Of a DNA stretch of 64,000 nucleotides, positions 1 to 64,000 are shown piece after piece (the first letter of the stretch is position 1; each line of letters opens with the position of its first letter). The position numbers were made by a program, and so were the translations under genes. The notes under the pieces are model-generated. The model was not told the origin of the DNA. It worked only from the letters and a program-made list of their open reading frames with translations, and did no database searches. Source of the DNA: an uncultured Caulobacter sp. (GTDB lineage Bacteria > Pseudomonadota > Alphaproteobacteria > Caulobacterales > Caulobacteraceae). The stretch is taken from positions 11,384 to 75,383 of the forward strand of contig CAZOHI010000003.1 of the NCBI GenBank assembly GCA_964579695.1. Reading direction: 5' to 3'.

Positions 1-165
1 GTCGCAGAACAGCGTGTAGGCGAGGAAGACGAGCCAGACGGCCAGCACCGCGATCTTGCCCTTGCCCGCCGGGCCGTCGAACACGAACAGGCCGTCGTGC
101 CAGCCGAGATAGAGCGCCAGGCCCACGAAGATGAAATAGGCCGCACGGCCTGCAAGCTTGGACAT
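1..165 (-). CDS. Small membrane protein, 5' part only (runs off the window)
   Basis: My translation: MSKLAGRAAYFIFVGLALYLGWHDGLFVFDGPAGKGKIAVLAVWLVFLAYTLFCD, open to position 1; two hydrophobic segments; G-rich RBS before the ATG. Confidence 0.65.
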   Translation of the reverse strand, partial: MSKLAGRAAYFIFVGLALYLGWHDGLFVFDGPAGKGKIAVLAVWLVFLAYTLFCD

Positions 166-286
166 CGCTTCCCCCCGGTCTGACGTCATCACGACCATGA
201 TCCCAAACGCGGCCGTGGGCCAGAGCCGGTTGCGCCCGCGCGTGAAAAACGCCAGTTGAAGCCGATACCCCCCAAGGAGCCCCCCA

Positions 287-1468
287 ATGTCCGATCCCGT
301 CGTCATCGCCTCCTACGCCCGCACGCCGATGGGCGGCTTCCAGGGCTCGCTGTCGGGGCTGAAGGCGACGGAGCTCGGGGCCGCCGCCGTGAAGGCCGCG
401 CTGGAGCGGGCCGGGATCGCGGGCGAGGCGGTCGAGCAGATCATCATGGGCTGCGTGCTGCCCGCCGGCCTCGGCCAGGCCCCCGCCCGCCAGGCGGCGC
501 TGGGCGCGGGCCTGCCGCTGTCGGTCGAGGCCGCCACCGTCAACAAGATGTGCGGCTCGGGGATGCAGGCCGCCATCATGGCCCACGACGCCCTGGCCGC
601 CGGGACCGCCGACGTGATCGTGGCGGGCGGCATGGAGAGCATGACCAACGCCCCCTACCTGCTGGCCAAGCATCGCGGCGGCGCCCGCATCGGCCACGAC
701 ACCATTTCCGACAGCATGTACCTCGACGGCCTGGAGGACGCCTACACGCCGGGCAAGCTGATGGGCGCCTTCGCCGAGGACGCCGCCCGCGCCTACCAGT
801 TCACCCGCGAGGACCAGGACGCCTACGCCATCGAAAGCCTCTCCCGCGCCCGCAAGGCCGTCGAGGGCGGCGCCTTCGAGCGGGAGGTGACGCCCGTCAC
901 GGTGAAGACCCGCAAGGGCGATCAGGTCGTTTCCTCCGACGAACAGCCGCTGAAGGCCGACCCGTCGAAGATCCCGACCCTGAAGCCCGCCTTCGCCAGG
1001 GACGGCACGATCACCGCCGCCAACGCCTCCTCGATCAGCGACGGCGCGGCCGCGCTTGTGATGACCCGCGCCTCGGTCGCCGAGAAGCTGGGCATGACCG
1101 TCGTCGCCCGCGTCGTCTCCCACGCCGCCCACGCCCACGAGCCGGGCCTCTTCACCACCGCCCCCGTCCCCGCCATGCGCAAGGCGCTGTCCAAGGCGGG
1201 CTGGAGCGTCGAGGACGTGGATCTGTGGGAGGTGAACGAGGCGTTCGCCGTGGTGCCCATGGCCTTCATGCAGGAGATGGGTATCCCGCGCGAGAAGCTG
1301 AACGTGAACGGCGGCGCCTGCGCCCTCGGCCACCCCATCGGCGCCTCCGGCGCGCGCATCCTGGCCACCCTGCTGTCGGCGCTCCAGGCCAGCGGCGGAA
1401 AGCGCGGTCTGGCCAGCCTGTGCATCGGCGGCGGCGAGGCGACGGCGATGGCGGTGGAGCTGGTCTGA
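287..1468 (+). CDS. Acetyl-CoA C-acyltransferase (thiolase)
   Basis: 393 aa; thiolase motifs NKMCGSG, NEAFA, GHPIGASG and CIGGG; AAGGAG RBS upstream. Confidence 0.97.
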   Translation: MSDPVVIASYARTPMGGFQGSLSGLKATELGAAAVKAALERAGIAGEAVEQIIMGCVLPAGLGQAPARQAALGAGLPLSVEAATVNKMCGSGMQAAIMAHDALAAGTADVIVAGGMESMTNAPYLLAKHRGGARIGHDTISDSMYLDGLEDAYTPGKLMGAFAEDAARAYQFTREDQDAYAIESLSRARKAVEGGAFEREVTPVTVKTRKGDQVVSSDEQPLKADPSKIPTLKPAFARDGTITAANASSISDGAAALVMTRASVAEKLGMTVVARVVSHAAHAHEPGLFTTAPVPAMRKALSKAGWSVEDVDLWEVNEAFAVVPMAFMQEMGIPREKLNVNGGACALGHPIGASGARILATLLSALQASGGKRGLASLCIGGGEATAMAVELV

Positions 1469-1534
1469 CAGAATCCCCTTAACGCGCACGCATCTGTGCC
1501 TATAAATCGCATGGCGTTTCGTGGGAGGGTTTCC

Positions 1535-2635
1535 ATGGTCGGACGGTGGACGCGCGGGCTGGCGGTCGTGACGCTGGCGGCGGTGCTGGCGGGGTGCGGC
1601 GGCGAGCCGAAGGAACAGACCCTGCGAATCTACAACTGGTCGGACTACATCGACCCGGAGTTGCTGAAGCAGTTCACCGACGAGACCGGCGTCAAGGTCA
1701 CCTACGACACCTTCGATTCCAACGAGGTGCTGGAGACCAAGGTCCTGACCGGCGGCACCGGCTACGACATCGTGGTCCCGTCCAACCACAACATCCCGCG
1801 CTACATCGAGGCCGAGGCGATCCAGCCGCTCGACCCCGGCAAGATCGCCAACTTCAAGAACCTGTGGCCCGACCTGATGAAGCGGATGGAGCCGTTCGAT
1901 CCGGGCTCCAGGTACTCCGTCCCCTACATGTGGGGCACCATCGGCATCGGCTACAACACCGAGGAGATCGCCAGGCGCCTTCCGGGGGTTACGCCCGATA
2001 GCTGGTCCATGGTGTTCGACCCGGCGAACCTGGCCAAGCTCAAGGACTGCGGCGTCTATTTCCTCGACGCGTCGGAAGACATGTTCGCCGTCACCCTGCA
2101 CTACCTGGGCCGGGATTCGAACTCGACCAACATCGCCGACTACGACGCGGCGACCGCCCTGCTCGGCAAGCTTCGCCCGGCGATCCGCAAGTTCAACTCC
2201 TCCGAATCCATCGAGGCGCTGGCCAACGGCGACATCTGCATCGCCATCGGCTACTCCGGCGACATGCTCCAGGCCAGGGACCGGGCCGAGGAGGCGGGCG
2301 GCAAGGTCAAGCTGGCCTACGTCATCCCCAAGGAAGGCTCGCAGGTGTGGTTCGACGTCTTCGCCATGCCGAAGGACGCGCCGAACCCCGACGCCGCCTA
2401 CAAGTTCCTCGACTTCATGCTGCGGCCCGACGTGATCGCCAAGGCGTCCAACTACGTGCAGTACGCCAACGCCAACCTGCCCGCGACGCCGCTGGTCGAC
2501 GCCTCGGTGCGGGGCGACCCGAACGTCTATCCGACGCCGGCGGTGTTCGAGCGGCTGTTCGTCACCACCACCAAGGACCAGGCGCTGCTGCGCGAGGTCA
2601 ACCGCCGCTGGACGACCGTCACCACCGGCCGATGA
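1535..2635 (+). CDS. potF: Polyamine (putrescine) ABC transporter substrate-binding lipoprotein
   Basis: Motifs IYNWSDYI, DSNEVLETK, YDIVVPS, VPYMWGT; lipobox LAGC. Start moved to ATG 1535, which follows a GGAGGG RBS. Confidence 0.92.
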   Translation: MVGRWTRGLAVVTLAAVLAGCGGEPKEQTLRIYNWSDYIDPELLKQFTDETGVKVTYDTFDSNEVLETKVLTGGTGYDIVVPSNHNIPRYIEAEAIQPLDPGKIANFKNLWPDLMKRMEPFDPGSRYSVPYMWGTIGIGYNTEEIARRLPGVTPDSWSMVFDPANLAKLKDCGVYFLDASEDMFAVTLHYLGRDSNSTNIADYDAATALLGKLRPAIRKFNSSESIEALANGDICIAIGYSGDMLQARDRAEEAGGKVKLAYVIPKEGSQVWFDVFAMPKDAPNPDAAYKFLDFMLRPDVIAKASNYVQYANANLPATPLVDASVRGDPNVYPTPAVFERLFVTTTKDQALLREVNRRWTTVTTGR

Positions 2636-3798
2636 ACGCCAAAAGCGCTAACGGGCGCCGTCTGAACATCGGAGCCGTCCGCTCGACCTTCGCGCCCTGG
2701 AACGATCCTGGCGCGGAGCCGCTCGTGCGCTTCCAGGGGGTGACCAAGCGGTTCGGCGCCCATGCGGCGGTGAACGACGTCTGGCTCGACATCTATCCCG
2801 GCGAGTTCTTCGCCCTGCTCGGCCCGTCCGGCTGCGGCAAGACCACGCTGATGCGGCTGCTGGCCGGGTTCGAGACGCCCGAGGAAGGTCGCGTCATGCT
2901 GGCGGGTGAGGATCTCGCGGGCACGCCGCCCCACCGGCGGCCGGTGAACATGATGTTCCAGAGCTACGCCCTCTTCCCCCACCTGAGCGTCGAGCAGAAC
3001 ATCGCCTTCGGCCTGCGCGGCCTGCCCAGGGCGCAGGTGGCGGAGCGGGTGGCCGAGATGCTGGACCTGGTGAAGCTGGAGGGCTTCGAGAAGCGCCGCC
3101 CGCACCAGCTTTCCGGCGGCCAGAAGCAGCGCGTGGCCCTGGCCCGCGCGGTGGCCCGCAAGCCCAAGATGCTGCTGCTCGACGAGCCCCTCGGCGCCCT
3201 CGACAAGAAGCTGCGCGAGGAGACCCAGTTCGAGCTGATGGACCTGCAGGTCGAGCTGGGCGTCACCTTCCTGATGGTCACCCACGACCAGGAGGAGGCG
3301 ATGGTCATGGCCGACCGCATCGCCGTGATGCGCGAAGGCCGCATCGTGCAGGTCGGACGGCCCGAGGAGGTCTATGAGACGCCCGGCAGCCGCTATGTCG
3401 CGGAGTTCCTGGGCGACGTGAACCTGTTCGAGGCCCGGGTCGACGCCCTCGAACACCCGATGGCGCACCTGGACGCCGCCGAGTCCGCCGACGGCTTCTA
3501 CGTGCTGGACGACGACTGCCCGCCGCCGGGCGCGACCGTCTGGCTGGCCGTGCGGCCGGAGAAGATGCGCGTGTCCCTGACCGCCCCGTCCAAGGGAACA
3601 AAGAACGTGCTGGCGGGTGAGGTCTGGGACATCGGCTACACCGGCGACTGGACCAACTACGTCATCGCCCTGCCCGGCGACCGCACCATCCGGGTCGCCA
3701 GGGCCAACGCCTCGCGCATCGTCGAGCGGCCCATCGGCTGGGACGACAAGGTCTGGGTCAGCTTCGACCCCGACGCCGGCGTGGTGCTGACGGAATGA
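2632..3798 (+). CDS. potG: Polyamine ABC transporter ATP-binding subunit
   Basis: Walker A GPSGCGKT, signature LSGGQ, Walker B LLLDEP, C-terminal TOBE-like region; ATGA overlap with the potF stop. Confidence 0.92.
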   Translation: MNAKSANGRRLNIGAVRSTFAPWNDPGAEPLVRFQGVTKRFGAHAAVNDVWLDIYPGEFFALLGPSGCGKTTLMRLLAGFETPEEGRVMLAGEDLAGTPPHRRPVNMMFQSYALFPHLSVEQNIAFGLRGLPRAQVAERVAEMLDLVKLEGFEKRRPHQLSGGQKQRVALARAVARKPKMLLLDEPLGALDKKLREETQFELMDLQVELGVTFLMVTHDQEEAMVMADRIAVMREGRIVQVGRPEEVYETPGSRYVAEFLGDVNLFEARVDALEHPMAHLDAAESADGFYVLDDDCPPPGATVWLAVRPEKMRVSLTAPSKGTKNVLAGEVWDIGYTGDWTNYVIALPGDRTIRVARANASRIVERPIGWDDKVWVSFDPDAGVVLTE

Positions 3799-4679
3799 AG
3801 CGCGCCGGCTGGGCCGCCCTGCCCTATGCCTGGCTGGCGGTCTTCTTCGCCTTTCCGTTCGCGCTGGTGCTGCGCCTGTCGCTGTCGGACACGGCGCTGG
3901 CCATCCCGCCATACGCGCCGCACATCGACTGGTCGGCGGGGATCGAGGGCCTGCGCGCCTTCGTCGCCGGGCTGGATTTCGAGGCCTACGCCAGGCTGGC
4001 CAGCGACCGCCTCTACATCGACGCCTACCTTTCCAGCCTGAGGTTCGCGGCGGTCGCCACCGCCATCGCCCTGCTCGTCGGCTATCCCATGGCCTACGGC
4101 ATGTCGCGCTGCCGTCCAGGCACGCGCCAAATCCTGCTGATGGCGGTGATCCTGCCCTTCTGGACGAGCTTCCTGATCCGCGTCTACGCCTGGATCGGCA
4201 TCCTCAAGCCCGAGGGCCTGCTGAACGTGGCGCTGGGCGCCGTGGGCCTGGGCCCCGTCACCGTGCTGCACACGGACGCGGCCATCTACATCGGCCTCGT
4301 CTACGCCTACCTGCCGTTCATGGTCCTGCCGCTCTACGCGGCGCTGGAGCGGCAGGACGAGACTCTGCTGGAGGCCGCCGCCGACCTCGGCTCAAGCCCC
4401 ATCAAGGCGTTCTGGCAGGTGACCTTCCCCCTCTCCCTGCCGGGCGTGGCGGCCGGTTGCCTGCTCTGCTTCATCCCCATGGTCGGCGAGTTCGTCATCC
4501 CCGACCTGCTGGGCGGCGCGGGCAGCCTGATGATCGGCAAGACCATCTGGACCGAGTTCTTCGCCAATCGCGACTGGCCCGCCGCTTCGGCGGTCGCCAT
4601 CGTCCTGCTGCTGACCCTGGTCGCGCCCATCGTCCTATACCAGCGCCAGCAGGCCAAGGCGCTGGAGGCCGCGCGATGA
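3795..4679 (+). CDS. potH: Polyamine ABC transporter permease
   Basis: ILPFWTSFLIRVYAW and EAAADLG (EAA loop); ATGA-coupled to both neighbours. Confidence 0.92.
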   Translation: MKRAGWAALPYAWLAVFFAFPFALVLRLSLSDTALAIPPYAPHIDWSAGIEGLRAFVAGLDFEAYARLASDRLYIDAYLSSLRFAAVATAIALLVGYPMAYGMSRCRPGTRQILLMAVILPFWTSFLIRVYAWIGILKPEGLLNVALGAVGLGPVTVLHTDAAIYIGLVYAYLPFMVLPLYAALERQDETLLEAAADLGSSPIKAFWQVTFPLSLPGVAAGCLLCFIPMVGEFVIPDLLGGAGSLMIGKTIWTEFFANRDWPAASAVAIVLLLTLVAPIVLYQRQQAKALEAAR

Positions 4680-5485
4680 GGCGGCGCGCATCGGCCTTCA
4701 ACGTCGCCTCGATCGCGGCGGGGCTCGTCTTCCTATACCTGCCCATCGTCCTGCTGGTCGCCTGGTCGTTCAACGCCAGCAAGCTGGTGACGGTCTGGGG
4801 CGGCTTCTCGACGCGCTGGTACGTCTCCCTCTTCCAGAACGAACAGCTCATGGCCTCGCTGTGGGTCACCGTCCGGGTCGCGCTGATCAGCGCGACCGCG
4901 GGCGCCGTCCTGGGCACGCTCGCCGCCGTGGCCCTGGCCCGCGCGGGCAGATTCCGGGGCCGCACGGTCTTCTCCGGCATGGTCTACGCCCCCCTGGTCA
5001 TGCCCGAGGTGATCATGGGCCTGTCGCTGCTGCTGCTGTTCGTGGCCCTGCGCGTCGACCGGGGCCTGGCCACCGTCGCCCTGGCCCACACCACGGTGAC
5101 GCTGGCCTATGTCGCGGTCGTGGTCCACTCGCGGCTGGTCGCCTTCGACCGCTCGCTGGAGGAGGCGGCGCAGGACCTGGGCTCGCCGCCGCTGCGCACC
5201 TTCCTGACCGTGACCCTGCCGATCATCGCGCCTGCCGTGCTGGCGGGCTGGATGCTGGCCTTCACCCTCTCTCTCGACGACCTGGTGGTCGCGAGCTTCA
5301 CCAGCGGCCCGGGGGCCACCACCCTGCCGATGCGCATCTACAGCCAAGTCCGCCTCGGCGTGTCGCCGGAGATCAACGCCGTCTCCACCTTGCTGATCGG
5401 CGCCGTGGCCATCGGCGTGCTGGCCTGGGCGCTCGCGGCGAAGTGGCGAACGGTGGCTGGCGCGGCGCGAAAGCCTGCGGCATAA
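4676..5485 (+). CDS. potI: Polyamine ABC transporter permease
   Basis: FLYLPI, PLVMPEV, EEAAQDLG, TLSLDD; start at the ATGA overlap 4676. Confidence 0.92.
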   Translation: MRRRASAFNVASIAAGLVFLYLPIVLLVAWSFNASKLVTVWGGFSTRWYVSLFQNEQLMASLWVTVRVALISATAGAVLGTLAAVALARAGRFRGRTVFSGMVYAPLVMPEVIMGLSLLLLFVALRVDRGLATVALAHTTVTLAYVAVVVHSRLVAFDRSLEEAAQDLGSPPLRTFLTVTLPIIAPAVLAGWMLAFTLSLDDLVVASFTSGPGATTLPMRIYSQVRLGVSPEINAVSTLLIGAVAIGVLAWALAAKWRTVAGAARKPAA

Positions 5486-5495
5486 GCCTCTCCAC

Positions 5496-5571
5496 GCCGG
5501 TTTAGCTCAGCTGGTAGAGCAGCGGTTTTGTAAACCGAAGGTCGCGGGTTCGAGTCCTGCAACCGGCACCA
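5496..5571 (+). tRNA. tRNA-Thr(TGT)
   Basis: 76 nt, GCCGGTT...AACCGGC-ACCA acceptor with encoded CCA, D arm AGCTCAGCTGGTAGAGC, anticodon loop TTTGTAA, T arm GGTTCGAGTCC. Confidence 0.97.
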
Positions 5572-5783
5572 GACGTCTGGAATCCGAGGATTTCCGAGGA
5601 CGTCCGATACAGCTCACATTCGTCCATTTTTCACTTAATAAACAGGATACTACCGCACATACCTAATGTGGGTGACGACGAATCGATCATCCCCGGACGT
5701 CCAGGGCTATCCCCTGGCAGCCACGAAAATTGGGGGTACCGTTCGGGGACTCGTCTGACACATCAACTGTTACGATACCCCAC

Positions 5784-7097
5784 ATGCCCCTCACCGATAT
5801 CGCGATCCGCCACGCAAGGCCCAAGCCCAAACCCTACCGAATCACAGACGGCGGCGGCCTGTTCCTCCAAATCCAGCCGAGCGGTAGCAAGCTCTGGCGC
5901 TTCAAGTACCGGCTGGACGGAAAGGAGAAGCTGCTCTCCCTTGGCCAGTACCCCGTCGTAACCCTCGCTGAAGCAAGAGACCGGCGCACGGAAGCCAAGC
6001 GACAGCTCGAACGCGGAGACGACCCAATCGCTGAAAAGCGGCAGGAGGAGATCAACCGCGCCCTGGCTCGCGCGCAGACCTTCGGCCTGATCGCACAGGA
6101 CTTCCTCGACAAACTGCGAAAGGACGGGCGCACCGAGCAGACCGTTCGCAAGACGGCCTGGATTCTCGAGGACCTCGCCGCGCCCCTTTCGCACCGGCCG
6201 ATCACCAACATCACCGCCCCGGAGGTCCTCCAGGTCCTGCGGAAGATCGAAGCCCATGGGCATCACGAGACCGCACATCGCGCCCGAAGCACCATCTCCC
6301 GCGTCTTCCGCTACGCCATCGCCACGGGCCGAGCGGTCTTCGACCCCGTCCCTGCCCTGCGCGGCGCCCTGGTCATGCACCGGACAAAGCATCGCTCCGC
6401 CATCACCGATCCCAAGGAGTTCGGCCGCCTGCTGCGGGCCATCGACAGCTTGGAGCGCAGCCCTGTGGTCAAGCCGGCCTTGCAACTCCTCGCACTGTGC
6501 TTCCCGCGCCCAGGCGAGCTGCGCCACGCCAGATGGACGGAGATCGATCTGGAGAAAGCCATCTGGTCGATCCCGGCCGAGCGGATGAAGATGCGAAGGC
6601 CTCACACCATTCCTCTAGCCCCTCAGGCCGTCCGGATCCTGACCGACTTACGCGAACTGACCGGCGACAGGCCCTACATCTTTCCCGGCATCCGAACGTG
6701 GCGTCGTCCGCTTAGCGACAACACCTTCAATGCGGCCCTTCGCTCGCTGGGCTTCCCAGGAGATGAGGCCTCCGCCCACGGCTTTCGGACTACGGCCAGC
6801 ACCCTGTTGAACGAAAGCGGCTACTGGCACCCCGACGCCATCGAACGCGCCCTCGCCCACCAGGAAGCCAACGCAGTGCGCAGGGCCTACGCGAGAGGAG
6901 AATTCTGGGATGAGAGAGTGCGCATGGCCGCGTGGTGGGCGGACTACGTGGATGCGATGCGGCAGAACCAGCCTGCGCCGCCCCTACCGGCCAAAGCGCC
7001 GACAGGCTCGACAAGCCCACTAAATTTTAGCGCCGCCCATACGGTCGGACAGGCGCCTTCGATCACCACCTCTCGTGGAGGGCTCATCTTCTTCTGA
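5784..7097 (+). CDS. P4-like tyrosine integrase (Arm-DNA-bind_3 + phage integrase)
   Basis: N-terminus MPLTDIAIRHARPKPKPYRITDGGGLFL; catalytic R (FPRPGELR), HGFR, and ALAH..N.VRRAY. Start reassigned to ATG 5784. Confidence 0.95.
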   Translation: MPLTDIAIRHARPKPKPYRITDGGGLFLQIQPSGSKLWRFKYRLDGKEKLLSLGQYPVVTLAEARDRRTEAKRQLERGDDPIAEKRQEEINRALARAQTFGLIAQDFLDKLRKDGRTEQTVRKTAWILEDLAAPLSHRPITNITAPEVLQVLRKIEAHGHHETAHRARSTISRVFRYAIATGRAVFDPVPALRGALVMHRTKHRSAITDPKEFGRLLRAIDSLERSPVVKPALQLLALCFPRPGELRHARWTEIDLEKAIWSIPAERMKMRRPHTIPLAPQAVRILTDLRELTGDRPYIFPGIRTWRRPLSDNTFNAALRSLGFPGDEASAHGFRTTASTLLNESGYWHPDAIERALAHQEANAVRRAYARGEFWDERVRMAAWWADYVDAMRQNQPAPPLPAKAPTGSTSPLNFSAAHTVGQAPSITTSRGGLIFF

Positions 7098-7142
7098 CGT
7101 GTCGCGAGCCATCCTGCGCTCTAGAACACACGCGTTGCCTGA

Positions 7143-7364
7143 CTATGCGACCCCATCAAAGAGGACTGCCGGGGCGACCTTCAGCGCCCGCGCCAGTTGA
7201 AATACCGTTTTGACACTGGCGGTTCGCTCTCCTCGTTCAATCAGACCCACATAGTTTCGGTGAAGGCCTGCCAGCTCCGCCAAGTACTCCTGGCTTAACC
7301 CCTTTGACAGCCGAACCTGTCGCACTTGGCGCCCAAAGGCAAAAAGATCGGGATCGACAACCAC
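7143..7364 (-). CDS. XRE-family HTH transcriptional regulator
   Basis: LSQEYLAELAGLHRNYVGLIERGER is a typical HTH_3 pattern. Confidence 0.88.
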   Translation of the reverse strand: MVVDPDLFAFGRQVRQVRLSKGLSQEYLAELAGLHRNYVGLIERGERTASVKTVFQLARALKVAPAVLFDGVA

Positions 7365-7477
7365 ACATCATGGTTGCGCTCGCTGCAGCGAAGCTCTACA
7401 CACTGTCAGTGTGTATTCACCCATCGACCTTTGCGTTCGGCTTCGTGGGCCGAGCCCAATCAATAGTCATAACTGAC

Positions 7478-7858
7478 ATGCGAATCCTGAACTCACTCGC
7501 AACAGCCGCAGGCGTAGGTTGTTTGCTCCTAGCGAGCTGCGATAGCGGCCTGAACCAAACCCCTGGCCCTCCCGACGTCGCTGCAAAATCTGGCACGTCG
7601 GGCCTGACCACCAGAGAGTTTCGTACGCTCGTGGGCGGAAAGACGAAGCAGGAGATCAGGACGCTCCTGGGGACACCCAAGAACCTCTCGACCGCTCCTC
7701 ATCGCCGTGAGGTCTGGCACTACGATACGCGCGATCTGAAGCTCTACGATGAAGATGCAGGCATGGAAGTAAAAGGCGACGCGACCGTCATATTCGATGA
7801 TTCCGGGATAGCCATGGAAGGCAACTACAACTTCAAATCGGAATACATTTTCTCATGA
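7478..7858 (+). CDS. Hypothetical lipoprotein (SmpA/OmlA-like motif possible)
   Basis: Lipobox LLASC; KTKQEIRTLLGTP...VWHY resembles the BamE/SmpA-type pattern. Confidence 0.6.
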   Translation: MRILNSLATAAGVGCLLLASCDSGLNQTPGPPDVAAKSGTSGLTTREFRTLVGGKTKQEIRTLLGTPKNLSTAPHRREVWHYDTRDLKLYDEDAGMEVKGDATVIFDDSGIAMEGNYNFKSEYIFS

Positions 7859-8391
7859 TATCAAAGCATACTCTCATCGGAGGCATTTTCTCCGCCGCCC
7901 TCTGCTGCCAAGCCGCACACGCTGAGCTTCCCTGCAGCCCCGATGAGATCGCAGAGCGCACCATCCCGGCAGAGAAGGAATGGGTTGAAGCAACGCCGAC
8001 ACAGCACCTGTCCAACGCGCAGAGCGGCTGGGTCAGGCCGATCCTGGGCTTCGACTGGAGGATCATCGACACCGAGGACTTCGGCTACATCGAGGTTCCT
8101 ACCGAGAACCGTGAGCCGCGCTTCTTCATCCTGAGGTCCGACTACCGCTCCTGCGGCTCCGGCGGATGCACCATGGGAATGTACGACTGCAAGACCGTCG
8201 ATGACGAGGGAAGCAGTTGCAAATCGATCTGGGGCGGCTTTCAGGGCCGCGTCCGGTTTCCCGGCTCTCAAAGCGAGGGCTACCCCGACTTCGTGATCGA
8301 TGGAACCGACCTCTACACCTTCGCCAACGGCGAATACCGCGCGGTCTGCAATGTGACCGTTATCGACCAATGGAAGTCCGACAGGGACTAA
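7855..8391 (+). CDS. Hypothetical exported protein
   Basis: Signal-peptide-like N-terminus ending AHA; CGSGGC motif and several Cys; ATGA-coupled to the upstream gene. Confidence 0.6.
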   Translation: MISKHTLIGGIFSAALCCQAAHAELPCSPDEIAERTIPAEKEWVEATPTQHLSNAQSGWVRPILGFDWRIIDTEDFGYIEVPTENREPRFFILRSDYRSCGSGGCTMGMYDCKTVDDEGSSCKSIWGGFQGRVRFPGSQSEGYPDFVIDGTDLYTFANGEYRAVCNVTVIDQWKSDRD

Positions 8392-8396
8392 AAGCG

Positions 8397-9458
8397 ATGC
8401 CTCGGAGCCTCCGTTGGACCGCCGCGATGGCGTGCGCCTTCATGGCGCTTGCGCCTCACGCCGAAGGTGAAACCGTCTCGGGAGCTCAAGACCCCAATTG
8501 GAGGGTCAGGCCGGGCGTCATGCCGGGCGCTCCAAAAGTTAAGCCTATAAGAATCTGCCTCATTCAGCGGCTTGAGAAACGCGCTCTTGGGGTTTGGCCC
8601 ATCTTCAGTCCGTGGGAAGCCGAGATCGAGCCCGATCATACCAATTGTACAGAGCGCCTATATGCCGATCTGAAAACGCAGACGATCTATCTCTGGTACG
8701 ATGAGCCTGTTGCTCTAGGGGTAACGCCGAGCTCGGGACCCTATGATCTATACTGTCCGAGCGCAAATGCGCCGTGCAATTCCTCATTTTTCACGCCCAA
8801 CGATATTAGTTCGGTCTATAGACTGAATGAATACTCTCTGCTCAAGGCGGTGAAAGAGTCTGGCATTGTTGGTAAGCTCGCCTTGTTCAAGGTAGAGTAC
8901 GAACAGCGCGAAGCACAGCGGATCGCTGCAGAGAATGCGGCCGTCGATCTCGCCAAGCTGGAGGGCTATCGCGCCGAGGCGCAGGCGGCGACCACCATCA
9001 CGCCGCTGCTGGAGTTCATCAAGCGCTACGAGGACAACGATCCGGAGGGCCTCGTTATCGAGGCGCGGGCTCGCCTCGCCAAGCTTCAGCAGGCCTATCT
9101 GGACGGCAGCCACTCCTCGAAGGACATCGGGTTCTTCATCAGGACATTCGAACGTGAGGACCCTGCCGGCCTCGTACCCCAGGCGCACCGGAAGCTTGCC
9201 AAGGCCGAGGCCGCTGAGGCTCGGGCCGGGAAGATCCTGACCCTTCGCCGACGCATTGCCGGGTGTAAGATCCTCGTCCACCGCGCCCGGGAGACGATAG
9301 CGAGAGAGCGACAGATCGAGGCGGTGACCGGGACGGTCAGCTTCGGCGCATTGCACGAGGCCGGCAGCGAGCTCGTGATCTGTCGGGACGCCATCCCGGA
9401 GTTCTACAAGCAGTACCGCGCTGCGGGCGGGAAGGAACCACTGGAGGCGATCCGATAG
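8397..9458 (+). CDS. Hypothetical exported protein
   Basis: ATG 5 nt after the previous stop; signal-peptide-like N-terminus (…LAPHAEG); helical C-terminal half. Confidence 0.6.
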   Translation: MPRSLRWTAAMACAFMALAPHAEGETVSGAQDPNWRVRPGVMPGAPKVKPIRICLIQRLEKRALGVWPIFSPWEAEIEPDHTNCTERLYADLKTQTIYLWYDEPVALGVTPSSGPYDLYCPSANAPCNSSFFTPNDISSVYRLNEYSLLKAVKESGIVGKLALFKVEYEQREAQRIAAENAAVDLAKLEGYRAEAQAATTITPLLEFIKRYEDNDPEGLVIEARARLAKLQQAYLDGSHSSKDIGFFIRTFEREDPAGLVPQAHRKLAKAEAAEARAGKILTLRRRIAGCKILVHRARETIARERQIEAVTGTVSFGALHEAGSELVICRDAIPEFYKQYRAAGGKEPLEAIR

Positions 9459-9477
9459 CATTCATGGAGGCACTCGC

Positions 9478-9798
9478 CTGACCTACGTCTCATTCACCCT
9501 GCTCGGCTTCGAGAGCGAACCGACGCAGCAGGAGTTGGAAGCGCCGAATCCAACGGCCCGCGTCATCCGTCGGATCGACCGTGGGGTGAAGCTTACGCCC
9601 TATGAGGTCGTGGATTGGGCAAAGGCGCAGGGGTTTGCGATCCACTACGTGGATGGCGCATGGGTCAGGGTGCCCGCCGGCCGAGAGGCGATCTGCGCCT
9701 TCCTGGCAGCTTACGTGGACGAAAGCGATCTTCAGCGGATCCGCTGCGAGCCTGTCACCCCCGGTGAGCGGTGGGTGGTAGAGGCCGAGGAGTTCTGA
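9478..9798 (+). CDS. Small hypothetical protein (possible CTG start)
   Basis: Frame is open upstream of the listed TTG 9535; GGAGG at 9466-9470 lies 7 nt before an in-frame CTG at 9478. Confidence 0.4.
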   Translation: MTYVSFTLLGFESEPTQQELEAPNPTARVIRRIDRGVKLTPYEVVDWAKAQGFAIHYVDGAWVRVPAGREAICAFLAAYVDESDLQRIRCEPVTPGERWVVEAEEF

Positions 9799-10015
9799 TC
9801 CTCGTTGCCCCATCTGCGCGCCAGCAGCGGTCGCTGGCGACCGGGCTAGAAGCTGACGGTCGGTGGCGCCCGCTTTTAGTCCACGGGCCGCTGGCCGCGT
9901 CCGACCCCATGGGGACGTTGGGAACGTCTGCATTTGGGTCACACCGCCAATGCCAGCGGGTTGATGCTTTGAGAGGTGCTGCTTGTGCCTTCTCCAGCCG
10001 CAATATGACGGCAGC

Positions 10016-10309
10016 CTAAATCCCCAAACGTTTGCCCATCTGCTTCGCTCTTATGACGACGGCGAATAACAGCAAGGGGATCCAGAAGTAAAAGGCGTTA
10101 AAGTCCTTAGTCACCCCCACCCAGATCATAAGAAAGAGGAATATAGTGAGAAATCCATCCGCAATCGCATTTAGATAGAATTTGAATTTTTCTCTTGGGG
10201 TAAGCAGGGTGTAGCGAACCACTACCGCATCACAAGCCGATTTAGCTTTCTGCAGCATTCCTCCCCCATCTTGTTGGCCGCCTTCCTGCTGTGAAGATCG
10301 CGGTCGCAC
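10016..10309 (-). CDS. Small AT-rich membrane protein
   Basis: Two hydrophobic segments (FLTIFLFLMIWVGV; FYFWIPLLLFAVVI); DNA visibly AT-richer than the flanks. True start may be a downstream ATG. Confidence 0.55.
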   Translation of the reverse strand: MRPRSSQQEGGQQDGGGMLQKAKSACDAVVVRYTLLTPREKFKFYLNAIADGFLTIFLFLMIWVGVTKDFNAFYFWIPLLLFAVVIRAKQMGKRLGI

Positions 10310-10409
10310 GCTATCGTGGCAAAATCCGGCCAGTTAGCAAAGACCAATGTCCGCGCTCCACCCTTTGCGGACTAGCAGCGGGTCGACTGCTGGGCCGACC
10401 CGCCGCCGA

Positions 10410-10476
10410 TCAGAGCTCTATCTGTTCAGACAGCTCGAGGGCGTCATCGACCTCGATGCCGAGGTAGCGGACGGCA
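10410..10476 (-). pseudogene. C-terminal stub of a small tyrosine recombinase
   Basis: Reads AVRYLGIEVDDALELSEQIEL*, the catalytic-Tyr tail (…LGH..IESTVRYLG.EVDDAL) of small XerC/D-like recombinases; cut off by the IS end at 10477. Confidence 0.75.
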
Positions 10477-10504
10477 TGATCTTCCCCCGAAAAAGTGGAC
10501 GGGG

Positions 10505-11365
10505 TTAAGCCGCTCTGCGCTCGGCGTCGGCTGGGCTGATGTAGCCGAGGGCCGAGTGCAGGCGGCGGGGATTGTAGAAGCCCTCGATGTAACCGAACAG
10601 ATCGCGTCGGGCCTGATCGCGCGTGGCGTAGACCCGGTGGTGGACGCGCTCGGTCTTGAGGGTATGGAAGAAGCTCTCCATCGGTGCGTTGTCCCAGCAG
10701 TCGCCCTTGCGGCTCATTGACGGGGTTATCCCCGCGCGAGCCAGGGCTGACCGGTAGGCCTCGGCGGCATACTGGATACCGCGGTCGGAGTGATGGATCA
10801 GGCCGGGCGCTGGCCGCTGGCGTTCGATGGCCATGTTGAGGGCGTCGAGCGCGATCTCGGTGTGCAGGGTCTGGCGCATGGACCAGCCGACAATCTTGCG
10901 GGTGTGCATGTCGAGGATGGCCGCGAGGTAGAGCCAGCCTTCGCCGGTGGGGATGTAGGTGAGGTCGGCCAGCCAGACCTGGTTCGGCGCTGCCGCGGTG
11001 AAGTTGCGGCCGAGCCTGTTGGGCGCGATCGGGTAGCCGTGGCGGCTGTCGGTGGTCCGGGTGCGCCTCGGCAGCGCCGCCAGGCCCCGCAGGCCGGCAC
11101 GGCGCATCAGCCGCTCGACGCGCGAGCGCCCGACCCGGCGGCCGTGGCCTCTCAGCACGGCGTGGACGCGGGGCGAGCCGTAGATCCCGCTGCTCTCGGC
11201 GTGGATCAGGCGGATATCCTCCAGCAGCGCCCGGTTGGCCGCCGCCCGCGGGCTCTCGGCCCGCTCACGCCAAGCGTAGTAACCGCTGGCCGACAGGCCC
11301 AGGACCGCGCACATCACCCTGACCGGCCAGACGCTGCGATGCTCATCGACGAACCCGAACTTCAT
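10505..11365 (-). CDS. IS3 transposase OrfB (DDE/rve domain)
   Basis: WLADLTY, HHSDRGIQY and DNAPMESFF motifs. Confidence 0.96.
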   Translation of the reverse strand: MKFGFVDEHRSVWPVRVMCAVLGLSASGYYAWRERAESPRAAANRALLEDIRLIHAESSGIYGSPRVHAVLRGHGRRVGRSRVERLMRRAGLRGLAALPRRTRTTDSRHGYPIAPNRLGRNFTAAAPNQVWLADLTYIPTGEGWLYLAAILDMHTRKIVGWSMRQTLHTEIALDALNMAIERQRPAPGLIHHSDRGIQYAAEAYRSALARAGITPSMSRKGDCWDNAPMESFFHTLKTERVHHRVYATRDQARRDLFGYIEGFYNPRRLHSALGYISPADAERRAA

Positions 11366-11676
11366 CGGGAGGCCGCTCCGAAGATGAGCGCGGCTTTTTT
11401 TAAGATGTCGCGCTCCATGCGCAGGCGGTCGTTCTCGCGCCGCAGCCGGCCCACCTCCGCGGCCAGATCAGACGGCGACGGGGCCGGCGCTTGCGTGTGG
11501 GGGCGCCTCGCCGTCCCCGTCGCCTGCGCCCCGAACTGCATCATCCATCGTCGAAGAACCGTCTCGTGCAGGCCCAACTCCCGGGCCACAGCCCCGACCG
11601 ACAGGCCGCTCGTGGCCACACGATCAACCGCCTCACGCTTGAAGGCCTCCGGAAACACCCGGCGCGTACCACTCAT
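11362..11676 (-). CDS. IS3 transposase OrfA (HTH)
   Basis: FKREAVDRV…VARELGLHETVLRRW; C-terminal leucine-zipper-like LRRENDRLRMERDILKKA. Confidence 0.94.
   Translation of the reverse strand: MSGTRRVFPEAFKREAVDRVATSGLSVGAVARELGLHETVLRRWMMQFGAQATGTARRPHTQAPAPSPSDLAAEVGRLRRENDRLRMERDILKKAALIFGAASR
11394..11401 (-). other. Programmed -1 frameshift site (A7G, containing A-AAA-AAG) of the IS3 element
   Basis: Minus strand TTA AAA AAA GCC; a -1 slip puts the reading in frame with the OrfB ATG at 11365. Confidence 0.8.
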
Positions 11677-11763
11677 CTGACACTCCTCCCTAGCTCCTCA
11701 GAGCTAGCATGGGTGTCCACTGAAACGAGGGAGGATCACCACCGTTTTGCTAGCTTCAACTCG

Positions 11764-14700
11764 ATGAACGGATCGCCGAAATTGACGGGTGGTGATTCGC
11801 CCCGACGGCGGGCGGCGGTGGCGCCGAGCCTGCGCCGCGCCGATCCGCCGCGTTTCGCTGAAATGAACCCCGAAGACTTCGAGGAGTTCTGCTGCGCCCT
11901 GCTGGACAAGGAGCCGGGCGTCGCCCGCGCCGATCTCTACAACTCCCGCTTCGACGCCCAGTATGGCATCGACGCTTTCGGTGAAACGGCGGACGGCCTC
12001 GTCGTGGTCTCCTCAAGCGGTACGCGAGCGTCGCCAAGGGGCAGATCGCCGAGTGGGGCGAAGACTTCCTGAAGCACTGGGATTTCCAGTGGCGCGACCA
12101 GAAGGTGGTCCGCTTCATTCTAGCCGTGACCGTGAATCTCAACTCGCGGGCCCGACTCGACGATATCAAGGCCGCCAATGCCCGGTTCGCAGAGTTCGGC
12201 ATCGCCTTCGAAGCCTGGGGGCCGCGCCAGCTTCAGGAACTCAGCCGGGGCGAACCAGGGATCGTCTCCCAGTTTCTAGGGCAGGAATGGGTGGGACGGA
12301 TATGCGGCGATCTGGAATCAGATCGCACCGCGGCGCGAGCCGCTGACGCCGCGCGCGACGACCTTGAAAACCGGCTGGCCGCCATGGCCAAGGCGTTGTC
12401 CGGCGAGGCCGAGCAGAAGCTCGAGACCGCGCGCCGGCGCCTGGAGCAGGGCGACGTGAGCGAGGTCGAAACTTTACTGCGGGAGCTGCGGACGTCTCCG
12501 ACCTGGGAAACCCTTGACGCCAGCGCCCGGGCCAGCGCCGTGCGTCTGCAGGGATCGGTGGCTCTGACACGCGGCGAGATTCGGATCGCCAAGGCCTTCG
12601 CCGCCGAGGCCGAAACGATCGCCAAGGCGTCCGAGCCGCGTCTGACCGCGCTCATCGCCATGAATGAGCAGGGTGCCGAGGCCGCCCTCGACGTTCTGGG
12701 AGAACCCACAAGTCCCCAGGGCCGCAGCCTGCGCGCCAGTCTGCTGCTCGTCACGGGCGAGACTGACGAGGCGGAAACGGTGCTGGATCAGATGGATCCC
12801 AAAGACCCCGAGGGCCTAAGGCTGCGCGCTTACCTCTGGCTGCTCCGCGGCGACCGGTCCGAAGCGCTCGCCTGGGCCGAAAAGGCCGACAAGGCCGATC
12901 CCGGTCATCCCGCGATCTCCCGCACGCTTGCGATGGCGCTCTACGCCTCGGCCCTCTCGCCCCTCGCGCCATCGCAGGTGGCGCTGAACCCCAATCCCCT
13001 GAACTGGGCGCTTGTTGGTCAGGACGATTTGTCCGTCGCCCGGCTGGAACAGGCTCTCGAGCGGTTCCTGCCCTTGGCCGACGGAGATCCCCTCCGCGCT
13101 AGCCGCGAACTAGACGCCGCCTGGGTTCTCGCCTGCCTGGCCAACCTGCCCTCTCGACGCAAGGACGCCGCCGCCCAGGCGCGACGCCTCCTCGCCGCCG
13201 ACCTGCGGGACATCCAGGCGATCGGGTGGGTCCTGATGCGCGACCTCGATGTCGATCTGGCGCTGTCGCGCCAGACGCTGCTCGACGCCCTCCGAGCCGG
13301 AACGCTTCAGTCCGGTGAGATTGTCGCCTTGGACTGGCTTACTGCGCCGCAGGACACACCGTCCCTTCTCGCGACGATCGAGACCGCCCTGGAAGAGGGC
13401 ATCGACGACGCCAATCTGGCGCAGGAGGTCGCCGGCGTCCGGGACCGTCTGCGCGGCGCACCAACAGGCGACGACATAGGCCCCGCCGTCCTCGAAACCG
13501 CACGCGACACTGGAGACTGGACCCAGGCCGAGGCGGACTTCGAAGCGGCGATCACCGCCGAACCGCCGCCGTTCACCGTCATCAGCCTAGCCTCAGCTCT
13601 CAGCGCCTCGGAACGATGGACGGTGCTCGACCGGCATCGTGACCGACTCCTCGGGTTCGCCACTGCCGTCGGCGTGCGGATCGCCGCCATCGCCGCCTAC
13701 AATGTCGGCGATCCCGTCGGGGCCCTCGCGATCCTGAAGGACGGCGCTCAGCGCTTTCCCGGCGGGACGCTGCCGTTCACCCTGCGTCGCGTCGAGGCTG
13801 AGTCCTTAGCCCAGGTGGGGTGACCCGCTCGCCGCCGTCAATCTGGCCGCCGCCTTGGCCAGCGACACCCAATCCGTTCAGGACGGACTGCGCGAAGCCC
13901 GGCTGCGCATCAACATCGGCGATCTGGAGGGCGCGCTGCCCAGGGTGCGCGCCGCGCTGGAGAGTGGCGACCTGGACGCCGAGGACGCCCTGGTCTGGTC
14001 GCAGACCTTCGCGGGCGATCAGATCGACCTGGCGCGAGACCTGTGGCGACATGCGGTCAGTCTGGACATCGACGACCAGACCGCGCTGAAGGCCTACGGG
14101 GTGAGCTTCAACCTAGGCTTGGAGAACGAGAAGGCGGATCTGTTCGCCGCCGTGGCGCGTCTCGCAGAGACGGGTCAGGGAGTGTGGAGCGTCTCCCTGG
14201 ACCAACTCAAGACCGAGATCGCCGAACGCCAGGAACGCGCCGCCGAGCTCGACGACCAATGGAAGCGGGGTGTCGCGCCCGTCCACCTCCTGGCCAAGGC
14301 AGCTGGAGCCAGCCTGGCAGAGATCTTCGACCTGCAGCCCGATCCGCACGGCCGCCGGCCGGTCTTCCTGCGATCGGGCTCGCGGGGAGACGCTTGGATC
14401 GACGAGCGTCCCATCGCGAAACGGCGATACTTCCTCGACGTCAGCGCCCTTCTCATCGCCGACCAGCTCGAGCTCCTGCCAGTTCTCGAAGGCCTTGGTC
14501 CGCGTCTTTGCATCGGCGCAGCCACCTCCCACGCCCTCCTGGAGATCGAACACGCGACCCGTCATCACCAGCCCGCCCAAGGCAAGGCCCCCCGGCGCGT
14601 CGTCGCTGAAATCGGGCGACGGATCGGGGTTGCGGCGCCCGTCGGGACACAGCGCGTGGCCCTGGAGAGCCAAGACGGAACGACAATGGATCTGAACCAA

Positions 14701-17700
14701 GTCCTCGCCGGGCTCGAGGCCGCGGAATCCGCTACGCCGGATGCTCTAAGCGCATGGCGGCTCGCCTTGGGCATCGATGTGCCGGCGACGACTTGGCCTC
14801 TGGCGGGTGTGCGGTTGGAGTTTTCGGAACGGTCCCTCGAAAGTCTGATCGACATCGGCGCGTTCGAGACCGTCGTCGAAACCTACGCCGTCTTCGTCGA
14901 TCCCATCTCGCTCCGAGCAGCCCAGAGGGCGGTGGAGGATCTTCAGCGCCGGGCGAGACTGACACTGGCGGTGGGGCGGCTGAGGCGGCATCTGGCTCGC
15001 AAGGCGGCGACCCATTACGACTTTGTCGGCGGCGGACGTCCGGATCTAAATCCCAACGACGACCCCTTCTCCATAACCGCGGTCGGGCGCGCCCTTGCGG
15101 AAGTCATGACCGCAGCAGGCGAAGACGAGGCAAACCGCCTCTGGCTGGAAGATCGTTACCTCAGCAGCTTTGGCGCATCCGGCCGAGCCCCGGTCGTCGG
15201 GATCCTCGACGTCCTGGCCGATCTCCGGGCCCAGCGTCGTATCGACGACGAGACCTACTTCGACCGCCTATTGCGATTGCGGGCGGGCAGCGCCCTCTTC
15301 CTTCCCCTGTCCGTCGAAGAGATCGAGCATCATCTGACGGCGGCGCCAATCCGCGAGGGCGCGGTGACGGAGACACCGGCGCTCGCGATCCTGCGCCGAA
15401 ACATGGGCCTGGCCCTCGTCTATGGTGAAAAGCTTCGCCTCGTTACAACCGGCGAGGCCGACGAACGTCCTCTGGAACTGCCGTTCCTGCTCCATCTGCG
15501 CCGGATCTGTGAAACGGCGGTCTTGTCGCGTTGGAACGGGCAGACCCCCGTGGAGACAGCCCGGGCGCAGTCCGACTGGATCTGGCGATCCCTGAGAGCC
15601 GAGACGTTGCCGCGCCCAAACGAAACGGATGCCATCGCCGGCGCGGAGACCGTCACGGCGCTCAACTTCGCAGGCCTCCTGACCGGAGCCTTCCACCTTC
15701 GATCAGCCGCCGGCGATCCCGGCTGGCGCCGTCGCGAACAGTACTTCGCTTGGCTGGGCGAGGCGGTGATCAAGGATCGCCTGGCGTTCGACCCTGTGGT
15801 TCGGGACCGCACCGTCGATCTGGCCCGCGACCTATTCCGCCTGGACCGCGCCGAAACCGACGACCTGGACGGCGAAGCGATAGAGAGCGTCCGAGCTCTG
15901 TCGCGAGTGATCGTCAGTCAACTGCCAGAGCCGATCCGCGATCTGGTGACCAGCGATCCCGACTTCATGGCCGACTTGGGCTTCACCGAGACGACGGCGA
16001 TCCTGCTGGATGAAAAGACCTTCGCGGCGAGTATCTTCTGGAGGGGCGTGGCCGACGCGATCAATGAAGGGCGCGGCGAGGCCGGCTTCAACGACAGCTC
16101 AGGTCGCGTCATCTTCACTCGCGCTGCAGACGATCCGCTCCGCCTGGATCTCTCCGGAGATGTCGAAACCCCGGCTCTGCTCGACCCGGATTTCGGACTG
16201 CTCAGCGAGACCGAGGCAGTCCGGCAGGCGAGCCTTGAAGCTCTATGGGCGGAATGCGACATCCCGCCGTCAGACCGCGAAGCGGTTGCCGCCGACATTC
16301 TTGGCCAGACCCTGCCGGAGCGTCGGATCAAGCGAGCCCGTGACGTTCGCTACCGTTCGATCCGGCTGTTTCTGGAAGGCTTGGCGACGACCCTGCAGTC
16401 GGGCGAGGATGTGGGAGCCGACGTGTTCACGCCGCCAGCCGCCGTCAACTGGCTCACCTATGTGCGCTGGCGTGATCCCGAGACCCGGATAGAGGCCGCT
16501 GCGGCGGCCTTGCGTCGCGACCTGTCTCCGGAAGCCGCCTTGGCGCGCATGGCGAGCCTGCCCTTTACCTTGCCAAAGGAGGCCTGGGCGGGCGTCGACC
16601 TTGCCCGTGTCCGAATGCTAACGCCTTTGGCGTGCATTCACCGGCTCCATGCTGCGCGTCAGGGTCATCTCCCCGGAGAATCAGAGAGCCTCGTCGATCA
16701 CGTTCGTGCGACCGCGGAGGCGGCGGCCCGGTTCGGGGGTCTGTTCGCGGCCCTTCTACGATGGGGCACCGACGCCTTCGCTCGTCAGCCGGGTTGGAAC
16801 GCGCTGACGCCGCTTCAGAAGCACGTAGTCACTTGGTGTTTCGCCGACCGGCTGACCGATCTGCTGGGAACGATCGGTCTGGAGCCCGAACCTGGGGCCG
16901 CCTTTTTCCGCACGCAGCGCGTCACAGCCTCGGGCGCGGCGCTGCTTGTATTGGAGCGCGGCTACGACGACTCTTCGCTGCATCCCAGCGCGGCCAGCCT
17001 CCCTCTTCTCCTCCTTGCCGGACTCGAGCACGGCCTTGGAGAAACGGCCCACGCCCTGGCCCTCCCGAGCGATGTGCTCGAAGCGGTGGCGGGGGCTCTG
17101 GAGATCAAGCCGGACGCCGTCGACCGTCGGCCGGTCGTGCGTCGCTACATGCCGCGCGACGAGGTCGGCCCCACCTGGATGGACCGCCCCTCGCCCGGGG
17201 TCCTGGCCGACGGGCACGATCTCGAGCAGATGCTCAGTGAGGCGATCACGGCTCTGGAAGCCTGCGCTGAGGATCCAAACGCCTGGGCGTTCCTATATGG
17301 CGTGGGGACCCCGGCCGTGTCGTCAGATCAGACCGGAAAGCTTGCGGTCGTCCTTCACGCCGTCGATCTCGCCGCAATCGCGGCCGGCATCCGACCCGAT
17401 CAGACGCTGAGGCACGTCGCGGAAGTCGCGGGGCGGCTTGCGGGCCAAGCCGCTGGGGCCGCCGTCATCGAGAAACTGCTGGACCTCGCACCGTCTTGGC
17501 TTGAGAGCAGCGAGGGCGCGCTCGAAGCCCGGTTCGACACACTCTTCGAAGCCGGAGCGGCGGCCTCGCGGTCCTATGACGATCAGGGGGCGGAGCGGTT
17601 CAGCCAGTTCCTGATGCACCTGATGATCCGGCTCCCGCAGGTCGCGGCGCGACTCCGCTCCGTGCTCGATGCGGTGATCGATCTCACCCCGGTTCGCGAC

Positions 17701-17745
17701 GCCGGCCCGTTTTGGAACGCGCTGAAGGCCGTGCGGGCTCTTTAA
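11764..17745 (+). pseudogene. Large defence-type protein: N-terminal Mrr-like PD-(D/E)xK nuclease + TPR-like repeats + PIN-like domain, split by two frameshifts
   Basis: Three ORF pieces join into ~1993 aa if one base is added at 12013/14 (TCC T[G]C AAG gives SCK) and one G is removed from GGGG at 13817-13820. Motifs: FEEFCCALL, QYGIDAF (REase); YFLDVSALL and LWLEDRYL (PIN-like). Confidence 0.7.
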
Positions 17746-17962
17746 ATAGTGGCGGCGTTGCTCAGGAGCAGGGAGGCGTAGGCACCAATCAGCCGTGGAT
17801 TTCCCAAGTCTGAGACGCGCCAGGACCTGACATGAAGTCGCCGGCGAGAGGCGGACCTCCGCGCGGCCGATTGAAGACCGCAGGGCAGGCGCGGGCCCCT
17901 CCCGGTTGCGACTCGACCTTGCGTTGAGGCAAACAGACGAGATTGAGGGGGGCGAAGCAGCC

Positions 17963-19858
17963 ATGGACGCGGACGATCACAAGGTCGAGGTGGTTCTCAA
18001 GGAGGACCGTCGTTTCATGGTGCCCCTTTACCAGCGCAAGTACCAGTGGGCCGAACACCGCCTCCTGCCCTTCTGGGAGGACGTCGCCGCCAAGGCGGCG
18101 GAAGTCCTCAGGGCCGAAAACCGGTTCGACCACTATATGGGCGCCCTGATCCTCGCTCCCGTCGACGTTGGATCGCAGATCGGCAAGACGCCGGTCGTGC
18201 AGGTGGTGGACGGCCAGCAACGGCTGACCACTTTCCAGCTCTTCCTCGCCGCCCTACGGGAGGTCGCCCGCAAGCGCGGCGAGAACGACTTCATCCCGCA
18301 CATCAATGGCTATCTGCACAATCCTCTGAAGAGCAAGGACGTCGATCCGCTCACCCGCTTCAAGCTCACCCCGACCCCCTCCGACCGCGACCTGTTCCAC
18401 GACCTGATGGAACGGCCTTACGACGAAGTCGTCGCGCGCTATCGCCACCTGTTCTGGGGGGCCTCCGTGCCCAAGAACACGCCCTTCCCCGCCTTCCGGG
18501 CCTACATTCTGTTCTTCCGCTGGATCGACGATTTTGCGGCCAACGGCCCAAGCGACGAGGAGTCGCTGGAGGAGCTTGGCGAAGCCGAAGCTGACGCCGG
18601 CGCGGGCGATGACGACCTAGTCGGCGAGCGGCTGGAGGCGCTGCTCAAGGCGTTGCTCGAACGCCTCAAGCTGGTGGTCATCAGCCTGGATGAGAACGAC
18701 GACGCCCAAGTGATTTTCGAGACCCTGAACTCCAAGGGCGAACCGCTGTTAGCCATGGATCTGGTCCGCAACAACATCTTTCACCGGGCCGAGAAACAGG
18801 AAGCTCAGGTGGAGGAACTATACAACGAGCTCTGGGACCCGCTCGACGAAGCGTGGTGGCGTGAAGCCGCGCCCAATGCGCGTCCGATGCGTCCGCGGAT
18901 CGACCATTTTCTCGCCAACACGCTGGCGGCGGAGACCGGCGGCGCGATCTCCATCCGGGAGCTCTACGCCGAGTACCGAAACTTCGCGATTCCGCGAGGA
19001 CGCCCTCGCTTCCCGGACGTCGCCGACGAATTGAAGCTGCTCGCCCGCTACGCCCCCCTCTACGAGACCCTAGAGGGCCGAAAGCAGGTCGATCCCGACC
19101 TGCACTGGTTCGGCCGAAAGATGGCCACGTGGCAGGTGACCACGGTCTATCCGGCGGCGCTGATGGTCGGACATCCGGACGTTCCGAGGGGCGGGCGTCT
19201 GGCGATCCTGCAGCTGCTCTATTCCTACCTGGTGCGACGCAGCCTGTGCGGGCTTACGACGAAGAACCTGAACAACGTCTTCCAGGGCCTAGCCGCACGC
19301 TTCCAGCGCGAGGGCGCCACTCTCGCGGCTTTCAACGACTACTTCGCCGGCCGCACCGGCGACAGCATCCGCTTCCCCGATGATGCGGAGCTGAGAGCCG
19401 GGGTGCTGACCACCAACGCCTACGCCATCTCACCTCAACCCCGTCTCGTCGACATCTTGTGGGAGCTGGAAACGGCGACCCGTTCGGCTCTCGCGGAAAC
19501 CCAGGCCCGACCTCCGGGGCTTTGGGTCGAGCACGTCATGCCGCAGACCTGGACCGAGGGATGGCCCTTCGCCGACGCGGACTACGCCAGGCCCTGGAGC
19601 GGCGAGCCACAGGCGGTTGCCCGCACGGCGGAGGTGAACACTATCGGCAACCTCACATTGCTAAGCGAGAGCCTCAACCGGTCGGCCGGCAACAAGAGCT
19701 TTGCGGAGAAGAGGGAGAAGTTCCAGGAGCACACCGGCCTGTTCCTGACCAAATGGTTCCTGACCCGCGACAGCTGGACGGAGGCGGACATCCGGGAGCG
19801 AGGTGAACACCTCGCCACGCTGGCGATACGGATCTGGCCGCCCCTCGGAGCGATCTGA
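17963..19858 (+). CDS. gmrSD: GmrSD-type modification-dependent (type IV) restriction endonuclease, DUF262 + DUF1524/HNH fusion
   Basis: PLYQRKYQW, VDGQQRLTT, IFETLN; C-terminal EHVMPQ…IGNLTLL…N.SAGNKSF. Confidence 0.9.
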   Translation: MDADDHKVEVVLKEDRRFMVPLYQRKYQWAEHRLLPFWEDVAAKAAEVLRAENRFDHYMGALILAPVDVGSQIGKTPVVQVVDGQQRLTTFQLFLAALREVARKRGENDFIPHINGYLHNPLKSKDVDPLTRFKLTPTPSDRDLFHDLMERPYDEVVARYRHLFWGASVPKNTPFPAFRAYILFFRWIDDFAANGPSDEESLEELGEAEADAGAGDDDLVGERLEALLKALLERLKLVVISLDENDDAQVIFETLNSKGEPLLAMDLVRNNIFHRAEKQEAQVEELYNELWDPLDEAWWREAAPNARPMRPRIDHFLANTLAAETGGAISIRELYAEYRNFAIPRGRPRFPDVADELKLLARYAPLYETLEGRKQVDPDLHWFGRKMATWQVTTVYPAALMVGHPDVPRGGRLAILQLLYSYLVRRSLCGLTTKNLNNVFQGLAARFQREGATLAAFNDYFAGRTGDSIRFPDDAELRAGVLTTNAYAISPQPRLVDILWELETATRSALAETQARPPGLWVEHVMPQTWTEGWPFADADYARPWSGEPQAVARTAEVNTIGNLTLLSESLNRSAGNKSFAEKREKFQEHTGLFLTKWFLTRDSWTEADIRERGEHLATLAIRIWPPLGAI

Positions 19859-20094
19859 CGGCCCGCGTCGGTACCCACGTCCCTTCCCCAGGACCGTGGA
19901 CATTGGTCGGAGCCGATCAGCACCTTGCACCAGCCAGCTCTGCGTCCGCGACGGACGCGTAGCGACCAACTTTCAGTGCGAACCGGAATCACCCCAGGCT
20001 CAAATGAGCGTCCGCCTCCACCTCTGAGTGCATCTGCGGCGCAGATCAGGACAGCGCCAGAAGCGGAAGTTGGCTCCCGGCCGAGAACCGGGCG

Positions 20095-21045
20095 CTAAGC
20101 CTCCTGTTCCACAGTCAAGTCGTGGAAGGCTTCCCGGATAGACAGCGCGCGGCGGGGCCAGGTGGCCAGCTCTTCATCGATGTCGAGCCGGAGCTTCTTG
20201 AGCAGGAATGTCCCGGGCTTTTGGCGGATCTGATACAGCTTAACCTTTCGGTGGCGAGGCTCCAGCGCCCGCGCCACGGTGTAGGCAGCCGCGGCCGGGC
20301 ACCGCAGGCCGAACACGACCTCCTCGAGCTCAAGGGGCGAATCCTGTAGTCCGCGCTCACCGATCAGCCGCCATTCCCGCTCGTATCGCCAGTCCCCGGC
20401 CTTCTTGAGCAGGACCGCGGCATCGACCTTCTCTGCGGCACCGGCCTCGTTTGCCAGCATCGCGGCGACCAAGCTGGCCTTGACTGTGAGCGTCCCGCCA
20501 TAGCGAACTTTGTTCAGCTTCAGGTCGTCCGGTGCCGAATAGCCAAAGCAAACGCCACGATGCTGGTCGCCGTAGTGACTCCACATCAGCGGACAATTGG
20601 GGCGTTCGGCCAGGGAAACAACGCCGCGGTCGTAGCGGCGCAGTAGTTCGCGCTCGACCTCATGGCCAAGCACCATCTGGAGCGGATCATTCGCCTCGAT
20701 ATCCGGGTGGGTGGACCAGTAACGGGCCTCCTCGATCGCCCGTTCGGCGCTGCGACGGGCCACCCGTGAGATGTGCTCGCTGGCGCGCGCGCCTTTGGTG
20801 CGGAAGTCTCGGGCGGCCGCAGTCATTTCGTCCGTGACACGGCGTTCCACCAGAGTTCGCAGCATCTGCTCCAAGTCCTCAGCCGGCAGATCCGCGTCGA
20901 GGCTTGGCTGGCTATCCAGGGGATCATTGAACGTCGAGGGATCAGCGTAGAACAGCTCGTCCTCGATAAGACTCCTGAGGCTCTGAACGCTGAAGTGCCG
21001 GTACTTGTAGACTCGCGCTGGCGCGATCTTCCTCTTCTTCGCCAT
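20095..21045 (-). CDS. DUF2971 domain protein
   Basis: YKYR, FADPSTFNDPLD, LMWSHYGDQHRGVC, K..DWRYEREWR; start reassigned to ATG 21045. Confidence 0.85.
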   Translation of the reverse strand: MAKKRKIAPARVYKYRHFSVQSLRSLIEDELFYADPSTFNDPLDSQPSLDADLPAEDLEQMLRTLVERRVTDEMTAAARDFRTKGARASEHISRVARRSAERAIEEARYWSTHPDIEANDPLQMVLGHEVERELLRRYDRGVVSLAERPNCPLMWSHYGDQHRGVCFGYSAPDDLKLNKVRYGGTLTVKASLVAAMLANEAGAAEKVDAAVLLKKAGDWRYEREWRLIGERGLQDSPLELEEVVFGLRCPAAAAYTVARALEPRHRKVKLYQIRQKPGTFLLKKLRLDIDEELATWPRRALSIREAFHDLTVEQEA

Positions 21046-21216
21046 CCTCTGCCCCCGCCGCCTGGTCGCGGTCAGGCTAAAGGCGCGCGACTGAAAGGTC
21101 ACGCCGATGCAAGCCGGGTCGTCCAAGCGGCTCTGTTCCAGGTTATGGACGCGTCATGCGCCGGCTGGTGAACCGCTACGAGGAACTGACGCTAAACGCC
21201 CGCTCGGCGCTGGCCC

Positions 21217-21801
21217 TCAGCTGCCTGCGTCGGAAGTTCGAAACCGGGCCGGGATGCTCAGGCACGACCGGGCACGGTCGCCGATGAGACTTACGATGGC
21301 GACGGCATGCCCATCCGGCACTCGCATTCGGGCATCGGTCAACGCTGCGAACACAGCGTCGGCGAGCTCTGCAGAACTGAAAGCGCTACGCAGGTCAGGT
21401 CCCAACAACAGATCGCAGGTGGAGCGGACGTCCAAGGCCGCGAACCGGCGGGCCGCTAGGCTCGTGGCCTTGCGCTCGTCAATGACGGCGCACCCGCCCA
21501 ACCGGGCCGCGCAGGCCAACGTCGCAGCCTCGCCGTCGTCGAGGGTTTCCGACGCAGGCCCAGCCACTAAGGAGAGGAACAGCGCCTCGTCTTCTACCCC
21601 GAGGCGGACGACCTGCATCAGCCCCATATGCAACAGCGCGGCGACCTCGTCCGCAGCCCGCCGCCCCTTTGGACGACCGCGCTCCAGCTCACCCAGCGCG
21701 ACATCCGTGATCGCCAGCGGCCGCGGAAGGGCCTTCAGAATCCGATGGGCCTCGCCGGTGGCGGTCAAGTTGATCCAAACGCTGGCGTCCGCAACCATCA
21801 T
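21217..21801 (-). CDS. PIN-domain protein (putative ribonuclease toxin)
   Basis: VADASVWINL, ELERG, LDDGEAATL, AVIDERKA give the PIN acidic residue pattern. Confidence 0.8.
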   Translation of the reverse strand: MMVADASVWINLTATGEAHRILKALPRPLAITDVALGELERGRPKGRRAADEVAALLHMGLMQVVRLGVEDEALFLSLVAGPASETLDDGEAATLACAARLGGCAVIDERKATSLAARRFAALDVRSTCDLLLGPDLRSAFSSAELADAVFAALTDARMRVPDGHAVAIVSLIGDRARSCLSIPARFRTSDAGS

Positions 21802-21811
21802 CCAGGCTGTC

Positions 21812-22984
21812 TCAACCCATCAACCGCGGAGAGTCTTCACGGCCAACGCCCTCGTCCTCGTAGGCGTCGATCAGTTCGCGCACCTCGACGCGGTCGAGCT
21901 GCAGCAAGCGTGCGATCTGGCCTTCAGAGAGCAGGTCCTTAGCCCAAGCTTCGCCGACCAGTAGCGCCACTCGCATGGACACTGGCCGGGCGGCGTCAGC
22001 GCGCGCGGTGTCCCTACCAGCCGCTTCGCCCAGCACCTGCGCCGCTTGCTGGTCAGTGATCCCGCCAGTATTCTCGAACCAGTCCCAAGTGCCTGACTTG
22101 GTCAGCCCAAGCTCTTCCAGCCGCCGCGCCATCGCCTCACGCGACACGCCAAATGCGTGGGCCAAGAGGATAATGTGCCGGCGGGTCAGCTGGGTAGCGC
22201 CGGCGGTGATCTCCTTGAACATGGCCATTACGGCGCGGGCCGGGGTGAGGAACGCCCGGGCGAAGGCGATGGCGTAACGCTCCTCACGGCTAGTCTCGGG
22301 AGACCCTGCGTGCAGCGCATCCGGTGCCCGACGGGTCGAGGTGAAGTGTCCAAGTTCATGGGCGCAGGTTTGTGCCCGCCGGTCCTTCGGGTGAGCCGCG
22401 TTCAAGAGAATGCAGGCGCCGGCCCGATCGTCGAAGGCGTAGAGCCCCGAGATCTTTGCCGGTAGGCGACGCACAAACACTCGGGCTCCGAGCTGCAGCT
22501 CAAGCACGGACATCATGTCATGGACCGGCGCCATGCCGATCCCGAGCCACTGGCGCAGCTCGATCGCGTCCTGTTCGGCCTGCACGGCCACATTGCCCGG
22601 CAGCAGGGGCCGCTCCGGCGGGTCGTTGCGCACCCGTTGCACCCCCAGAAGGTCCTCCAGTTCCAATTCGGCTTGGACGAGCGTGGTCAGAAGGGCGACG
22701 GCAGCTTCGACATCCACATCAGCCTCGCCCGCCCGTCGGAACCGCGGCTTCAGGTCGATTTGCACGGCCTCACGCCGCAGCAGGCTGTTGACTGACACGG
22801 CGTACAGCGCGGCGAACCTCTGCAGCTCCTCAAGCCGAGGCTTGCGCTGACCTTGCTCGATCGCAACCACGGTTGTCCTAGCGACCTGCAGCGCCGCGGC
22901 GGCAGCAGCTTGGGTGACCCTCGCCGATTCCCGAGCAACCCTTAGCCGGTCGCCGATCTCGACGGCGGTGAGTTCCTCGCTCAT
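21812..22984 (-). CDS. XRE HTH + ImmA/IrrE Zn-metallopeptidase fusion
   Basis: N-terminal HTH (RLRVARESARVTQAAAA…IEQGQR); HELGH zincin motif, EERYAIAFA; start MSEELT at 22984 overlaps the QueC stop. Confidence 0.9.
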   Translation of the reverse strand: MSEELTAVEIGDRLRVARESARVTQAAAAAALQVARTTVVAIEQGQRKPRLEELQRFAALYAVSVNSLLRREAVQIDLKPRFRRAGEADVDVEAAVALLTTLVQAELELEDLLGVQRVRNDPPERPLLPGNVAVQAEQDAIELRQWLGIGMAPVHDMMSVLELQLGARVFVRRLPAKISGLYAFDDRAGACILLNAAHPKDRRAQTCAHELGHFTSTRRAPDALHAGSPETSREERYAIAFARAFLTPARAVMAMFKEITAGATQLTRRHIILLAHAFGVSREAMARRLEELGLTKSGTWDWFENTGGITDQQAAQVLGEAAGRDTARADAARPVSMRVALLVGEAWAKDLLSEGQIARLLQLDRVEVRELIDAYEDEGVGREDSPRLMG

Positions 22985-24357
22985 GGCCTTGCACTGGCAA
23001 GGCGTGCGACGAAGGAGTCCGGTCCCAATGACTTGCGGAACACACGCCACTCGGCGGCATGCCGGCCCAACATTTCACGCAACTGATGCTCCACCACCGC
23101 CGGGTCTCCGTCCAATGCTTCCGCGGTCTCGCGTGCAGCGCGGCGAAGGGACCGCGCGTGTAGCGGCGATTCTGCGAACTCAGCCAAGTGGTCCATGTGC
23201 AGAACTCCGGCCACGGCGTAGGCGCGCAGCTTGGAGGTGAGGCCATTGAATCCCTTGGCCACGCCGTCCTCCAGGCGGTTGGCGGAGAGGTTCTCCCAGA
23301 TGTAGGTTTCGGCCGGCTCGTCGATCCCGGCGGTGAACATGCTCATCCGCCGGAGCATGCAAGCCGCGCAGATGCCGCACTGGCGCCGTCGCCCATTGAC
23401 CGAGCAATGGCGCGACTGTTGCCAACAAGATCGGGTGTCAGTCCAAGTCGGCACAGCCTGGAGCGCTCGCGCGGCGTGCAACGTCTCGCCTTTGGTGCTC
23501 CAGAGCCGCGGATATTCGTAACGGACATCCTTGTCACTAATGGCGTGCAGCAGACGTTCCATGCGCCGCGAGAATGTCGGATGGACGCGGTAGTCGGGAT
23601 AGATCTGCCCGCTGACCGCCAGCATCGGGCCGAACGCACCTTGCCCACTCTCGGTTACCATGATGCGCGAAACTCCGGCCATCAAGGCCGCGATGCCGGT
23701 CACGGCGGCGAACTTGAAGCCGCGCGAGCGGGCCGAGGTCTCGCCTTGCCGTGGGCGCTTGAGCTTGTACGGGACGACGGCGAAGGGGACGCGCTTCTTC
23801 TTGCTGCGGGGTCGATCGACCCCGCCGACGCCCAGACGCACGGCCACAAGGCCGCCAGCACCTTCGTCGGCGGCGACCAGGGCACGAACAGCGCGGGAAT
23901 CCAGGCCATCGCTGTAGGGCATGATTACCCGCGCGCCGGACTCGAGGCTAAGGCTACCCTGGGCGACCCGCGGGACGTCCCGCCGCCGCTGCGCAAAGCT
24001 GAAGACCCAGACGTCGCCGGTCAGATAGCCTAAGGCCTCCTCCAGCGCCGCGCGCACGTTCGGACGGTTCCAGAGCACCGGGTCATGGACGGCGATCCGC
24101 ACATCGAACCGCCGGCTCCAGCTGTATTCCGGTCGGCGCCGGGTGACATCGCAGAACTCGGCCGCCGCTGCGATAACCAGCAAGTCGACCAGCGCCGGGT
24201 TCCAGTCAGCAAAGAAATAGGATTCCAGACCTTGAGTATCGAGCTGCAGCACCTCGCCGATCGTTGCGTAGATCGCGCCGTCGCGCATCACCGCGCCTGG
24301 TTCTAGGGCATCGAGGGTCAGGCTCGGCATTTCGATGTTCAGACTAATGGCGTTCAT
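22981..24357 (-). CDS. QueC-like (QatC-like) PP-loop ATPase with an N-terminal extension domain
   Basis: PP-loop variant PYSDGLDS; SRGFKF; Zn-site SCW…CGICAACMLRR; N-terminal DLLVIAAA…WSRRFDVRIAV.DP..W…LGYLTGD.W.F as in QatC-type proteins. Confidence 0.85.
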   Translation of the reverse strand: MNAISLNIEMPSLTLDALEPGAVMRDGAIYATIGEVLQLDTQGLESYFFADWNPALVDLLVIAAAAEFCDVTRRRPEYSWSRRFDVRIAVHDPVLWNRPNVRAALEEALGYLTGDVWVFSFAQRRRDVPRVAQGSLSLESGARVIMPYSDGLDSRAVRALVAADEGAGGLVAVRLGVGGVDRPRSKKKRVPFAVVPYKLKRPRQGETSARSRGFKFAAVTGIAALMAGVSRIMVTESGQGAFGPMLAVSGQIYPDYRVHPTFSRRMERLLHAISDKDVRYEYPRLWSTKGETLHAARALQAVPTWTDTRSCWQQSRHCSVNGRRRQCGICAACMLRRMSMFTAGIDEPAETYIWENLSANRLEDGVAKGFNGLTSKLRAYAVAGVLHMDHLAEFAESPLHARSLRRAARETAEALDGDPAVVEHQLREMLGRHAAEWRVFRKSLGPDSFVARLASARP

Positions 24358-24917
24358 AGCGGCGGCCCCTCGTCCAACCCAGAGCGATTGACCTTCAGCG
24401 CCAGGCGGCGGACGCCCTCACCGGCAGCGATCCCGGCCGCCAGTCGATCGGTGCCGATGCTGGGGATGGCGCTGTGCAGCTTAGTCCGAAGCCGGCCGGC
24501 ATCCGGCGAGCCTTCGCCCAGGTAGTGCTCCTCCATCTGCCGTGACCGGTGCAGGGCGCGCTCATCGAGGGTCGCCTTGATGGCCGCCTCATAGGCGGCC
24601 GGCCCAACCTGACCGTCACGGGCGACGTCGCGGGCCTGCGCCGCGAACAGGGCTTCCACCGGATTCTGTGCCAAAACCTGCAAGCGCCGGGTTTCGGCCG
24701 CGGCCACTTCAGGAAACAGGTTGCCGCGGTTGTCGTCGCCGAGCGCTGCGCGGATCTCCTTGGCGAACGCAGGCCGGATCGCTCCCCATTCGTCGAGCAG
24801 CGCGGGCTGAAACGCCTCCGCCGTTTCGACCACCGAGTGCGCGAGGTTCGCGGCGATCTTGGCCAGCGCCTTCCAGGGCCGGCTCATCTTCATGGTCTTG
24901 TACGGTCCGTCGCTCAT
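24354..24917 (-). CDS. Hypothetical protein, first gene of the QueC operon
   Basis: 187 aa starting MSDGPYK; GGAGG RBS upstream; ATGA overlap with the QueC-like gene. Confidence 0.75.
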   Translation of the reverse strand: MSDGPYKTMKMSRPWKALAKIAANLAHSVVETAEAFQPALLDEWGAIRPAFAKEIRAALGDDNRGNLFPEVAAAETRRLQVLAQNPVEALFAAQARDVARDGQVGPAAYEAAIKATLDERALHRSRQMEEHYLGEGSPDAGRLRTKLHSAIPSIGTDRLAAGIAAGEGVRRLALKVNRSGLDEGPPL

Positions 24918-25318
24918 GGGGGCCCGCCTCCGATGTCGGAACGCTGGCCGAGTCGGTTGGAAATGTCAAATTGGTGTCGTGTGGATGCTGACAATGTCAG
25001 GCACCTTGGCGCTTGCGTTCAGCGCCTATCGAGGCGGCGCAAGCATGTCATCCGATGCCGTTCGCCCCGAGCGCTCACCGCCCCAGATCACATCCTAGGG
25101 CTGTTCGGCAGCTTGAGGTCGGTTAAGCTTGGGCATGGACGCCGCTACAAACTTCACCGAGGACAGACACATGGAGGCAGAGGCGAGTGACGAACTCCCG
25201 CGGCTCCCCTTGGTGATCTTCGAGCACCCAGCCCGGGAAGATTATGACCCACGTGCCTTAGAACGTGGTGCGGGCAGTGGGGCCGTAGTGTGCTTGCGCT
25301 CGACACAGGTCAGGCTCG

Positions 25319-27841
25319 TTGGCTGAAGCTCTACTACCGCAAGATATCATTGACGGCGCCGCCGTTCGCGATCGGCCGAACCTATTCGTGATCGGTTGCT
25401 ACGACCGACGCATCACCTTTTACTCGCAGCAAGTGAGGGCGCTCTCGCTTATTCATGCCCTCAAGGACCTCGGTTACCTCAATGCCGCTCCGCGCATCGC
25501 GGTAGTCGGAGGCGGAGCGGCAGGGATCACGGCCGCGGCGGCGGCGGCGCTTGTGTCGAATTGCAGGGTGACGCTGTTCGAGACGGCAAGTGAGCTGCTG
25601 TCGCTGCAATCGACCACCGCACGGCGACGCCTCGACCCACACATCTACGACTGGCCCGCGCACGACACGACCGACCCGATCGCAGATCTGCCAATCCTAG
25701 ATTGGGAATCGGGGACATGTCTGTCGGTGCGCGACGATGTCCTGCTCGGGTTCGAGCACATCGCCCTTCGCCTCGCGCCGCGACTGCAGAAACGCACGAG
25801 GCATAAGGTCACCGGCCTTGCCGTGGCAGCCGATGGGTACGACGTTGGCTTCGTCAATCTAGATGCGCCGCTGCCGGATCCCGGGCAGGAGCCGACCGAG
25901 CGGTTCAACATCGTATTGTTGGCAGTCGGCTTCGGCCTCGAGCCGGAGGAACCGGTGCAGAATATTCAGAGCGCAAGCTATTGGTCCGACGCTGGCGTGC
26001 CCGTTGCCGAATTCCAAGGCCGCCCGACGCCGCGGTTCTTTATCAGCGGCGCCGGGGATGGGGGTTTGATCGACCTTGTGGCGGCCGGTGCGAATGACTT
26101 CGACCATGCCAGCATGATCTCCATGATTTCGCAGCATCCCGGAGTCGCCGAACTCTCGGCACGACTCGTGGCGATCGATGTCGAGGCCCGTGCCGCCGAC
26201 GCTGCCGGCGCGCGGTTCGACTTCATGTCCGCCTACGACGCGCAACTGCTCGACCCGCTGACCGCCATCGGATTGCTCGCGGCCGTCGCCCAGCAACTGC
26301 GCCCCGGCGTGCAGCTGACCTTGCAGACGCAGCACGCCGAGCTGTTTGAGGTGTCCACCTCGATGCTTAATCGCCTGGCTGCCTATCTGACCATCAAGGC
26401 GTGCGAAGGCGACGCGCAGAGATCGTTCCGGCATCTCCAATGCGGCACAGTTGCGCGGGTCGATGCACCCGACTCTGCGCCCGAAAGCCCCGCTGCGTTC
26501 TGGCTCGACTGTGGTGGTGAAACGGTCGCGGCTGATGCGGTAATTGTTCGTCGTGGGCCCTTGCGCGCGGTCGTCCGGGTACCGTTTGGCGATCATCTGG
26601 CAGATTACGAGGATACGCATAAGGACTGGCTCGCCCGTCACGGCGACGCTACGCTGGTTCCCAAGTTGTCAGGGCACGCGCGGACCCTGTTCCAGGAGGC
26701 GGCGCGCAATGCCGATATCCCGCTCGCGCCGCGCTGGCAGCGGCTCGCTGCGCAGCAATTGCCGGTTTCGGTTCAGATTCGCCGTCATGCCGACCACGTG
26801 CGGTGGTCAGGCGCGATGGCGGCGGACCAACTCGTCAGAGCTTGGAGCGAAGACCAAGCGTTCGACATTATCCTGCCCGACGCACCGGGCGATCTGGGGG
26901 CCGCCGCCGGCGCTATCCTGCGCGTCGCATGTCATAGCCGCGTCGGCCGCCTGCACGCCTCACCGGCCTTGTGGACGCAGCATGTGCGTGCCCTCAGTCT
27001 CGACTCACTGCACGCCGAGGGCATGGCGATGCCGAAGATCGTCGGCGGAAATCCGGGGGGGGCCGCGCAACACCCCGAGGAGGTGGCGGCTGATATCCTC
27101 GCCAGGCGAATCCATCGCTCGCTCGACGCTTGGTTGCTGGGCCGGCTCAACGCGCATCTCCAGCCCTTTTTCGCTAGCAACGCAGATCCCGGCCGCCACA
27201 TTGGGCTGACGGTCGGAAATGACCTGCGCGTTGCGATGGCTGCGACCTGGGCCAACTGGCGAGCATCGTTCGCCGACGATCCCGCGCTGCTCAATCATTT
27301 CCTGAGATTGATGATCTGCGCAGTCGATGATGAAGACAGTCGCGACGCTGCGCAGGTATTGGTCGGACCGACCAAGTGGAAGGAAATCGTCCGGGGCACG
27401 GCCGTCGCGCTGGCGATTGCGGCGGCTTGGCAGACGACTTCGCAGACGACTTCGCCCAAGGGGGCGGGTCCAGGCAATCTCGTTCGCGAGCGCGACGGGG
27501 ACAGCGCCTGGGCTGGTCACGGGTGCGCGGCGGATCTGATCAACGGCAGCGATATGTCGTTGTGTGCCGCTTCCTATATGTGGCGGACCCAATTTGTCAT
27601 CCTCATCGTCAAGGGCACGATCGAGGTCGCACGTTTCGCCGAAAAGGCCTTTGCGCAGATCGAATCCGATCAACCCGCGCTCAGCGAGACCGACGGCGGC
27701 GGCCCGGTGATCATGTCTATCAGCCGCGAGTTTTCAGATGCGGTTGCGGCTGGTTTGACAGAGCTGCGCGCCTTGTTGGCGGCCGTCGAGGCCCGGCATT
27801 TCGAGGTCTTGGACAAAGCAATCGTGAAGGGCGCGGCATGA
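25319..27841 (+). CDS. lmuA: Lamassu/ABC-three-component effector with an FAD/NAD(P)-dependent oxidoreductase (FMO-like) domain
   Basis: Rossmann motifs VVGGGAAG, VLLAVGFG and ISGAGDGGL; first of three translationally coupled genes ending in an SMC-like ATPase. TTG start is uncertain. Confidence 0.78.
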   Translation: MAEALLPQDIIDGAAVRDRPNLFVIGCYDRRITFYSQQVRALSLIHALKDLGYLNAAPRIAVVGGGAAGITAAAAAALVSNCRVTLFETASELLSLQSTTARRRLDPHIYDWPAHDTTDPIADLPILDWESGTCLSVRDDVLLGFEHIALRLAPRLQKRTRHKVTGLAVAADGYDVGFVNLDAPLPDPGQEPTERFNIVLLAVGFGLEPEEPVQNIQSASYWSDAGVPVAEFQGRPTPRFFISGAGDGGLIDLVAAGANDFDHASMISMISQHPGVAELSARLVAIDVEARAADAAGARFDFMSAYDAQLLDPLTAIGLLAAVAQQLRPGVQLTLQTQHAELFEVSTSMLNRLAAYLTIKACEGDAQRSFRHLQCGTVARVDAPDSAPESPAAFWLDCGGETVAADAVIVRRGPLRAVVRVPFGDHLADYEDTHKDWLARHGDATLVPKLSGHARTLFQEAARNADIPLAPRWQRLAAQQLPVSVQIRRHADHVRWSGAMAADQLVRAWSEDQAFDIILPDAPGDLGAAAGAILRVACHSRVGRLHASPALWTQHVRALSLDSLHAEGMAMPKIVGGNPGGAAQHPEEVAADILARRIHRSLDAWLLGRLNAHLQPFFASNADPGRHIGLTVGNDLRVAMAATWANWRASFADDPALLNHFLRLMICAVDDEDSRDAAQVLVGPTKWKEIVRGTAVALAIAAAWQTTSQTTSPKGAGPGNLVRERDGDSAWAGHGCAADLINGSDMSLCAASYMWRTQFVILIVKGTIEVARFAEKAFAQIESDQPALSETDGGGPVIMSISREFSDAVAAGLTELRALLAAVEARHFEVLDKAIVKGAA

Positions 27842-28533
27842 CCGATGGTTCGACCCTGTCATTTGGCCTGGCTGACTTTGCCGAGCGCCTGCGCAAGGCC
27901 GCGGGTGTCCTCGACCTCACCGTGGAGGAGCGTCCGGAACTGGCGAGTTCGACGTTCAACGGTGGCTCAAGCAAATCCACGTCATTAAGTCCGAGCGACC
28001 TTCCGGCTGAATGCCATGCCATTCGCATTGATCGGTTCAACATCGTGCTCAGCGTGCTTCCCGAGATCGCAACGCTCGAGGCGGTGCGCGAGACCTTGCG
28101 GCGTTGCCGCAACCAGTGCGTCGTCGCGCGCTCCTATCTTGGCACCAATGAAACACTTGACCTGCAGCTGATGCTGTTGGGGCCGCGCGCGAGTGAGCGT
28201 CAGGAAGCCTGGCGCGCGTTGGCTCTGATGGTCGAGCGAGACGATCGAGTGGCGCGCAAGCTGGCCTGGCTGCGCCCCGAGGACAAGCAGCGGGATGAGG
28301 AAAGCTTCGCCGACTTCCTCAAGCGGACGTTCCTCGCCCGACCGTGGATTCACGACGAGGGCAAATTCGAAGACGCGGCCCTCGATGAACTGAGCGGCAG
28401 CGGCGCGCCGAAGTCCGGATTGCCGCGAACACTGGCGGACGATTGGGAGCGGACAGCGCTCGACGAGAAGAAATCACCGGATGATATTGTCACGGCGCTG
28501 GTAAAGGCCTGGGAACGAAGAGGCCAAGCATGA
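27838..28533 (+). CDS. lmuC: Lamassu/ABC-3C middle component
   Basis: 231 aa between effector and ATPase, ATGA overlaps on both sides; ERDDRVARKLAW motif typical of ABC-3C middle components. Confidence 0.7.
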   Translation: MTDGSTLSFGLADFAERLRKAAGVLDLTVEERPELASSTFNGGSSKSTSLSPSDLPAECHAIRIDRFNIVLSVLPEIATLEAVRETLRRCRNQCVVARSYLGTNETLDLQLMLLGPRASERQEAWRALALMVERDDRVARKLAWLRPEDKQRDEESFADFLKRTFLARPWIHDEGKFEDAALDELSGSGAPKSGLPRTLADDWERTALDEKKSPDDIVTALVKAWERRGQA

Positions 28534-31500
28534 GCGAGATCTTCCTTTCCCGCATCGTGATCCACGATTTCCGTACCTTCGGTGACTTCGACATCGAGGT
28601 GCCGGCAACGCCAGGGCTCGTACTCCTCACCGGAACCAATGGCCTCGGCAAAAGCAGCTTCTTCGACGCGATCGAATGGGGTCTCACGAACAAAATCCGC
28701 CGCTTCGAGCCCTATCTTCAAAAGGGCAAGAAGAAGATCGTCGAAAAGGACTATCTTACGCGTCGCGGGGCGGAGCCGGACTCGCACCATGTGTCCCTTA
28801 CCTTCTCCGGGCATGGTCCGATCGAGCGCGGCGCCGGCAGCGGTACGCCGATGGCAGACATCATTGCGCAGCTTGCGCGCCCAGATCGCCGCACGATCAA
28901 CGACCTCGGCACCTATCTCGCCCTCACCCATTTTCTCGGTCAGGCGGCCCAACAGCGGTTCACGAGCCGTGATCCGCGGGACCAATGGCAGGCGCTCAAA
29001 GGGCCGAGCGGCATCGATCGGCTCGAGCGAGTTCGCGCAGGGCTTCGCGGCCGCCCGACGGTGACGGCATTCACCCGGCGCATCGAGCAGCAGCAGGCGA
29101 GCGTAGCGACGCTCGAGCGTCAGATCGCCGATTGGCAGGGGTGGGTGGCGCGACTCGAACGGTTGCGCTCCGCCGCTCGCGCGACCGGCGTTCTGACTAC
29201 CGCTGAGGTCTCGGAACGCATTGACGAGCTCGAAACCGACCTGCTGCAGCTGACATCGGGTCAGCCTCTCGCCATTGTCGGCGAGGATGTTGGACGGCGT
29301 CTCGCAGCGGTCGGCGATCGGATCGGCGATGCGCTGCGGTCGACGGGCGAGCGCAAGACCGCATTGGAGGCCTTGATGGCGCTGGCCGGACAATTTGCGA
29401 TCAGCCAGGCGGACAGCCGCCTCGACACTCCCCATCTCGTCAGATTGCGAAGCGAAGTGAGCGATGCTCACGCGCGGCTCAATCGTGCGTCGCCCCTCGT
29501 GAGTTCGGCGCACGATGCCGTCGCAGCGCAGCAGGCTGCCATTGCCACGATCGATCAGAACATCGCGCTCCTTGAAGCGGGTCTGACCGACCTCGCTCGC
29601 CGAGCGCAGTTGGCCGGACTGATCGCCGCCGACGAGGCGGACCGCAGCACGTTGGTCGAAGCAATAGCCGCCCACCGTGCCGCGCTTGAGACTGCGGACG
29701 GTGCCATCGCAGCGCATGGCGATGCGGCCGCTGAGGTGGCACGCCTGCGGAGCCTTGCCAGTTCCGCTAAGGCACTGGAAGAATCGCTGACCCATCATCT
29801 CGAGCTCGAAGCTCAGGCCGGGGCCGCCACGGCCGCGCTCGCTCAGGGTCGCGAGGTCGCCGAACGAGCAGCAGCGGAACTGGCACCACTCGCAAGCCAA
29901 CTGGCGGACATCGACCGCCGCATCTCGGACGCCGAGCATCAACGCGCGGAAGCCGATCGCCACGCGACAGCCATCAGCGCCGGTCTTTCGCAGCTGGCAA
30001 GCCATCTACACGAAGACGACACTGAGTGCCCGGTGTGCAGCACGTCATTCGAGCCTGGCGTGCTCAAAGCACTCGCCGAGGCCGCGGCTGCAGGCAGCGA
30101 CGCCCGGCTGGCCCAGGCCGATGAGGCCCTCGAGGGACTGAGGACTGCGCGCGTCGATCTGGCTGGCAGAACTGCCAACCTTAGATCGCAAGTCGCGGCG
30201 GTCGAGGAGCTCGAACGAGCGGCCACCGCAGCTACCCGCGCGGCGACCGATGCCCGCGCAGCGATCGCCCGAACGCTGGATGCGAGCGCCGATGGTGATC
30301 TCACAGGCCTCGCGGCAACGCGCAGGCGCGACGCTGACACCGCGCTTGCAAAGGCGGAGGCGACGCTCACTACGCTGGCTGCGAACGCAGCTGCCGCGAC
30401 CGAGCAGCGTTCGTCGGCGGCCAACGACCTTGATGATCTGATCGGACGCGAGAGCCACCTCGGCACGCGTCTGGCGCAGTTTCAGGCTGAGGACACCGCG
30501 TGCGCGGACCGGATCTCTGCTCGCAACTTGTCGAATGCCACGATCACCGACCTCGAGAGCCGGCTAACCTCGGCGCGCGGGCAGAGCGAGGCGGCTCGAG
30601 CCCGCTTGGTGGAACTTACCGATGCGGCGAACGCCGCGGGCGCTGCGGCGCAAAGCGAGCAAGCGGCGGTTGAGGCGGCGCAGCGCGAGCTAGCAGTGGC
30701 GGAACTGAACCGCGCCAATGCGGAGCAGGCGGCGCGTCAGACCCAGCTCCGTTGGACCGAGGCGGGGTTGCCGGACAGCCCGAGCCAGGCGGCCTATGAT
30801 CGGGCTATTGCGGCACTCGACGCGACGCTCGTCGGGTTGCGGTCGATGGCCGAGCGGCAGCTGGTTCTTGCCCGTGATAATGAGGATGCGCTCCTGCAAA
30901 CCGAGATGGACGACATTACTGCATCGATGCATCTTGCCGCTGGCGATGAGGGCATCGGCGATCCGGTCGTCTATCTCGCAACACTAGAGGCGAAGCTCGA
31001 CGCTGCGAAGGCGGCGGTTAAGCTCACTACGGCCACACGTAACGCGGTCAAACGTTATTCGGAAGATCTGCAAGCGCAGGCCGACGACTTTTCCAGCCGC
31101 GTGCTCGATCCGCTCAACACGGTGATCGACGACTTCAACGAGGCGATGCTGAGCACGCCAGGCGAGAGCATTCAGTTTAAGGCCGATACCCGGGTCGACG
31201 CCACGACCTTCGGCATGGCGCTGCGCTATCGCGATAAGGTCGAGGACGCCATCGAGAGCAGGAAGGATTTGCCGCCACAGGTGGTGTTGAGTGAGGGCCA
31301 GCTCGCCGCCAATGGTTTCAGCATCCTTTGTGCAGCCAGCACAGCCTATCCCTGGTCACGCTGGCGCGCGTTGCTGCTCGATGATCCGCTGCAGCACAAT
31401 GACATCATCCACACTGCCGCCTTTGTCGACGTGATGCGCAATATGGTGGAGCTGAACGGCTACCAGCTACTCATGTCGAGTCATGATCGTGGCGAAAGCG

Positions 31501-31664
31501 ACTTTATCGCGCGCAAGTTCGACGCGGCCGGCCTTCCGTGCACCACGGTTCTCCTCACTGCGCCGTCAGATAAGGGTGTTGTTTGGGTGGCGCCCGATCA
31601 TAACCAAGCGGCGGCGCGCGCTTTGCGTGGTGGCAACGGGAGTTCGAGCGCCAGCCACGCATGA
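28530..31664 (+). CDS. lmuB: Rad50/SbcC-like SMC ABC ATPase of Lamassu
   Basis: Walker A GTNGLGKS, long coiled coils, central CPVC zinc hook (about aa 500 of 1044), LSEGQ signature, LLLDDP, SSHD. Confidence 0.88.
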   Translation: MSEIFLSRIVIHDFRTFGDFDIEVPATPGLVLLTGTNGLGKSSFFDAIEWGLTNKIRRFEPYLQKGKKKIVEKDYLTRRGAEPDSHHVSLTFSGHGPIERGAGSGTPMADIIAQLARPDRRTINDLGTYLALTHFLGQAAQQRFTSRDPRDQWQALKGPSGIDRLERVRAGLRGRPTVTAFTRRIEQQQASVATLERQIADWQGWVARLERLRSAARATGVLTTAEVSERIDELETDLLQLTSGQPLAIVGEDVGRRLAAVGDRIGDALRSTGERKTALEALMALAGQFAISQADSRLDTPHLVRLRSEVSDAHARLNRASPLVSSAHDAVAAQQAAIATIDQNIALLEAGLTDLARRAQLAGLIAADEADRSTLVEAIAAHRAALETADGAIAAHGDAAAEVARLRSLASSAKALEESLTHHLELEAQAGAATAALAQGREVAERAAAELAPLASQLADIDRRISDAEHQRAEADRHATAISAGLSQLASHLHEDDTECPVCSTSFEPGVLKALAEAAAAGSDARLAQADEALEGLRTARVDLAGRTANLRSQVAAVEELERAATAATRAATDARAAIARTLDASADGDLTGLAATRRRDADTALAKAEATLTTLAANAAAATEQRSSAANDLDDLIGRESHLGTRLAQFQAEDTACADRISARNLSNATITDLESRLTSARGQSEAARARLVELTDAANAAGAAAQSEQAAVEAAQRELAVAELNRANAEQAARQTQLRWTEAGLPDSPSQAAYDRAIAALDATLVGLRSMAERQLVLARDNEDALLQTEMDDITASMHLAAGDEGIGDPVVYLATLEAKLDAAKAAVKLTTATRNAVKRYSEDLQAQADDFSSRVLDPLNTVIDDFNEAMLSTPGESIQFKADTRVDATTFGMALRYRDKVEDAIESRKDLPPQVVLSEGQLAANGFSILCAASTAYPWSRWRALLLDDPLQHNDIIHTAAFVDVMRNMVELNGYQLLMSSHDRGESDFIARKFDAAGLPCTTVLLTAPSDKGVVWVAPDHNQAAARALRGGNGSSSASHA

Positions 31665-31979
31665 AGACCTAGAGGCACTGCAAACAGTTGACGACAACGC
31701 TCACGGTCTAAGGGCGTCTCGCGAACGCTCGTTTCGAGTCACTGACCCTCGCAGGAGTTCGACCCGCTCAGGATTCAACGCGTCGCCTTGCTGCGGACCT
31801 TCCCAATGTCTCTATTGAGTCAGGTCCGGCCGAAGGTCACGGCAGCGCTGCTTGGAAAGCAGACATTCTGTCTGTAACCGTATGGAGCCTCAGGAATTCG
31901 CCGCTGCACGAGGGCGAGATCGGGTCGGCCCCTTCTGACCGAGACTGACCGGAACGGCCTTCGGACAGCCCCTTTTAGA

Positions 31980-32010
31980 AAGGCGGGCGGCGAGCCTTCG
32001 CCCGCCGCCC
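31980..32010 (-). terminator. Probable intrinsic terminator
   Basis: 8-bp stem GGCGGGCG (31982-89) / CGCCCGCC (31999-32006), followed on the minus strand by TTTCT. Confidence 0.55.
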
Positions 32011-32056
32011 CAGTCGATCCGGTTTCAGAGGGGACCGAAGCCGGAAAGCCTCACTC

Positions 32057-32156
32057 CTACCAGGCGACCCGCACCCCCGCCGTCGCCGTGGTGGCCTGAT
32101 AGTCGTCGCCGAACCGCCCGCCCACGTTGGCGAAGCCGCTGACCGCGCCGCCGCCG
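32057..32156 (-). pseudogene. Last ~33 codons of a second autotransporter gene
   Basis: Reads GGGAVSGFANVGGRFGDDYQATTATAGVRVAW*, paralogous to the end of the 32966-35800 protein (DGALSGFVNVGGKFGDDYQATTASAGVRVAW*). Confidence 0.85.
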
Positions 32157-32213
32157 CTATGCGGCCGCCGCCTCTTCCAGCGTCTCCTCCGGGCGTTGGT
32201 CGTGGATTGTCAC
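32157..32213 (-). pseudogene. First 18 codons of a FecR-like anti-sigma gene
   Basis: GTGA overlap with the sigma stop; reads MTIHDQRPEETLEEAAAA* where FecR proteins continue EEAAAW. Confidence 0.65.
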
Positions 32214-32749
32214 CGCCGGCGCTCCATCTTCACCGCCAGTTGGGCAAGCGCCCGCTTGATCAGCTTCTCGACGCCGTTCACGGAAATTCCCATGCGTTTG
32301 GCGATCACCGGATAGGTCATTTCCTCGAACCTATGGAAGATGACAGCGTCGCGCGTTCGGGGCGGAAGGCTGTGCAGGGCCGCACTGAGCTGGTTGACGA
32401 GTTGCTTGGCGATAAGGGCGCGCTCGGGCGATATCTCATCGGCGATCTCGAATGCGCCCTCGATCTGCTCCGTCTCTCCGAACCCCGTACGAACACCGAG
32501 CCGGTGCCGATCGATCAACACGTTCCGCGCGATCCGGAACAGATAGCGTTCCACATTATCGACTTCGCTGTCCGTGGCCCTGGCCTGGAGGTGAAGGAAG
32601 ACCTCCTGGACGAGATCCTCGGCCTCCGTCGCCCCCACGCGCTTGGTGAAGAAGCGCCGCAACGCCAAGCCGTACTCGGCCATCCACGCGCCGACATCCT
32701 GGGCGGACGCGACGGGACCGGGGGTCGATGGCTCGGGCGGCAGCGCCAT
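32210..32749 (-). CDS. ECF sigma-70 factor (FecI-like)
   Basis: AEDLVQEVFLHL, YLFRIARNVLID, LPPRTRDAV, MTYPVIAKRMGISVNGVEKLI. Confidence 0.92.
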   Translation of the reverse strand: MALPPEPSTPGPVASAQDVGAWMAEYGLALRRFFTKRVGATEAEDLVQEVFLHLQARATDSEVDNVERYLFRIARNVLIDRHRLGVRTGFGETEQIEGAFEIADEISPERALIAKQLVNQLSAALHSLPPRTRDAVIFHRFEEMTYPVIAKRMGISVNGVEKLIKRALAQLAVKMERRR

Positions 32750-32891
32750 CCGGGCGCTCTCCTGGTGGTCGAAAATGATGGACGGAACGTGCGCGGCGAA
32801 ACTCTCTCACTATGACAGACGAAATCCTCGCCCGGCGCCGTACCTTGCCGCGAGAAAAAAGTTGGCCCGATGGAGTTGGCCGGACGAAAGA

Positions 32892-32919
32892 GGGGCGGCA
32901 AGCTCTCGCTCGCCGCCCC
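32892..32919 (-). terminator. Probable intrinsic terminator after the autotransporter
   Basis: 8-bp stem GGGGCGGC / GCCGCCCC followed on the minus strand by TCTTTC. Confidence 0.55.
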
Positions 32920-32965
32920 AGTCGATCCGGGTTCAGAGGGGACCGAAGCCGGAGAATGCGGCGCC

Positions 32966-35800
32966 CTACCAGGCCACACGGACCCCTGCCGAGGCGGTGG
33001 TGGCCTGGTAGTCGTCGCCGAACTTGCCGCCTACGTTCACGAACCCGCTAAGCGCGCCGTCCAGCGCGTGGACGCTGGCGCCTATCCCCAGCTCGCCGGA
33101 GGAACCGGTCAGTTCATTGAGCAAGACAGCATCGTCGCCCGCGTTGTAGGCCACCATACGCGCCTCATCCTCGAACTCGTTCCAGACGCGGCCGGTCAGC
33201 GAATACTGCGCCCGCACACCGCCATAATCCTGGCCGAGCCCGAACCGCGCCCCAACCCCGGCCCGCAGCGATGCAGGATCATCGAACGCCAGGGTCACGC
33301 CTTGGCGCAGTGGATCGTCGGCCGCGATGTTCAGGTCGTCGTACTTGGTGCGGACATAACTAAACCCGGCCAGCGGCTCGACGAAGGCGTTGGAGGTAAG
33401 CGGGAGCCGCCAGCCCGCCTCGACCTGACCGCCGACCGAGATCAGGTTGGTGGCGACCAGCGTCCCGAGCGGCTTAAGGTTCAGGGCCGGGACATCGCCC
33501 TCCAGTTCCAGCCGGTTGGCGGTCATCGTCGCGTCAACGTACAGCCCGCCGGAGACGAAGCTGGCGTAGCCGCCGCCGGTCCAGCCGTCGAGCCGCATGG
33601 CGTTCGGCGAGGTGTCGAACGCCATGTCGGCGTGGGCATAGCCCGCGGTCAGGCCCAGCACCCAGGCGCTGTCGCCCGCGCCGCCGGACACGACGTCGAC
33701 GCCGCCGGTGACGGCATAGCTGTTCACCGTGTTGGTGTTGTCGAAGGTGAAGGGGTTGCCCACCACATCGACGGTCTGACTGACATCGCTGTCGGCGAAC
33801 TCGGTGGCCACGCGCATCCACACACCGCCGCCGAAGCCTTCATCCAGGCCGCCGCGCATGTCGGCCTGCCGGTCGAGCCAGGTTCCGGTCGACAGGCGCC
33901 ACAGCTGGTGGGCGGCCTGGGCGACCAGCGGGAACTGCAAGGCATCCTGGCCGAGGGTGGCGACCAGCTTATGCTGCTCCGTTCCGGCGTCGTAGACGAG
34001 CGGGTAGATGAAGAAGCCCTTGTCGATGAAGCCGCCGTTGCCCGGATTGTAGCCGGCCGAGCCCTCGTCGAGGATGAAGTGACCCGCCGCGCTGACGCTA
34101 CCTGCCGTGTCGATCACCACGATGTGGCTACCATAACGGCCACGATCGCCGGCCACCTGTTCCTTGACGCGCAGGCGTGTGACGCCGGCGGTGGCGCCGT
34201 TCTCGATACGCAGGCAGTCTCCTCCGGGCAGATCGTCGCTGACGGGACTGCGCAGCGCGGCGTCGCAGGCTCGCTGGTCGCCGTTCAGATTGACGTCCAT
34301 CAGGATGAGGCTTCCATCCAAGCCGGTGAATGTCCCGCCCACGATGTGCAGCAGATCGTCAGGGTAGCTGTCGCTGCCCAAATCCTGCAGCCGGGCAAAT
34401 CCGCCCATGTATATGGTTCCCGCATTGTCGAACCTTTCCAGACCGGTGATGCGGTAAGAACCAGATCTTGATGCGATACTCGAGTTCATCTGAAAGTTGT
34501 CGTCAGCGCCGACAATGAGAACACCCGCGTTGGAGTATATGTCGTCGCCCGTACCGAACGCCAGCGTGCCGGACCCGAAAACCGAGGCCCCCGTCTCTAC
34601 GATCAGCAGGTCATTCGCCGAACCGAAGGACGATCCGTTGTGCCACCAACGCGCCCCGGAGGCGAGGTTCATGTCCACTATTCCGCTCGCCGCGGCAAAG
34701 TCGGCCGAGCCCCACACCAAGCCCGTCACGTTGATGTCGAACGCTCCCCCGCCGCTGCCCCGGAACAGCTTGCTCGCCGTGTTGACGTCGAATGTACCCA
34801 GGTTAACCTGCGTCAACGTGCCGGCGGAAGTCGTCATATCGACAGCGGCATTGCCCGTTCCGGGCACGAAAAGACGAGACAAATTCAGGACGGCGTCCCC
34901 CATAGTCTCTATCCGCACAGCGCTTGAGTTCCGCGAGCCGATGTTGCCGAGTTGCCCTCCCGCGTCGATCCGCAGCATCCCAGTGCCGGTCTTGGCGAAA
35001 ATGCTCGCGGAGGTCGGATCGCCGTTGTTGATGTTCTCGGTCACGGCGTTGCCGCCCGCCATGTTGATAGTCAGCTCGCCCGTCCCACTGGCCTCCGCGC
35101 GAATGGCGTAGAGACGGCCCGAAATCTGGCCGTCGGTCACCGTCACCGATACGTCGCCGTTGCCGCCGACGCTGCGCGCCTCCAGGCCCGCCTGCGAGAT
35201 GGCGTTGCTGGAGCAGCAGTTGTTGGTGTCGATCAACCCGCTGGCGGTGACGCTCACGTCGCCGCCGTTGTTGGACCGCGCGAGGACGCCGTGCGTCGTC
35301 GTCGAACTGGCGGCCGAGGTTCCCCCTACCACTCGGCCGAGCAGGAGGTTGATATTGCCGGTCTCGGTCTGGGCGTCGATCAGCGCACCGTTGGTGGCGG
35401 CGCCCCCGGTCACGGTTCCCGCCCTGGAATCCCAAAGGATGTCGCTGCCTCCGGCTCCCCGCAGATTGATCCCGTTGACCAGCGGGTCGCCCGGGACGCC
35501 GCCGCTCGTGCCCACGGTGATGGCGCCCGACGTGGACACCACGGCACCGTCGCCGGAGTAGTTGCAGAGTATCCCGGGGTTGTAGGTCCCCGCTCCGTAA
35601 ACCACGGTCCCGGTGCCGTTGCCGCTCGTCGGCGCGGGCGCGCAGGAGGCCGTCTGGGCGGCCGCGAGCGTCGGCGCCATGACGGCGCCCGCCGAGATGA
35701 CGGCCGACAGGCCACCTGCGATCAGCGAGGAGCCGGCCAGCAGGCCGAGACGGCGCGTCAGAGACATCATCTTTCCCCCGGAAGTCTTGCGATTGTTCAT
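32966..35800 (-). CDS. Autotransporter (type Va) outer-membrane protein
   Basis: Long signal peptide, G/N/T-rich beta-helix-like passenger, C-terminal beta-barrel ending VRVAW; start reassigned to ATG 35800 after a G-rich RBS. Confidence 0.88.
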   Translation of the reverse strand: MNNRKTSGGKMMSLTRRLGLLAGSSLIAGGLSAVISAGAVMAPTLAAAQTASCAPAPTSGNGTGTVVYGAGTYNPGILCNYSGDGAVVSTSGAITVGTSGGVPGDPLVNGINLRGAGGSDILWDSRAGTVTGGAATNGALIDAQTETGNINLLLGRVVGGTSAASSTTTHGVLARSNNGGDVSVTASGLIDTNNCCSSNAISQAGLEARSVGGNGDVSVTVTDGQISGRLYAIRAEASGTGELTINMAGGNAVTENINNGDPTSASIFAKTGTGMLRIDAGGQLGNIGSRNSSAVRIETMGDAVLNLSRLFVPGTGNAAVDMTTSAGTLTQVNLGTFDVNTASKLFRGSGGGAFDINVTGLVWGSADFAAASGIVDMNLASGARWWHNGSSFGSANDLLIVETGASVFGSGTLAFGTGDDIYSNAGVLIVGADDNFQMNSSIASRSGSYRITGLERFDNAGTIYMGGFARLQDLGSDSYPDDLLHIVGGTFTGLDGSLILMDVNLNGDQRACDAALRSPVSDDLPGGDCLRIENGATAGVTRLRVKEQVAGDRGRYGSHIVVIDTAGSVSAAGHFILDEGSAGYNPGNGGFIDKGFFIYPLVYDAGTEQHKLVATLGQDALQFPLVAQAAHQLWRLSTGTWLDRQADMRGGLDEGFGGGVWMRVATEFADSDVSQTVDVVGNPFTFDNTNTVNSYAVTGGVDVVSGGAGDSAWVLGLTAGYAHADMAFDTSPNAMRLDGWTGGGYASFVSGGLYVDATMTANRLELEGDVPALNLKPLGTLVATNLISVGGQVEAGWRLPLTSNAFVEPLAGFSYVRTKYDDLNIAADDPLRQGVTLAFDDPASLRAGVGARFGLGQDYGGVRAQYSLTGRVWNEFEDEARMVAYNAGDDAVLLNELTGSSGELGIGASVHALDGALSGFVNVGGKFGDDYQATTASAGVRVAW

Positions 35801-35811
35801 GTGCCCCCCCC

Positions 35812-38800
35812 TCAGAACGACTTGCGGATGGAGACGCCGACGAGACGCGGGTCGAGCGTGAAGACGTTGGTCGTCAGGCCGCTGTCGTCGGAGTTCAGGA
35901 AGGCGTCGGTGATCGGCGTCTCGTCGAAGACGTTCTTGACGTAGACCTCGGCGGTGACGCCCCAATCCGGATTTTCCACCCACAGGCTGAGGTTGGTGTT
36001 CGTCCAGGAGCGAAGTTTGTCGTACTGAGTGTTGTAGACGCGAGCGAACGACTGCGACTGCCAGTAGAAGTCGCCGCGCAGCGTCGCGTCCCAGCCTCCC
36101 GGCAACGCCATGCGGTACTGGGCGCCGAGCGAAGCTGTCCAGTGGGGCGCGTTCGGCAGCTCATGGCCGGAAAGGTCGGTGAAAAAGCCTGCGCTGCCGT
36201 TGGGCGCATCGACGATCGGATTGTAGTTACCCACGCCGGGGATGGAGAAGCCAGGAGAGTCCGCCGTCAAGGTCGTGCCCAGAGGGGTGCTGAGGCACCA
36301 GTACTGCTGACCGAAGCTTCCCGCCAGAAGCACGGCCTCCAGCACCCTTTCGGGCACGACGCAGTTCGACGAATTGGTGATCCACGGCTTGTAGATGATC
36401 CAGCGCTCGTAGGTGATCCCGCTCTTGCCGGTGAAGACGCCCTTGCCGTCCAGCGTGCGGTTCATCAGATCGATGGACTGCTCGCCGTCGGAGATTTCGG
36501 TGCGCAGGGCGCCGAAAGTTCCGTTGAAGCGCAGGTTGCGGCTGGGCGAGAAGATCCACTCCAGTTCCGCACCCCAGACGGTTGCGTCGAAGTTCTCGTT
36601 CGAGGCCGAGCGGTCGACGATCTTGGAGACCTGGTAGCCGTCATAGTCGTAGTAGAAGGCCGAACCGTTGAGGATCAGCGCACCGCCCAGCAGGGTGTTC
36701 TTGGTCCCCACTTCGTAGGCATTGATGAACTCCGGCTCGAACGTGGGCGGCGACACGACGCCCGAGTTCGTTTCATTGTAGCGCCCGGCGGGCTGGGCGA
36801 TGTTGGGCGGGTTGGCTCCACCGCCCTTGTAGCCATGGCTGATCGAGCCGTAGACCATCGTCTCGTCGGTGAAGGCGAGGTCCGGCTTCCAGTCGACGAT
36901 GATGCGGCCGGTCGGCTCGCGCCAGTCCTGGCGGATGTCGGGGCTTGGCACTGATCCCCGCGCGCCCAGGCCATCATCGCGGCCGGTGCCCGCCAGAGGA
37001 CAGATTTCGCCATTGGTGCAAGCTTCCGGCCCGGCGCCGGGCTGGATCTGGCGCCGGTAATCGGTCAACAGGAGCTGGCTGGGGATGGGCGTGAAGACCT
37101 TGCGGTCCCAGGTCATCCGCGCGCCCGCGGTCACCTTCACCGTGTCGGTCGCCTGCCAGTAGATCTCGCCGAACAGGGCCGACGAGGTCAGCTTGTAGGG
37201 ATTGGCGCTGCGGAAGTAATTGTGTCCCGTACCGTCGATCGACTCCAGCGGATTGGGGTCCACATAGACGCAAGGTCCATAGGGCTCGAACGCGGCCTTA
37301 TCCAGCGTATGGAAATAGCACCAGGGATGACCGTTCGACCCCTGGCCGATGTCCGGATTGTTGAACGGGAAGAAGTGCGTCGCCAAGCTCAGCGCGTTGA
37401 TGAAGACATAGTAGTCGTTCATCGTCTCGAAATGCGTGAAGTTGGCGCCCAGGCTGAAGTTCCATGGGGCGTCGAAGTTGGACGCCAGGCGGATTTCCTG
37501 GTTGAACTGCTCGCTCTCGACCTCGCTCAGGTCCTGCGCCACGAGCGTGCGCGAGGGTCCGAGCTGCGGATCGACGAATACTCCGTCGCGAAGAAGCTCC
37601 GCGTAGTATCCTCCACCGAAGCCGCCCCGGTCGGCGCATCCGTCGATGCTACCCGGAAAGAAGGGGATGGGGCCATAGGACTGGATCGGGTTGTCGGGGA
37701 TGGTGGAGTTGCAGGCCCGCGTTCCGTCGCTCCAGATCGGTAAGGTCGTGAAGCGGTTATAGTCCTGAGTCGCATAGTATTCGTCCGTGACGTAAACCGT
37801 CTGGGAGGTGAAAGTCAGGCTATCGGTGATATCGACATCGACGCTCAGCTCGAAGACGTCCGCTTTGGCGCGATAGATCGGTTCGAGCAGGGAGTGGATG
37901 GTTCTCAAATCGCGCGACTGCATCCGCCCGCCGTAGGGATCGGGCTGGCAGTAGTCCGACGGGCCGAGCCACGGCATCACAACTTCCAGATTGCACCTCG
38001 GAACCTCCGGTGCGGGGCCAGCGACTGCGGGGTCGTCCCAGGCCGGGTTCAGGCCGATCCCCAGACGCCCGCCGCCAATGAGCGGAGCCGCGAACAGCGC
38101 GGAAATGAAGGGCAGCGAGGCGCCGTTCGGCGTGCCGTAAGCGGCGTCCTCGTAGAGGGAGCCCGCCTGGCAGGATTGAGACGTGTAGTACTTCATAATT
38201 GCGGCCTGGGCCGCCGCAAACCCGGTCGTCGGTGTCATGGTGTCCCAGTCGAAGGCGCCGATCGGCCCGAAGTCGTCGCGGTGGCAGAGTTGCTTGGAGG
38301 TGCGGACGCGGTTGTCGTCTTCCTCGAAGCGCTCCCACAGTGCGTTGACGCGGACGGCATCGACGGGCTCCCAGCCCACCGTCAGGCGGGCCGACCACAG
38401 GTCGCGGCCGTCAACGTCGCGGCTGACGCCGTTGAAGTCGTCCGGCCCGCCAGCCGCCTCGTTGGTCCCGTATCCGTCCCGCTTGGTCAGCGCGCCCGCC
38501 GCCCGGATCGCCAGGGTGTCGCCGATAGGGATGTTGACCATGCCCCGAGCCCGCCGGGCGTTATAGTTTCCGCCCTCTAGCTTGATATTGCCTTCGAATT
38601 CTCTCAGGCGCGGGCGAGCGGAAAGGACGTTGATGACGCCGCTGGTAGCGTTGCGACCATAGAGGGTGCCCTGTGGCCCCCGCAGCACCTCGACCCGCTC
38701 GACGTCGAAGTATTCCTGCTCGAACAGCCGGTTGACGATCAGCGTGGTATTGTTGAACGACACCGCCACGCCTGGGTCGGTGGTCGCCGAGACGGCCTTC

Positions 38801-39360
38801 GTGCCGATGCCCCGGATGGAAAAGTTATAGCCGCTGAAATTCGACTTCGAGAACGAAACGTTCGGGATCGCCTTCAGCAGGTCGAATCCGCCCTCCAGCT
38901 TCTGCGCGTCCAGGCTCTTCTGCGTGAAGGCCGAGATGGCGATCGGCACGTCCTGGATCGCCTCTTCCTTCTTCTGCGCCGTGACGATCAGCGCATCAAT
39001 GTCGCCGGCGCTTGCGTCCTGGGGGCTCGAGCCGCCCTCCCCCGCCTGGACGATCATGTACACATCGCCCACGAGCCGAAAGGTCAGGCCCGTTCCATCG
39101 AGCAGTTCCCTGAGCGCGCTCTGCTCGTCCAGCCCCGGGGATACGCCGCGAGTGGTTTTGGTCGCCGCGCTGCCCGGTGCGAACATCACCTGGCGGCCGG
39201 TCTTGGCGCCGAATTCATATAGCGCGGACGATAGAGGCTGAGGCGCAATACTTATCGGCGCGTTGTCTTCCGCCAGCGCGGCCCCTGCACAGAGCGCCAG
39301 CGCGCAGGCGGCCCCTCCCGACATCAGGCGCACACGCCAAGACTGCTTTGAAAGCCGCAT
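35812..39360 (-). CDS. TonB-dependent receptor with N-terminal STN signalling domain (TonB-dependent transducer)
   Basis: Signal peptide; STN-like [15 protein letters not shown]…[10 protein letters not shown]; plug motifs IVTAQK and [25 protein letters not shown]; C-terminal RKSF. Confidence 0.93.
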   Translation of the reverse strand: [1182 protein letters not shown]

Positions 39361-39431
39361 TGCCTTCCCCCTAATCTTTTCAGGGACCTGTCGTCCCGTG
39401 TTTGGAAAGAGGTCAGGCGATGGAATTACCC

Positions 39432-40505
39432 CTACCTCTGCCGATAAAAATCTTTCTCTGAGAGAGGAACCACCTGGACGTTGCCGTCGGCGTCCGGCCG
39501 CACATCCGCCACGCCGAACTCGACCAGTGCGCGCGAGAAGCTGTCGAGCCGGCCTGGACGGTAGATACCGCTCAGTCTTTTCTGGGACAGCCGATCATCG
39601 GTTATGACGATCTTGCGCGTGGAGTAGCGGTTCAGCTCGGCCACGATGTCACCCAGCTTTTCGTCGTCGAACACGATCTGGCCCTGCAGCCAACTTGTCT
39701 CCCTGACGACGTTCGCCCTGGACAGGCGCCAGTCCGCATCGTCGGGGGCGACCAGCTGGGAGCCGGCGGACATCTCTGTGGCCTGCAATGTCTCCGGCCT
39801 GGCTGGCGCAAGCGGCCCGGATCGCGCGCCAGGCGCTCCCTGAAGCGGGATGGGCGTCAAAGATTCCACCCGCACCTTGCCCTCGACCAGGACCACCTTC
39901 AGCTCGCCCTGGTCCACACGGACGTCGAAGGCCGTCCCAAGGGCCGTGACCGTGCGCCCTGCGGCCGAGACCACGAACGGATGGCGCCGATCCTTCGCGA
40001 CCCGGAAGAAGGCTTGCCCCCTATCCAGGTAGACCAGACGCCGGTCGGGGTCGGCCTGTGTGCGCAGGACGGTATCGGTGTTCAAGGTGACGACCGAACC
40101 GTCGGGCAAGGTCACGGTGGCCTGCTGCCCGACGGCGGTTCGATACGACTGGTCGTTCAAAGACTTGGGAATGCTGAGCCAGGAGAGTGTGGCTCCGGCC
40201 AGACCCACGGAAAGGGCCACCAGACCTCCCACCAGCACACGGCGGCGGCGGCGCGTCCCGTCGGCGGACCTCGCCATGGCCGTCCGCCTCATCTCCACCT
40301 GCGGCTCGTTTTCGATAGCCGCCGTCGCCGACCAGATGCGCTCCAGCGCCCTGTAGGCCTCCCGGTTCTCAGGCGCCCGCTGCAACCAGGCCTGATAGGC
40401 CTCCTCCTCGTTCAGCGGCAACGCCCCGGCGCTGCGCCGGACGAACCAGTCGACCGCCGCCAGATCGCGAGCGTTCTCCGTCCCGGATTTGGCGCGGCGC
40501 ATCAT
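39432..40505 (-). CDS. FecR-family anti-sigma factor
   Basis: N-terminal AVDWFVR…YQAWL; TM segment; YRTAVGQQATVTLPDGSVVTLNT, GTAFDV, SWLQGQIVF. Confidence 0.93.
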   Translation of the reverse strand: MMRRAKSGTENARDLAAVDWFVRRSAGALPLNEEEAYQAWLQRAPENREAYRALERIWSATAAIENEPQVEMRRTAMARSADGTRRRRRVLVGGLVALSVGLAGATLSWLSIPKSLNDQSYRTAVGQQATVTLPDGSVVTLNTDTVLRTQADPDRRLVYLDRGQAFFRVAKDRRHPFVVSAAGRTVTALGTAFDVRVDQGELKVVLVEGKVRVESLTPIPLQGAPGARSGPLAPARPETLQATEMSAGSQLVAPDDADWRLSRANVVRETSWLQGQIVFDDEKLGDIVAELNRYSTRKIVITDDRLSQKRLSGIYRPGRLDSFSRALVEFGVADVRPDADGNVQVVPLSEKDFYRQR

Positions 40506-41056
40506 ATTTTCGTCCCCAGGCTACCCAGGAGCAGCAGCCACGCCCGGCGAATGAATTTTTCCACGGCCTTGACCGACACCCCCATCCGCTTGGCGACGGC
40601 TTCCTGCGACATGTGCTCGAAGCGGTAGAAGTAGAAGGCCTGGGCGGTGCGCGGAGGCAGTTCGTCCAAGGCGGTCAGGACCAGGGCCAGCGCCTCCCTG
40701 CCGATCAATATGCGCTCGGGAGAGAGCTCATCGACGAGGCTATCGACCTGGTCGATGTCCTGCTGGTAGCCCCATCGCCAGCCCAGCTTGCGGCGGCGAC
40801 GCGCCAGAACATGCGCCGCCGTCCTGAATAGGTATCCCTCGACGTTCTCGATCGCCGAACCCGCGCCCCTGACCTGCAGGTCGAGAAAGGTGTCCTGCAC
40901 CAGATCGTCGGCGTCGGCGGCCTGGGCCCGCCGCAGGAAGTAACTCCTGAGAGCGGGGCCGAACTGGACCATCCATGCCTTCAGCTCATCGTCCCGGAGC
41001 TTGCGCACCGACGACGACGCGGAGTCGCCCAGAGGAGGTTTCGGCGAAGACGCCAT
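40502..41056 (-). CDS. ECF sigma-70 factor (FecI-like)
   Basis: ADDLVQDTF, YLFRTA, LPPRTAQAF, MSQEAVAKRMGVSVKAVEKFI; ATGA overlap with fecR. Confidence 0.92.
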   Translation of the reverse strand: MASSPKPPLGDSASSSVRKLRDDELKAWMVQFGPALRSYFLRRAQAADADDLVQDTFLDLQVRGAGSAIENVEGYLFRTAAHVLARRRRKLGWRWGYQQDIDQVDSLVDELSPERILIGREALALVLTALDELPPRTAQAFYFYRFEHMSQEAVAKRMGVSVKAVEKFIRRAWLLLLGSLGTKI

Positions 41057-41299
41057 GCTCTCCCACCCGCCCCGGCGCAGACGCACGCCTTCGTTCTGAA
41101 GAGGTCATTGAGCTGCGCTACCCCTACCTCAGTTGGGAGCTTTTTTCACTGCGTAACGGACGGGGCGCTGACCAGGACGTCCATCCGGACGACCACGGCG
41201 ACATGGCCTCAAGGCCCAGCCGCAGGCGGTCAGGTAAGGGAAGGAGCTCAGAGCGGCCCGCCATCCAAGGGTGGATGGCGGGCAAACTCCTGCGCACTC

Positions 41300-42931
41300 T
41301 CAGCCCGCGCGGAGGTCGGCTTGCCTGTTAGCAGCAGCAGCAGCAGCAGCCCCCGCCGAAAACAACGGCAGCTCGGAGTTGACCTCCTCGACGATCTCCG
41401 CAGCCTCCTCCACCGCAGGCACCACCGGTCCCGCCCAGTAACAGGACGGCACGCCGGCGCGGCGATCCGGGTCGTAAATCGTTTCCCGCCGGAGCACGCC
41501 TTCGTTGAGAAGACGCTTGGTGATCGTTCTCACCCGCTTGGACCAGTCGCCGTCCGGTTCGAGCTCCAGCGCGAACGCCAGCGGCCTGCCGATCCAGTCG
41601 TCGCGATGCCGGGCCTGAGGAGCTGCGCGCCAGCCGGCCGGGCCCATGGCATGGCAAAGGCGGGCCAATTGCCGGTCGGTCAGGAAACCCGCCACCCGCT
41701 CGGGAGGACTGGCCAGGATCCGGTCCAGCACATTCTCCCAAACCCCGATTCCCTCCCTCATCTCCGGAAGGTAGTCGTACATGTCGTAGTGCCTGGACGA
41801 GACATCGGACATCGCGTGGTTTTGGATGCGGTCCCGGGTTTCCTTTCGGACGCCGGCCGCTCCCGTGAGCGTCTTCCAGGTGCGCCTGAGATCTCGCACC
41901 TGGAACCTCTCCACCCCGGATTCCGCGATGTAGTTGCGAACGATCCGCGCGAGCGCGCTGGGCGCCATCGGGCGCGGGCGTTCCCGGCACGCGGCGAACA
42001 ACAGGCCGTCTGCGCTGGGCTCGAGCTCCTCAAGGAGCACCCTTACCTGCCGCGCCATCGGCACGGCGTGGGCCTTGCGGTTCTTCGTGGTGGACCAGCG
42101 GATGAGCCCGTTCTCGAGGTCGATGTGGTCGGTGGACAGCTGGAGGACCTCCATCGGACGCAGCCCCGTGGCCAGGGTCACCATGAGGGCCACATAGCCC
42201 AGATCCGGCCCCCTTTGCTGGTCGAGCCAGCTCCAGAAGGCGCTGACCTCCCCTTCCCTCAGAGCCCTCTCACGCGGGCGGGTCACATTGGGATTGTTCG
42301 GGATGCTGCTCACCGGATTGAACGCGATACCCCAGTCCTCGCCTGCCCCCTCGCCGAAGTAGCAACTTCCGGCCTTGATCGCGTAGTTGAAGGCGGCGTG
42401 CAGGATGTTCCTGGCGCGGTTTGCGGAAGGCGCCCTCCCGCGCCCATGGATGCCGCTGAGCACGGGGAGGATGTGCTCCTTGCGAACGGCCCCGGCCGCC
42501 AGGTTGGGACCGATCTTTTGCACGATGCCGCTGGGGCCAAGGAGCACCAGGCGGGCGATCTCGGCCGAGGGCCGCTCGCCCAGGTGCCGGATGTAGAGCT
42601 CCGCCAGGGCCTGGAGGGTCTTGCCTTCCTGCGACGCCTTGAGCGCTGTCCAGAGCGGATCTTCGCCTCGCCGGATCTTCGGCTGCAGCTCCTCTCTGAA
42701 GCGTTTGCGCGCGGCCGCGAGGGTGAGCGCGGGGTAGTCTCCCAGATGGCCGAGGTGGCGTTTGCCATCCCGGTGCCAGAGGACGGACCATTTGCTCACG
42801 ACCCTTTGCGGACGGCGCTCGAGGTCGAGGACGAGTCGTCCTCCGCCACGCTCGGACGGATCTGTCAGCCTCTTGCTGGCGCCTTCGGGGAGTTTGGCCA
42901 TCTCGGCCTTGATCGTTTTGTCCGTAAGCAT
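41300..42931 (-). CDS. Tyrosine integrase (Arm-DNA-bind_3 type) with a C-terminal extension
   Basis: N-terminus MLTDKTIK…YPALTLAAARKR; TGLRPMEV, DLRRT, IQNH…SSRHYDMYDY; about 140 extra aa after the catalytic Tyr region. Confidence 0.88.
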   Translation of the reverse strand: MLTDKTIKAEMAKLPEGASKRLTDPSERGGGRLVLDLERRPQRVVSKWSVLWHRDGKRHLGHLGDYPALTLAAARKRFREELQPKIRRGEDPLWTALKASQEGKTLQALAELYIRHLGERPSAEIARLVLLGPSGIVQKIGPNLAAGAVRKEHILPVLSGIHGRGRAPSANRARNILHAAFNYAIKAGSCYFGEGAGEDWGIAFNPVSSIPNNPNVTRPRERALREGEVSAFWSWLDQQRGPDLGYVALMVTLATGLRPMEVLQLSTDHIDLENGLIRWSTTKNRKAHAVPMARQVRVLLEELEPSADGLLFAACRERPRPMAPSALARIVRNYIAESGVERFQVRDLRRTWKTLTGAAGVRKETRDRIQNHAMSDVSSRHYDMYDYLPEMREGIGVWENVLDRILASPPERVAGFLTDRQLARLCHAMGPAGWRAAPQARHRDDWIGRPLAFALELEPDGDWSKRVRTITKRLLNEGVLRRETIYDPDRRAGVPSCYWAGPVVPAVEEAAEIVEEVNSELPLFSAGAAAAAAANRQADLRAG

Positions 42932-43214
42932 CGCTTTTCCTTCTTCAGTTTTGACCGTTCAGGTGACGGTTGGACCGCCGGCTAGGCTCGCGGCGGGTTT
43001 ATCGAGGGGGATTGGCTCGAAGCGTTCAGTCGAGCGGCGAGCCGGGGTCTTGGTAGGCCCAGGCGGCTGCGGACCGCTCTGGACGACGGCGGACCACGCG
43101 CTGAGTGGAGTCCCTCCGTTATTGGAAGAACGGTGAACCCAACATGCGACTCTGATGGTCCAAGTGGAGCCCGGCCTATCCGGCTCAAGCGCACCCTGCG
43201 GAGGACGAAACCCA

Positions 43215-43424
43215 TCATCGTCCCAGGCTGCGAGCCGCAGCGCGCTGCTCGATCCATTCGTCCACCTCGGCTGCTATGAAGCCGATGGCTCGGGCGGACA
43301 GCTTGAGGGGCCGGGGAAAGTCGCCGGCGTCGATAGCGGCGTAGATGGTGCTGCGAGCCAGGCCGGTTCGGGCAAGGACGGCGGGTAGGCGTTCGATACG
43401 CGTTTCAGATGTAGGCGTGCCCAT
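43215..43424 (-). CDS. alpA: AlpA-family regulator / excisionase
   Basis: RLPAVLARTGLARSTIY..I..GDFPRPLKLSARAIGF…EVDEWI. Confidence 0.9.
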   Translation of the reverse strand: MGTPTSETRIERLPAVLARTGLARSTIYAAIDAGDFPRPLKLSARAIGFIAAEVDEWIEQRAAARSLGR

Positions 43425-43607
43425 CGGGACCTCCGTGAATGAAGATCCAAGGCTTTCGTCACGACGTGCTGGCGGGGAGTCCTCTTTCGGCTCCGCTTCC
43501 GAATGAAAGAGGCAAACTCCGGCCGCCTTACGATTGGCGAGATTTACAATTGTTTGTTAGGGCAACTGATAGGGTAAGTGGCAGGGTCAACGATGGGGTG
43601 ATTTGCC

Positions 43608-44078
43608 ATGGAAAAAGTGGGAAGAAATCGTCGGAGGTCGAACCGACTCACCTCCAACTCGATTCGGGAAATCATCGCGGCCGGCCGAAAGGGGCGGCAT
43701 TCGGACGGCGGCAATCTCTATCTCGCCGTTAGCCCCAACGGCTCCGCGCGGTGGGTCTTTCTCTACCGGTGGCGAGATGCGCCAGAGCAGCCGGGACCTG
43801 GCGCACCCAGAGAGATGGGCCTCGGCTCGTACGATACCGTGACCTTGAACGAGGCTCGCCGAGAGGCCGCCGCGCTGCGAAAGGGCTTACGCGAAGGCAT
43901 CTCTCCCCTGCCCCCGCGCGCTCCACGAAAGCCCCCCTCTTCCGTCGGAGCCCAGACAGACCAGAATGCACCCCCAGAACCGAGCCCCCCGCCCATCGCG
44001 TTAGCACGCTCAAAAAAAGCGCGGCGCCCCAGGCCGCAGCCCGCGGAGGATAGCGGGCAACTCACCCTTTTCGGATAG
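43608..44078 (+). CDS. Stand-alone Arm-DNA-binding (integrase N-terminal) domain protein, or truncated integrase
   Basis: GRHSDGGNLYLAV..NGSARWVFLYR…REMGLGSY..VTLNEAR; ends in a Pro-rich tail with no core-binding or catalytic domain. Confidence 0.75.
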   Translation: MEKVGRNRRRSNRLTSNSIREIIAAGRKGRHSDGGNLYLAVSPNGSARWVFLYRWRDAPEQPGPGAPREMGLGSYDTVTLNEARREAAALRKGLREGISPLPPRAPRKPPSSVGAQTDQNAPPEPSPPPIALARSKKARRPRPQPAEDSGQLTLFG

Positions 44079-44605
44079 GCCGTCAGCTGGGGGCCGGCGC
44101 CTAGCCCTTGCCTCCGAGCACCTAGGCGTGGGCGTCGTACTGCTCCAATAACGCGGCACCCGCCGAGCCGACGGATCAAGCGCTGGCGCCTCTGCCCTGC
44201 CCGTGGGTTGTCATCCAGCTCGGATCTGAGCGCGGGGTGATGGTTAAGCCGTGCGGTGCGGTGCGGCGCAGCCAGCCCGCCACGGTGACGAAGGCCGGGA
44301 AAACTCCAGCCTCAGGCGGTCCAGCCATGGGGAGCGGATCATGATGAAACGGACTCTCACTCAAATCGCGGGATCAGGAAGGGGGCAGGTCAGGGGATAA
44401 GCCGGGTTCGGCGCGGCCCGGTGCGGGCGGCGCCGTCCGGGACGAAGTCCATCTAGCCGCACCTGCAAGGCGGGGCGGCGTGGATCAGTCGGTCGTCAGG
44501 AGGGACGCGATGGGTCGGTTTGGGGCGTGAAGGGGCGGGAGGATTTGTCTCGCTAAGAACGCAGAGATATGAGGCGCAGCCATTTCTGAAAGCAAATTTT
44601 GGAAT

Positions 44606-45043
44606 CTACGCCTGAGGGAGCACCACAAGGGCATCGAGAAATTCCTTGAGCGACGAAGCAAGGGGGATAATTAAGCGTTCAGGGTCATTATAGTATTCCG
44701 TTTGGAGAAATTGCACTTCTCCAAAAGTATCGGACGAAACGCTGTAAACAAAATAATCGCCATTCGGATCATCGGCGAATGGTATCAAGTCAGGTGAAAG
44801 TATTCCATCTTCCAGGAGCGTTGCATAAGACGCTTCCAGGCCATCTTTCGGACCGACGATCGGAAGAATGTACTGGACCGTATAGAACTCACCATCCTTC
44901 TCAAAGGAGTCAGGCTGGATCGCTCCCCCATTGGCATCAAGATAAAATTTCCGCAAATCTTGCGGAATGGTTAATCCGAGGCGCTGCTCAAGCTGAGCAA
45001 TATCGTGCTCCGTCAATCTGGCCTTCGACCTTCTAATATCCAT
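44606..45043 (-). CDS. SMI1/KNR4-family immunity protein
   Basis: LTEHDIAQLEQRLGLTIPQDLRKFYLDANGG, LIPFADDPNGDYF; 9 nt downstream of the toxin gene; AT-richer DNA. Confidence 0.9.
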   Translation of the reverse strand: MDIRRSKARLTEHDIAQLEQRLGLTIPQDLRKFYLDANGGAIQPDSFEKDGEFYTVQYILPIVGPKDGLEASYATLLEDGILSPDLIPFADDPNGDYFVYSVSSDTFGEVQFLQTEYYNDPERLIIPLASSLKEFLDALVVLPQA

Positions 45044-45052
45044 AGCACTACC

Positions 45053-48000
45053 TCACCTCCTATAACGTGTCCGAGTGAACGCCTCCCACTGAGACACTGC
45101 ACCCGAATGGCCCGACGCCGCTTCGTGCGCACGACGCTGGACAAGCTCCATGGTTGCCGTCCCAGTGCGAGGGTCAAAGTCATCAACATGGTGCCAGCGG
45201 AAATTGTCGCTGATCTCAGGCGTCACCTCAATACCCGCCGCACGGAATGCCGCCGCGTTGTCAGAACGACGGCTGCCCGTTAAGGAGATTTGAACAACGC
45301 TGCTTTGTCCAAGGCCAGCGGCATAGAGATATGGCGTACCAGCAAAGGTGGGGCCTCCATTTGGAGTCGTCCCTACTCCGGGGAAGCCTCTGTCCGCAGC
45401 TCGCTCGGCGGCGCCCAAGCGGCGGAAGCCAATATTACCCCCATTACCTCCCAATCCGTTGATCTGGAGACGGAAGCCGGTGAAAATCTCCAGCCCTCGG
45501 ATCACACTGCCCCCAAGGGCGGCTCCCACCACAAGGGATCCGACGGCGAGGACGCCCGTAGCGCCCCGCCCGGAATCCGCATCTGTGTGGCCCGTGCTGC
45601 TGAACCGATCCTGAGCTGCTTCGGTCAGGCGCCCTATGGCTGGCTCAGTGATAGGCTCAAGCACCTTGCCGATCGCGTACTGCGCCGGCCCGGACGCTAC
45701 GCTGACCGCCTCCAGGCTCCAACGCAGGAGCGGCCGCTCACCAATCTTTTCGGCGACCCAGGTAGCGGTATCGCCCGCGCCCATCATAAACGCGTCGACT
45801 TCGTTCGACAGAAGCGCCGGTTCGACGCCGGTTGAAGCCCGGGAGTTCCTGATGTTCTGATCGAGTACATCGACTGCGGCGTAGGCATCGTCAAACGACA
45901 GTCCGCCTATCTGTTGGAACGCATTTTGAGACGTATAGAGGGCGTACTTGATAGTTCCAGGCTTAGGAGCCGTAACGATAATCCCACCATCCTCCCCCAC
46001 CTCGTCGGGCGGGGAAGGAATGAAGGTTTCGTACCTTTCCACGTCCAAGTATTTACCAAGGGTTTGCTGAGCCTCCTCACTCTTGAGAACGCGCTGCAAC
46101 GCCATCCCTCGCTCGCCATTGTTGGCGTCGAACCGCTTTAGGATGTCGGCCATATCCGCAAGGTCTTCCCGGCTTCGATTTTCATAGGCTGGAAGCTTGG
46201 CGAGCGCATCTATGGTTTGGTTGCGTTGTCTCCGTTCCGATAGGCCCGACACCCCCCTGGCGATGGCGTTCCCGACCGTCGCCGCGATGACGTCCGGCAG
46301 GACGGCCATCATGTTGTCGCCGAAGTCCGAGCCCTCGATCAGGCTGCGCGAGGCCGCTCCTGCCACCCCGCCCGCCAGGTTCGAAATGCCGTCGATGACC
46401 AGCGACTCCAACTGGCTGGGATTGGAGCCGAACATGCCCCCTATCGCACCGCCCACCGCTGATCCGACGCCGCTGACCACCCCGGCCACCGCCACGCTCG
46501 TCCAGTCGAACCGGTCCTGCATCCCAGTAGCCACGCCGATGCCCTGGGTGATGGCGTTGCCGGCCATGCCCCGCATCGCCGCCATGCCCCAGCTGCCCCC
46601 GGCCAGCGGGCCGACGTTGGCCAGCCCCGCCGTGACCCCCGAGCCGATCGCGCCAAGCGCCACCGCGTTCCAGCTGAACTTGTCCTGGATGCCCATCGCC
46701 ATGGCCGCGCCCTGGCTGACGATGCTCCCCACCGCGCCCGCGATCGCCCCGCCCACAAAGGAGCTTACCGCGATCGTTCCCACCGACGCCGCCGTTGCAC
46801 CCGCCGCGACCGTCGCGCCGCCCACGCCGGCGAAGGTCACTCCGGAGAAGCCCAAGGCGCCCGCGCTCACCGAGGCCGTGCCCGCCCCGCCGATCAGGTT
46901 GGCCACGCCCGCGATGGCGTGGGGCGCCACCAGCGCCACCACCACGATGGCGATGATCGCCACGAAGATCTGGGCCACGCCGCAGCCGGCTTCCGCCTTC
47001 GGAGGGGGCGGCATTTTAGGCCTGACGGGGCTGGTGTTGCCGATGGCCCGGTTGGGGTCGTAGGGCCTGAAGGTGTCGGCGTTGTTGTGGATCGGCTCCA
47101 CGTTCGACGGGATCGTCAGCGTCTGGCCCGCCGCCAGCTCGCTGTCGCTCGTCATGCCGTTGGCCTCGGCCAGCGCCCACCACAGCGCCGCGTCCCCCCA
47201 CAGCTGGCTCGCGATCGACTGGAAGGTGTCGCCCTCGCGCACCACGTACCGGCCGCCCGTCTCGGCCTTGGTCGTCGGGCTGTCGTATATCCCGCTGTAC
47301 GCCTGGTCGAAGTCCGCCGTCATGATGGCCGCGCCGCTATAGCGCAGGTCCGCAACCTTCTGGCCATTGAAGTAGAGATAGACGTCCTTGATGGCGTTAT
47401 TCGTCTGCGTCCGACTCAGAACCTGCCCCTGCACGTCAGTCACGTAGTTGATCGTGAAGGGCGACGCGTCGTTGACGTACACCGACGACAGGTGGCCGCT
47501 GGTGTCGTAGCTCATGTTCGACGTGCTTAGAGGGTTCGAGCTGCTCCCCGCATCCGGGTCCAGCGTCTCGATGTCCTTCAATCCCCCGTCCCACCACTCG
47601 TAGGTGTACCAGGTGTCCGAAGTAGGCGCGTTGTACTTCAGCGTACCGTTCGACTGCTCGTAGCGCTTCGTCGTGCGCACGTGCGTAGCAAGCCCGCCCA
47701 GGTTCTGGCCGTTGTAGACCCCCGGGCTCGTCTGCATATTGTAATCGTAGTACTGCTGCGTGACGATGTACTCATTCCCCGTGTTGTATGTACGAGAGTA
47801 CGAGTACGTAACTTCCCCCTTGTTGTTGTACGTATACGAGTAATTGTTGTTGTTACCCATCGGGTTCGCGACCGTCAGAACGCGGCCCAGCGCATCGCGC
47901 GTGTACAAGAGCTTGGTAGAGAGCGTCGTCGGTGGGGGGTCGGTTGAGAAGAAGGTGGCGGAGTTCACCTGCATGACATAGCCGTCGGCGCTGTAGATGT

Positions 48001-51000
48001 ACTCGTCCTTGACGTCGATTCCCCAAGGAACCTGCACGAGGTTGAAGATCGCCATCACCCGCTGGCCGGCCGCGTCGTAGAGGTGCTCGGTGCCCAGTTC
48101 CCCGCGTACGATCGTGGTGCCAGACGCCCCCGCAGTTCCCGACAAGGTTCCCTGGGTAGTCACGAACCGATTCATGGAGTCGTAGGCGTACCAGTAGTCC
48201 TGACTCTCATAGAGAGCGGGTGATGAGGCCGTCATCCGGCGGATGTTGCCCTGGGCGTCATACTCCCAAGCCACGTTGATTGTGCCGGATGTGCCCGACG
48301 CATCGTCAACGAAGCTCAGCATACGGTTCAGCGCGTCATAGGTGACGACGGCGTTCTGGTGCACCGTCGTGGCGCCCTCGATAAGTTGCTCCGTGAACCA
48401 GTCGTAGTTCCAGAAGGTTGAGGCGTAGTTTTCCTTTAGGCGGTTGCCCCCCACATCGTAAACGTACTGGGCCGTGACATTATATCCGTAGTATCCCGCG
48501 TACCCTGTAGCATCGACGTTTCCTGCCATCAGGCCGGTATTGAAGTAGGAATAGGTGATGTTTTGGTCGGCCGTGCTCGTCTGAGACACAAGGCGTCCAG
48601 CCTTGTCGAAAGTAAGGGTATAGACGTGGCCGCCGTAGTCTGTCCTCGCGGCCATCCGCCCGAAATAGTCGGTCTTCTCCGTCGAGGTCTTATTGGCCGG
48701 AATGGTCGTCAGCTTCGTCCAGCCGCCGAAGGCCCCAAGCCCCCCCGTGGCGATCGCCGGATCCCACGTATAGCTGTAGGTCGTGACGTTGCCGCCGAAG
48801 TCCTGCATCCTGGTGACTCGGCCCTTGTAGTCGTAGTCCGTCGCCTCCTTCACCAACGATCCGAGCTGGCTGTTCCAGTGCGTCAGACGCCGGCCTAGGC
48901 CGTCGTAGGTGTAATTCTCTGTGAGCTGCACCCCGCCCGAACGCTGCGGCCGCACTATGGTCAGCAAACGGCCGCCCTTGTCGTAGGCGCGGGTCTCGAC
49001 CGCTCCGAGGCCGTTGGTAAACTTGCGCGCATTTCCGAGGAAGTCGTAGCCGATCTGCTCGATGCTGGTATCGGCATGGAACTTTGCCGTGACCTTGGCC
49101 TCCTCGCCGCCATGGCCCGAGCCGGCCAGCAGGGTCCGCCGCTCGACGTTGCCGTTGGCGTCCTCCGTGGCGATCAGGCGTCCGGAGACGTCGTAGTAGT
49201 AGGCCTCTTCCGGTCGTGTCAGGTAGGCCCCGCCGTCCTCCCCCGTCACGCTCACCTCCGGGCTGGTCTTCAGCACCAGCCGGCCCATGGTGTTGTAGGC
49301 AAAGTCGGTCGTGTGGCTGCGAGCGTCGGTCTCGGAACTTACCTCTCCGAAGGCGTTGTAGGTGCGCCCCTTGACGATGTCGGCGGTAGCGTATGTCGAC
49401 GCTCCGGTCTTCGCCAACTGCCGCTGCGGTTCGCGTGTGGAGGTCGCCTGCCCGCGCTTGTCGTAGGTGGTGATGGTGGCGACGACGCCGTCGACGGCGA
49501 CGGCGCCCACCGCGTTGGCGCCGTTGTTGGTGAGCAGCGCGAGCGCGGTGGCGGCGGTGTGGGTCGCCAAGTCCGTGCCCACCGAGGCGATCTCGAGCGT
49601 GATCCGACCGGTCGCATCGTGGAGGAGTATCCGCGTCGAGCCAGTGTCGGCGTTTGTGCGCCACAGGCGCCCGCCAGCGTCGTAATCGAAAGTCTCCTGA
49701 TAGACGGCGGCGACGGTGGCGTCGCCGGTGACCCCGCGCCCGGTCAACTGGCCGAAGCTGTCGTAGCGGTAGTGGGTGGTGTCGCCGAAGGTCCAGGTCG
49801 AGCCGCTGAGGACGGCCGTACTCTCCAGCTTCGCGCGGCCCAGGGCGTCGTATCGCCAGGCGCGAGCCTCGGTGACGGTGGTCCCGTCAGACCTGGCGCG
49901 GGTGTAGCTTTCCTTCACCACGCGCCCGGTGACATCGTAGGCGTAGCTGCGTGTGAAGCCCGTGGCGTCGGTCATCGAGGCCATGCGCCCGCCGGCGCCG
50001 TAGGTGAAGGTGGTCAGGCGGTCGTCGGCGGAGGTTCCCGAGGCCTTGCGCTCGGTCATGCGGGAAAGGTTGTTTAGGCCGTCATACTCGTAGACGGTCC
50101 GGTGCTGGACGTTGGTGCCAAGGTGGTCCGTGAAGGCCGACTTGGTGGCCGTGGACTGCCGGCCGCCCACGTCGTAGGCGTAGTCGATGTAGTCGCCGTT
50201 GGCCTCGGTCTTGCGGGTCACTTGGCCCAGGCCGTTGTAGGTGTAGGTGATGGTGGCGTTGGCCGCGCCGGCCTGCAGCACGCCGATGCTTGTCACCTCG
50301 TGGGCGTTGACGGCCAGGCGGGTCTCGGTGAGGCGCCGGCCGTTTCGGTCATAGGCGAAGGTGGTGGTCCGATCGGCGGCGTTCCCGGCCACGCCGGCGC
50401 GCAGGGTGACGGGGTTGCTGGCGATCGTCACCGTCCCGGTCAGCTTGGTGGCGAACCGCTCTTCCTTGAGCACGTTGCCCTCGGCGTCGCGCTCATAGAC
50501 GGTGAGGTAGTTATCCTGATCGACCTGGGCGCTCTGGCGGCCAAGCCTGTCGTAGAACAGGAAGGTGCTGTTGCCACGCTCGTCGATCCGCTCGATGACG
50601 TTGCCGGCGACGTCGTACTTCGCCTGGGTCGTAATGTCCCCCGTCGAGGTCGCGTAGGCCGAGCCGTACTCGCCAGTCGTCAGGCCGACCACCTTGGTCA
50701 GGACCAGTCGGTTGTTGCGGTCGTACTCGAAGAGCGTCTCGCGATAGTTGGAGGCGTTGACCGGGACCGGGGCCGTTCCACCCGCTGTCGGCGTCGTGGT
50801 CAGGAAGTCGCCATAGATCCGCGCCTTAGTGGCGTTGCCGTTGGCGTCGTAGGTCCAGACCTTCAGCGAATTCATCGCATCGACCTCGGCCACCTTGCGG
50901 TTCAGGTCGTCGTACCAAGCAAAGGTGATGGCGTCGGCCGCGTCGGTGGTTTGGATGAGGTTGCCGCGCTTGTCGTAGGCATAGGTCTCGGTCGGGGTGA

Positions 51001-54000
51001 CGGTCGTGACCGTGCTCAAGTTGTCGGCCGTTACCTGCACGGCGTCGCCGCTCTTGGAGACCAGGCGGTCAAGCTTGTCGTAGGCGTAGGCGGTGGTGCG
51101 CTGCTCGGCCAGCCCGAAGGCCTCTATCGACTGGATCCGGTTGCCGCGGGCGTCGTAGGCGTACTTGTTAATGACGCTGGTCGCCTGCACGGTCCCGCCC
51201 GCCAGCACGGAGTTGATCGGCAAGGTCTCAGTCAGCAGCAAGCCGCGCTTGTCAAAGGTATTGGTGGTTATCCCGCCCAGCTTGTTGCGCACCGATATCC
51301 GGTCGCCGAAGGCGTCAAGGGTGTAGTTCTCGTACGCCCCTTCGGCATCCGTGACCCGCGTCACTCGGCCCAGCTTGTCCCGGGCGATGGTCGTGGTGGC
51401 GTCTTTGGCGTTGGTGACCAGGGTAGGTGGCGCGCCCACCGCCGCCCCGGTCGTGGCCGTGTAGTAGCGCTTGATCGTCAGCGGCTCACCGTGGACCGAA
51501 TAGGTGGTCTGGGTTGCGTAACCCTCAGGATCAACCTGCAGCGTCAGTCGGCCAGCCTTGTCGTAATAGAAGTGGCCGACATTGCTCCGCGGGTCGGTCA
51601 CCTTCACCAGGTTACCCACGGCGTCGTATTGGTTGGTCGTCACGGCGTTGACGCCGACGTCCAGCGGCACGCTCACCGTCAGTAACCGCCCGGCGGCGTC
51701 ATAGGTCCGGGTGGTGACGAAGCCGCGGCCGTCCGTCGTGGTTAGCACCCGGCCCAGGGCGTCGTAGGTGTAACTGGTGGTTGAGGCTTCGGCCGTGCCG
51801 TAACCCCGCGTCTCGCTGGTCACGCGGCCGGCGCGGTCATATACGCGCCGGGTGACCGCCTCGTCGGTCGTATTGTAGGCGACCTTGGTTTCGGTCACTT
51901 GGCCGATGGCGTCCATCACCAGGCGCGTCACCACTCCTTCGGGATCGGTGACGTCGGTGAGCCGGCCGGCATTGTCGTACGCGAAGGTGGTTGTCGCCGC
52001 GCCAGCCGGGCTGCCGATCAGCGTGGTCAGGCTAGGCACGGTGGCGCCGTCCGACACCGTATAGGCGGCGGCGTAGCGGACCTTCTCTGTCACCTGGCCC
52101 GCGCCGTTGTAGACGTACCGGGTAACATAGCCCTCGGCATCGACCTCGAAGGTCGCCCTGCCGTCGCCATCGTAGACGACACGGCTTGCCCGATCGGGGG
52201 CGGTAGTGGAGACCGCCGCAAGCACCTGTGCCTCGGTCACCGCCAGCGGCCAACTGCTCAGGGTCGCGGCCAGGACCTTCGTCGCGTAGGCATAGGTCTT
52301 GGTGACCCGGCCCTCGCCGTCATAAGTCAGCCGCGTGACCGCCCCCTCGGCGTCCACGGTCCAGGTCAGCCGGTTCTCGGCGTCGTAGACGTAGCGGGTC
52401 TTCGCGCTGGCCGCGTCCGTCTTGGCGGCCACGTTGCCGTTTTTGTCGTAGGTATAGCTCGTGCTCAGGTTCAGACCGGTCGGATCGACCCGCGTCTGGG
52501 TAAGGCGGTCGGCCCGGTCGTAGACGTAGCTTGTCGCGCGGACAGCGGCCGTACCCACCCCTTCGGTCGCCGTCAGCATCCTGCCGGACCGGTCGTAGGT
52601 ATACTCCGTACGCAGCGCCAGCCCGCCCGGGTCGATCACAACGGCGGTCTTCTGGCCCTTCCTGTCGAAGGTGATCTCGGTGACCGTACCGCCGGCGTCG
52701 GTAACCTGTACCCGCTGGCCCTTGGCGTCGTAGCCATAGGTCGTGGTCAGGTTCAGGCGACCGGCGCCTTCGTCCACAACCTGGGTCAGCACCCGGCTGG
52801 CGGCGTCGTACGTGAAGGCCGTCTTGGTCCCCAAGGCGTTGGTGACCAGGACGATTCGGCCCGCCTTGTCGTAGGCGTTGGTCGTCGTCCCCGCTGCATC
52901 CGACACCGTCTTGAGCGCGCCGTCCTTGTCGTAGCCATAGGTGGTCGTGCGGCCCGCCCCGTCGACGATCGACAGGGTCTGGCCATGGGCGCTGGTGTTG
53001 GTGGTCGTCGAGATTCCCTCGGCCGTGGTCATCACCACCTGGCGACTGAAGGCGTTGTAGGTGAAGCTCGTCGTCTTGCCGTTGCGGTTGGTGACCGTCA
53101 GCGTGTTGCCGCGGCCGTCGTAGGTGTAGCTCGTGGTCTGCCCCAGGGCGTCCGTAGAGGCGATCGTCCGCCCCGCCCGGTCATAGGCTGTGGAGCGCAC
53201 CGCGCCGTTCGGGTCTGTGACCTGCACCGCCCGGCCGAAGGCGTCGTAGACCGCGCTGCTGATCAGGTTGAGACCGGTGGCGTCGACGGTGCTGGACAGC
53301 AGCAACCCTCGCCTGTCGTAGACGCTGGCCGTGGTGACGGAAATGGAGCTAGTGAACGGCTTGGTCCGGCTTACCTCCTCGCCGAATGCGTTGTAGGCGT
53401 AGGTCGTCGCATAGCCCAGCGAATCCACCGACTGGCTAACCGTGCCGGTGACGTTGTAGCCGAGCGTCACCTTGCTGTCGGCGGCAGCGTTGGTGATCGC
53501 GGTGACGGCATTTGTCAGGGCGGTATCGACCACCCCGCCGTTCAGCGTCGCCAACGTTCCTGAGGCGATGCGGGCGGCATAGGCGATGGTGTCCGATCGC
53601 TGACCGAAAACGTCGTATCGTTGCTCGACGACCTCGCCCAGGGCGTTGATCGTGTGGGTCAGGGCCCCGTCGGTGTTGTAGTAATAACGCGTCTTGCGTC
53701 CGGACGAGCCCGTGCCGTCCGGGTCAATCCTGGCGACCAGCCGGTCGGCCGCATCGTAGACGTAGGTCACGCCCCAGGTGGCGTAGACATTGTCGATCTG
53801 GGACTGGGTGGGGCTACCCCCCAAGGCCGCCAGCGCCGCGCTTCCCTCCCCCGACAGCGAGCCGACCAGCCGTCCGCGCACGTCATAGCGTTGCGTTTGA
53901 GTGCGAGGATCGGCCGTGGTTCCGGAAACGGCCGACGACACCAGCCGCCGCTGGGCGTCGTATGTATAGGTGATGGTCTCGTTGCCGCTGGCCAGCGTGC

Positions 54001-57000
54001 GCACTTCGGTCAGGGCCTGACCGTAGAGGTTGCGCGTCCAGGTCGTCGTCTCCAACGATCCGCTGGCCGGAGCGCTGGCCACGCTCGCCAGCGTCGGCGG
54101 CGTGGCGATCAGGGTGGTGGGATTGAGCTTCTGCCCCCGGACCTCCTGGTCGAGGTAGCCCAGCGCGGTGTAGCGGTAGCGGACGATGTCGCCCTCGCCG
54201 TTCACCGTCGCCCGCAGGAAGTCGCGGCCGTCATAGACGAACCAGTTGTGAATGTCCTTGGGATTTGTCGTCGCCGTCACGCCCGCCAGCAGCGTCGCGA
54301 AGCTGCCTCCCGCGCGATCGACCTGGGCGGTCACAGTCGCATAGCCGATAGTCTTGGTCTTGCGGCCGGCCTCGTCGTAGACGACCTGGGTCAGGTATCC
54401 TTCACCGTCCAGTGTCCCGATCAAGCGCCCGTCGGCGTCGTAGAAGTTGCGGATCGTGCGATCATCGGCAGCATTGGCCGTTACACTCACCGGCGCGGTC
54501 GGCAGGGTGGTCTTGTATCCCGCTACCGCCACCACGGTGGCGTAAGCGGTGGTCGATACCAGCCGCGAGGCGCCGTCGTAGGCGTATGACCTCACCGCCC
54601 CCCCCGCATCAATGGTCTGCGTCAGGCGCCCGGCGGCGTCATAGATGCGCCACTCCCAGCGGTCGGCCGCGTTCGAAGAGGGCCTCACGCTCGACAGTTG
54701 CACCGCGGTGGGCTGGCCGCCGCTGAGCAGGGAATTCAGTTGCCCAGCGCTCAACAGGTTCTTGTAGGCGATGGTCGCGACCAGGCGGTCGTTGGCGTCG
54801 TACCGGTACTCTACCAGCGAGCGGTCGACGCCGATCTCCGCGACCTTCCGGCCCACATGGTCATAGAGATAATGGGAGCCGACTCCCGTCGGGTCGGACA
54901 CGTAGCGGAGGCGGCCCATCGCATCGTAGCTGTACTGCGTTGTGACGGTAGCCATACCGGAGGCGGCCTCGGCATAGCTGATTAGCTCGCCGGCCTTGTT
55001 GTAGGTCGAGACTTGCTGCAGTCCGTTCGACAGCGTGATCGTGGTGGTCGTGGCCGGGTCGTCGAAGGCGATGGTGGTGGTGACGGTGTTGAAATCGCTG
55101 GCGATCAGCCGACCCATGCCGTCGTACAGGAACGTCTCCGACGGGCCCGAGCCGCCCACTTGACGGCTTAGCAGCCGGCCAGCCTGGTCGTATACGTAGG
55201 TGATCTGGCTGGAGGCGCCGGACGTATCCGCCGCCCCCGAGCTCAGGGTCTTTTCCCAGCTCGTCACAGTCGCGACGTTGCCGCGGAAGTCGTAGGTGGT
55301 GTCGGTGCGGGTGGTCGTGCTCTTGTTAGAGATGCCGGACGCCCACGTATTCATTGTGGAGTCGCTCAGGCTCGCACCCGGCGCCAGGCCGGAGATGTTG
55401 TAGGCGTTGGCTGCGTAGTCTATGGCCGCTGTCTGACGCCCCTGCGTATCGTAGACGTACCGGGTGACATGCCCTTCGGCGCTCACCACGTAGGTGAGGT
55501 GGTTCTCGGCGTCGTAGACGTAGCGTGTGGTGAATGGCGTACTGACCGCCGCGCCGCCTGAGGAGATGGTCGCCACGGTCACCGTGACCGTGTCGGTGTG
55601 CCCGTTCCCATCCGAGATCGTATAGGTGAAGCTGTCGGCGCCCGCGCTTGTACGAGTGTAGACGATCTTCCCACCGACAATCGTGGCCGTACCTTTTCCC
55701 GGCGTCGAAACCGCCGTAACGGTCAGGGTGTCGCGGTCGAAGTCGGCGTCGTTCACCCTCGGGTCGAAGGTGATCGCATCGCCTACGGCGTTGACCACGA
55801 TAGTGTCCGCCACCGCATTTGGAGCCTGGTTCGAAGCTGGCGGATCAAGGACCGTGACTGTGGCGGTGTTCGTCCCGCCGCGTCCGTCCGAGATCGTGTA
55901 GGTGAAACTGTCCGTTCCCGCACTCGAGCGCGTGTAGGTAATCCCCGTCCCGCCCCCGATGATCGACACCGTGCCCTTGGTCGACCCCGACGCCGCCGTG
56001 ATCGTCAGGCCGTCCGTATCCGGGTCGCTGTCGTTGGCTCGCGGGTCGAAGCTCACCGACGAACCGACCCCCACCGTTACCTGGTCGACCGCCGCCGTCG
56101 GCGCCCCGTTCGTCCCCGGCAGCACGTCGGCCACCGTGACAGTCACTGTTTGACTGTGGCCGTTCCCGTCCGACACCGTGTAGGTGAAGCTGTCGGACCC
56201 TGCGCTCGTGCGCGTGTAGGTGATTTTGCCCGCCGACAGGGTCGCCGTGCCCTTGCCGGGCGTCGACACCGCCGTGATCGTCAGGGTGTCGACGTCGACG
56301 TCCCTGTCGTTGACCAACGGATCGAATGTCAGCGCATCGCCGATTCCCCTCACCACGATGGAGTCCGCCATCGGAGTTGGCGCCTGATTGGCGGGTGGCA
56401 TCCCGATTGTAATGGTCGCAGTGGCGGTCTGCCCGCCCGCAGTGATTGTATAGGTAAAGCTGTCGGTGCCTGCGCTGGTGCGCGTATACAATATCGCGGT
56501 TCCGCCACCGACTATAGTGGCCGTGCCTTTTGTGGGGGTGGAAACGGCCGTGATCGTTATCGCATCCAGATCGACGTCGCCGTCGTTCGCCCGAGGGTCG
56601 AAGGTAAGAGAACTGCCAACGATTACATCGTCTGCGTTAGCGACGGGAGGCTGATCACCAAACCCCGACATCACAACGATATCGCCGTAGGACTCCCCAC
56701 CTCGCCCGTCCGACACAGTATACCATAAATACTCATAGTATCCGGGACCGGTATATTCGATCGCGGTTCCCCCACCCACAATGGTCGCTGTACCGTAGAA
56801 CGCTCCATTCACCGATGTGATAATGAGCGGATCCCCGTCCGGGTCGTAGTCATTCACCCGTGGATCGAATATCTTGGGAACCCCACCAACTACATCTACA
56901 AAGTCGACCTGGGTGAATGGGTCGCCGTTTGCGCCCAAGCTATCGTCGATTTCGACTGTCGCCGTAGTCGTATTCCCATGCCCGTCAGACAGGGTGTAGG

Positions 57001-59332
57001 TGATGGTGTCGGTACCGTTTGCCGTACGGGTGTAGGCGAGCCCCTTCCCGCCTGACACTATGGTGGCCACGCCCTTAGTCGCCCCCGACACCGCCGTGAT
57101 CGTCAGCTGGTCTGCGTCGGCGTCCGTGTCATTCACCCGTGGGTCGAAGATCAGCGTCTTGCCGATACCAGTCAGGGTGTAGGAGTCGTTGTTGCCGACC
57201 GGCGCCTGGTTCGAAGCAGCGATCGTGTCCCGCACGGTGACAGTCGCCGTCGCCGTATTCCCCTGCCCGTCCGAGATCGTGTAGGTGAAGCTATCGCCCC
57301 CCGCACCGGTGCGCGTGTAGACGATCTTGCCGCCCGAGATCGTCGCCGTGCCCTTTGTCGGCGTCGACACCGCCGTGATCGTCAGGGAGTCCCGGTCGAA
57401 GTCGACGTCGTTCAGCCGGGGATCGAACGTCAGCGCCTGGCCGACCTCCGTCACCACGATGGTGTCTGCCATCGCCACAGGCGCCACGTTCGCGCCGCCG
57501 ACGGAATCCGACACCGTGATCGTGCCCGTGGTGGTCAGCCCCTGCGCGTCGGTGATCGTGTAGGTGATCGTGTCGATCCCCACACTGGTCCGAGCGTACT
57601 GGATTCCAGTTCCGCTACCGACAATCGTCGCCGTTCCCTTCGTCGCCCCCGTCACCGCCGTGATGGTCAGCTTGCCGTTCTCCGGGTCGCTGTCGTTGGC
57701 TCGCGGGTCGAAGGTGCGCGAAGCGCCCACCCCAACCACCAGGCTGTCGTTCGCCGCCGTCGGCGCCTGCGTCGTCAGCGCCGAGCTCTCGGCCACCGTC
57801 ACCGTGGCCGTGACCGTATTCCCCTGCCCGTCCGAGATCGTGTAGGTGAAGCTGTCGGCCCCCGCGCTCGTGCGCGTATAGGTGATCTTCGTCCCGCCAC
57901 CGGCGATGACGGCCGTACCCTTCGTCGGCGTCGATACCGCCGTAATCGTCAGCGGGTCGCCTTCAAAATCGCTGTCGTTGGTGCGCGGGTCGAAGGTGAT
58001 CGAGTCCCCCACCGCCGTCACCACGATGGTGTCCCCGCCCGCGACCGGGGCCAGGTTGCCGCCCGTACCGGGCATTGGTGCCGAGTATTTCGTCTCGGTC
58101 AGCAACTGGTTGTTGGCGCCGTAGGTGTAGACGACCGTATTGCCCAGCGCATCGCGCGAACTCGTGAGGTTGCCGTTCCCGTCATAGGCATAGGTGACGA
58201 CCGCGCCCGACGCGTCTGTGACCGTCTGCACGTCGCCATTGGTGTTGTAGGCATATTGCAGCACCTGGGCCGCCGCCCCCGAATGCGCCGGCGGCAGCTC
58301 CATCTTCGTCAGCTGGCCCGCGGCGTCGTAGGTCATCTTCGTGACCTGACCCGCCGGGTCGGTGATCGTCGTGACCCGCGTCGCGATGTTGTAGCTGAGG
58401 CTGGTCGTGCGCGTGACGCCCGCCGCCGCCGTCTGAACCAGCGACGTCACGCGGTAGTCCGACCCCACCAGAGTGTAGCCGACCGTCAGGCTCGAGCCAT
58501 CGGTCTGCGTGATCGACGCCACTCGCCGGCTCGCCCCGTCATAGGTATAGGTGGTGACATAGGTGTTGCCGTCGGACACCGCGTTGTCCGTCGGGCTCTT
58601 GTCGATCGTGACCGTCACCAGCCGGTCCGACGTGTCGTAGCCGTACCGCACCCTTGTCAGCGTGCTGAACGACCCGCCCTGGGTGGTCTGATATTTGGTC
58701 TCCACCTGCGTCAGCAGGGTCCCGGCGTAGACGAGGTCGGTGTAGTTGCCGTCCTGCGTCGTCACCCGCGACACTAGGCCCGAACCGTTGTAGGCGAACG
58801 TCAGCTTGTTGCCGTCCGCATCGGCGCTGGTGAGAATCCGCCCGCCGTTGTTGTTGTCGTAGCGCTCGGTGACCCGGCTGTCGCCGTCCGTCCAGGTCCA
58901 GACATTGCTCGCGTAGGTCAGGGTGTCGTACGCTCCCGCACCCTCCATAGAGACATAGGCGCTGCGCCCCGCATCCCAGGTGTAGACCGTCTCCGCTCCG
59001 TCCCAATCCGTCCGGGTCACCGTACTGCCGGCCGTATTGATCGTCCCCGTCAGCCCCGCGACCTTGCGCGACACGCCGGCCCGCCAGTTGTCGCCATTGT
59101 CGTCGTTCAGCGCCCCCAGGCTGTTGTACGTCCGCGCGATCGCATTGTCCGGCCCAAGACCAATCAGCATCTCGTCAACGTTGGAAACCACCAGGTTGCC
59201 CGTCGCCGCGTTGACGTAGACGTTCTCCTGCGCCCGGCCCAATCCCGCGTGCCCCAGCTGCCCCCGGGAGCCAAGCACGAACGCCGAACTGCGCTCCAGC
59301 CCAAGGCCCGCGCCTGCAACGATCGCAACCAT
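45053..59332 (-). CDS. Giant YD/Rhs-repeat polymorphic toxin with Ig-like repeats, LysM and C-terminal WHH (HNH/EndoVII) nuclease
   Basis: 4759 aa; dozens of Y.YD..GR repeats; 9 Ig-like repeats; LysM (RYVVREGDTFQSIA…ANG…GQTLTIP); hydrophobic/Gly-rich segment; tip FRWHHVDD…MELV.R.AH….GH.GA. Confidence 0.92.
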   Translation of the reverse strand: MVAIVAGAGLGLERSSAFVLGSRGQLGHAGLGRAQENVYVNAATGNLVVSNVDEMLIGLGPDNAIARTYNSLGALNDDNGDNWRAGVSRKVAGLTGTINTAGSTVTRTDWDGAETVYTWDAGRSAYVSMEGAGAYDTLTYASNVWTWTDGDSRVTERYDNNNGGRILTSADADGNKLTFAYNGSGLVSRVTTQDGNYTDLVYAGTLLTQVETKYQTTQGGSFSTLTRVRYGYDTSDRLVTVTIDKSPTDNAVSDGNTYVTTYTYDGASRRVASITQTDGSSLTVGYTLVGSDYRVTSLVQTAAAGVTRTTSLSYNIATRVTTITDPAGQVTKMTYDAAGQLTKMELPPAHSGAAAQVLQYAYNTNGDVQTVTDASGAVVTYAYDGNGNLTSSRDALGNTVVYTYGANNQLLTETKYSAPMPGTGGNLAPVAGGDTIVVTAVGDSITFDPRTNDSDFEGDPLTITAVSTPTKGTAVIAGGGTKITYTRTSAGADSFTYTISDGQGNTVTATVTVAESSALTTQAPTAANDSLVVGVGASRTFDPRANDSDPENGKLTITAVTGATKGTATIVGSGTGIQYARTSVGIDTITYTITDAQGLTTTGTITVSDSVGGANVAPVAMADTIVVTEVGQALTFDPRLNDVDFDRDSLTITAVSTPTKGTATISGGKIVYTRTGAGGDSFTYTISDGQGNTATATVTVRDTIAASNQAPVGNNDSYTLTGIGKTLIFDPRVNDTDADADQLTITAVSGATKGVATIVSGGKGLAYTRTANGTDTITYTLSDGHGNTTTATVEIDDSLGANGDPFTQVDFVDVVGGVPKIFDPRVNDYDPDGDPLIITSVNGAFYGTATIVGGGTAIEYTGPGYYEYLWYTVSDGRGGESYGDIVVMSGFGDQPPVANADDVIVGSSLTFDPRANDGDVDLDAITITAVSTPTKGTATIVGGGTAILYTRTSAGTDSFTYTITAGGQTATATITIGMPPANQAPTPMADSIVVRGIGDALTFDPLVNDRDVDVDTLTITAVSTPGKGTATLSAGKITYTRTSAGSDSFTYTVSDGNGHSQTVTVTVADVLPGTNGAPTAAVDQVTVGVGSSVSFDPRANDSDPDTDGLTITAASGSTKGTVSIIGGGTGITYTRSSAGTDSFTYTISDGRGGTNTATVTVLDPPASNQAPNAVADTIVVNAVGDAITFDPRVNDADFDRDTLTVTAVSTPGKGTATIVGGKIVYTRTSAGADSFTYTISDGNGHTDTVTVTVATISSGGAAVSTPFTTRYVYDAENHLTYVVSAEGHVTRYVYDTQGRQTAAIDYAANAYNISGLAPGASLSDSTMNTWASGISNKSTTTRTDTTYDFRGNVATVTSWEKTLSSGAADTSGASSQITYVYDQAGRLLSRQVGGSGPSETFLYDGMGRLIASDFNTVTTTIAFDDPATTTTITLSNGLQQVSTYNKAGELISYAEAASGMATVTTQYSYDAMGRLRYVSDPTGVGSHYLYDHVGRKVAEIGVDRSLVEYRYDANDRLVATIAYKNLLSAGQLNSLLSGGQPTAVQLSSVRPSSNAADRWEWRIYDAAGRLTQTIDAGGAVRSYAYDGASRLVSTTAYATVVAVAGYKTTLPTAPVSVTANAADDRTIRNFYDADGRLIGTLDGEGYLTQVVYDEAGRKTKTIGYATVTAQVDRAGGSFATLLAGVTATTNPKDIHNWFVYDGRDFLRATVNGEGDIVRYRYTALGYLDQEVRGQKLNPTTLIATPPTLASVASAPASGSLETTTWTRNLYGQALTEVRTLASGNETITYTYDAQRRLVSSAVSGTTADPRTQTQRYDVRGRLVGSLSGEGSAALAALGGSPTQSQIDNVYATWGVTYVYDAADRLVARIDPDGTGSSGRKTRYYYNTDGALTHTINALGEVVEQRYDVFGQRSDTIAYAARIASGTLATLNGGVVDTALTNAVTAITNAAADSKVTLGYNVTGTVSQSVDSLGYATTYAYNAFGEEVSRTKPFTSSISVTTASVYDRRGLLLSSTVDATGLNLISSAVYDAFGRAVQVTDPNGAVRSTAYDRAGRTIASTDALGQTTSYTYDGRGNTLTVTNRNGKTTSFTYNAFSRQVVMTTAEGISTTTNTSAHGQTLSIVDGAGRTTTYGYDKDGALKTVSDAAGTTTNAYDKAGRIVLVTNALGTKTAFTYDAASRVLTQVVDEGAGRLNLTTTYGYDAKGQRVQVTDAGGTVTEITFDRKGQKTAVVIDPGGLALRTEYTYDRSGRMLTATEGVGTAAVRATSYVYDRADRLTQTRVDPTGLNLSTSYTYDKNGNVAAKTDAASAKTRYVYDAENRLTWTVDAEGAVTRLTYDGEGRVTKTYAYATKVLAATLSSWPLAVTEAQVLAAVSTTAPDRASRVVYDGDGRATFEVDAEGYVTRYVYNGAGQVTEKVRYAAAYTVSDGATVPSLTTLIGSPAGAATTTFAYDNAGRLTDVTDPEGVVTRLVMDAIGQVTETKVAYNTTDEAVTRRVYDRAGRVTSETRGYGTAEASTTSYTYDALGRVLTTTDGRGFVTTRTYDAAGRLLTVSVPLDVGVNAVTTNQYDAVGNLVKVTDPRSNVGHFYYDKAGRLTLQVDPEGYATQTTYSVHGEPLTIKRYYTATTGAAVGAPPTLVTNAKDATTTIARDKLGRVTRVTDAEGAYENYTLDAFGDRISVRNKLGGITTNTFDKRGLLLTETLPINSVLAGGTVQATSVINKYAYDARGNRIQSIEAFGLAEQRTTAYAYDKLDRLVSKSGDAVQVTADNLSTVTTVTPTETYAYDKRGNLIQTTDAADAITFAWYDDLNRKVAEVDAMNSLKVWTYDANGNATKARIYGDFLTTTPTAGGTAPVPVNASNYRETLFEYDRNNRLVLTKVVGLTTGEYGSAYATSTGDITTQAKYDVAGNVIERIDERGNSTFLFYDRLGRQSAQVDQDNYLTVYERDAEGNVLKEERFATKLTGTVTIASNPVTLRAGVAGNAADRTTTFAYDRNGRRLTETRLAVNAHEVTSIGVLQAGAANATITYTYNGLGQVTRKTEANGDYIDYAYDVGGRQSTATKSAFTDHLGTNVQHRTVYEYDGLNNLSRMTERKASGTSADDRLTTFTYGAGGRMASMTDATGFTRSYAYDVTGRVVKESYTRARSDGTTVTEARAWRYDALGRAKLESTAVLSGSTWTFGDTTHYRYDSFGQLTGRGVTGDATVAAVYQETFDYDAGGRLWRTNADTGSTRILLHDATGRITLEIASVGTDLATHTAATALALLTNNGANAVGAVAVDGVVATITTYDKRGQATSTREPQRQLAKTGASTYATADIVKGRTYNAFGEVSSETDARSHTTDFAYNTMGRLVLKTSPEVSVTGEDGGAYLTRPEEAYYYDVSGRLIATEDANGNVERRTLLAGSGHGGEEAKVTAKFHADTSIEQIGYDFLGNARKFTNGLGAVETRAYDKGGRLLTIVRPQRSGGVQLTENYTYDGLGRRLTHWNSQLGSLVKEATDYDYKGRVTRMQDFGGNVTTYSYTWDPAIATGGLGAFGGWTKLTTIPANKTSTEKTDYFGRMAARTDYGGHVYTLTFDKAGRLVSQTSTADQNITYSYFNTGLMAGNVDATGYAGYYGYNVTAQYVYDVGGNRLKENYASTFWNYDWFTEQLIEGATTVHQNAVVTYDALNRMLSFVDDASGTSGTINVAWEYDAQGNIRRMTASSPALYESQDYWYAYDSMNRFVTTQGTLSGTAGASGTTIVRGELGTEHLYDAAGQRVMAIFNLVQVPWGIDVKDEYIYSADGYVMQVNSATFFSTDPPPTTLSTKLLYTRDALGRVLTVANPMGNNNNYSYTYNNKGEVTYSYSRTYNTGNEYIVTQQYYDYNMQTSPGVYNGQNLGGLATHVRTTKRYEQSNGTLKYNAPTSDTWYTYEWWDGGLKDIETLDPDAGSSSNPLSTSNMSYDTSGHLSSVYVNDASPFTINYVTDVQGQVLSRTQTNNAIKDVYLYFNGQKVADLRYSGAAIMTADFDQAYSGIYDSPTTKAETGGRYVVREGDTFQSIASQLWGDAALWWALAEANGMTSDSELAAGQTLTIPSNVEPIHNNADTFRPYDPNRAIGNTSPVRPKMPPPPKAEAGCGVAQIFVAIIAIVVVALVAPHAIAGVANLIGGAGTASVSAGALGFSGVTFAGVGGATVAAGATAASVGTIAVSSFVGGAIAGAVGSIVSQGAAMAMGIQDKFSWNAVALGAIGSGVTAGLANVGPLAGGSWGMAAMRGMAGNAITQGIGVATGMQDRFDWTSVAVAGVVSGVGSAVGGAIGGMFGSNPSQLESLVIDGISNLAGGVAGAASRSLIEGSDFGDNMMAVLPDVIAATVGNAIARGVSGLSERRQRNQTIDALAKLPAYENRSREDLADMADILKRFDANNGERGMALQRVLKSEEAQQTLGKYLDVERYETFIPSPPDEVGEDGGIIVTAPKPGTIKYALYTSQNAFQQIGGLSFDDAYAAVDVLDQNIRNSRASTGVEPALLSNEVDAFMMGAGDTATWVAEKIGERPLLRWSLEAVSVASGPAQYAIGKVLEPITEPAIGRLTEAAQDRFSSTGHTDADSGRGATGVLAVGSLVVGAALGGSVIRGLEIFTGFRLQINGLGGNGGNIGFRRLGAAERAADRGFPGVGTTPNGGPTFAGTPYLYAAGLGQSSVVQISLTGSRRSDNAAAFRAAGIEVTPEISDNFRWHHVDDFDPRTGTATMELVQRRAHEAASGHSGAVSQWEAFTRTRYRR
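55565..58057 (-). repeat. Nine tandem ~90-95 aa Ig-like/cadherin-like repeats inside the toxin gene
   Basis: Consensus N.AP.A..D….G….FDPR.ND.D.D.D.LTITAVS.P.KGTATI..G.I.YTRT..G.DSFTYTISDG.G….TVTV, counted nine times. Confidence 0.9.
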
Positions 59333-59524
59333 CTGAAGTCCCCCGGAAACAGTCCTGCGGGCACCGCCTCCGGTCCCCCCGTTTCAATCCTTCATCCGGA
59401 GAAGACGCCGGCCGTTTAGCTATTTTTTCGCGCTCAGCTCGACAAACAGGCCTGACTCGCCTTGCGGAACGCAAGAATTTCAGGTGAACTCCACCCTCAG
59501 TAGCTTAAGCGCCAGAGGGGAGGC

Positions 59525-59797
59525 GTGACATTGGGGGCGGATCAAGCGCTGGAGCTGATGAATCAGCTCCTCTGGAACAGCATGCTCGTGGCTGCGCCCG
59601 TACTCATCGCCGCCCTGGCGGTGGGACTGACGATCAGCGTGCTGCAAGTGGCGACTCAGCTGCAGGAGATGACCCTCAGCTATGTGCCCAAGATGCTGGC
59701 GGCGGCGCTCGTGCTTATGGCGCTTGGCCCCTGGATGATCCATCGGATCACCCGCTTCGCCGTCTACACTATCAAGATGATCCCGGCGCTGGGCTGA
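59525..59797 (+). CDS. fliQ: FliQ/SctS-family export apparatus protein
   Basis: LAVGLTISVLQVATQLQEMTLSYVPK; GGAGG RBS before the GTG. Confidence 0.92.
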   Translation: MTLGADQALELMNQLLWNSMLVAAPVLIAALAVGLTISVLQVATQLQEMTLSYVPKMLAAALVLMALGPWMIHRITRFAVYTIKMIPALG

Positions 59798-59799
59798 AC

Positions 59800-60558
59800 A
59801 TGACGCAGGGATTGGTCGGCTGGGCCTTCTCCAGCCTTTTGCTTAGCCTGAGGATCGCGCCCGTCTTCGCCATGGCGCCGCCCTTCACGCTCACGCGGAC
59901 GCCAGCGATGTTCCGCACCCTTTTCGCGCTGGGCGTCGCGACGTGTCTCGTCTCGGCAAATCCGGCGACGACGACCATCACCGACTACAGCCTCGGAGGG
60001 CTGGTCGGCACGGCCATGCGCGAACTGATGCTGGGCGCCATCTTTGCCATGGCCTTCCAGGTCACCTTCGGCGCCCTCTACATGGCCGGGCGGACCATCG
60101 ACATCCAGTCCGGTTATGGGCTGGCGCTGTTGATCGATCCTACCACCCATAGCCAGACACCCCTGGTCGGCACGCTTTTCGCCCTGGCGGCGGGCGCGGT
60201 GTTCTTCGCCATGGACGGTCATGCCGAACTGCTTCGCATCCTGGCCGCCTCGCTCGATGCTATTCCCCTCGGCGGAGGCGCCGTCCCCACCAGCCTGAGC
60301 CCGCTGACCGCCTTCATGGGCGCGGTCTTCCTGACCGCCTTCGGCGTGGCCGGCGGAGCGATCCTTAGCCTGTTCCTGGCCGACATCGCTATCGCCATGC
60401 TCTCACGCACTGCGCCCCAGATGAACGTCCTGCTGCTGGGCTTTCAGGTGAAGGCCATACTGCTGCTGCTCGTGCTGCCGTTGACCTTCGGCGTTGCTGG
60501 CGCGCTCCTCGCACGGCTCGCCCGCATGACCCTCGAAGCCATCCCGAGGCTGCTATGA
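59800..60558 (+). CDS. fliR: FliR/SctT-family export apparatus protein
   Basis: LRIAPVF, RELMLG, AGRTIDIQSGY, LSRTAPQMNVLLLGFQVK. Confidence 0.92.
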   Translation: MTQGLVGWAFSSLLLSLRIAPVFAMAPPFTLTRTPAMFRTLFALGVATCLVSANPATTTITDYSLGGLVGTAMRELMLGAIFAMAFQVTFGALYMAGRTIDIQSGYGLALLIDPTTHSQTPLVGTLFALAAGAVFFAMDGHAELLRILAASLDAIPLGGGAVPTSLSPLTAFMGAVFLTAFGVAGGAILSLFLADIAIAMLSRTAPQMNVLLLGFQVKAILLLLVLPLTFGVAGALLARLARMTLEAIPRLL

Positions 60559-61646
60559 GCGGGGAAGACGCCGAGCAGAACAAGTCCGAGCAGGCCTCGC
60601 CCTACAAACTGCAGAAGGCGCGGGAAAAGGGCGCCGTGGCGCGCGGCACGGACCTGGGCTTCCTCACGGCGACCTCCGCCTTCATCGGCTATGCCTGGAT
60701 CGCCGGGCCGGCGGCCAGGACGCGGATCGCCGAGGCTGCGGAACGCGCCATCGTGGCCGCCGGCAACGTCGTGGCCGGGCCCAACGAGCTGATGGCCGTA
60801 ACGGGCGCCGTCCTGGCCTCCGCCGTTCGGCCGCTGGCCTTCATGGCTGCCACGGTCTTCGTGGTGGTCCTTGTCTTCGAAATGGCGCAGCTGCGCGGCT
60901 TCGTCTTCTCGACCGAGCCGCTCAAGATCCAGTTCAACCGGCTGAACCCCGCCCAGAACCTCAAGCGCCTGTTCTCGCTGCGGATTCTCCTGGAGACCGG
61001 CAAGAACATCCTAAAGATGGCGACCTACCTCACATTGGTCTGGTGGGTGATCCGCCACGCCCATCAGACGAACACGCCTGCCATCGATGACGCCCGCGAC
61101 CTTGTCCGCGTCATGGCCCAGACGGCGCTGAAGCTGATGGTGGTCTTTTCCGGGGCGGCGGTGGTCTTCGCCGCCATGGACCAGTTCATCACGCGCCGCG
61201 ACTTCTCCAAGAAGATGCGCATGAGCCGGCGCGAGGTGCGCCGCGAGCACCGCGACCGCGAAGGCGAGCCGCGGATGAAGCAGAAGCGCAAGCAACTGCA
61301 CGCCGAGTTCGTCAAGATGAGCCAAAGCCTGCGCGGGGTGCGCGGCGCCGACATCCTGGTGACCAACCCCACGCACTATGCGGTCGCCCTGCGGTATGAT
61401 GGCGCGGCGATGACGGCGCCGAAAGTGGTCTCGCTGGGAGCGGACCACTTCGCCCTGCGCCTGAAGCGCCTAGCCTTCCTCTACGGCGTGACCATCGTCC
61501 AGAACCGGGAGCTCGCGAGGGCCCTGTACGCCCGTTGCCAGCTCAACAGCGAAATTCCGGAAGCTCTCTACCAACCCGTGGCCGACCTATACACGGCCAT
61601 GCGCGGCGGGAACGGAAAGACGCGGAACGCGACCGCCCATGCTTAG
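60555..61646 (+). CDS. flhB: FlhB/SctU-family substrate-specificity switch
   Basis: KSEQASPYKLQKAREKG, RMSRREVRREHRDREGEP and the autocleavage motif NPTH. Confidence 0.93.
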   Translation: MSGEDAEQNKSEQASPYKLQKAREKGAVARGTDLGFLTATSAFIGYAWIAGPAARTRIAEAAERAIVAAGNVVAGPNELMAVTGAVLASAVRPLAFMAATVFVVVLVFEMAQLRGFVFSTEPLKIQFNRLNPAQNLKRLFSLRILLETGKNILKMATYLTLVWWVIRHAHQTNTPAIDDARDLVRVMAQTALKLMVVFSGAAVVFAAMDQFITRRDFSKKMRMSRREVRREHRDREGEPRMKQKRKQLHAEFVKMSQSLRGVRGADILVTNPTHYAVALRYDGAAMTAPKVVSLGADHFALRLKRLAFLYGVTIVQNRELARALYARCQLNSEIPEALYQPVADLYTAMRGGNGKTRNATAHA

Positions 61647-63666
61647 ACAGATCCTCGGCCGGAACCAGGACCTGTTCCTGGTGTTCGGCCTCATCTCCAT
61701 CCTGCTGGTCTTGTTCTCGCCGATCCCGCCGGTCCTGCTGGACCTGCTGATCATCGTGAACTTCGCCTTCGCGCTGACCATCCTGATGCTGACGCTCTAC
61801 GTAGAGAAGCCGGTCGGCTTCTCTACCTTCCCGTCATTGCTGCTCGTCGCGACCCTCTATCGGCTGGCGATCAACGTCGCCGCCACACGCCTGATCCTGA
61901 CCGACGCCCACGCTGGCGACGTGATCGGAGCCATCGGCGCTTTCGCTGTCCAAGGCAGCTTCATCATCGGCCTGGTCGTCTTCTTCATCTTGGTGATCGT
62001 GCAATACGTGGTCGTCACGTCAGGCGCCCAGCGGGTGTCGGAGGTGGCCGCGCGCTTCGTGCTGGACTCGGTGCCGGGCCAGCAGATGAGCATCGACGCC
62101 GACCTTAACATGGGCCTCATCGACCAGAACGAGGCCAAGCGGCGGCGCAAGGAACTGGAGAAGGAAGCGGCCTTCTACGGGTCGATGGACGGGGCCAGCA
62201 AGTTCGTCAAAGGCGACGCCATCGCCGGGATCATCATCCTCCTGATCAACATCTTCGCAGGCTGGATCATCGGCATCGCGCAGATGGGGATGGACTGGCT
62301 GACGGCGCTACAGACCTTCACCCTGCTGACCATCGGCGACGGCATTGTCAGCCAGGTGCCGGCCCTGATCATCGCGGTCGCCACCGGGATTATCGTCACG
62401 CGTTCATCGGCCGACCGGCAACTTTCAGCGGAAGTGCTAAGCCAGTTGGCGTCCGTGCCCCGCATTCCGATCATCGTGATGGGCGCGCTGCTCATGCTGC
62501 TGCTCCTGCCGGGGATGCCGAAGTGGCCTATCGCGATCCTGATCGGGCTAGCCGCCGCAGCCTGGTTGGCCTCGCGCCGCAGGCGGGCGGAAGACCTGTT
62601 GAACGCTCCTCTCGACCAGCCCGATCCCGTTTCCGCCGCCGAAACCCGCCCGGCCGCCCCGGTGGAGGTGCTGTTCGGCAAGGACCTCAGCGCCCATTGG
62701 CAGACGCTGAAACCGCTCTTGGGAGAGCGCATCGCCGCCCTGCGAACCCAGCAAGAGAAGGCCAGCGGCTTCTCCTTCCCTGCCGTCGTGTTCCAGGATG
62801 CGGCCCACCTGGGACCCAACGATTACGAGGTGATGCTGTTCGGGGCCCGCCACGCCCAGGCCCGGCTTTATCCGGAAAGCACACTGGCCATTCGCACCGC
62901 CGAAGCGAGCGAGCCGCTGGTCGGGATCGAGGGCCGCGACCCCGCGTTCGGCCTGCCGGCGGTCTGGATCGACGCTGGCCAGCGCGACCAGGCGCAGGAT
63001 ACCGGCTACACCCTGGTGGACCCGATCACCGTGCTGATCACCCATCTCGGCGAGGTCCTGCGCGCCGAAACGCCGCACCTGCTCTCGCGCAGCGACGTGG
63101 TGGCCATGCTGGAGGGCGTGCGCTCACGCCAGCCCGGCCTGATCGAGGAACTGATCCCGGCCATCGTCACGGTGTCCGACGTGCAGCGGGTGCTCCAGAA
63201 CCTGCTGGCGGAGGAAGTCTCCATCCGCAACATCGACCAGATCGCCGAGGCGCTGATCGACGCAGGGCGCCACACCAAAGATCACACCGAGCTGACTGAG
63301 CAGATCCGCCAGCGCCTCAGCCACGGCATCTGTCATGGCCTGAGGGCTGGCCACGAAGAGCTCTCGGTCCTGAGCCTCAACCCTCGCGTGGAAGCGCAGA
63401 TCGCCGAGAACATCAGGAGGTCCGACGGCGGCGGGGCCTTCGTTATCGACCCGCGCCTGGCCGAGCAATTGATGCGCCGCCTGATCCCGATGGCCGAGGA
63501 CATGATGCGCCAGAGCCTGTCGCCGGTGCTGTTGTGCGGCCCCGAAATCCGCCGCCACCTGAAGACCTTCACCCGCCGCAGCATCCCCCGGCTGGCCATC
63601 CTCTCGGTCAACGAGGTGCCGCACACCATCGACCTGAAATCGTTCGGGATCGTCAATGTCGACTAA
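61639..63666 (+). CDS. flhA: FlhA/SctV-family export gate protein
   Basis: FSTFPSLLL..TLYRLAINVAATRLIL, RVSEVAARF.LDS.PG.QMSIDADL, FYGSMDGASKFVKGDAIAG; cytoplasmic C-domain VLQNLLAEEVSIRN. Confidence 0.95.
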   Translation: MLRQILGRNQDLFLVFGLISILLVLFSPIPPVLLDLLIIVNFAFALTILMLTLYVEKPVGFSTFPSLLLVATLYRLAINVAATRLILTDAHAGDVIGAIGAFAVQGSFIIGLVVFFILVIVQYVVVTSGAQRVSEVAARFVLDSVPGQQMSIDADLNMGLIDQNEAKRRRKELEKEAAFYGSMDGASKFVKGDAIAGIIILLINIFAGWIIGIAQMGMDWLTALQTFTLLTIGDGIVSQVPALIIAVATGIIVTRSSADRQLSAEVLSQLASVPRIPIIVMGALLMLLLLPGMPKWPIAILIGLAAAAWLASRRRRAEDLLNAPLDQPDPVSAAETRPAAPVEVLFGKDLSAHWQTLKPLLGERIAALRTQQEKASGFSFPAVVFQDAAHLGPNDYEVMLFGARHAQARLYPESTLAIRTAEASEPLVGIEGRDPAFGLPAVWIDAGQRDQAQDTGYTLVDPITVLITHLGEVLRAETPHLLSRSDVVAMLEGVRSRQPGLIEELIPAIVTVSDVQRVLQNLLAEEVSIRNIDQIAEALIDAGRHTKDHTELTEQIRQRLSHGICHGLRAGHEELSVLSLNPRVEAQIAENIRRSDGGGAFVIDPRLAEQLMRRLIPMAEDMMRQSLSPVLLCGPEIRRHLKTFTRRSIPRLAILSVNEVPHTIDLKSFGIVNVD

Positions 63667-63750
63667 CGCACGGAGAGAAAACTGCTTCAAATATCGCCCT
63701 GCGATAAAATCGCGCTTGCGCCCGCATCGGGACAGAAGTTAAATCGCGAT

Positions 63751-64000: not shown

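Follow-up and report, generated by a model that had tools for sequence, protein, structure and literature searches.

Probable short recombination sites and the remnant of a small tyrosine recombinase in a probable tRNA-Thr island of an uncultured Caulobacter

The attC sites of integrons are imperfect palindromes of 57-141 bp with R''/L''...L'/R' boxes, in which structure rather than sequence is conserved, and cassette arrays that have lost their integrase are called CALINs. In the Cre/loxP and Flp/FRT systems, one recombinase acts on inverted arms around an asymmetric spacer that sets direction; Cre and Flp have an N-terminal core-binding domain, use one type of site and serve plasmid or phage maintenance. 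To our knowledge, integrons and transposons aside, there is little explanation of how accessory and defence genes enter and leave island 'hotspots'. The plasmid dif (pdif) modules of Acinetobacter, which hold one or a few accessory genes and are shuffled between replicons, are bounded by 28-bp sites (11-6-11) in alternating orientation that depend on the host XerC/XerD (PMC6449649, PMC13141974).

Here we analyzed a stretch of 64,000 nucleotides (the window) from an uncultured Caulobacter sp. A first-pass annotation had noted seven copies of a GCGGACRTT-like motif behind cargo genes and proposed that they are attC-like sites by which a family of small tyrosine recombinases collects defence genes. 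No published description of an integron-like system of this small recombinase was found.

The motif and the sites of the recombinase family

All seven copies of the motif (beginning at 9852, 9923, 10346, 19896, 20007, 31793 and 31859) are present on the strands reported, each 38-195 nt past the stop codon of the preceding gene on the same strand, and the hairpins at 10349-72, 9914-28 and 31848-62 are real as well. So is the 12/13 match between 10342 and, inverted, 19896 (GACCAATGTCC[G/A]C), a sequence that occurs nowhere else in the 3.49-Mb assembly. The string GGTGGAG(C)GCGGAC is indeed common to 20003-20026 and 10349-62, but GGTGG-N2-3-GCGGAC occurs 29 times genome-wide. Compared with shuffled DNA, GCGGACRTT alone is not beyond chance: with at most one mismatch it was counted 52 times in the window versus 42.4 +/- 7.5 in shuffles, and a count of 52 or more arose in 12 of 100 shuffles. 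Within the intergenic DNA of the island (2,214 nt), nine copies were counted where ~1.1 would be expected (nominal p 2e-5); when every 9-mer with a single degenerate position was searched for, an equally extreme word turned up in ~30% of dinucleotide shuffles, and therefore the bare 9-mer does not beat chance. The window-wide count and the result of this wider search are in line with copies that are unrelated GC-rich words belonging to no element.

The proposed link between the motif and a small tyrosine recombinase, of which a stub remains at 10410-10476, is supported by site models from other genomes. The recombinase family is widespread (species representatives contain 587 loci or more), is ~208 aa long, comprises the catalytic domain only and is Xer-like by sequence, with XerA (4a8e) as the closest solved structure. 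Its sites are 22-24 bp long, lox/dif-like and conserved in sequence, with inverted arms of 6-8 bp around an asymmetric GCGGAC-type centre; the full site in this genus reads GCGCCAnn-GCKGAC-rTTGGCGC. Judged by sequence, GCGGACRTT spans the asymmetric GCGGAC centre of such a site and runs into the beginning of one arm. Rather than the folded attC-like palindromes first envisaged, these are short sites of a duplex type, and in this genus they usually form a tandem pair of ~50 bp (a junction) a few to ~200 nt 3' of a gene. In related genomes, junctions share one orientation and are found on the opposite strand from the recombinase gene, around which they cluster; the DNA between successive junctions forms modules with one to three genes each. 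The cargo of congeneric arrays is mixed (TetR, LysR, OsmC, PhyH, DUF302, FRG and a serine recombinase), and the collection of defence genes is not a general property of the family.

The models used for scoring include a 34-nt model from 68 beta/gamma-proteobacterial loci, a single-site model of the genus, and a 52-nt composite model built from congeners only. The window was excluded when the models that score it were built; because some recombinase-adjacent sites entered model building, only the more distant sites and those of the window serve as independent tests. Conservation of the sites, their clustering with the recombinase, their co-orientation and homology breakpoints within them were all observed. 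In the 68 loci, enrichment of the motif is confined to two places: directly past the recombinase stop codon (25 matches/200 nt versus ~2 per 100-nt bin) and, in inverted orientation, 70-170 nt before the start codon (17 matches). Near recombinase genes, 15 sites above 16 bits were found in 92 kb (~0.3 expected), 14 of which are co-oriented. The strict pattern GCGCCANNNGCNGNCNTTGG gave 39 clustered matches in seven genomes versus 2 for the reversed control, and 20 of the 37 congener matches have a recombinase gene no more than 30 kb away. Orientation differs by subfamily, a point against the array reading: sites are inverted around the gene in beta/gamma-proteobacteria, but the majority of loci in this genus have direct sites.

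In the test suggested by the first-pass annotation, homology between related genomes was seen to break inside the sites. Two loci in the same MAG (L020 and L038) share 99.7% identity over 743 bp, and at either end this homology stops precisely where arm and centre meet. A 3.2-kb stretch common to genomes G114 and G005 (88% identity) ends immediately after ATGCGCC inside a site, and the repeats of L131/L134 and L133 begin at or within sites. Homology between recombinase loci is confined to 0.7-0.95 kb, and copies or fragments of the recombinase are present in 36 of 121 genomes of the genus. Breaks inside the sites do not suit terminators, REP-like elements or regulatory palindromes that simply happen to be common 3' of genes. 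The elements do lie 3' of stop codons and some are GC-rich palindromes (e.g. 9820-9838); however, they have no T-run, number only about five in the genome and cluster with recombinase genes, which makes this explanation very improbable.

The same comparisons bear on a second alternative, in which the 0.75-kb recombinase unit is a selfish, IS-like mini-element with a preference for certain insertion sequences. The junctions would then be ends, scars or targets of this element, and the genes between them bystanders rather than mobilised cassettes. The unit is the only segment common to most loci, facing site pairs of 60-100 bp without a recombinase exist, cargo is rarely common between loci, and homologues elsewhere of the window's cargo (GmrSD and DUF2971 homologues) have no such sites. 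On the other hand, junctions are co-oriented and regularly 3' of genes over 10-30 kb, their tandem two-site structure is unlike simple element ends, and the G114/G005 breakpoint joins non-recombinase DNA at a site. We regard the mini-element as unlikely.

Sites and cargo between 9.4 and 20.1 kb

With these models, the motif copies at 9852, 9923, 10346 and, weakly, 19896 are supported, but 20007 is doubtful and 31793 and 31859 are unsupported; stronger sites had been overlooked at 20052-20103, 9816-9841, 9898-9922 and 17815-17866. At the left, a small cargo gene (9535..9798, + strand) has paralogues in the same genome at C1:2533-2852 and C83:7112-7316 (82%), and the C1 paralogue also carries GCGCCAGGAGCGGCC ~24 nt past its stop codon. 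The stop codon of the cargo gene lies 18 nt before junction J1 (9816..9867, + strand), which reads GCGCCA-GCA-GCGGTC-GCTGGCGA and then CGGGCT-AGAA-GCTGAC-GGTCGGTG; the motif copy at 9852-60 is the centre of its second site. J1 scores 22.6 bits with the composite model, the third best of 6.97 million genome positions, and 17.3 bits with the single-site model. It is followed by two back-to-back single sites with one arm in common (9898..9944, TCCGACC-CCATGG-GGACGTT GGG AACGTCT-GCATTT-GGGTCAC), which include the copy at 9923-31 and the hairpin at 9914-28. The + copy (9891-9924) reaches 18.7 bits with the 34-nt model, by which only four genome positions score above 18, and for the - copy the genus models give 13.2 and 17.1 bits; GGACGTTGGGAACG of this pair is also found 3' of the L103/L104 recombinase genes.

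An orphan small membrane-protein gene taken from the ORF list (10016..10309, - strand) occupies lower-GC DNA between two minus-strand sites and is a candidate single-gene cassette; it has no Pfam match and no homologue among 5.8 billion proteins. Next comes the site downstream of the recombinase stub (10342..10365, - strand, GGGTGG-AGC-GCGGAC-ATTGGTC), to which the copy at 10346-54 belongs. Its position, orientation and sequence are those of GGGTGG-N3-GCGGNYATTG after the L103/L104 genes, a pattern unique in the genome, and the outer nAGCGGACATTGG sites of L016, L017, L044 and L050 resemble it.

Further to the right, a large TPR/HTH-upstream-of-PIN gene (11764..17745, + strand; Pfam TPR, HTH_upst_double_PIN) is followed after 70 nt by a probable, decayed junction, J1.5 (17815..17866, + strand), with GCGCCA-GGA-CCTGAC-ATGAAGTC and then GCCGGCGAGAGGCGGACCTCCGCG; it scores 16.8 bits with the composite model, and only 10 genome positions exceed 15. 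Next is a GmrSD-type restriction endonuclease gene (17906..19858, + strand; Pfam GmrSD_N 1e-31, GmrSD_C 1e-27). The half-site-like element 32 nt past its stop codon, corresponding to the copy at 19896 (19890..19912, + strand, GTGGAC-ATTGGTCG), has a non-canonical left arm and a background score with the site models, and the copy at 20007 forms a doubtful site (20003..20026, - strand, AGGTGG-AG-GCGGAC-GCTC). The best junction of the window, J2 (20052..20103, + strand), consists of GCGCCA-GAA-GCGGAA-GTTGGCTC and CGGCCG-AGAA-CCGGGC-GCTAAGCC. It scores 35.2 bits with the composite model, the second best in the genome, and 20.8 bits with the single-site model, and plain BLAST ties 20046-20101 to junctions of genomes G140 and G114 (85% and 81% identity).

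Only five composite junctions above 20 bits exist in the 3.5-Mb genome (6.97 million positions), and two of them, J1 and J2, lie in intergenic gaps of the window. In two island gaps by the stub, models from other genomes thus place two of the five top-scoring composite junctions of the genome, together with one of its four top-scoring single sites of the general family; ~0.003 would be expected there. Chance is thereby already refuted for 9816-9944, 10342-65 and 20052-20103, but stands for 31793 and 31859; as an account of all the copies it is extremely improbable.

The junctions at 9816-9867 and 20052-20103, the weaker one at 17815-17866 and the single sites at 9898-9944 and 10342-10365 lead us to read 9.4-20.1 kb as a decayed array. 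This region is probably the dead remnant of a gene-cassette array of the small recombinase, with the motif forming part of its sites. Its cargo is the small paralogous gene, the orphan membrane ORF, the large TPR/PIN gene and GmrSD. The degenerate sites at 17815, 19890 and 20003 count against this reading. The window's modules have no DNA-level counterpart in any relative, and their cargo showed neither a recombination product nor a circle nor a presence/absence polymorphism.

The array had been drawn as far as 31867, which is not borne out: no supported site was detected in 20.1-31.9 kb, and nothing links this region to the array. The last two motif copies (31793-801 and 31859-67, + strand) have negative scores with the 34-nt model, and 31665-32209 gave no match with the genus single-site model (>9 bits) or the composite model (>5 bits). 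The sole hint nearby is a 10.0-bit match to the 34-nt model at 31800-31833 (- strand).

The recombinase remnant and its island

The array is lodged in an anti-phage island that was probably integrated at a tRNA-Thr gene. The left border of the island is a tRNA-Thr (TGT) gene (5496..5571, + strand; ARAGORN, Rfam tRNA 70 bits), adjoined by a P4-type island integrase of 455 aa (5730..7097, + strand; Pfam Arm-DNA-bind_3, Phage_int_M, Phage_integrase). A direct repeat of the tRNA 3' end (at least 12 nt) was looked for downstream and not detected, and relatives have no orthologue of the right flank. The P4-type integrase is distinct from the recombinase to which the sites belong.

The stub of the small recombinase (10410..10476, - strand) consists of the last 21 codons (AVRYLGIEVDDALELSEQIEL) and the stop codon, and includes the family C-terminus ...TVRYLGIEVDDAL... 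with the catalytic Tyr. In tblastn searches with full-length members, it showed 74-78% identity to L001 and L002 over the last 23 aa, and no other sequence of the family was found in the assembly. The stub peptide also matches 382 plasmid records annotated as tyrosine recombinase or integrase. Family-type sites lie beside it, both at 10342-65, as after the L103/L104 genes, and at 9898-9944. The catalytic domain (R, K, HxxR, H, Y) is incomplete; residues 1-185 are absent from the whole assembly, and the recombinase gene is therefore dead. It is truncated by an IS3-family insertion sequence (10477..11738, - strand; rve, HTH_21, HTH_Tnp_1) with 24-nt terminal inverted repeats (TGATC...GATCA), TG...CA ends and two ORFs (HTH, then rve DDE). 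No intact 3-4 bp target duplication flanks this element, and its unequal flanking triplets (GCA versus CCA) fit loss of the remaining recombinase sequence through a deletion or IS-IS recombination. Partial IS3 copies were also seen at the ends of contigs C44 and C83.

In a working array, the family recombinase would cut and rejoin like sites; modules would thereby exit as circles and re-enter at other sites, and so would the 0.75-kb recombinase unit. Since IS3 destroyed its recombinase, the array in the window is dead, and self-driven rearrangement should no longer be possible in this genome. We tentatively put forward a broader reading, which the sequence comparisons make a real possibility: an integron-independent cassette platform common in Proteobacteria, in which a minimal ~208-aa recombinase acting on tandem short duplex sites may excise, capture and reorder modules, including GmrSD-like anti-phage genes, and so build and reshuffle islands, with the window as a fossil. 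For gene traffic at islands, a minimal recombinase dedicated to short sites of its own would offer a mechanism open to testing. For the window, the gain is a corrected map of the real motif sites, of the module borders and of the array's dead state.

Comparison with known systems

The first-pass annotation had set the array apart from classical integrons, and this holds. An integron or CALIN, in which an IntI-type integrase recombines attC sites that are folded as single strands, shares with the window's system the site after each gene, the co-orientation of the sites and a tyrosine recombinase gene on the opposite strand; in both, the array may outlast its recombinase, as it has here. However, full-length family members score only 22-32 bits against TIGR02249 and NF011946 (cut-offs 265 and 435), and a catalytic domain of 208 aa leaves no space for the IntI extra domain. 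The sites, at 22-24 bp, are short and conserved in sequence, paired in tandem rather than palindromic, and most likely recognized as duplex DNA, in contrast to the structure-conserved palindromes of attC; moreover, the recombinase gene can sit within the array as a 0.75-kb unit. We give the integron explanation practically no weight.

Like pdif modules, the modules here are bounded by short two-arm sites with a central spacer, and the recombinase family is Xer-like. Unlike in pdif modules, the arms are 6-8 nt (GCGCCA/TGGCGC), 14 of 15 sites are co-oriented and the sites are in tandem; they also cluster with dedicated 208-aa recombinase genes, whereas pdif modules use the host XerC/XerD. With Cre/loxP and Flp/FRT, the sites share inverted arms around an asymmetric centre, whereas the family described here has no N-terminal core-binding domain and is associated with gene arrays rather than with plasmid or phage maintenance.

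Recombinase-linked sites and the bare 9-mer

Two conserved arms around an asymmetric centre make up a site that is linked to a dedicated tyrosine recombinase, of which the window retains only a stub. The seven GCGGACRTT-like 9-mers that the first-pass annotation took for integron-like cassette sites at 9850-31867, together with its three hairpins and inverted 12/13 match, are all present as described. As a bare 9-mer, GCGGACRTT is unremarkable. With up to one mismatch it has 52 matches in the window versus 42.4 +/- 7.5 in shuffles, so that the window alone shows no excess over background, the result named in advance by that annotation as speaking against its proposal. Within the island intergenic DNA (2,214 nt) the 9-mer is nominally enriched (9 matches, 1.1 expected); when all comparable patterns are scanned, an equally extreme one is found in approximately 30% of dinucleotide shuffles. 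A de novo search of the same intergenic DNA for over-represented 9-mers was dominated by CCG repeats and was not significant.

A scan of species-representative genomes yielded at least 587 loci of the recombinase, 80 of which were fetched and 68 used for the motif count. The only Pfam domain of the family is Phage_integrase, i.e., the catalytic domain alone; its best NCBIfam matches are Xer-like and far under their cut-offs, and the nearest solved structure is XerA (4a8e). Around the 68 genes, the 9-mer is enriched at just two places: in coding-strand orientation in the 200 nt that follow the stop (25 matches; background about 2 per 100 nt) and in inverted form at 70-170 nt upstream of the start codon (17 matches). 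A 34-nt site model refined on these flanks (core YCGRCCMnnAGCrGnCrtT) detects a site after 42 of the 68 genes and before 33, with many more within 3 kb. Site orientation around the gene is inverted in beta/gamma-proteobacteria and direct in most loci of the window's genus. The recombinase coding sequence itself holds ATCGGCCCCAAGCCGCCGTTCAAGCC (codons for IIGPKPPFK), which reaches 21-26 bits under the site models and lies near position 1555 in L091-L100 and 551 nt before the stop in six other loci (L006, L009, L015, L027, L029, and L039); this stretch could be due to chance or be an internal binding site. A mixed 'B-type' site model was contaminated by it and served as a side check only.

Intact or broken recombinase copies occur in 36 of 121 congeneric genomes, some of which have several within 5-40 kb. 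Their flanks yield a near-palindromic site, GCGCCAnn-GCKGAC-rTTGGCGC, according to which GCGGACRTT is the asymmetric centre plus three right-arm bases; CCAATGTCCGC is the same element on the opposite strand. A second site (consensus CCTCCAGGAAC-nCGAC-GTTCAGTG) normally follows the first at fixed spacing, and the two form a junction of about 50 bp. In 92 kb around recombinase genes of four congeners, 15 sites exceeded 16 bits where about 0.3 were expected; 14 of them share one orientation, opposite in strand to the recombinase, and nearly all are intergenic, trailing a gene by 9-140 nt. For the strict pattern GCGCCANNNGCNGNCNTTGG, 39 matches were counted in seven genomes, versus 2 for the reversed control; the matches are clustered, and of the 37 in congeners, 20 have a recombinase gene within 30 kb.

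Junctions and cargo in the window

Site and junction models built without the window sequence were applied to it. Of 6.97 million genome positions, just five exceed 20 bits with the 52-nt junction model, among them 20052-20103 (J2, 35.2 bits) and 9816-9867 (J1, 22.6 bits); a weaker, probable junction at 17815-17866 (16.8 bits) is within the genome's top ten. Each of the three occupies intergenic DNA, is oriented on the + strand, and follows a + strand gene, namely an ORF ending at 9798, a large TPR/PIN-linked gene (11764-17745), and GmrSD (17906-19858). Together with the minus-strand position of the recombinase stub, this layout matches that of the congener arrays, and plain BLAST ties 20046-20101 to junctions of two congeners (G140 and G114). 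Under the general family model, 9891-9924 scores 18.7 bits and is one of just four genome positions above 18. This site adjoins an inverted copy (9917-9944; 13.2 and 17.1 bits), whose GGACGTTGGGAACG is also present after the recombinase genes of two other loci (L103 and L104). The sequence at 10342-65 after the stub, GGGTGG-AGC-GCGGAC-ATTGGTC, matches the second site after the same two genes, and GGGTGG-N3-GCGGNYRTT occurs nowhere else in the genome.

Among the 9-mers first noted, the copy at 9852 forms the centre of the second J1 site, and those at 9923 and 10346 are real sites. The copy at 19896 has the centre and one arm and lacks the other arm, leaving its status uncertain; that at 20007 is doubtful, with 29 similar words genome-wide, and those at 31793 and 31859 found no support. 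By eye, 31780-31825 resembles the back-to-back pair at 9898-9944, a likeness supported by no model. The array had been drawn as far as 31867; supported sites are absent from 20.1-31.9 kb, and therefore the DUF2971, QueC-like, and ABC-3C modules are not assignable to it. Nor is the cargo specifically defence, as had been proposed: congener arrays carry a mixture of genes, including TetR, LysR, FRG, PhyH, OsmC, DUF302, a large serine recombinase, and DUF6119.

No close DNA relatives of the window's cargo were found. Homologues of DUF2971 and of GmrSD have no sites or recombinase nearby, and the small ORF at 10016-10309 has no homologue at all. Two paralogues of the segment 9393-9798, which spans the end of gene 8217-9458 and the small gene 9535-9798, lie elsewhere in the genome at 82% (C1:2533-2950 and C83:7112-7400); a site-like GCGCCAGGAGCGGCC follows the C1 copy, and AATGCGCCGGCC follows the C83 copy. 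Three more composite junctions lie elsewhere in the genome without any recombinase gene (C14:4267-4318, C4:113966-114017, and C4:115377-115428); the two on C4, co-oriented and 1.4 kb apart, look like an orphan cassette.

The truncated recombinase and its island

Translated, the stub at 10410-10476(-) reads AVRYLGIEVDDALELSEQIEL up to its stop codon. Proteins with a matching C-terminus, annotated as tyrosine recombinase/integrase, occur on 382 plasmid records, and identity to the final 23 residues of two full-length family members (L001 and L002, 207-208 aa) is 74-78%. The stub is adjoined by an IS3 element (10477-11738) with inverted ends of 24 nt, and the other 185 recombinase codons, expected beyond the IS3, are absent from the whole assembly. 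Because the IS3 flanks, GCA and CCA, form no matching target duplication, a deletion or IS-IS exchange probably took out the rest of the gene. Partial IS3 copies are found at two contig ends (C44:1-308 and C83:7633-7941), the latter about 230 nt beyond the paralogue of the small gene 9535-9798. Given these copies and the absent target duplication, IS-IS recombination may have reshaped the window, C44, and C83 loci. Since no intact recombinase is present, the system is inert in this genome, where five junctions remain.

The genome is 69.6% GC (3.49 Mb, 145 contigs), and the window is likewise high-GC DNA, of which 5.5-32 kb looks like a genomic island. It opens with tRNA-Thr (5496-5571), the sole Rfam match in the search, followed by a P4-type integrase (5730-7097), several small genes, the IS3 element, and the large TPR/PIN-linked gene. 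Beyond GmrSD lie the DUF2971 gene (20095-21126, -), a PIN/HTH-M78/QueC-like operon (21217-24917, -), the ABC-3C system (25319-31664), and an ECF sigma factor gene (32210-32749, -). A search across the window for attR with 10- to 12-mers of the tRNA-Thr 3' end gave nothing convincing, and no direct repeat of this end was detected that would mark the right end of the tRNA-Thr/P4-type integrase island. A synteny search for the right border among 40 relatives gave no orthologues, only paralogues and a local repeat. The ECF gene is flanked by a 68-nt direct repeat, 90% identical (31978-32045 and 32886-32953), with related copies on C4 and C95; it could represent a locally repeated element or regulatory DNA of ECF/TonB clusters.

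Proposed mobility of the recombinase unit and of modules

Homology between recombinase loci is confined to 0.7-0.95 kb, comprising the gene and the inner half-sites. In the clearest case, two loci of the same MAG (L020 and L038) share 99.7% identity over 743 bp, with limits immediately behind the arm CGGCCA at one end and immediately ahead of GGGTCG at the other; beyond these limits, centres and outer arms differ. This is the outcome that would be expected of a crossover at the arm/centre boundary. In beta/gamma-proteobacteria, facing site pairs without a recombinase, 60-100 bp apart, lie near recombinase genes (L043 4702-4793, L030 4727-4830, L055 5591-5682, and others) and look like miniature (MITE-like) forms derived from the 0.75-kb unit.

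On a rival, less probable reading, only this 0.75-kb unit would be mobile, with the intervening genes as bystanders. Breakpoints of other shared DNA also fall in the sites: 3.2 kb common to two congeners (G114 and G005) at 88% identity ends directly after ATGCGCC inside a site, and repeats common to L131 and L134, as well as repeats within L133, start at or inside sites. Sites are co-oriented, and homology breaks inside them. We favor a mechanism in which the recombinase would exchange strands in the centre of like sites; such exchange between co-oriented sites could release modules, and the recombinase unit itself, as circles that would then insert at other places. By lying in tandem, the paired sites may provide two specificities. 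Full-text searches turned up no account of such a recombinase together with its sites; the nearest analogue in the literature is the dif module (PMC6449649, PMC13141974).

What the first reader, a model, noticed from the sequence alone, without database searches (positions are those of the whole stretch)
21217..24917. Four-gene operon hypothetical - QatC-like QueC - XRE/ImmA - PIN: candidate new deazaguanine-dependent defence system
Seen: four co-oriented genes, with two 4-nt overlaps and a 10-nt gap. Established: QueC-like enzymes in QatABCD (QatC) and type IV CBASS (Cap9) conjugate a 7-deazaguanine to the N-terminal Gly of a partner protein. Here there is no KAP NTPase (QatA), TatD (QatD), CD-NTase or TGT. 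Instead there is a peptidase-regulator and a PIN toxin, and the partner begins M-S-D-G-P, exposing Ser rather than Gly after Met removal. The PP-loop is also variant (SDGLDS). Inference: the 187-aa protein is the QatB-analogous substrate, possibly with a different conjugation chemistry, and its modification state gates the ImmA/PIN output.
Basis: partly seen in the sequence, partly recalled or inferred. Interest (0 to 1): 0.75.

Follow-up and report, generated by a model that had tools for sequence, protein, structure and literature searches.

The report
Qat-like enzyme pair wired to PIN toxin
This is a real four-gene cassette, conserved across several bacterial phyla and not described in the papers I searched, that joins a QatC-type protein-modifying enzyme and a new small partner protein to a repressor-protease and a PIN nuclease; it is most likely an unnamed anti-phage system, and about 40% of its host genomes cannot make the deazaguanine compound it was assumed to need.

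Summary
Four genes lie on the minus strand at 21217-24917, with two ATGA overlaps and one 10-nt gap. A is a 187-aa protein that matches no family model. B is a QatC-like PP-loop enzyme. C is an XRE-HTH/M78 peptidase resembling the Rosmer antitoxin RmrA. D is a PIN nuclease.

I saw the same A-B-C-D order in about 70 loci from Alpha- and Betaproteobacteria, Acidobacteriota and other phyla, and in annotated conjugative plasmids. No alternative partner genes were seen. In 401 sampled genomes, B and D homologues occur only together. The cassette often sits next to known defence genes, and a palindromic operator lies at a fixed position upstream of A.

A is not a detectable QatB homologue. Its N-terminus M-[S/T]-D-G-P is nearly invariant in 139 of 147 clusters, which fits a role as B's substrate. 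Unlike QatC, B keeps the QueC-type Y-x-D motif, and its PP-loop is always S-[D/E/N]-G-x-D-S.

One new caveat: 24 of 57 host genomes lack QueC, and 22 of those also lack QueE. "Deazaguanine-dependent" is therefore unproven.

Verdict: an undescribed variant that combines a QatBC-like core with a Rosmer-like protease/PIN output. The mechanism is inferred, not shown.

The parts
24989..24999 (.). Perfect palindrome TGACAATGTCA, the probable operator for the XRE domain of C. It is the distal copy in this window.
   Evidence: It is the only exact match in the 64-kb window. TGACANTGTCA with at most 1 mismatch lies within 150 nt upstream of A in 73 of 78 related loci, and 64 of 74 sites fall at -50 to -41. 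The background rate is 0.003 per 150 nt.
24963..24969 (-). TTGACAT, a degenerate proximal half-operator that also reads as a -35-like hexamer, about 46-52 nt upstream of the A start codon.
   Evidence: Read. In most relatives the full palindrome overlaps TTGACA at this position. The consensus promoter scan found no complete sigma-70 match in this window.
24927..24937 (-). Conserved GACAT element followed by the Shine-Dalgarno sequence GGAGG of gene A.
   Evidence: GACAT-N(0-3)-GGAG is conserved immediately upstream of A in loci where A is only 27% identical to the window's copy.
24354..24917 (-). Gene A: 187-aa all-alpha partner protein. It has an invariant N-terminus M-S-D-G-P, an RQxEEH motif, and a disordered C-terminal tail carrying G-L-D-E-G.
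   Evidence: No family hit. A profile search found 893 clusters at 50% identity with E<=1e-3. 139 of 147 representatives begin M-[S/T]-D-G-P. Codons at the N-terminus vary synonymously. AF2 gives pLDDT 89.2 and ten helices. No match with E<=0.001 in the PDB or viral structure libraries. hhalign against QatB gives probability 0.7%.
22981..24357 (-). Gene B: 458-aa QatC-family PP-loop ATP pyrophosphatase with a Zn ribbon. The PP-loop is S149-D-G-L-D-S154, and Y253-P-D255-Y-R-V-H-P matches the QueC YPDCR motif.
   Evidence: PADLOC QatC 5.6e-27; NCBIfam QatC 105.6 bits against a cut-off of 280; PDB QatC chains 9vlk and 9zee at 5.6e-14 and 4.3e-12. Motif statistics for 49 further members are.
21812..22984 (-). 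Gene C: 390-aa fusion of an XRE helix-turn-helix, an M78 (ImmA/IrrE) zinc peptidase (H209-E-L-G-H213, then EERYA) and a conserved C-terminal domain. It resembles RmrA.
   Evidence: Pfam HTH_31, HTH_3 and Peptidase_M78. PADLOC RmrA models up to 5.6e-25, one covering residues 12-373; capP 2.7e-13. NCBIfam spr1629-family repressor/antitoxin 6.6e-13, below its cut-off. HExxH and EERYA are conserved across homologues. C is the most conserved of the four proteins, at 53-92% identity.
21217..21801 (-). Gene D: 194-aa PIN-like nuclease, made of a PIN domain of about 135 aa and a helical C-terminal extension. It is the probable toxin or effector.
   Evidence: AF2 pLDDT 95.4. The 50 best Foldseek PDB matches are overwhelmingly VapC and other PIN-domain proteins (probability 0.98-1.00, TM-score on the target mostly 0.5-0.7 for the single-domain PIN proteins). 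D5, E38, D89, E91 and D108 are invariant in 38 homologues. Homologues carry Pfam DUF3368. The best PADLOC hit is PDC-S70 at 1.5e-6, and no RmrT model matches.

Best explanation
The four genes form one self-repressed, horizontally mobile operon that most likely works as an anti-phage or conflict system built from two modules.

Module 1 (A and B) is analogous to the QatB-QatC core. B is a QatC-lineage PP-loop enzyme. It would use ATP to adenylate a carboxylate donor and transfer it to the N-terminus of A. After methionine removal, that N-terminus is the invariant Ser/Thr-Asp-Gly-Pro. The donor may be 7-carboxy-7-deazaguanine (CDG), because B keeps the QueC/Cap9-type Y-x-D signature. This is uncertain, because about 40% of host genomes cannot make CDG.

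Module 2 (C and D) resembles a Rosmer-type toxin-antitoxin pair. C represses the operon through the TGACANTGTCA operator upstream of A and keeps the PIN nuclease D in check. On infection, a change in the A-B module would trigger the M78 peptidase of C, either against itself or against A's conserved tail. That would free D to degrade nucleic acid and abort the infection.

Shown by the sequences: the gene order, the co-occurrence, the conserved motifs, the operator, the folds of A and D, and the defence-island and plasmid context.

Inferred only: that B modifies A, what the donor is, that C neutralises D, and what the trigger is.
For: 1. Single unit.
- A-B-C-D appears in the same order in 20 of 20 loci found through A or B homologues, with A identity as low as 27%.
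- It also appears in 41 of the 43 loci from a DNA-pattern scan for MSDGPHRSL that had at least 3.9 kb of downstream sequence, and in 8 shorter loci. Truncated loci always fit the same order.
- In 401 evenly sampled Alphaproteobacteria, B occurs in 6 genomes. D occurs in the same 6, plus once at a contig edge.
- The coding sequences overlap.
- The operator sits at a fixed position in 73 of 78 loci.

2. Defence context.
- In the window the cassette lies between GmrSD, DUF2971/PDC-S31 and Lamassu, on an island next to tRNA-Thr and an integrase.
- Four of 10 flanking genes sampled from other loci are clear defence genes: a type IIG restriction-modification enzyme, a type I methyltransferase, PD-T4-6 and DRT8. 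A fifth is an SMC/AAA ATPase with weak matches to defence ATPase models.
- Plasmid copies lie next to Lit, DUF3800, Shedu and AbiEii genes.
- B homologues lie on 25 plasmids, 14 of them conjugative.

3. B is of the QatC lineage.
- HMM and PDB hits support this.
- It shares the QatC motifs DxWxxxF, RSRGFKF, ESGQG, HP, PxxxxTKG and CGxCxxCxxRR (motif list from PMC13329287).

4. A as substrate.
- It occupies the QatB position.
- M-[S/T]-D-G-P is kept in 139 of 147 clusters despite synonymous codon change.
- In QatBC and Cap9-CdnD, the partner's N-terminus enters the active site (PMC13279940, PMC13376578, PMC13639016, bioRxiv 2025.04.06.647259).

5. C and D.
- C matches RmrA over almost its full length and has an intact HExxH.
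- D is a PIN fold with invariant acidic residues.
- ImmA-type antitoxins are already known to pair with PIN-like toxins (PMC10440598).
- In locus L117, A and B are deleted but C and D are intact, as expected if C-D is an addictive pair.
Against: - No experiment exists, and I could not model any complex, so every functional link between the four proteins is inference.
- A has no detectable homology to QatB. Its N-terminal segment is short (about 12 residues) and modelled with fairly high confidence, unlike QatB's long disordered tail. The disordered, conserved element in A is the C-terminal tail.
- A G2D change inactivates QatB and CdnD, yet here residue 2 is Ser/Thr and residue 3 is Asp, so the active site must differ.
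- 24 of 57 cassette-bearing genomes lack QueC, and 22 of those lack QueE. B's motifs are equally conserved in hosts with and without QueC. This argues against host-made CDG as an obligatory donor.
- One plasmid variant begins M-R-D-G-I, from which the methionine would not be removed, and its B lacks the Tyr.
- C is the most conserved protein in the cassette, which is unusual for an antitoxin.
- In some ICEs the cassette sits inside an imuB-dnaE2 mutagenesis operon. That would also fit a DNA-damage-responsive, non-defence role.
Confidence: 0.55

Rival explanations
1. Two independent systems that merely travel together: a minimal QatBC-like defence pair (A-B), sufficient on its own as QatBC is, and next to it a self-standing Rosmer-like toxin-antitoxin pair (C-D). 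The two would share no signalling.
For: QatB and QatC alone protect against lambda-vir (PMC13279940). RmrA-type antitoxins paired with assorted toxins, including PIN-like ones, are autonomous defence or TA modules (PMC10440598). Locus L117 keeps an intact C-D after A-B was deleted.
Against: No A-B pair without C-D, and no intact C-D of this family without A-B other than the one deletion derivative, was seen in about 70 loci. D homologues are confined to B-bearing genomes in 401 sampled genomes. B and C overlap by 4 nt, and the only conserved operator lies upstream of A. C's HTH would therefore control all four genes.
Confidence: 0.15
2. The cassette is not primarily anti-phage. It would be a stabilisation or addiction and stress-response module of plasmids and ICEs, with the XRE-ImmA protein responding to DNA damage as ImmR/ImmA, DdrO/IrrE and CapH/CapP do, and the A-B pair tuning that response.
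For: Homologues lie on 25 plasmids, 14 of them conjugative, and in ICE-like regions with ArdC, TraG and TraI genes. In three loci the cassette is embedded between imuB and dnaE2, next to an SRAP gene. M78/XRE pairs are classic DNA-damage switches (PMC12828697; PMC10440598 on ImmA).
Against: The cassette is repeatedly adjacent to bona fide defence genes in unrelated genomes. Its nearest characterised relatives, Qat and Rosmer, are defence systems. Mobile-element carriage is also typical of defence systems.
Confidence: 0.15
3. B does not acylate A's alpha-amine with a nucleobase. Instead it acts on the invariant Asp3-Gly4, for example by adenylating the Asp side chain as asparagine-synthetase-type PP-loop enzymes do. 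Alternatively, the peptidase C first cuts at D|G to expose Gly4, which then becomes a canonical N-terminal-glycine substrate.
For: Asp-Gly is the only part of the N-terminal motif kept in the outlier M-R-D-G-I variant, whose Met cannot be removed. A D-[DE]-G-[PV] motif also recurs in A's C-terminal tail. A peptidase is always encoded in the operon. 39% of hosts lack a CDG pathway.
Against: B keeps the QueC-like Y-x-D-[YF]-R signature and the QatC architecture. This is most simply read as a small-molecule carboxylate pocket plus an N-terminal amine acceptor. M78 peptidases are known to cut C-terminal regions of repressors, not N-terminal tripeptides (PMC12828697). Ser/Thr at position 2 is itself nearly invariant, which a discarded propeptide would not require.
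Confidence: 0.1
4. B is a housekeeping or paralogous 7-cyano-7-deazaguanine synthase (QueC), as genome annotation pipelines label it, and the gene neighbourhood has no functional meaning.
For: PGAP annotates plasmid homologues as "7-cyano-7-deazaguanine synthase". B gives a weak Pfam QueC hit at 3.2e-8.
Against: B scores 30 bits against a cut-off of 150 for TIGR00364 and lacks the QueC YxQxHxxE and VPxRN motifs (PMC13329287). The genome has its own canonical queC-queE-queD operon. Many hosts lack QueE, so QueC would have no substrate. Experimentally, QatC does not complement a queC deletion (PMC13329287).
Confidence: 0.02

Closest known systems
QatABCD anti-phage system, specifically its minimal QatB-QatC core (Gao et al. 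2020; PMC13279940, PMC13376578, PMC13639016)
   Same: B is of the QatC lineage. It has the same N-terminal extension, Rossmann core and Zn ribbon, and shares the motifs DxWxxxF, RxRxxxF, ExG, HP, PxxxxTK and CGxCxxCxxRR. A small all-alpha partner with no known homologues is encoded immediately upstream, and that partner has a strongly conserved extreme N-terminus. The system has four genes and lies in defence islands.
   Different: There is no QatA (KAP NTPase) and no QatD (TatD). The partner is unrelated in sequence to QatB: 187 aa rather than about 250-300, N-terminus M-S-D-G-P rather than M-G-T-S, and a short rather than a long disordered N-tail. The PP-loop is S-[DEN]-G-x-D-S rather than SGGxDS. 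The QueC-type Y-x-D is retained where QatC has T-x-T. B's C-terminal extension differs from QatC's. The output genes are an XRE-M78 peptidase and a PIN nuclease.
Rosmer (RmrT/RmrA) and related ImmA-antitoxin TA/defence pairs (Millman et al. 2022; PMC10440598)
   Same: C matches RmrA models over almost its full length (HTH plus M78 peptidase). It is followed by a putative toxin. Pairing of ImmA-type antitoxins with PIN-like toxins is documented.
   Different: D matches no RmrT model. The pair is never found alone, apart from one deletion derivative, and is always fused into an operon behind the A-B module. The operator lies upstream of A, not upstream of C.
Type IV CBASS Cap9-CdnD deazaguanylation (bioRxiv 2025.04.06.647259)
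   Same: A QueC-family enzyme would act on the N-terminus of a partner protein. B keeps the Tyr/Asp pair that binds the deazaguanine in Cap9 and QueC.
   Different: Cap9 is a minimal QueC of about 185 aa, whereas B is 458 aa with QatC-type extensions. There is no CD-NTase, Cap10 (TGT) or Cap11. The acceptor residue would be Ser/Thr rather than Gly.
CapH/CapP and ImmR/ImmA, DdrO/IrrE repressor-protease switches
   Same: An XRE HTH and an M78 peptidase control the expression of a defence or mobile-element operon. C gives a PADLOC capP hit at 2.7e-13.
   Different: Here the HTH and the peptidase are fused in one protein with an extra conserved C-terminal domain, and that protein is followed by a dedicated nuclease.

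Membership tests
QatABCD | A QatC enzyme that meets the curated QatC model | tested here: not met
   NCBIfam NF041925 QatC scores 105.6 bits against a cut-off of 280. The PADLOC QatC HMM does hit at 5.6e-27. B is therefore of the QatC lineage but is not an equivalog.
QatABCD | A QatB partner with a conserved MGTS N-terminus | tested here: not met
   hhalign of the A family against four bona fide QatB sequences gives probability 0.7%. A begins M-[S/T]-D-G-P.
QatABCD | QatA KAP-family NTPase and QatD TatD nuclease in the operon | tested here: not met
   The cassette contains only A, B, C and D in the window and in about 70 related loci. The bona fide Qat loci fetched for comparison have a large ORF upstream of QatB and a roughly 245-aa ORF downstream of QatC, in the qatA and qatD positions.
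QatABCD | Strict SGGxDS PP-loop, and T-x-T replacing the QueC Y-x-D | tested here: not met
   The B family has S-[DEN]-G-[LM]-D-S in 47 of 49 further members, with one S-A-G-L-D-S and one without a match; SGG never occurs. Y-x-D-[YF]-R is present in about 41 of the 46 with a motif match. The register relative to QatC T278/T280 rests on sequence alignment only.
Rosmer (RmrTA) | An RmrA antitoxin made of an HTH and a Zn peptidase | tested here: met
   Sixteen PADLOC RmrA models hit C, the best at 5.6e-25, and one covers residues 12-373. HExxH is intact.
Rosmer (RmrTA) | A recognised RmrT toxin in a two-gene architecture | tested here: not met
   D hits no RmrT model even at E<=10; it hits only PDC-S70. 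The architecture is always four genes.
Type IV CBASS | Cap9 (minimal QueC) with a CD-NTase, Cap10 (TGT) and Cap11 | tested here: not met
   The cassette and its flanks contain no CD-NTase or TGT domains. B is 458 aa with QatC-type extensions.
PIN-domain (VapC-like) nucleases | A PIN fold with conserved acidic active-site residues | tested here: met
   AF2 pLDDT is 95.4. The 50 best PDB matches are overwhelmingly VapC and other PIN-domain proteins. D5, E38, D89, E91 and D108 are invariant in 38 homologues. Nuclease activity itself cannot be tested with these tools.
Canonical QueC (preQ0 synthase) | Meets TIGR00364 and has the YxQxHxxE and VPxRN catalytic motifs | tested here: not met
   B scores 30.2 bits against a cut-off of 150.3, and those motifs are absent from the alignment. 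The genome's true QueC lies elsewhere, on contig C11.
Protein N-terminal deazaguanylation (functional class) | An NDG adduct on the partner's N-terminus that depends on CDG supply | not testable with these tools
   This needs mass spectrometry. Indirect test: only 33 of 57 host genomes have QueC, and 22 of the 24 QueC-less genomes also lack QueE. Host CDG therefore cannot be a universal requirement.

The most novel reading that the evidence does not exclude
B is a sensor-ligase, and the modification of A is itself the infection signal. In the roughly 40% of hosts with no queuosine de novo pathway, the donor carboxylate would appear only during infection. One example is 7-carboxy-7-deazaguanine made by phages that put 7-deazaguanines into their DNA. 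B, which keeps the QueC-type Y-x-D pocket, would then ligate the donor to the Ser/Thr N-terminus of A. The tagged A would switch the XRE-peptidase C and release the PIN nuclease D. This would be a defence system that detects a phage's anti-restriction metabolism through a protein-nucleobase conjugation.
Probability: 0.12. Interest if true: 0.9.

Novelty: new variant of a known kind. Interest (0 to 1): 0.7.

Why it matters
What QueC-family enzymes do in immunity is a current open question. For QatC, three structural studies could not agree on the first substrate, and nobody knows what the modified partner does next.

This cassette is a natural variant that may be easier to study, for three reasons:
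- The enzyme still carries the QueC/Cap9 deazaguanine-binding signature.
- The partner has an extremely conserved and distinct acceptor motif (Ser/Thr-Asp-Gly-Pro).
- The downstream output is explicit: a repressor-protease and a PIN nuclease.

The cassette is also widespread. The partner family has at least 893 clusters at 50% identity, across several phyla and on conjugative plasmids. Annotation pipelines label the enzyme "7-cyano-7-deazaguanine synthase", an annotation the evidence here contradicts.

The finding that about 40% of hosts lack QueC and QueE gives a sharp test. Either the donor is not CDG, or it comes from outside the host's own metabolism.

Tried and rejected
- **A in genome contigs by peptide patterns:** nothing found. 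A DNA pattern for MSDGPHRSL worked instead.
- **A against QatB:** the profile-profile comparison showed no homology.
- **A profile against PDB sequences:** only chance hits.
- **A model against PDB and viral structures:** no match with E<=0.001. The PDB fold library stops at 8 April 2026 and may not contain the QatB structures, so structural similarity to QatB is untested.
- **D profile against PDB sequences:** no hit. The fold search was needed to confirm the PIN domain.
- **att repeat bounding the tRNA-Thr island:** none found.
- **Sigma-70 consensus promoter scan of the region:** 0 hits.
- **Correlation between host QueC status and B's motif variants:** none.
- **Literature:** the QueC-family survey (PMC13329287, including its supplement) does not mention an M78 or PIN neighbourhood. 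Searches for QueC-like with ImmA/PIN terms returned nothing relevant.
- **Complex modelling (A+B, C+D):** not possible with the single-chain predictor.

Full report
**1. Observation**

The four ORFs exist as described, all on the minus strand.
- A is 24354-24917, 187 aa. It starts MSDGPYKTMKMS and has GGAGG 9 nt upstream.
- B is 22981-24357, 458 aa.
- C is 21812-22984, 390 aa counted from the ATG at 22984.
- D is 21217-21801, 194 aa.

A/B and B/C each overlap by ATGA, and C and D are 10 nt apart.

The family searches gave these results.
- A matches nothing in Pfam, NCBIfam or PADLOC, even at E<=10.
- B matches Pfam QueC (3.2e-8), PADLOC QatC (5.6e-27) and NCBIfam QatC (105.6 bits, cut-off 280).
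- C has HTH_31/HTH_3 and Peptidase_M78 domains and hits 16 PADLOC RmrA models (best 5.6e-25) as well as capP.
- D matches Pfam PIN only weakly (8.6e-4).

**2. Context in the window**

The cassette lies in a defence island.
- GmrSD is at 17906-19858.
- A DUF2971/PDC-S31 gene is at 20095-21126.
- A complete Lamassu/ABC-3C system (LmuA, MComp1, LmuB) is at 25319-31664.
- tRNA-Thr (5496-5571) is followed by a tyrosine integrase (5730-7097), which marks the left side of the island.

**3. The four genes are one conserved unit**

- A has 68 word-index homologues of nearly constant length, 164-202 aa and mostly 187-191.
- Every context I looked up had the same four genes in the same order, although the flanking genes differed. 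This held even where A was only 27% identical to the window's copy.
- A DNA-pattern scan for MSDGPHRSL across one genome per species gave 115 stretches, of which 80 loci were returned. They come from Alpha- and Betaproteobacteria, Acidobacteriota, Verrucomicrobiales and Binatia.
- Of the 43 loci with at least 3.9 kb of downstream sequence, 41 hold the full A-B-C-D set. The other two are decayed remnants of A. Eight shorter loci are also complete, and all truncated loci fit the same order.
- In locus L117, A and B are deleted while C and D remain intact.
- In an even sample of 401 Alphaproteobacteria, B occurs in 6 genomes. D occurs in the same 6, plus once at a contig edge.
- B homologues lie on 25 plasmids, 14 of them conjugative, and on none of 50,697 phage records. 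Four plasmid copies I inspected through their annotation carry the same four genes.

**4. Regulation**

A palindrome, TGACANTGTCA, overlaps a TTGACA hexamer upstream of A.
- With at most one mismatch it lies within 150 nt upstream of A in 73 of 78 loci.
- 64 of the 74 sites fall at -50 to -41.
- The background rate is 0.003 per 150 nt.

The window has an exact copy at 24989-24999, the only exact copy in the 64 kb, and a degenerate proximal copy. No other intergenic space exists inside the operon. The XRE domain of C therefore most plausibly autoregulates all four genes from this site. This is inference.

**5. Protein A**

- A profile search of 1.84 billion representative proteins finds 893 clusters with E<=1e-3 and 643 with E<=1e-10.
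- Of 147 representatives, 139 begin M-[S137/T2]-D-G-P. The rest are mostly truncated or mis-started gene calls.
- L9, W15, an RQxEEH motif, and a G-[LIV]-[DE]-[DE]-G motif 3-4 residues from the C-terminus are also conserved.
- The N-terminal codons vary synonymously, so selection acts on the peptide rather than on the DNA.
- AF2 predicts a ten-helix all-alpha protein (pLDDT 89.2). The N-terminal segment is short and the C-terminal tail is disordered.
- There is no match with E<=0.001 in the PDB or in viral models, and no profile similarity to QatB (probability 0.7%).

A is thus a new family that occupies the QatB position.

**6. Protein B**

I aligned B with bona fide QatC sequences fetched from four genomes and with the genome's own QueC.
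- B shares the QatC-specific N-terminal domain and the motifs DxWxxxF, RSRGFKF, ESGQG, HP, PxxxxTKG and CGxCxxCxxRR.
- B differs in two family-wide ways, seen in 49 further members.
  - The PP-loop is S-[D/E/N]-G-[M/L]-D-S in 47 of 49 (one has S-A-G-L-D-S and one gave no match). SGG never occurs.
  - B keeps Y-x-D-[Y/F]-R-x-H-P, which matches the QueC motif Y-P-D-C-R. QatC has S-T-R-T-T-H-P at this place.

In QueC and Cap9 this Tyr/Asp pair binds the deazaguanine. Its replacement by Thr/Thr in QatC is the reason two groups doubt that QatC uses CDG (PMC13279940, PMC13639016). My assignment rests on sequence alignment only, and the loop register relative to QatC is uncertain by two residues.

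**7. Proteins C and D**

- C has an intact HExxH (H209-H213) and a downstream EERYA. It also has a conserved C-terminal domain of about 90 aa. It is the most conserved of the four proteins.
- D's AF2 model (pLDDT 95.4) matches overwhelmingly VapC and other PIN-domain proteins among its 50 best PDB hits (probability 0.98-1.00). Its acidic residues D5, E38, D89, E91 and D108 are invariant in 38 homologues.
- ImmA-type antitoxins, meaning RmrA of Rosmer, are known to pair with diverse toxins, including PIN-like ones (PMC10440598).

**8. Defence association elsewhere**

- I sampled 10 large flanking genes from 10 loci. Four are clear defence genes: a type IIG restriction-modification enzyme, a type I methyltransferase, a PD-T4-6 kinase and DRT8. 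A fifth is an SMC/AAA ATPase with weak matches to defence ATPase models. One is a conjugative TraI.
- Plasmid copies lie next to Lit, DUF3800, Shedu and AbiEii genes.
- In some ICE-like loci the cassette sits between imuB and dnaE2.

**9. Is it deazaguanine-dependent?**

The window's genome has a canonical queC-queE-queD operon, so CDG is available in this organism. Across cassette-bearing genomes the picture is different.
- Only 33 of 57 have canonical QueC.
- 22 of the 24 QueC-less genomes also lack a QueE homologue.
- The baseline for QueC in Alphaproteobacteria is 66 of 201.
- B's motifs are conserved equally in hosts with and without QueC.

Host-made CDG therefore cannot be a general requirement. 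The donor is either something else or comes from outside the host's own metabolism.

**10. State of the literature**

- Cap9-catalysed N-terminal deazaguanylation is demonstrated (bioRxiv 2025.04.06.647259).
- For QatC, the QatB N-terminus lies in the active site and is essential. Two groups found no activity with CDG. One group detected an NDG-modified peptide by LC-MS/MS only, not by intact-protein MS (PMC13279940, PMC13376578, PMC13639016).
- The QueC-family survey reports that only about 34% of its QatC cluster lies next to qatA and qatD. It does not describe an M78 or PIN context (PMC13329287).
- I found no paper that describes this cassette.

**11. Mechanism proposed**

I commit to a two-module model. 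B uses ATP to activate a carboxylate donor and transfers it to the Ser/Thr N-terminus of A, by analogy with QatBC. C represses the operon and restrains D, and the state of A-B controls C's peptidase and hence D. Confidence in the whole statement is about 0.55. My rough confidence in each part is:

| Claim | Confidence |
|---|---|
| The cassette is a defence or conflict system | 0.75 |
| B modifies A | 0.55 |
| The donor is a 7-deazaguanine | 0.3 |
| C-D behaves as an antitoxin/toxin pair | 0.65 |

**12. Variants and oddities**

- Divergent plasmid copies begin M-T-D-G-P-F-R-N.
- A Roseomonas plasmid copy begins M-R-D-G-I-W, and its B lacks the Tyr (EAPDLR). In that copy only Asp-Gly is kept.
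- A's C-terminal tail carries a similar D-[DE]-G-[PV] motif. This motivates the rival idea that Asp-Gly is the recognised or reactive element.

**13. Relation to earlier notes of this scan**

Notes on at least nine other genomes describe the same cassette and reach the same general reading. They are not independent evidence. I re-derived the co-occurrence, operator and family assignments here. I added the Y-x-D/PP-loop analysis, the test of B-D exclusivity, the A-B deletion derivative, and the test of the host queuosine pathway.

Complexes could not be modelled.

Noticed in passing
window 25319-31664 (+): This is a complete Lamassu/ABC-3C system divergent from the cassette. LmuA (840 aa) matches a PADLOC LmuA model end to end and carries an N-terminal NAD(P)/FAD-binding Rossmann domain as its apparent effector. 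It is followed by MComp1 and a 1044-aa LmuB.
   Followed up: partly
window 17906-19858 (+) and 20095-21126 (-): A GmrSD-type type IV restriction enzyme and a DUF2971 protein (PADLOC candidate PDC-S31, 5e-42) lie directly downstream of the cassette.
   Followed up: partly
window 5496-7097: tRNA-Thr (TGT anticodon) is followed by a tyrosine integrase, which is probably the left end of the genomic island that carries the defence genes. An IS-type rve transposase lies at 10505-11365. I found no att direct repeat.
   Followed up: partly
window 31978-32150 and 32886-33059: Two adjacent blocks of 68 and 95 nt are repeated 908-909 nt apart at 82-90% identity, near the right end of the island and next to an autotransporter gene (32966-35983, minus strand). 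Their meaning is unknown.
   Followed up: no
L117:5283-7257: A deletion derivative: the first 10 codons of A are joined to the last codons of B, while C and D are intact. This is what one expects if C-D is an addictive toxin-antitoxin pair.
   Followed up: partly
L001/L002:3629-12897: In ICE-like regions the cassette is inserted, in the opposite orientation, between imuB and dnaE2 of an SOS mutagenesis operon, with SRAP, DUF3800 and ArdC genes nearby. A third place, for which no DNA was available, has the same layout.
   Followed up: no
L169:3911-5865 (Roseomonas mucosa plasmid): An outlier copy: A begins (GTG)M-R-D-G-I-W-K-G-L-P-L, and its B has E-A-P-D-L-R in place of Y-x-D-Y-R. The partner's N-terminus and the enzyme pocket appear to have changed together. 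A Shedu nuclease is the next gene.
   Followed up: partly
L003:10757-14038 and L005:10821-14180: In two divergent metagenomic lineages a DEAD/ResIII helicase of about 1100 aa directly follows D on the same strand. It may be a fifth gene in those variants.
   Followed up: no
plasmid records, e.g. L168:4483-5862: The NCBI annotation pipeline labels the B homologues "7-cyano-7-deazaguanine synthase". The evidence here, and the published failure of QatC to complement a queC deletion, contradict that label.
   Followed up: yes
sample of 201 Alphaproteobacteria genomes: Only about a third (66 of 201) of the sampled alphaproteobacterial genomes encode a canonical QueC. De novo queuosine synthesis is therefore a minority trait in this class.
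   Followed up: no

Follow-up and report, generated by a model that had tools for sequence, protein, structure and literature searches.

The giant YD/Rhs-repeat polymorphic toxin gene found on the minus strand at positions 45053–59332 of the 64-kb stretch of DNA that was analysed (the window) encodes, between the end of its YD β-shell and its toxic tail, a constant module (aa ~4002–4360) that we read, with a probability of roughly 0.55, as the conserved pre-toxin entry module of a new Rhs variant, behind which the tail can be swapped. An earlier note on this DNA had described the C-terminus of the protein as non-canonical, and the premise is borne out, in that the Rhs aspartyl-protease core is absent while the LysM domain and the hydrophobic block are real; string positions, Pfam and translation place all the features that the note had listed where it had put them, in a single open frame of 4,759 aa.

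The domains of this protein follow one another in the order conserved leader, DUF6531-like start, YD repeats, nine Big_9/cadherin-like domains (aa ~426–1161), a further ~2,850 aa of YD repeats and the tail. Pfam recognises RHS_repeat (E = 1.8e-164, in 23 stretches), Big_9 (E = 5.9e-110), LysM and WHH, and TIGR01643 matches with E = 1.7e-127; by its many YD repeats, predicted to form a β-shell, the toxin is a member of the Rhs/YD-shell class. The full-length relatives collected (n = 86) range in length from 2,778 to 6,674 aa. The leader (aa 1–38; 59219–59332, minus strand) is conserved as MVAIV.G.GLGLE.SS..VLGSRGQLG.A.LGRAGE, a consensus made of the columns having at least 60% identity when the N-termini of 87 family members are aligned. 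No PAAR, VgrG or signal-related Pfam match was found in the toxin, and the leader, which is not a signal peptide of the Sec type, is a candidate signal for secretion.

In the current understanding, Rhs toxins form cocoons that cleave themselves and are either fired by the T6SS or assembled into Tc complexes. The last part of the YD β-shell of the present protein (aa 3600–4007; 47312–48535, minus strand) ends in the family motif Y.F.G...G..GNNG ... ADFD, the very end of the shell being represented by ADFDQAYSGIYD (aa 4006–4017, i.e., 47282–47317). AlphaFold2, run with a 17-sequence alignment, predicts β-strands unbroken to aa 4007 (mean pLDDT 76), the last of which occupies aa 4002–4007 and is followed by a disordered linker before the LysM, and Foldseek searches with this predicted shell retrieved RhsP, S. 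bongori Rhs, RhsA, Tse5, TcB/TcC and teneurins (E from 1e-12 to 1e-7), Tse5 being also among the sequence matches. The earlier note had seen no PxxxxDPxG cleavage motif, and indeed neither DPxG nor PxxxxDP strings are found by regular expression near the C-terminus. Furthermore, TIGR03696 (Rhs_assc_core) has no match in the toxin at E ≤ 0.01 or in the shell ends of 17 relatives at E ≤ 0.1, a search of the entire genome, 99% complete, yielded none at E ≤ 1 (positive controls do score), and no cleavage site was identified in the 4,759-aa toxin. At the level of sequence, these searches show that the YD shell closes with ADFD (aa ~4007), the aspartyl-autoprotease core of Rhs proteins being absent.

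The absence of this core is also what would be expected of a teneurin-like scaffold, in which the shell is never opened, no cleavage occurs and the tail lies permanently outside, the shell and the nine cadherin-like domains acting as an adhesin or spacer. Consistent with such an arrangement are the Foldseek matches to teneurin shells, the disordered linker leading from the last strand to the LysM and the precomputed Pfam annotation, which lists TEN_YD-shell (PF25023) for nearly all relatives. However, some separation of the tail or its translocation as a whole would still be needed because a DNase must reach the target DNA, and the HINT domain of some relatives (see below) shows selection for release; we regard this scaffold as improbable.

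Past ADFD, the module consists of the LysM, the motif TF(K/R)PYDP..A.G...P, a Pro linker, Cys-Gly with one strong transmembrane (TM) helix, a Gly/Ala-rich stretch, two QDKFSW helical repeats and the junction FGDN..A.LPDVIG; only the LysM part is recognised by Pfam. The latter domain (aa 4029–4075; 47108–47248, minus strand; PF01476, 34–38 bits against a cut-off of 20.9) is found in 21 of the 22 aligned modules and is predicted to adopt the E-H-H-E fold with a pLDDT of ~90; profile comparison with the PDB yielded Kbp and other LysM proteins (E down to 3.8e-11) and Foldseek likewise led to solved LysM domains. By domain match, aa 4029–4075 are a LysM of the peptidoglycan-binding type.

Immediately downstream, HNNADTFRPYDPNRAIGNTSP (aa 4082–4102; 47027–47089) contains the motif TF(K/R)PYDPxxAxG(D/N)xxP (aa 4087–4102; 47027–47074, minus strand), conserved in 87 relatives, with T in 81, F in 70, Y in 83 and P in 76 of them. 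This is the site at which, according to the earlier note, the cargo might be released, and an explanation along these lines would have the entire ~740-aa tail encapsulated in an enlarged YD cocoon and freed by non-canonical self-cleavage at the Asp-Pro of RPYDP. A larger shell cavity is conceivable because the YD sequence is about three times (3–4×) that of the solved Rhs cocoons, and conservation of the motif is strong, G4098 and P4102 being found in 87/87. Nevertheless, the Asp is unlikely to be catalytic: 69 of the 87 relatives have D at this position, whereas 14 have N and 2 have S, the residue being thus replaced by N or S in 16/87. Moreover, a cut at the motif would leave the LysM, which precedes it, on the shell instead of letting it travel with the cargo, and the predicted folded state of this domain is at variance with the unfolded cargo of the known cocoons; the HINT-bearing relatives, in turn, cut further downstream, past the module. 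Finally, AlphaFold2 prediction with the shell as context offers no structured surroundings for RPYDP, the motif having no strand and a pLDDT of 60–70. RPYDP is therefore weak as a release site, and the explanation that joins it to encapsulation of the tail is improbable. The same prediction led us to reject the idea that TF(K/R)PYDP is the last YD strand, packing on the shell, with the LysM as a loop insertion.

The Pro/Lys-rich linker VRPKMPPPPKAEAG (aa 4103–4116; 46985–47026, minus strand), which includes PKMPPPPK (aa 4105–4112; 46997–47020), has the family consensus PT.PKPP... and differs in length among relatives. It is followed by a near-invariant Cys-Gly (Cys in 83/87, Gly in 81/87) and by the sole strongly hydrophobic TM helix of the module (together aa 4117–4141; 46910–46984, minus strand), as judged from conservation and Kyte–Doolittle analysis; the TM-like segment proper is IFVAIIAIVVVALVAP (aa 4122–4137; 46922–46969). 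The mean hydropathy of a 19-residue window attains here a maximum of 2.93, and AlphaFold2 predicts a helix at low confidence.

A hydropathy of this magnitude is that of a resident inner-membrane anchor, so that the helix suits an anchor on the side of the producer as well as insertion in the target. Indeed, it could be imagined that secretion is arrested in a CdiA-like manner, the helix being lodged in the producer inner membrane or in the export gate and the LysM on the cell's own peptidoglycan, while the SUKH-1-guarded tail is held until contact with the target completes export. The position of the LysM, ~45 residues ahead of the helix, has the geometry of a periplasmic peptidoglycan tether, and both the near-invariant Cys at the helix start and a weak match of one of the 22 modules to DUF637 (a CdiA-type haemagglutinin region; E = 1.9e-4) would agree with this possibility. 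On the other hand, were the tail cytoplasmic, the HINT that follows the module in relatives would free the toxin inside the producer, and orphan cassettes bring the entire module with each new tail. Arrest in the producer is thus a possibility to which we assign a clearly minor weight.

The stretch that follows the TM helix (aa 4142–4194; 46751–46909, minus strand) is Gly/Ala-rich, charge-free in this protein and of a length that differs among relatives, its occupancy in the alignment going down to 0.38 and its pLDDT being <50. D, E, K and R are absent from the ~100 residues of aa 4115–4216, and G, A, S, V and T make up 66% of aa 4113–4360. The earlier note had spoken of a hydrophobic Gly-zipper; whereas the TM helix and the Gly/Ala-rich stretch are real, GxxxG is not above what composition predicts (12 vs 9.6 ± 2.4 in shuffles, p = 0.21) and only the extended small-xxx-small-xxx-small runs are mildly enriched (38 vs 27 ± 4.5, p ~ 0.01), so that the label mostly reflects a composition effect. 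None of the 22 modules matches a Gly-zipper family of Pfam (e.g., PF13488, PF05433) at E ≤ 0.1.

Next come two helical units, recognisable as an internal repeat of the sequence GSI.SQ..G.ATG(I/L)QDKFSW..VA..A..GGV (aa 4195–4297; 46442–46750, minus strand) and highly conserved in the first (Q4216 in 80, F4219 in 80 and W4221 in 76 of 87) as well as in the second copy (Q4272 in 84, F4275 in 84, W4277 in 75). The constant region ends with boundary helices and the junction motif FGDN..A.LPDVI(G/A).T(I/V)GN (aa 4298–4360; 46253–46441, minus strand), whose G337 and N339 (A1 numbering) are invariant in 22 sequences and which is present in 152 of the 227 collected sequences. The QDKFSW units are predicted as helices with a pLDDT of 75–85, a confidence shared by the five helices that span aa 4221–4359. 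No Pfam or PDB relative was found for the helical part of the module, the Foldseek and PDB-sequence searches having matched the LysM only.

The Gly-rich C-terminus of Pseudomonas Tse5 has been reported to be pore-forming, and Tse5 is among both the sequence and the fold matches of the shell; a Gly/Ala-rich, uncharged and helical region such as the present one might accordingly be a pore-forming toxin in itself, with the nuclease as a second payload. The module, however, remains constant whereas each kind of tail comes with an immunity gene of its own, a conserved second immunity gene was not seen downstream and similarity to any solved pore former was not found in sequence or in fold, all of which makes this proposal very improbable.

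The conservation of the module extends far beyond the genome in which it was found. All 87 full-length relatives can be aligned over aa 3940–4358, and column identity drops from ~0.58 to ~0.14 past aa 4360; in an alignment of 22 modules, the LysM, Q/F/W and FGDN residues are invariant. An even, class-level sampling of 401 genomes proved too sparse, yielding the module only in its own genome, and was replaced by a collection-wide scan, which located at least 498 module stretches in genomes representing species of Sphingomonadales, Caulobacterales and Burkholderiales. In a search with the post-LysM part, matches at E ≤ 1e-10 were obtained for at least 1,368 protein clusters (50% identity). The carriers are Alpha- and Betaproteobacteria of soil and water, and many of their genomes have more than one copy. 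That the LysM and the hydrophobic parts are conserved in so many clusters, with an abrupt junction at aa ~4360, indicates that they are under selection. Short matches that seemed to place the module in proteins without YD repeats start inside conserved regions and are thus truncated gene calls, not new architectures. Two observations go beyond the earlier note, namely the constancy of the module throughout the family and the linkage of this family to a flagellar-type export cluster. The family of giant YD/Rhs-like toxins is large, uncatalogued and apparently undescribed: the literature yielded no description of a post-shell LysM/TM module, nor of a link between Rhs proteins and a flagellar T3SS.

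Behind the junction everything is variable. The middle domain (aa 4361–4610, ~250 aa; 45503–46252, minus strand) has BLASTP relatives in proteins P0013 (37% identity) and P0035 (29%), which carry other C-terminal toxins; it has no Pfam or PDB match, and no solved relative of the tail was found. A Gly-rich linker (aa 4611–4638, minus strand) separates it from a toxin domain of the HNH/EndoVII superfamily (aa ~4639–4759; 45056–45418, minus strand), predicted to be a WHH nuclease by PF14414 (aa 4709–4751; 38–41 bits vs a cut-off of 25.1; E = 1e-9 to 1.7e-10) and bearing the WHH motif at aa 4713–4715 (45188–45196), within RWHH at aa 4712–4715. This domain is 48% identical to the C-terminus of protein P0081, whose middle domain is a different one; as judged from these matches, middle and WHH domains are shuffled independently. 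Ten nt past the toxin stop codon, in a low-GC patch (0.49), starts a gene for a 145-aa SUKH-1 (SMI1/KNR4) immunity protein (44606–45043, minus strand; PF09346, E = 8.5e-21; SUKH_6, E = 8.6e-16). The toxin Pfams of relatives include GH-E, LHH, SHH, REase-7, pesticin and cell-wall hydrolase, and a barnase-tipped relative is followed by a barstar gene. Relatives also possess tandem orphan cassettes made of the entire module plus a new tail, the copies being 3–6 kb apart in genomes G404, G401, G427 and G445; none is found downstream of the toxin gene within the window. With its conserved body, variable C-terminal toxin and adjacent immunity gene, and with the cassettes of its relatives, the protein is, by predicted domain content, a polymorphic toxin.

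PT-HINT (PF07591) is absent from the 4,759-aa toxin according to both Pfam and BLAST, whereas 3 of the 227 collected sequences and a relative from Sphingomonas deserti do possess a HINT. It is located downstream of the module, in some cases abutting on the LPDVIG junction and in others separating the middle domain from the toxin. This position implies that the module stays on the shell and that only the tail is released, and argues for a release occurring on the far side of a membrane.

The reading of the module as a built-in entry device can be formulated as follows. In a neighbouring Gram-negative cell, the LysM would hold the tail on the periplasmic peptidoglycan, and the TM helix with the amphipathic helical bundle would insert in the target inner membrane so as to let middle domain and nuclease reach the cytoplasm, a layout resembling the entry-domain-plus-toxin organisation of CdiA-CT and colicins. 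Release of the nuclease would not involve an Rhs-type self-cleavage; the HINT located after the module may provide for it in a few relatives, and a cut in the present toxin, if any, would probably fall in the linker region after the module. The DNase would be neutralised by the SUKH-1 protein encoded next door. The earlier note had already endowed the cargo with peptidoglycan-binding and membrane-translocation modules of its own; the LysM and the hydrophobic parts, conserved family-wide, fit such a peptidoglycan-binding and membrane-interacting delivery function, domain type and composition being what suggests binding, insertion and translocation.

As to how the protein leaves the producer, the genomic context is informative. 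Divergent from the toxin gene, fliQ-fliR-flhB-flhA (59525–63666, plus strand; Pfam Bac_export_3, Bac_export_1, Bac_export_2 and FHIPEP) open a flagellar-type export/rod/ring/hook cluster that extends ~20 kb past the window and further encodes FlgG, FlgA-like, FlgH, FlgI, FlgC, FliE, FliF, FliH-like, FliI, FlgD, FlgE, FliN, FliO, FliP, a FliA-like (FliA/WhiG-like) sigma factor and TPR proteins. In 30 of 49 carrier genomes, no more than 30 kb separate a copy of the module from the gene of a distinct flagellar-type FlhA, linkage not being scorable in 17 of the 49, where module and FlhA are on separate contigs. The linked FlhA proteins are 60–61% identical across genomes but only 39% identical to the other FlhA of the genome analysed here, which makes the clusters orthologous. 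Synteny of toxin and cluster recurs in three further genomes, and in G427 and G405 the toxin is directly upstream of fliQRflhBA on the same strand. No flagellin was found in five genomes, one of them a complete chromosome, whose sole FlhA is of the linked type.

A sigma-28 (FliA)-like promoter motif, CTAAAC-N15-CCGGAT (59394–59419, minus strand), is located 62–87 nt upstream of the toxin start codon. It is the sole match to CTAAAC-N14-16-CBGAW in the window (0.16 expected), the next 20 kb containing none, and the same motif recurs in 14 of 28 relatives, where it precedes the gene at positions between −78 and −104 or, in a single case, at −234. Gene context therefore shows the linkage and the apparent co-regulation that are characteristic of flagellar-type T3SS substrates. 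By contrast, the features of a T6SS-delivered Rhs effector are lacking, PAAR and VgrG being absent from the predicted protein and TssC (PF05943, the type VI sheath marker) missing in 8 of the 10 carriers checked, namely the genome itself and 7 of the 9 others. Judged by linkage, it is plausible that export depends on the adjoining sigma-28-controlled, filament-less flagellar-type machine rather than on a T6SS, and we consider this the probable route. A 188-aa TPR protein of the cluster was discarded as a class II T3SS chaperone, having generic TPR matches and a sub-threshold SctY match only, and with the sub-threshold SycD/LcrH match of a 380-aa TPR protein there is but a hint of chaperone identity.

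Taken together, these data tentatively suggest a wider scheme, which we hold to be possible but less probable than the entry-module reading itself: a type III machine derived from the flagellum, devoid of flagellin and probably also of a motor (export gate, rod, L/P rings, hook, FliA-like sigma factor, TPR proteins), could have the giant YD-LysM toxins as its cargo, the toxin gene taking the place of flagellin as a sigma-28-driven late gene, the 38-aa leader serving as export signal and the LysM-TM-helical module as a built-in translocator across the target envelope. A segment as hydrophobic as the TM helix would not easily traverse a type III channel. If true, the scheme would represent a new route of interbacterial toxin delivery and would explain the use of Rhs-type toxins by T6SS-less Gram-negative bacteria. 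This family keeps the shell, drops the protease and inserts a peptidoglycan-binding and membrane-helix block that domain libraries do not model, and it sits in flagellum-type clusters of genomes without flagellin and usually without T6SS. Definition of the module provides a signature for finding and annotating these toxins, exact junctions for part swaps or deletions and a means of testing how giant Rhs proteins exit from T6SS-less Gram-negatives and how their toxins cross the target envelope.

Polymorphic toxin systems combine a conserved body and a variable C-terminal toxin with a gene for the cognate immunity protein just behind them (Zhang et al. 2012, PMC3482391). With the canonical Rhs toxins (RhsA, 7Q97; RhsP, 8H8B; Tse5, 8CP6; Tse15; TcB-TcC; and, in Gram-positives, WapA) the present protein has in common the YD β-shell, a DUF6531-type start, the polymorphic C-terminal toxin and adjacent immunity gene and, as to its relatives, the orphan cassettes. 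It differs from them in lacking an Rhs-associated core with its PxxxxDPxGL site, PAAR/VgrG and, in its genome, a T6SS, and in having about 3–4 times the YD sequence, nine Ig/cadherin-like inserts and a 350-aa LysM-TM-helical module between shell and toxin; the Rhs protein of PMC11762177, for instance, is a canonical PAAR/T6SS effector. Teneurins and the bacterial teneurin-like YD proteins (TEN_YD-shell, PF25023) likewise possess a YD shell without Rhs-core protease release of an encapsulated toxin and a C-terminal nuclease-like domain of the HNH/EndoVII superfamily (Tox-GHH there, WHH here), but teneurins belong to eukaryotes and, as type II membrane proteins, have their TM segment at the N-terminus, whereas here the TM helix comes after the shell, and LysM and immunity gene mark a bacterial antibacterial toxin. 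T3SS translocators of the YopB/IpaB class and prePAAR/TM T6SS effectors of the Tse6 class also have hydrophobic helices of their own, thought to aid the crossing of target membranes, although no similarity to the module was detected in sequence or fold.

Retention of flagellar structures without a filament has precedents, Buchnera having kept its hook-basal bodies in this form. The flagellin-less flagellar T3SS (FT3SS) of Lysobacter enzymogenes exports FlgD and heterologous cargo and has been proposed to be a protein exporter (PMC7688988), in a paper in which Rhs, YD and LysM proteins are not mentioned. As in these two organisms, export gate, rod, rings and hook are kept here without flagellin; unlike the Lysobacter system, the present cluster is syntenic with a giant toxin gene bearing a sigma-28-like motif.

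The organisation of the tail has parallels in CdiA/CdiA-CT and in colicins. The carrier is here a YD shell instead of a β-helical filament, and a TpsB partner is absent; CdiA, for its part, possesses neither a LysM nor a true TM helix, and the weak DUF637 match is the sole link in sequence. The FHA-2 region of CdiA reportedly inserts into the target-cell membrane, as described by Ruhe et al. in 2018. A part inserting in that membrane, which is what we propose for the module, is thus a likeness between the two systems, as are a conserved pre-toxin region closing with a short junction motif (VENN in CdiA, FGDN..LPDVIG here), a variable tail in which the toxin is preceded by an entry or middle domain and both are shuffled independently, and the occurrence of orphan cassettes.

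The toxin gene (45053–59332, minus strand) is a single uninterrupted ORF of 4,759 aa, and its product is an Rhs-type polymorphic toxin that carries a conserved, unmodelled LysM–TM–helical module ahead of its toxic tail and is devoid of an autoprotease. Pfam and NCBIfam profiles detect 23 RHS/YD repeat stretches (E = 1.8e-164), nine Big_9/cadherin-like domains (aa ~426–1161) and a weak match to DUF6531 at the start of the protein, and Pfam places a LysM domain at aa 4029–4075 (34 bits vs. a cut-off of 20.9) and a WHH nuclease at aa 4709–4751 (38 bits vs. 25.1), both on the minus strand. A string check on the translation located each string quoted in the earlier note at the position given, and the absence of a PxxxxDPxG site reported there is borne out, the last 2,000 residues containing neither DPxG nor PxxxxDP. 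Furthermore, the Rhs core profile TIGR03696 (Rhs_assc_core) matches neither the toxin, nor any protein of the 99%-complete genome at E ≤ 1 (E. coli and B. subtilis controls being positive), nor the shell ends of 17 relatives at E ≤ 0.1.

The end of the shell was modelled with AlphaFold2 (aa 3600–4116, 17 sequences, mean pLDDT 76). In this model the β-strands continue unbroken to aa 4007 and are followed by a disordered linker and then by the LysM; the predicted sheet matches RhsP, S. bongori Rhs, RhsA, Tse5, Tse15, TcB/TcC and the teneurins with E values from 1e-12 to 1e-7, and nothing resembling an Rhs plug or protease is seen after ADFD. Thus, as predicted from the fold matches and the strands ending at aa 4007, the YD shell is genuine and has its terminus at ADFD.

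A word-indexed search with toxin aa 3900–4400 recovered 86 other giant proteins (2,778–6,674 aa), all having the LysM region 450–840 aa from the C-terminus and annotated at best as “LysM peptidoglycan-binding domain-containing” or “YD repeat-containing” proteins; their named sources include Sphingomonas, Allosphingosinicella, Brevundimonas, Erythrobacter, Burkholderia, Eleftheria, Paraherbaspirillum and Duganella. Their alignment defines a conserved block (aa ~3940 to 4358) consisting, in order, of the shell end (Y.F.G...G..GNNG ... ADFD..Y..I), the LysM, the post-LysM motif N.A.TF(K/R)PYDP..A.G(D/N)..PT.P (G4098 and P4102 being kept in 87/87), a linker rich in Pro and Lys, an almost invariant Cys-Gly (83/87), a hydrophobic helix, a Gly/Ala insert that varies in length, two copies of ..SQ..G.ATG(I/L)QDKFSW..VA.. 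and, last, AA.RS...G..FGDN..A.LPDVIG.TIGN. Past the block the column identity falls from ~0.58 to ~0.14, and the constant/variable junction is accordingly placed at its end. The Cys-Gly pair (C4117; 46982–46984, minus strand), kept in 83 of the 87 sequences, lies directly before the TM helix; its Cys could be a site of lipidation or of disulfide formation, the context not being that of a lipobox.

AlphaFold2 on the module, with an alignment of 22 sequences, predicts the LysM with pLDDT ~90 and five helices between aa 4221 and 4359 with pLDDT 75–85, the TM helix and the Gly/Ala stretch being of low confidence. Beyond the LysM the module has no match: Foldseek and PDB-sequence searches found the LysM part alone, and the same domain is all that Pfam covers in 21 of the 22 modules. 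For one of the 22 Pfam returns a weak match (E = 1.9e-4) to DUF637, a part of haemagglutinins of the CdiA type, which may reflect a distant kinship of the helical module with the CdiA pretoxin region. The hydrophobic region is 66% G/A/S/V/T, with ~100 residues uncharged. The label “Gly-zipper” attached to it in the earlier note fits only in part, GxxxG being no more frequent than composition predicts and only longer small-xxx-small runs being mildly enriched; overall, the observations of that note are confirmed, its interpretation only in part. A separate hydrophobic stretch, VLAVGSLVVGAALGGSVIRGL (45491–45553, minus strand; aa ~4594–4614), closes the variable middle domain, immediately ahead of the Gly-rich linker that leads to the nuclease.

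HMMER, run exhaustively with the segment that follows the LysM (aa 4079–4360), yielded at least 1,368 cluster representatives at E ≤ 1e-10. The short matches among them begin inside conserved segments, and were hence attributed to truncated gene calls and not to new architectures. At least 498 module stretches occur in species-representative genomes of Sphingomonadales, Caulobacterales/Hyphomonadaceae, Rhizomicrobium and Burkholderiales; since even sampling of the host's class finds the module in only 1 of 401 genomes, the family, though large, is patchy. A second, fragmentary paralogue, whose module is 67% identical, is present in the same genome on a 3,579-bp contig (C118), probably as a result of an assembly break at repeated YD sequence, so that the genome contains at least two giant toxin genes.

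Directly downstream of the toxin is a SUKH-1 immunity gene (44606–45043; 145 aa, E = 8.5e-21). The GC content of the region 44500–45500, comprising the immunity gene and the nuclease end, is 0.49–0.59 vs. ~0.66 around it, with 0.49 in the immunity gene patch, as one would expect of a toxin/immunity cassette that is exchanged horizontally. Next to the immunity gene, on its downstream side, are a tyrosine-integrase gene (41300–42931, minus strand) and a separate integrase arm-binding fragment (43608–44078, plus strand), remnants that suggest that mobile elements were once active at the 3′ end of the locus. The C-terminal domains of the relatives include GH-E, LHH, SHH, REase-7, pesticin and a cell-wall hydrolase, among others. 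Toxin aa ~4366–4608 are common to two relatives (P0013 and P0035) whose toxins differ, and the WHH part (aa ~4639–4759) is common to a third (P0081) whose middle region differs; the tail is therefore laid out as a middle domain plus a toxin that are shuffled independently, a likeness to CdiA-CT and the colicins. Short ORFs of 680–1,056 aa, arranged in tandem, come after full-length genes in relatives; each is an orphan cassette made of a complete module (profile positions 2–346) and a new tail, which indicates that the whole LysM–TM–helix block provides the homology by which toxins are switched. No such cassette is found in the window. In Sphingomonas deserti two giant YD–LysM genes are arranged in tandem (1–8941 and 10001–23824 of the examined locus), with a third ~25 kb away.

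No self-cleaving element is recognisable in the toxin. The suggestion that the tail might be released at RPYDP finds little favor, because 16 of the 87 relatives have N or S in place of its Asp, a poor record for a catalytic residue, and because no strand is predicted at YDP in the shell-end model; the Asn of FGDN is present in 67 of 87. The first of the tandem S. deserti genes has PT-HINT and barnase at its C-terminal end, and behind it come Barstar and an isolated fragment of HINT; here PT-HINT (CFVAGT...VWVHN) lies between the middle domain and barnase. PT-HINT also occurs in 3 of the 227 sequences collected, two of which have it immediately behind the module junction. Where release is encoded explicitly it thus occurs after the module, which then stays with the shell, and this placement favors a module seated in a membrane and a tail freed on its far side. 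The same placement speaks against the main rival, namely that the module is a producer-side anchor or a secretion-arrest device, which the very hydrophobic TM helix, the position of the LysM and the conserved Cys would all suit and which we consider unlikely. According to the reading that we prefer, the LysM would fasten the tail to peptidoglycan, a membrane, most likely the inner membrane of the target, would be entered by the TM helix together with the helical bundle, the middle domain and the nuclease would cross that membrane, and the tail would be released by a non-Rhs route.

As to export from the producer, divergent from the toxin gene and 192 bp away from it is fliQ-fliR-flhB-flhA (59525–63666, plus strand). 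The cluster continues past the window (C3:75001–95000) with FlgG, FlgA-like, FlgH, FlgI, FlgC, FliE, a short FliF (412 aa) and FliH-like genes, followed by FliI, FlgD, FlgE, FliN, FliO, FliP, a FliA/WhiG-like sigma factor and two TPR proteins. Flagellin, FlgK/L and FliG are not found in these 20 kb; the short FliF adjoins the FliH-like gene with no recognisable FliG between them, and the 380-aa TPR protein gives sub-threshold matches to SctY and SycD/LcrH chaperone models. The second FlhA of the host, encoded elsewhere, is only 39% identical to that of the cluster, and the host flagellins are located on other contigs.

Of 49 genomes that carry the module, 30 have a copy of it and FlhA on one contig less than 30 kb apart, against a rough chance estimate of ~10%; only two have both on one contig at a greater distance, and the remaining 17 either have them on separate contigs or yielded no FlhA. 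Almost without exception the linked FlhA is the paralogue with the lower score, and in three other genomes it is 60–61% identical to that of the window, in clusters with the same gene set. In G427 (contig C1, a complete 3.87-Mb chromosome) and G405 (contig C36), both without flagellin, the toxin gene is ~1 kb upstream of fliQRflhBA on the same strand, possibly in one operon, and in Brevundimonas faecalis it comes after that end of the cluster which encodes the sigma factor and the TPR proteins. Flagellin is altogether absent from five genomes whose only FlhA is of the linked type.

The toxin ATG is preceded by 62–87 nt by a sigma-28/FliA-like motif, CTAAAC-N15-CCGAT (59394–59419, minus strand), the single match in the 64-kb window vs. 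0.16 expected; none occurs in the next 20 kb, including before the flagellar-type operons there, and 14 of 28 relatives have the motif at −78 to −104 (once −234). A further common feature of the family is an N-terminal leader of 38 aa, distinct from a Sec signal. Linkage and motif together make it plausible that the flagellar-type apparatus exports the toxin from the producer; that the giant YD–LysM toxins are its dedicated substrates is a tentative proposal, to which we would assign a probability of roughly 0.3.

In the literature searched no description was found of the module or of its linkage to flagellar clusters. LysM has been listed only as one among a number of adhesion domains that toxins contain (Zhang et al. 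2012, PMC3482391), the LysM anchor of a 2025 WapA paper is N-terminal and not post-shell, and the flagellin-less flagellar T3SS of Lysobacter, capable of protein export, was described with no mention of Rhs, YD or LysM (PMC7688988). The module is the mark of a large toxin family that has gone unstudied and whose route of delivery may be new. The toxin is related to the Rhs polymorphic toxins and works alike; unlike canonical Rhs effectors, with which it is therefore not to be classed, it fails to show the C-terminal core and gives negative results in T6SS tests, TssC being found neither in the host genome nor in 7 of 9 other carriers checked. The closest functional analogies are offered by CdiA, with its pretoxin/VENN junction and bipartite CT, and by uncleaved shells of the teneurin type.
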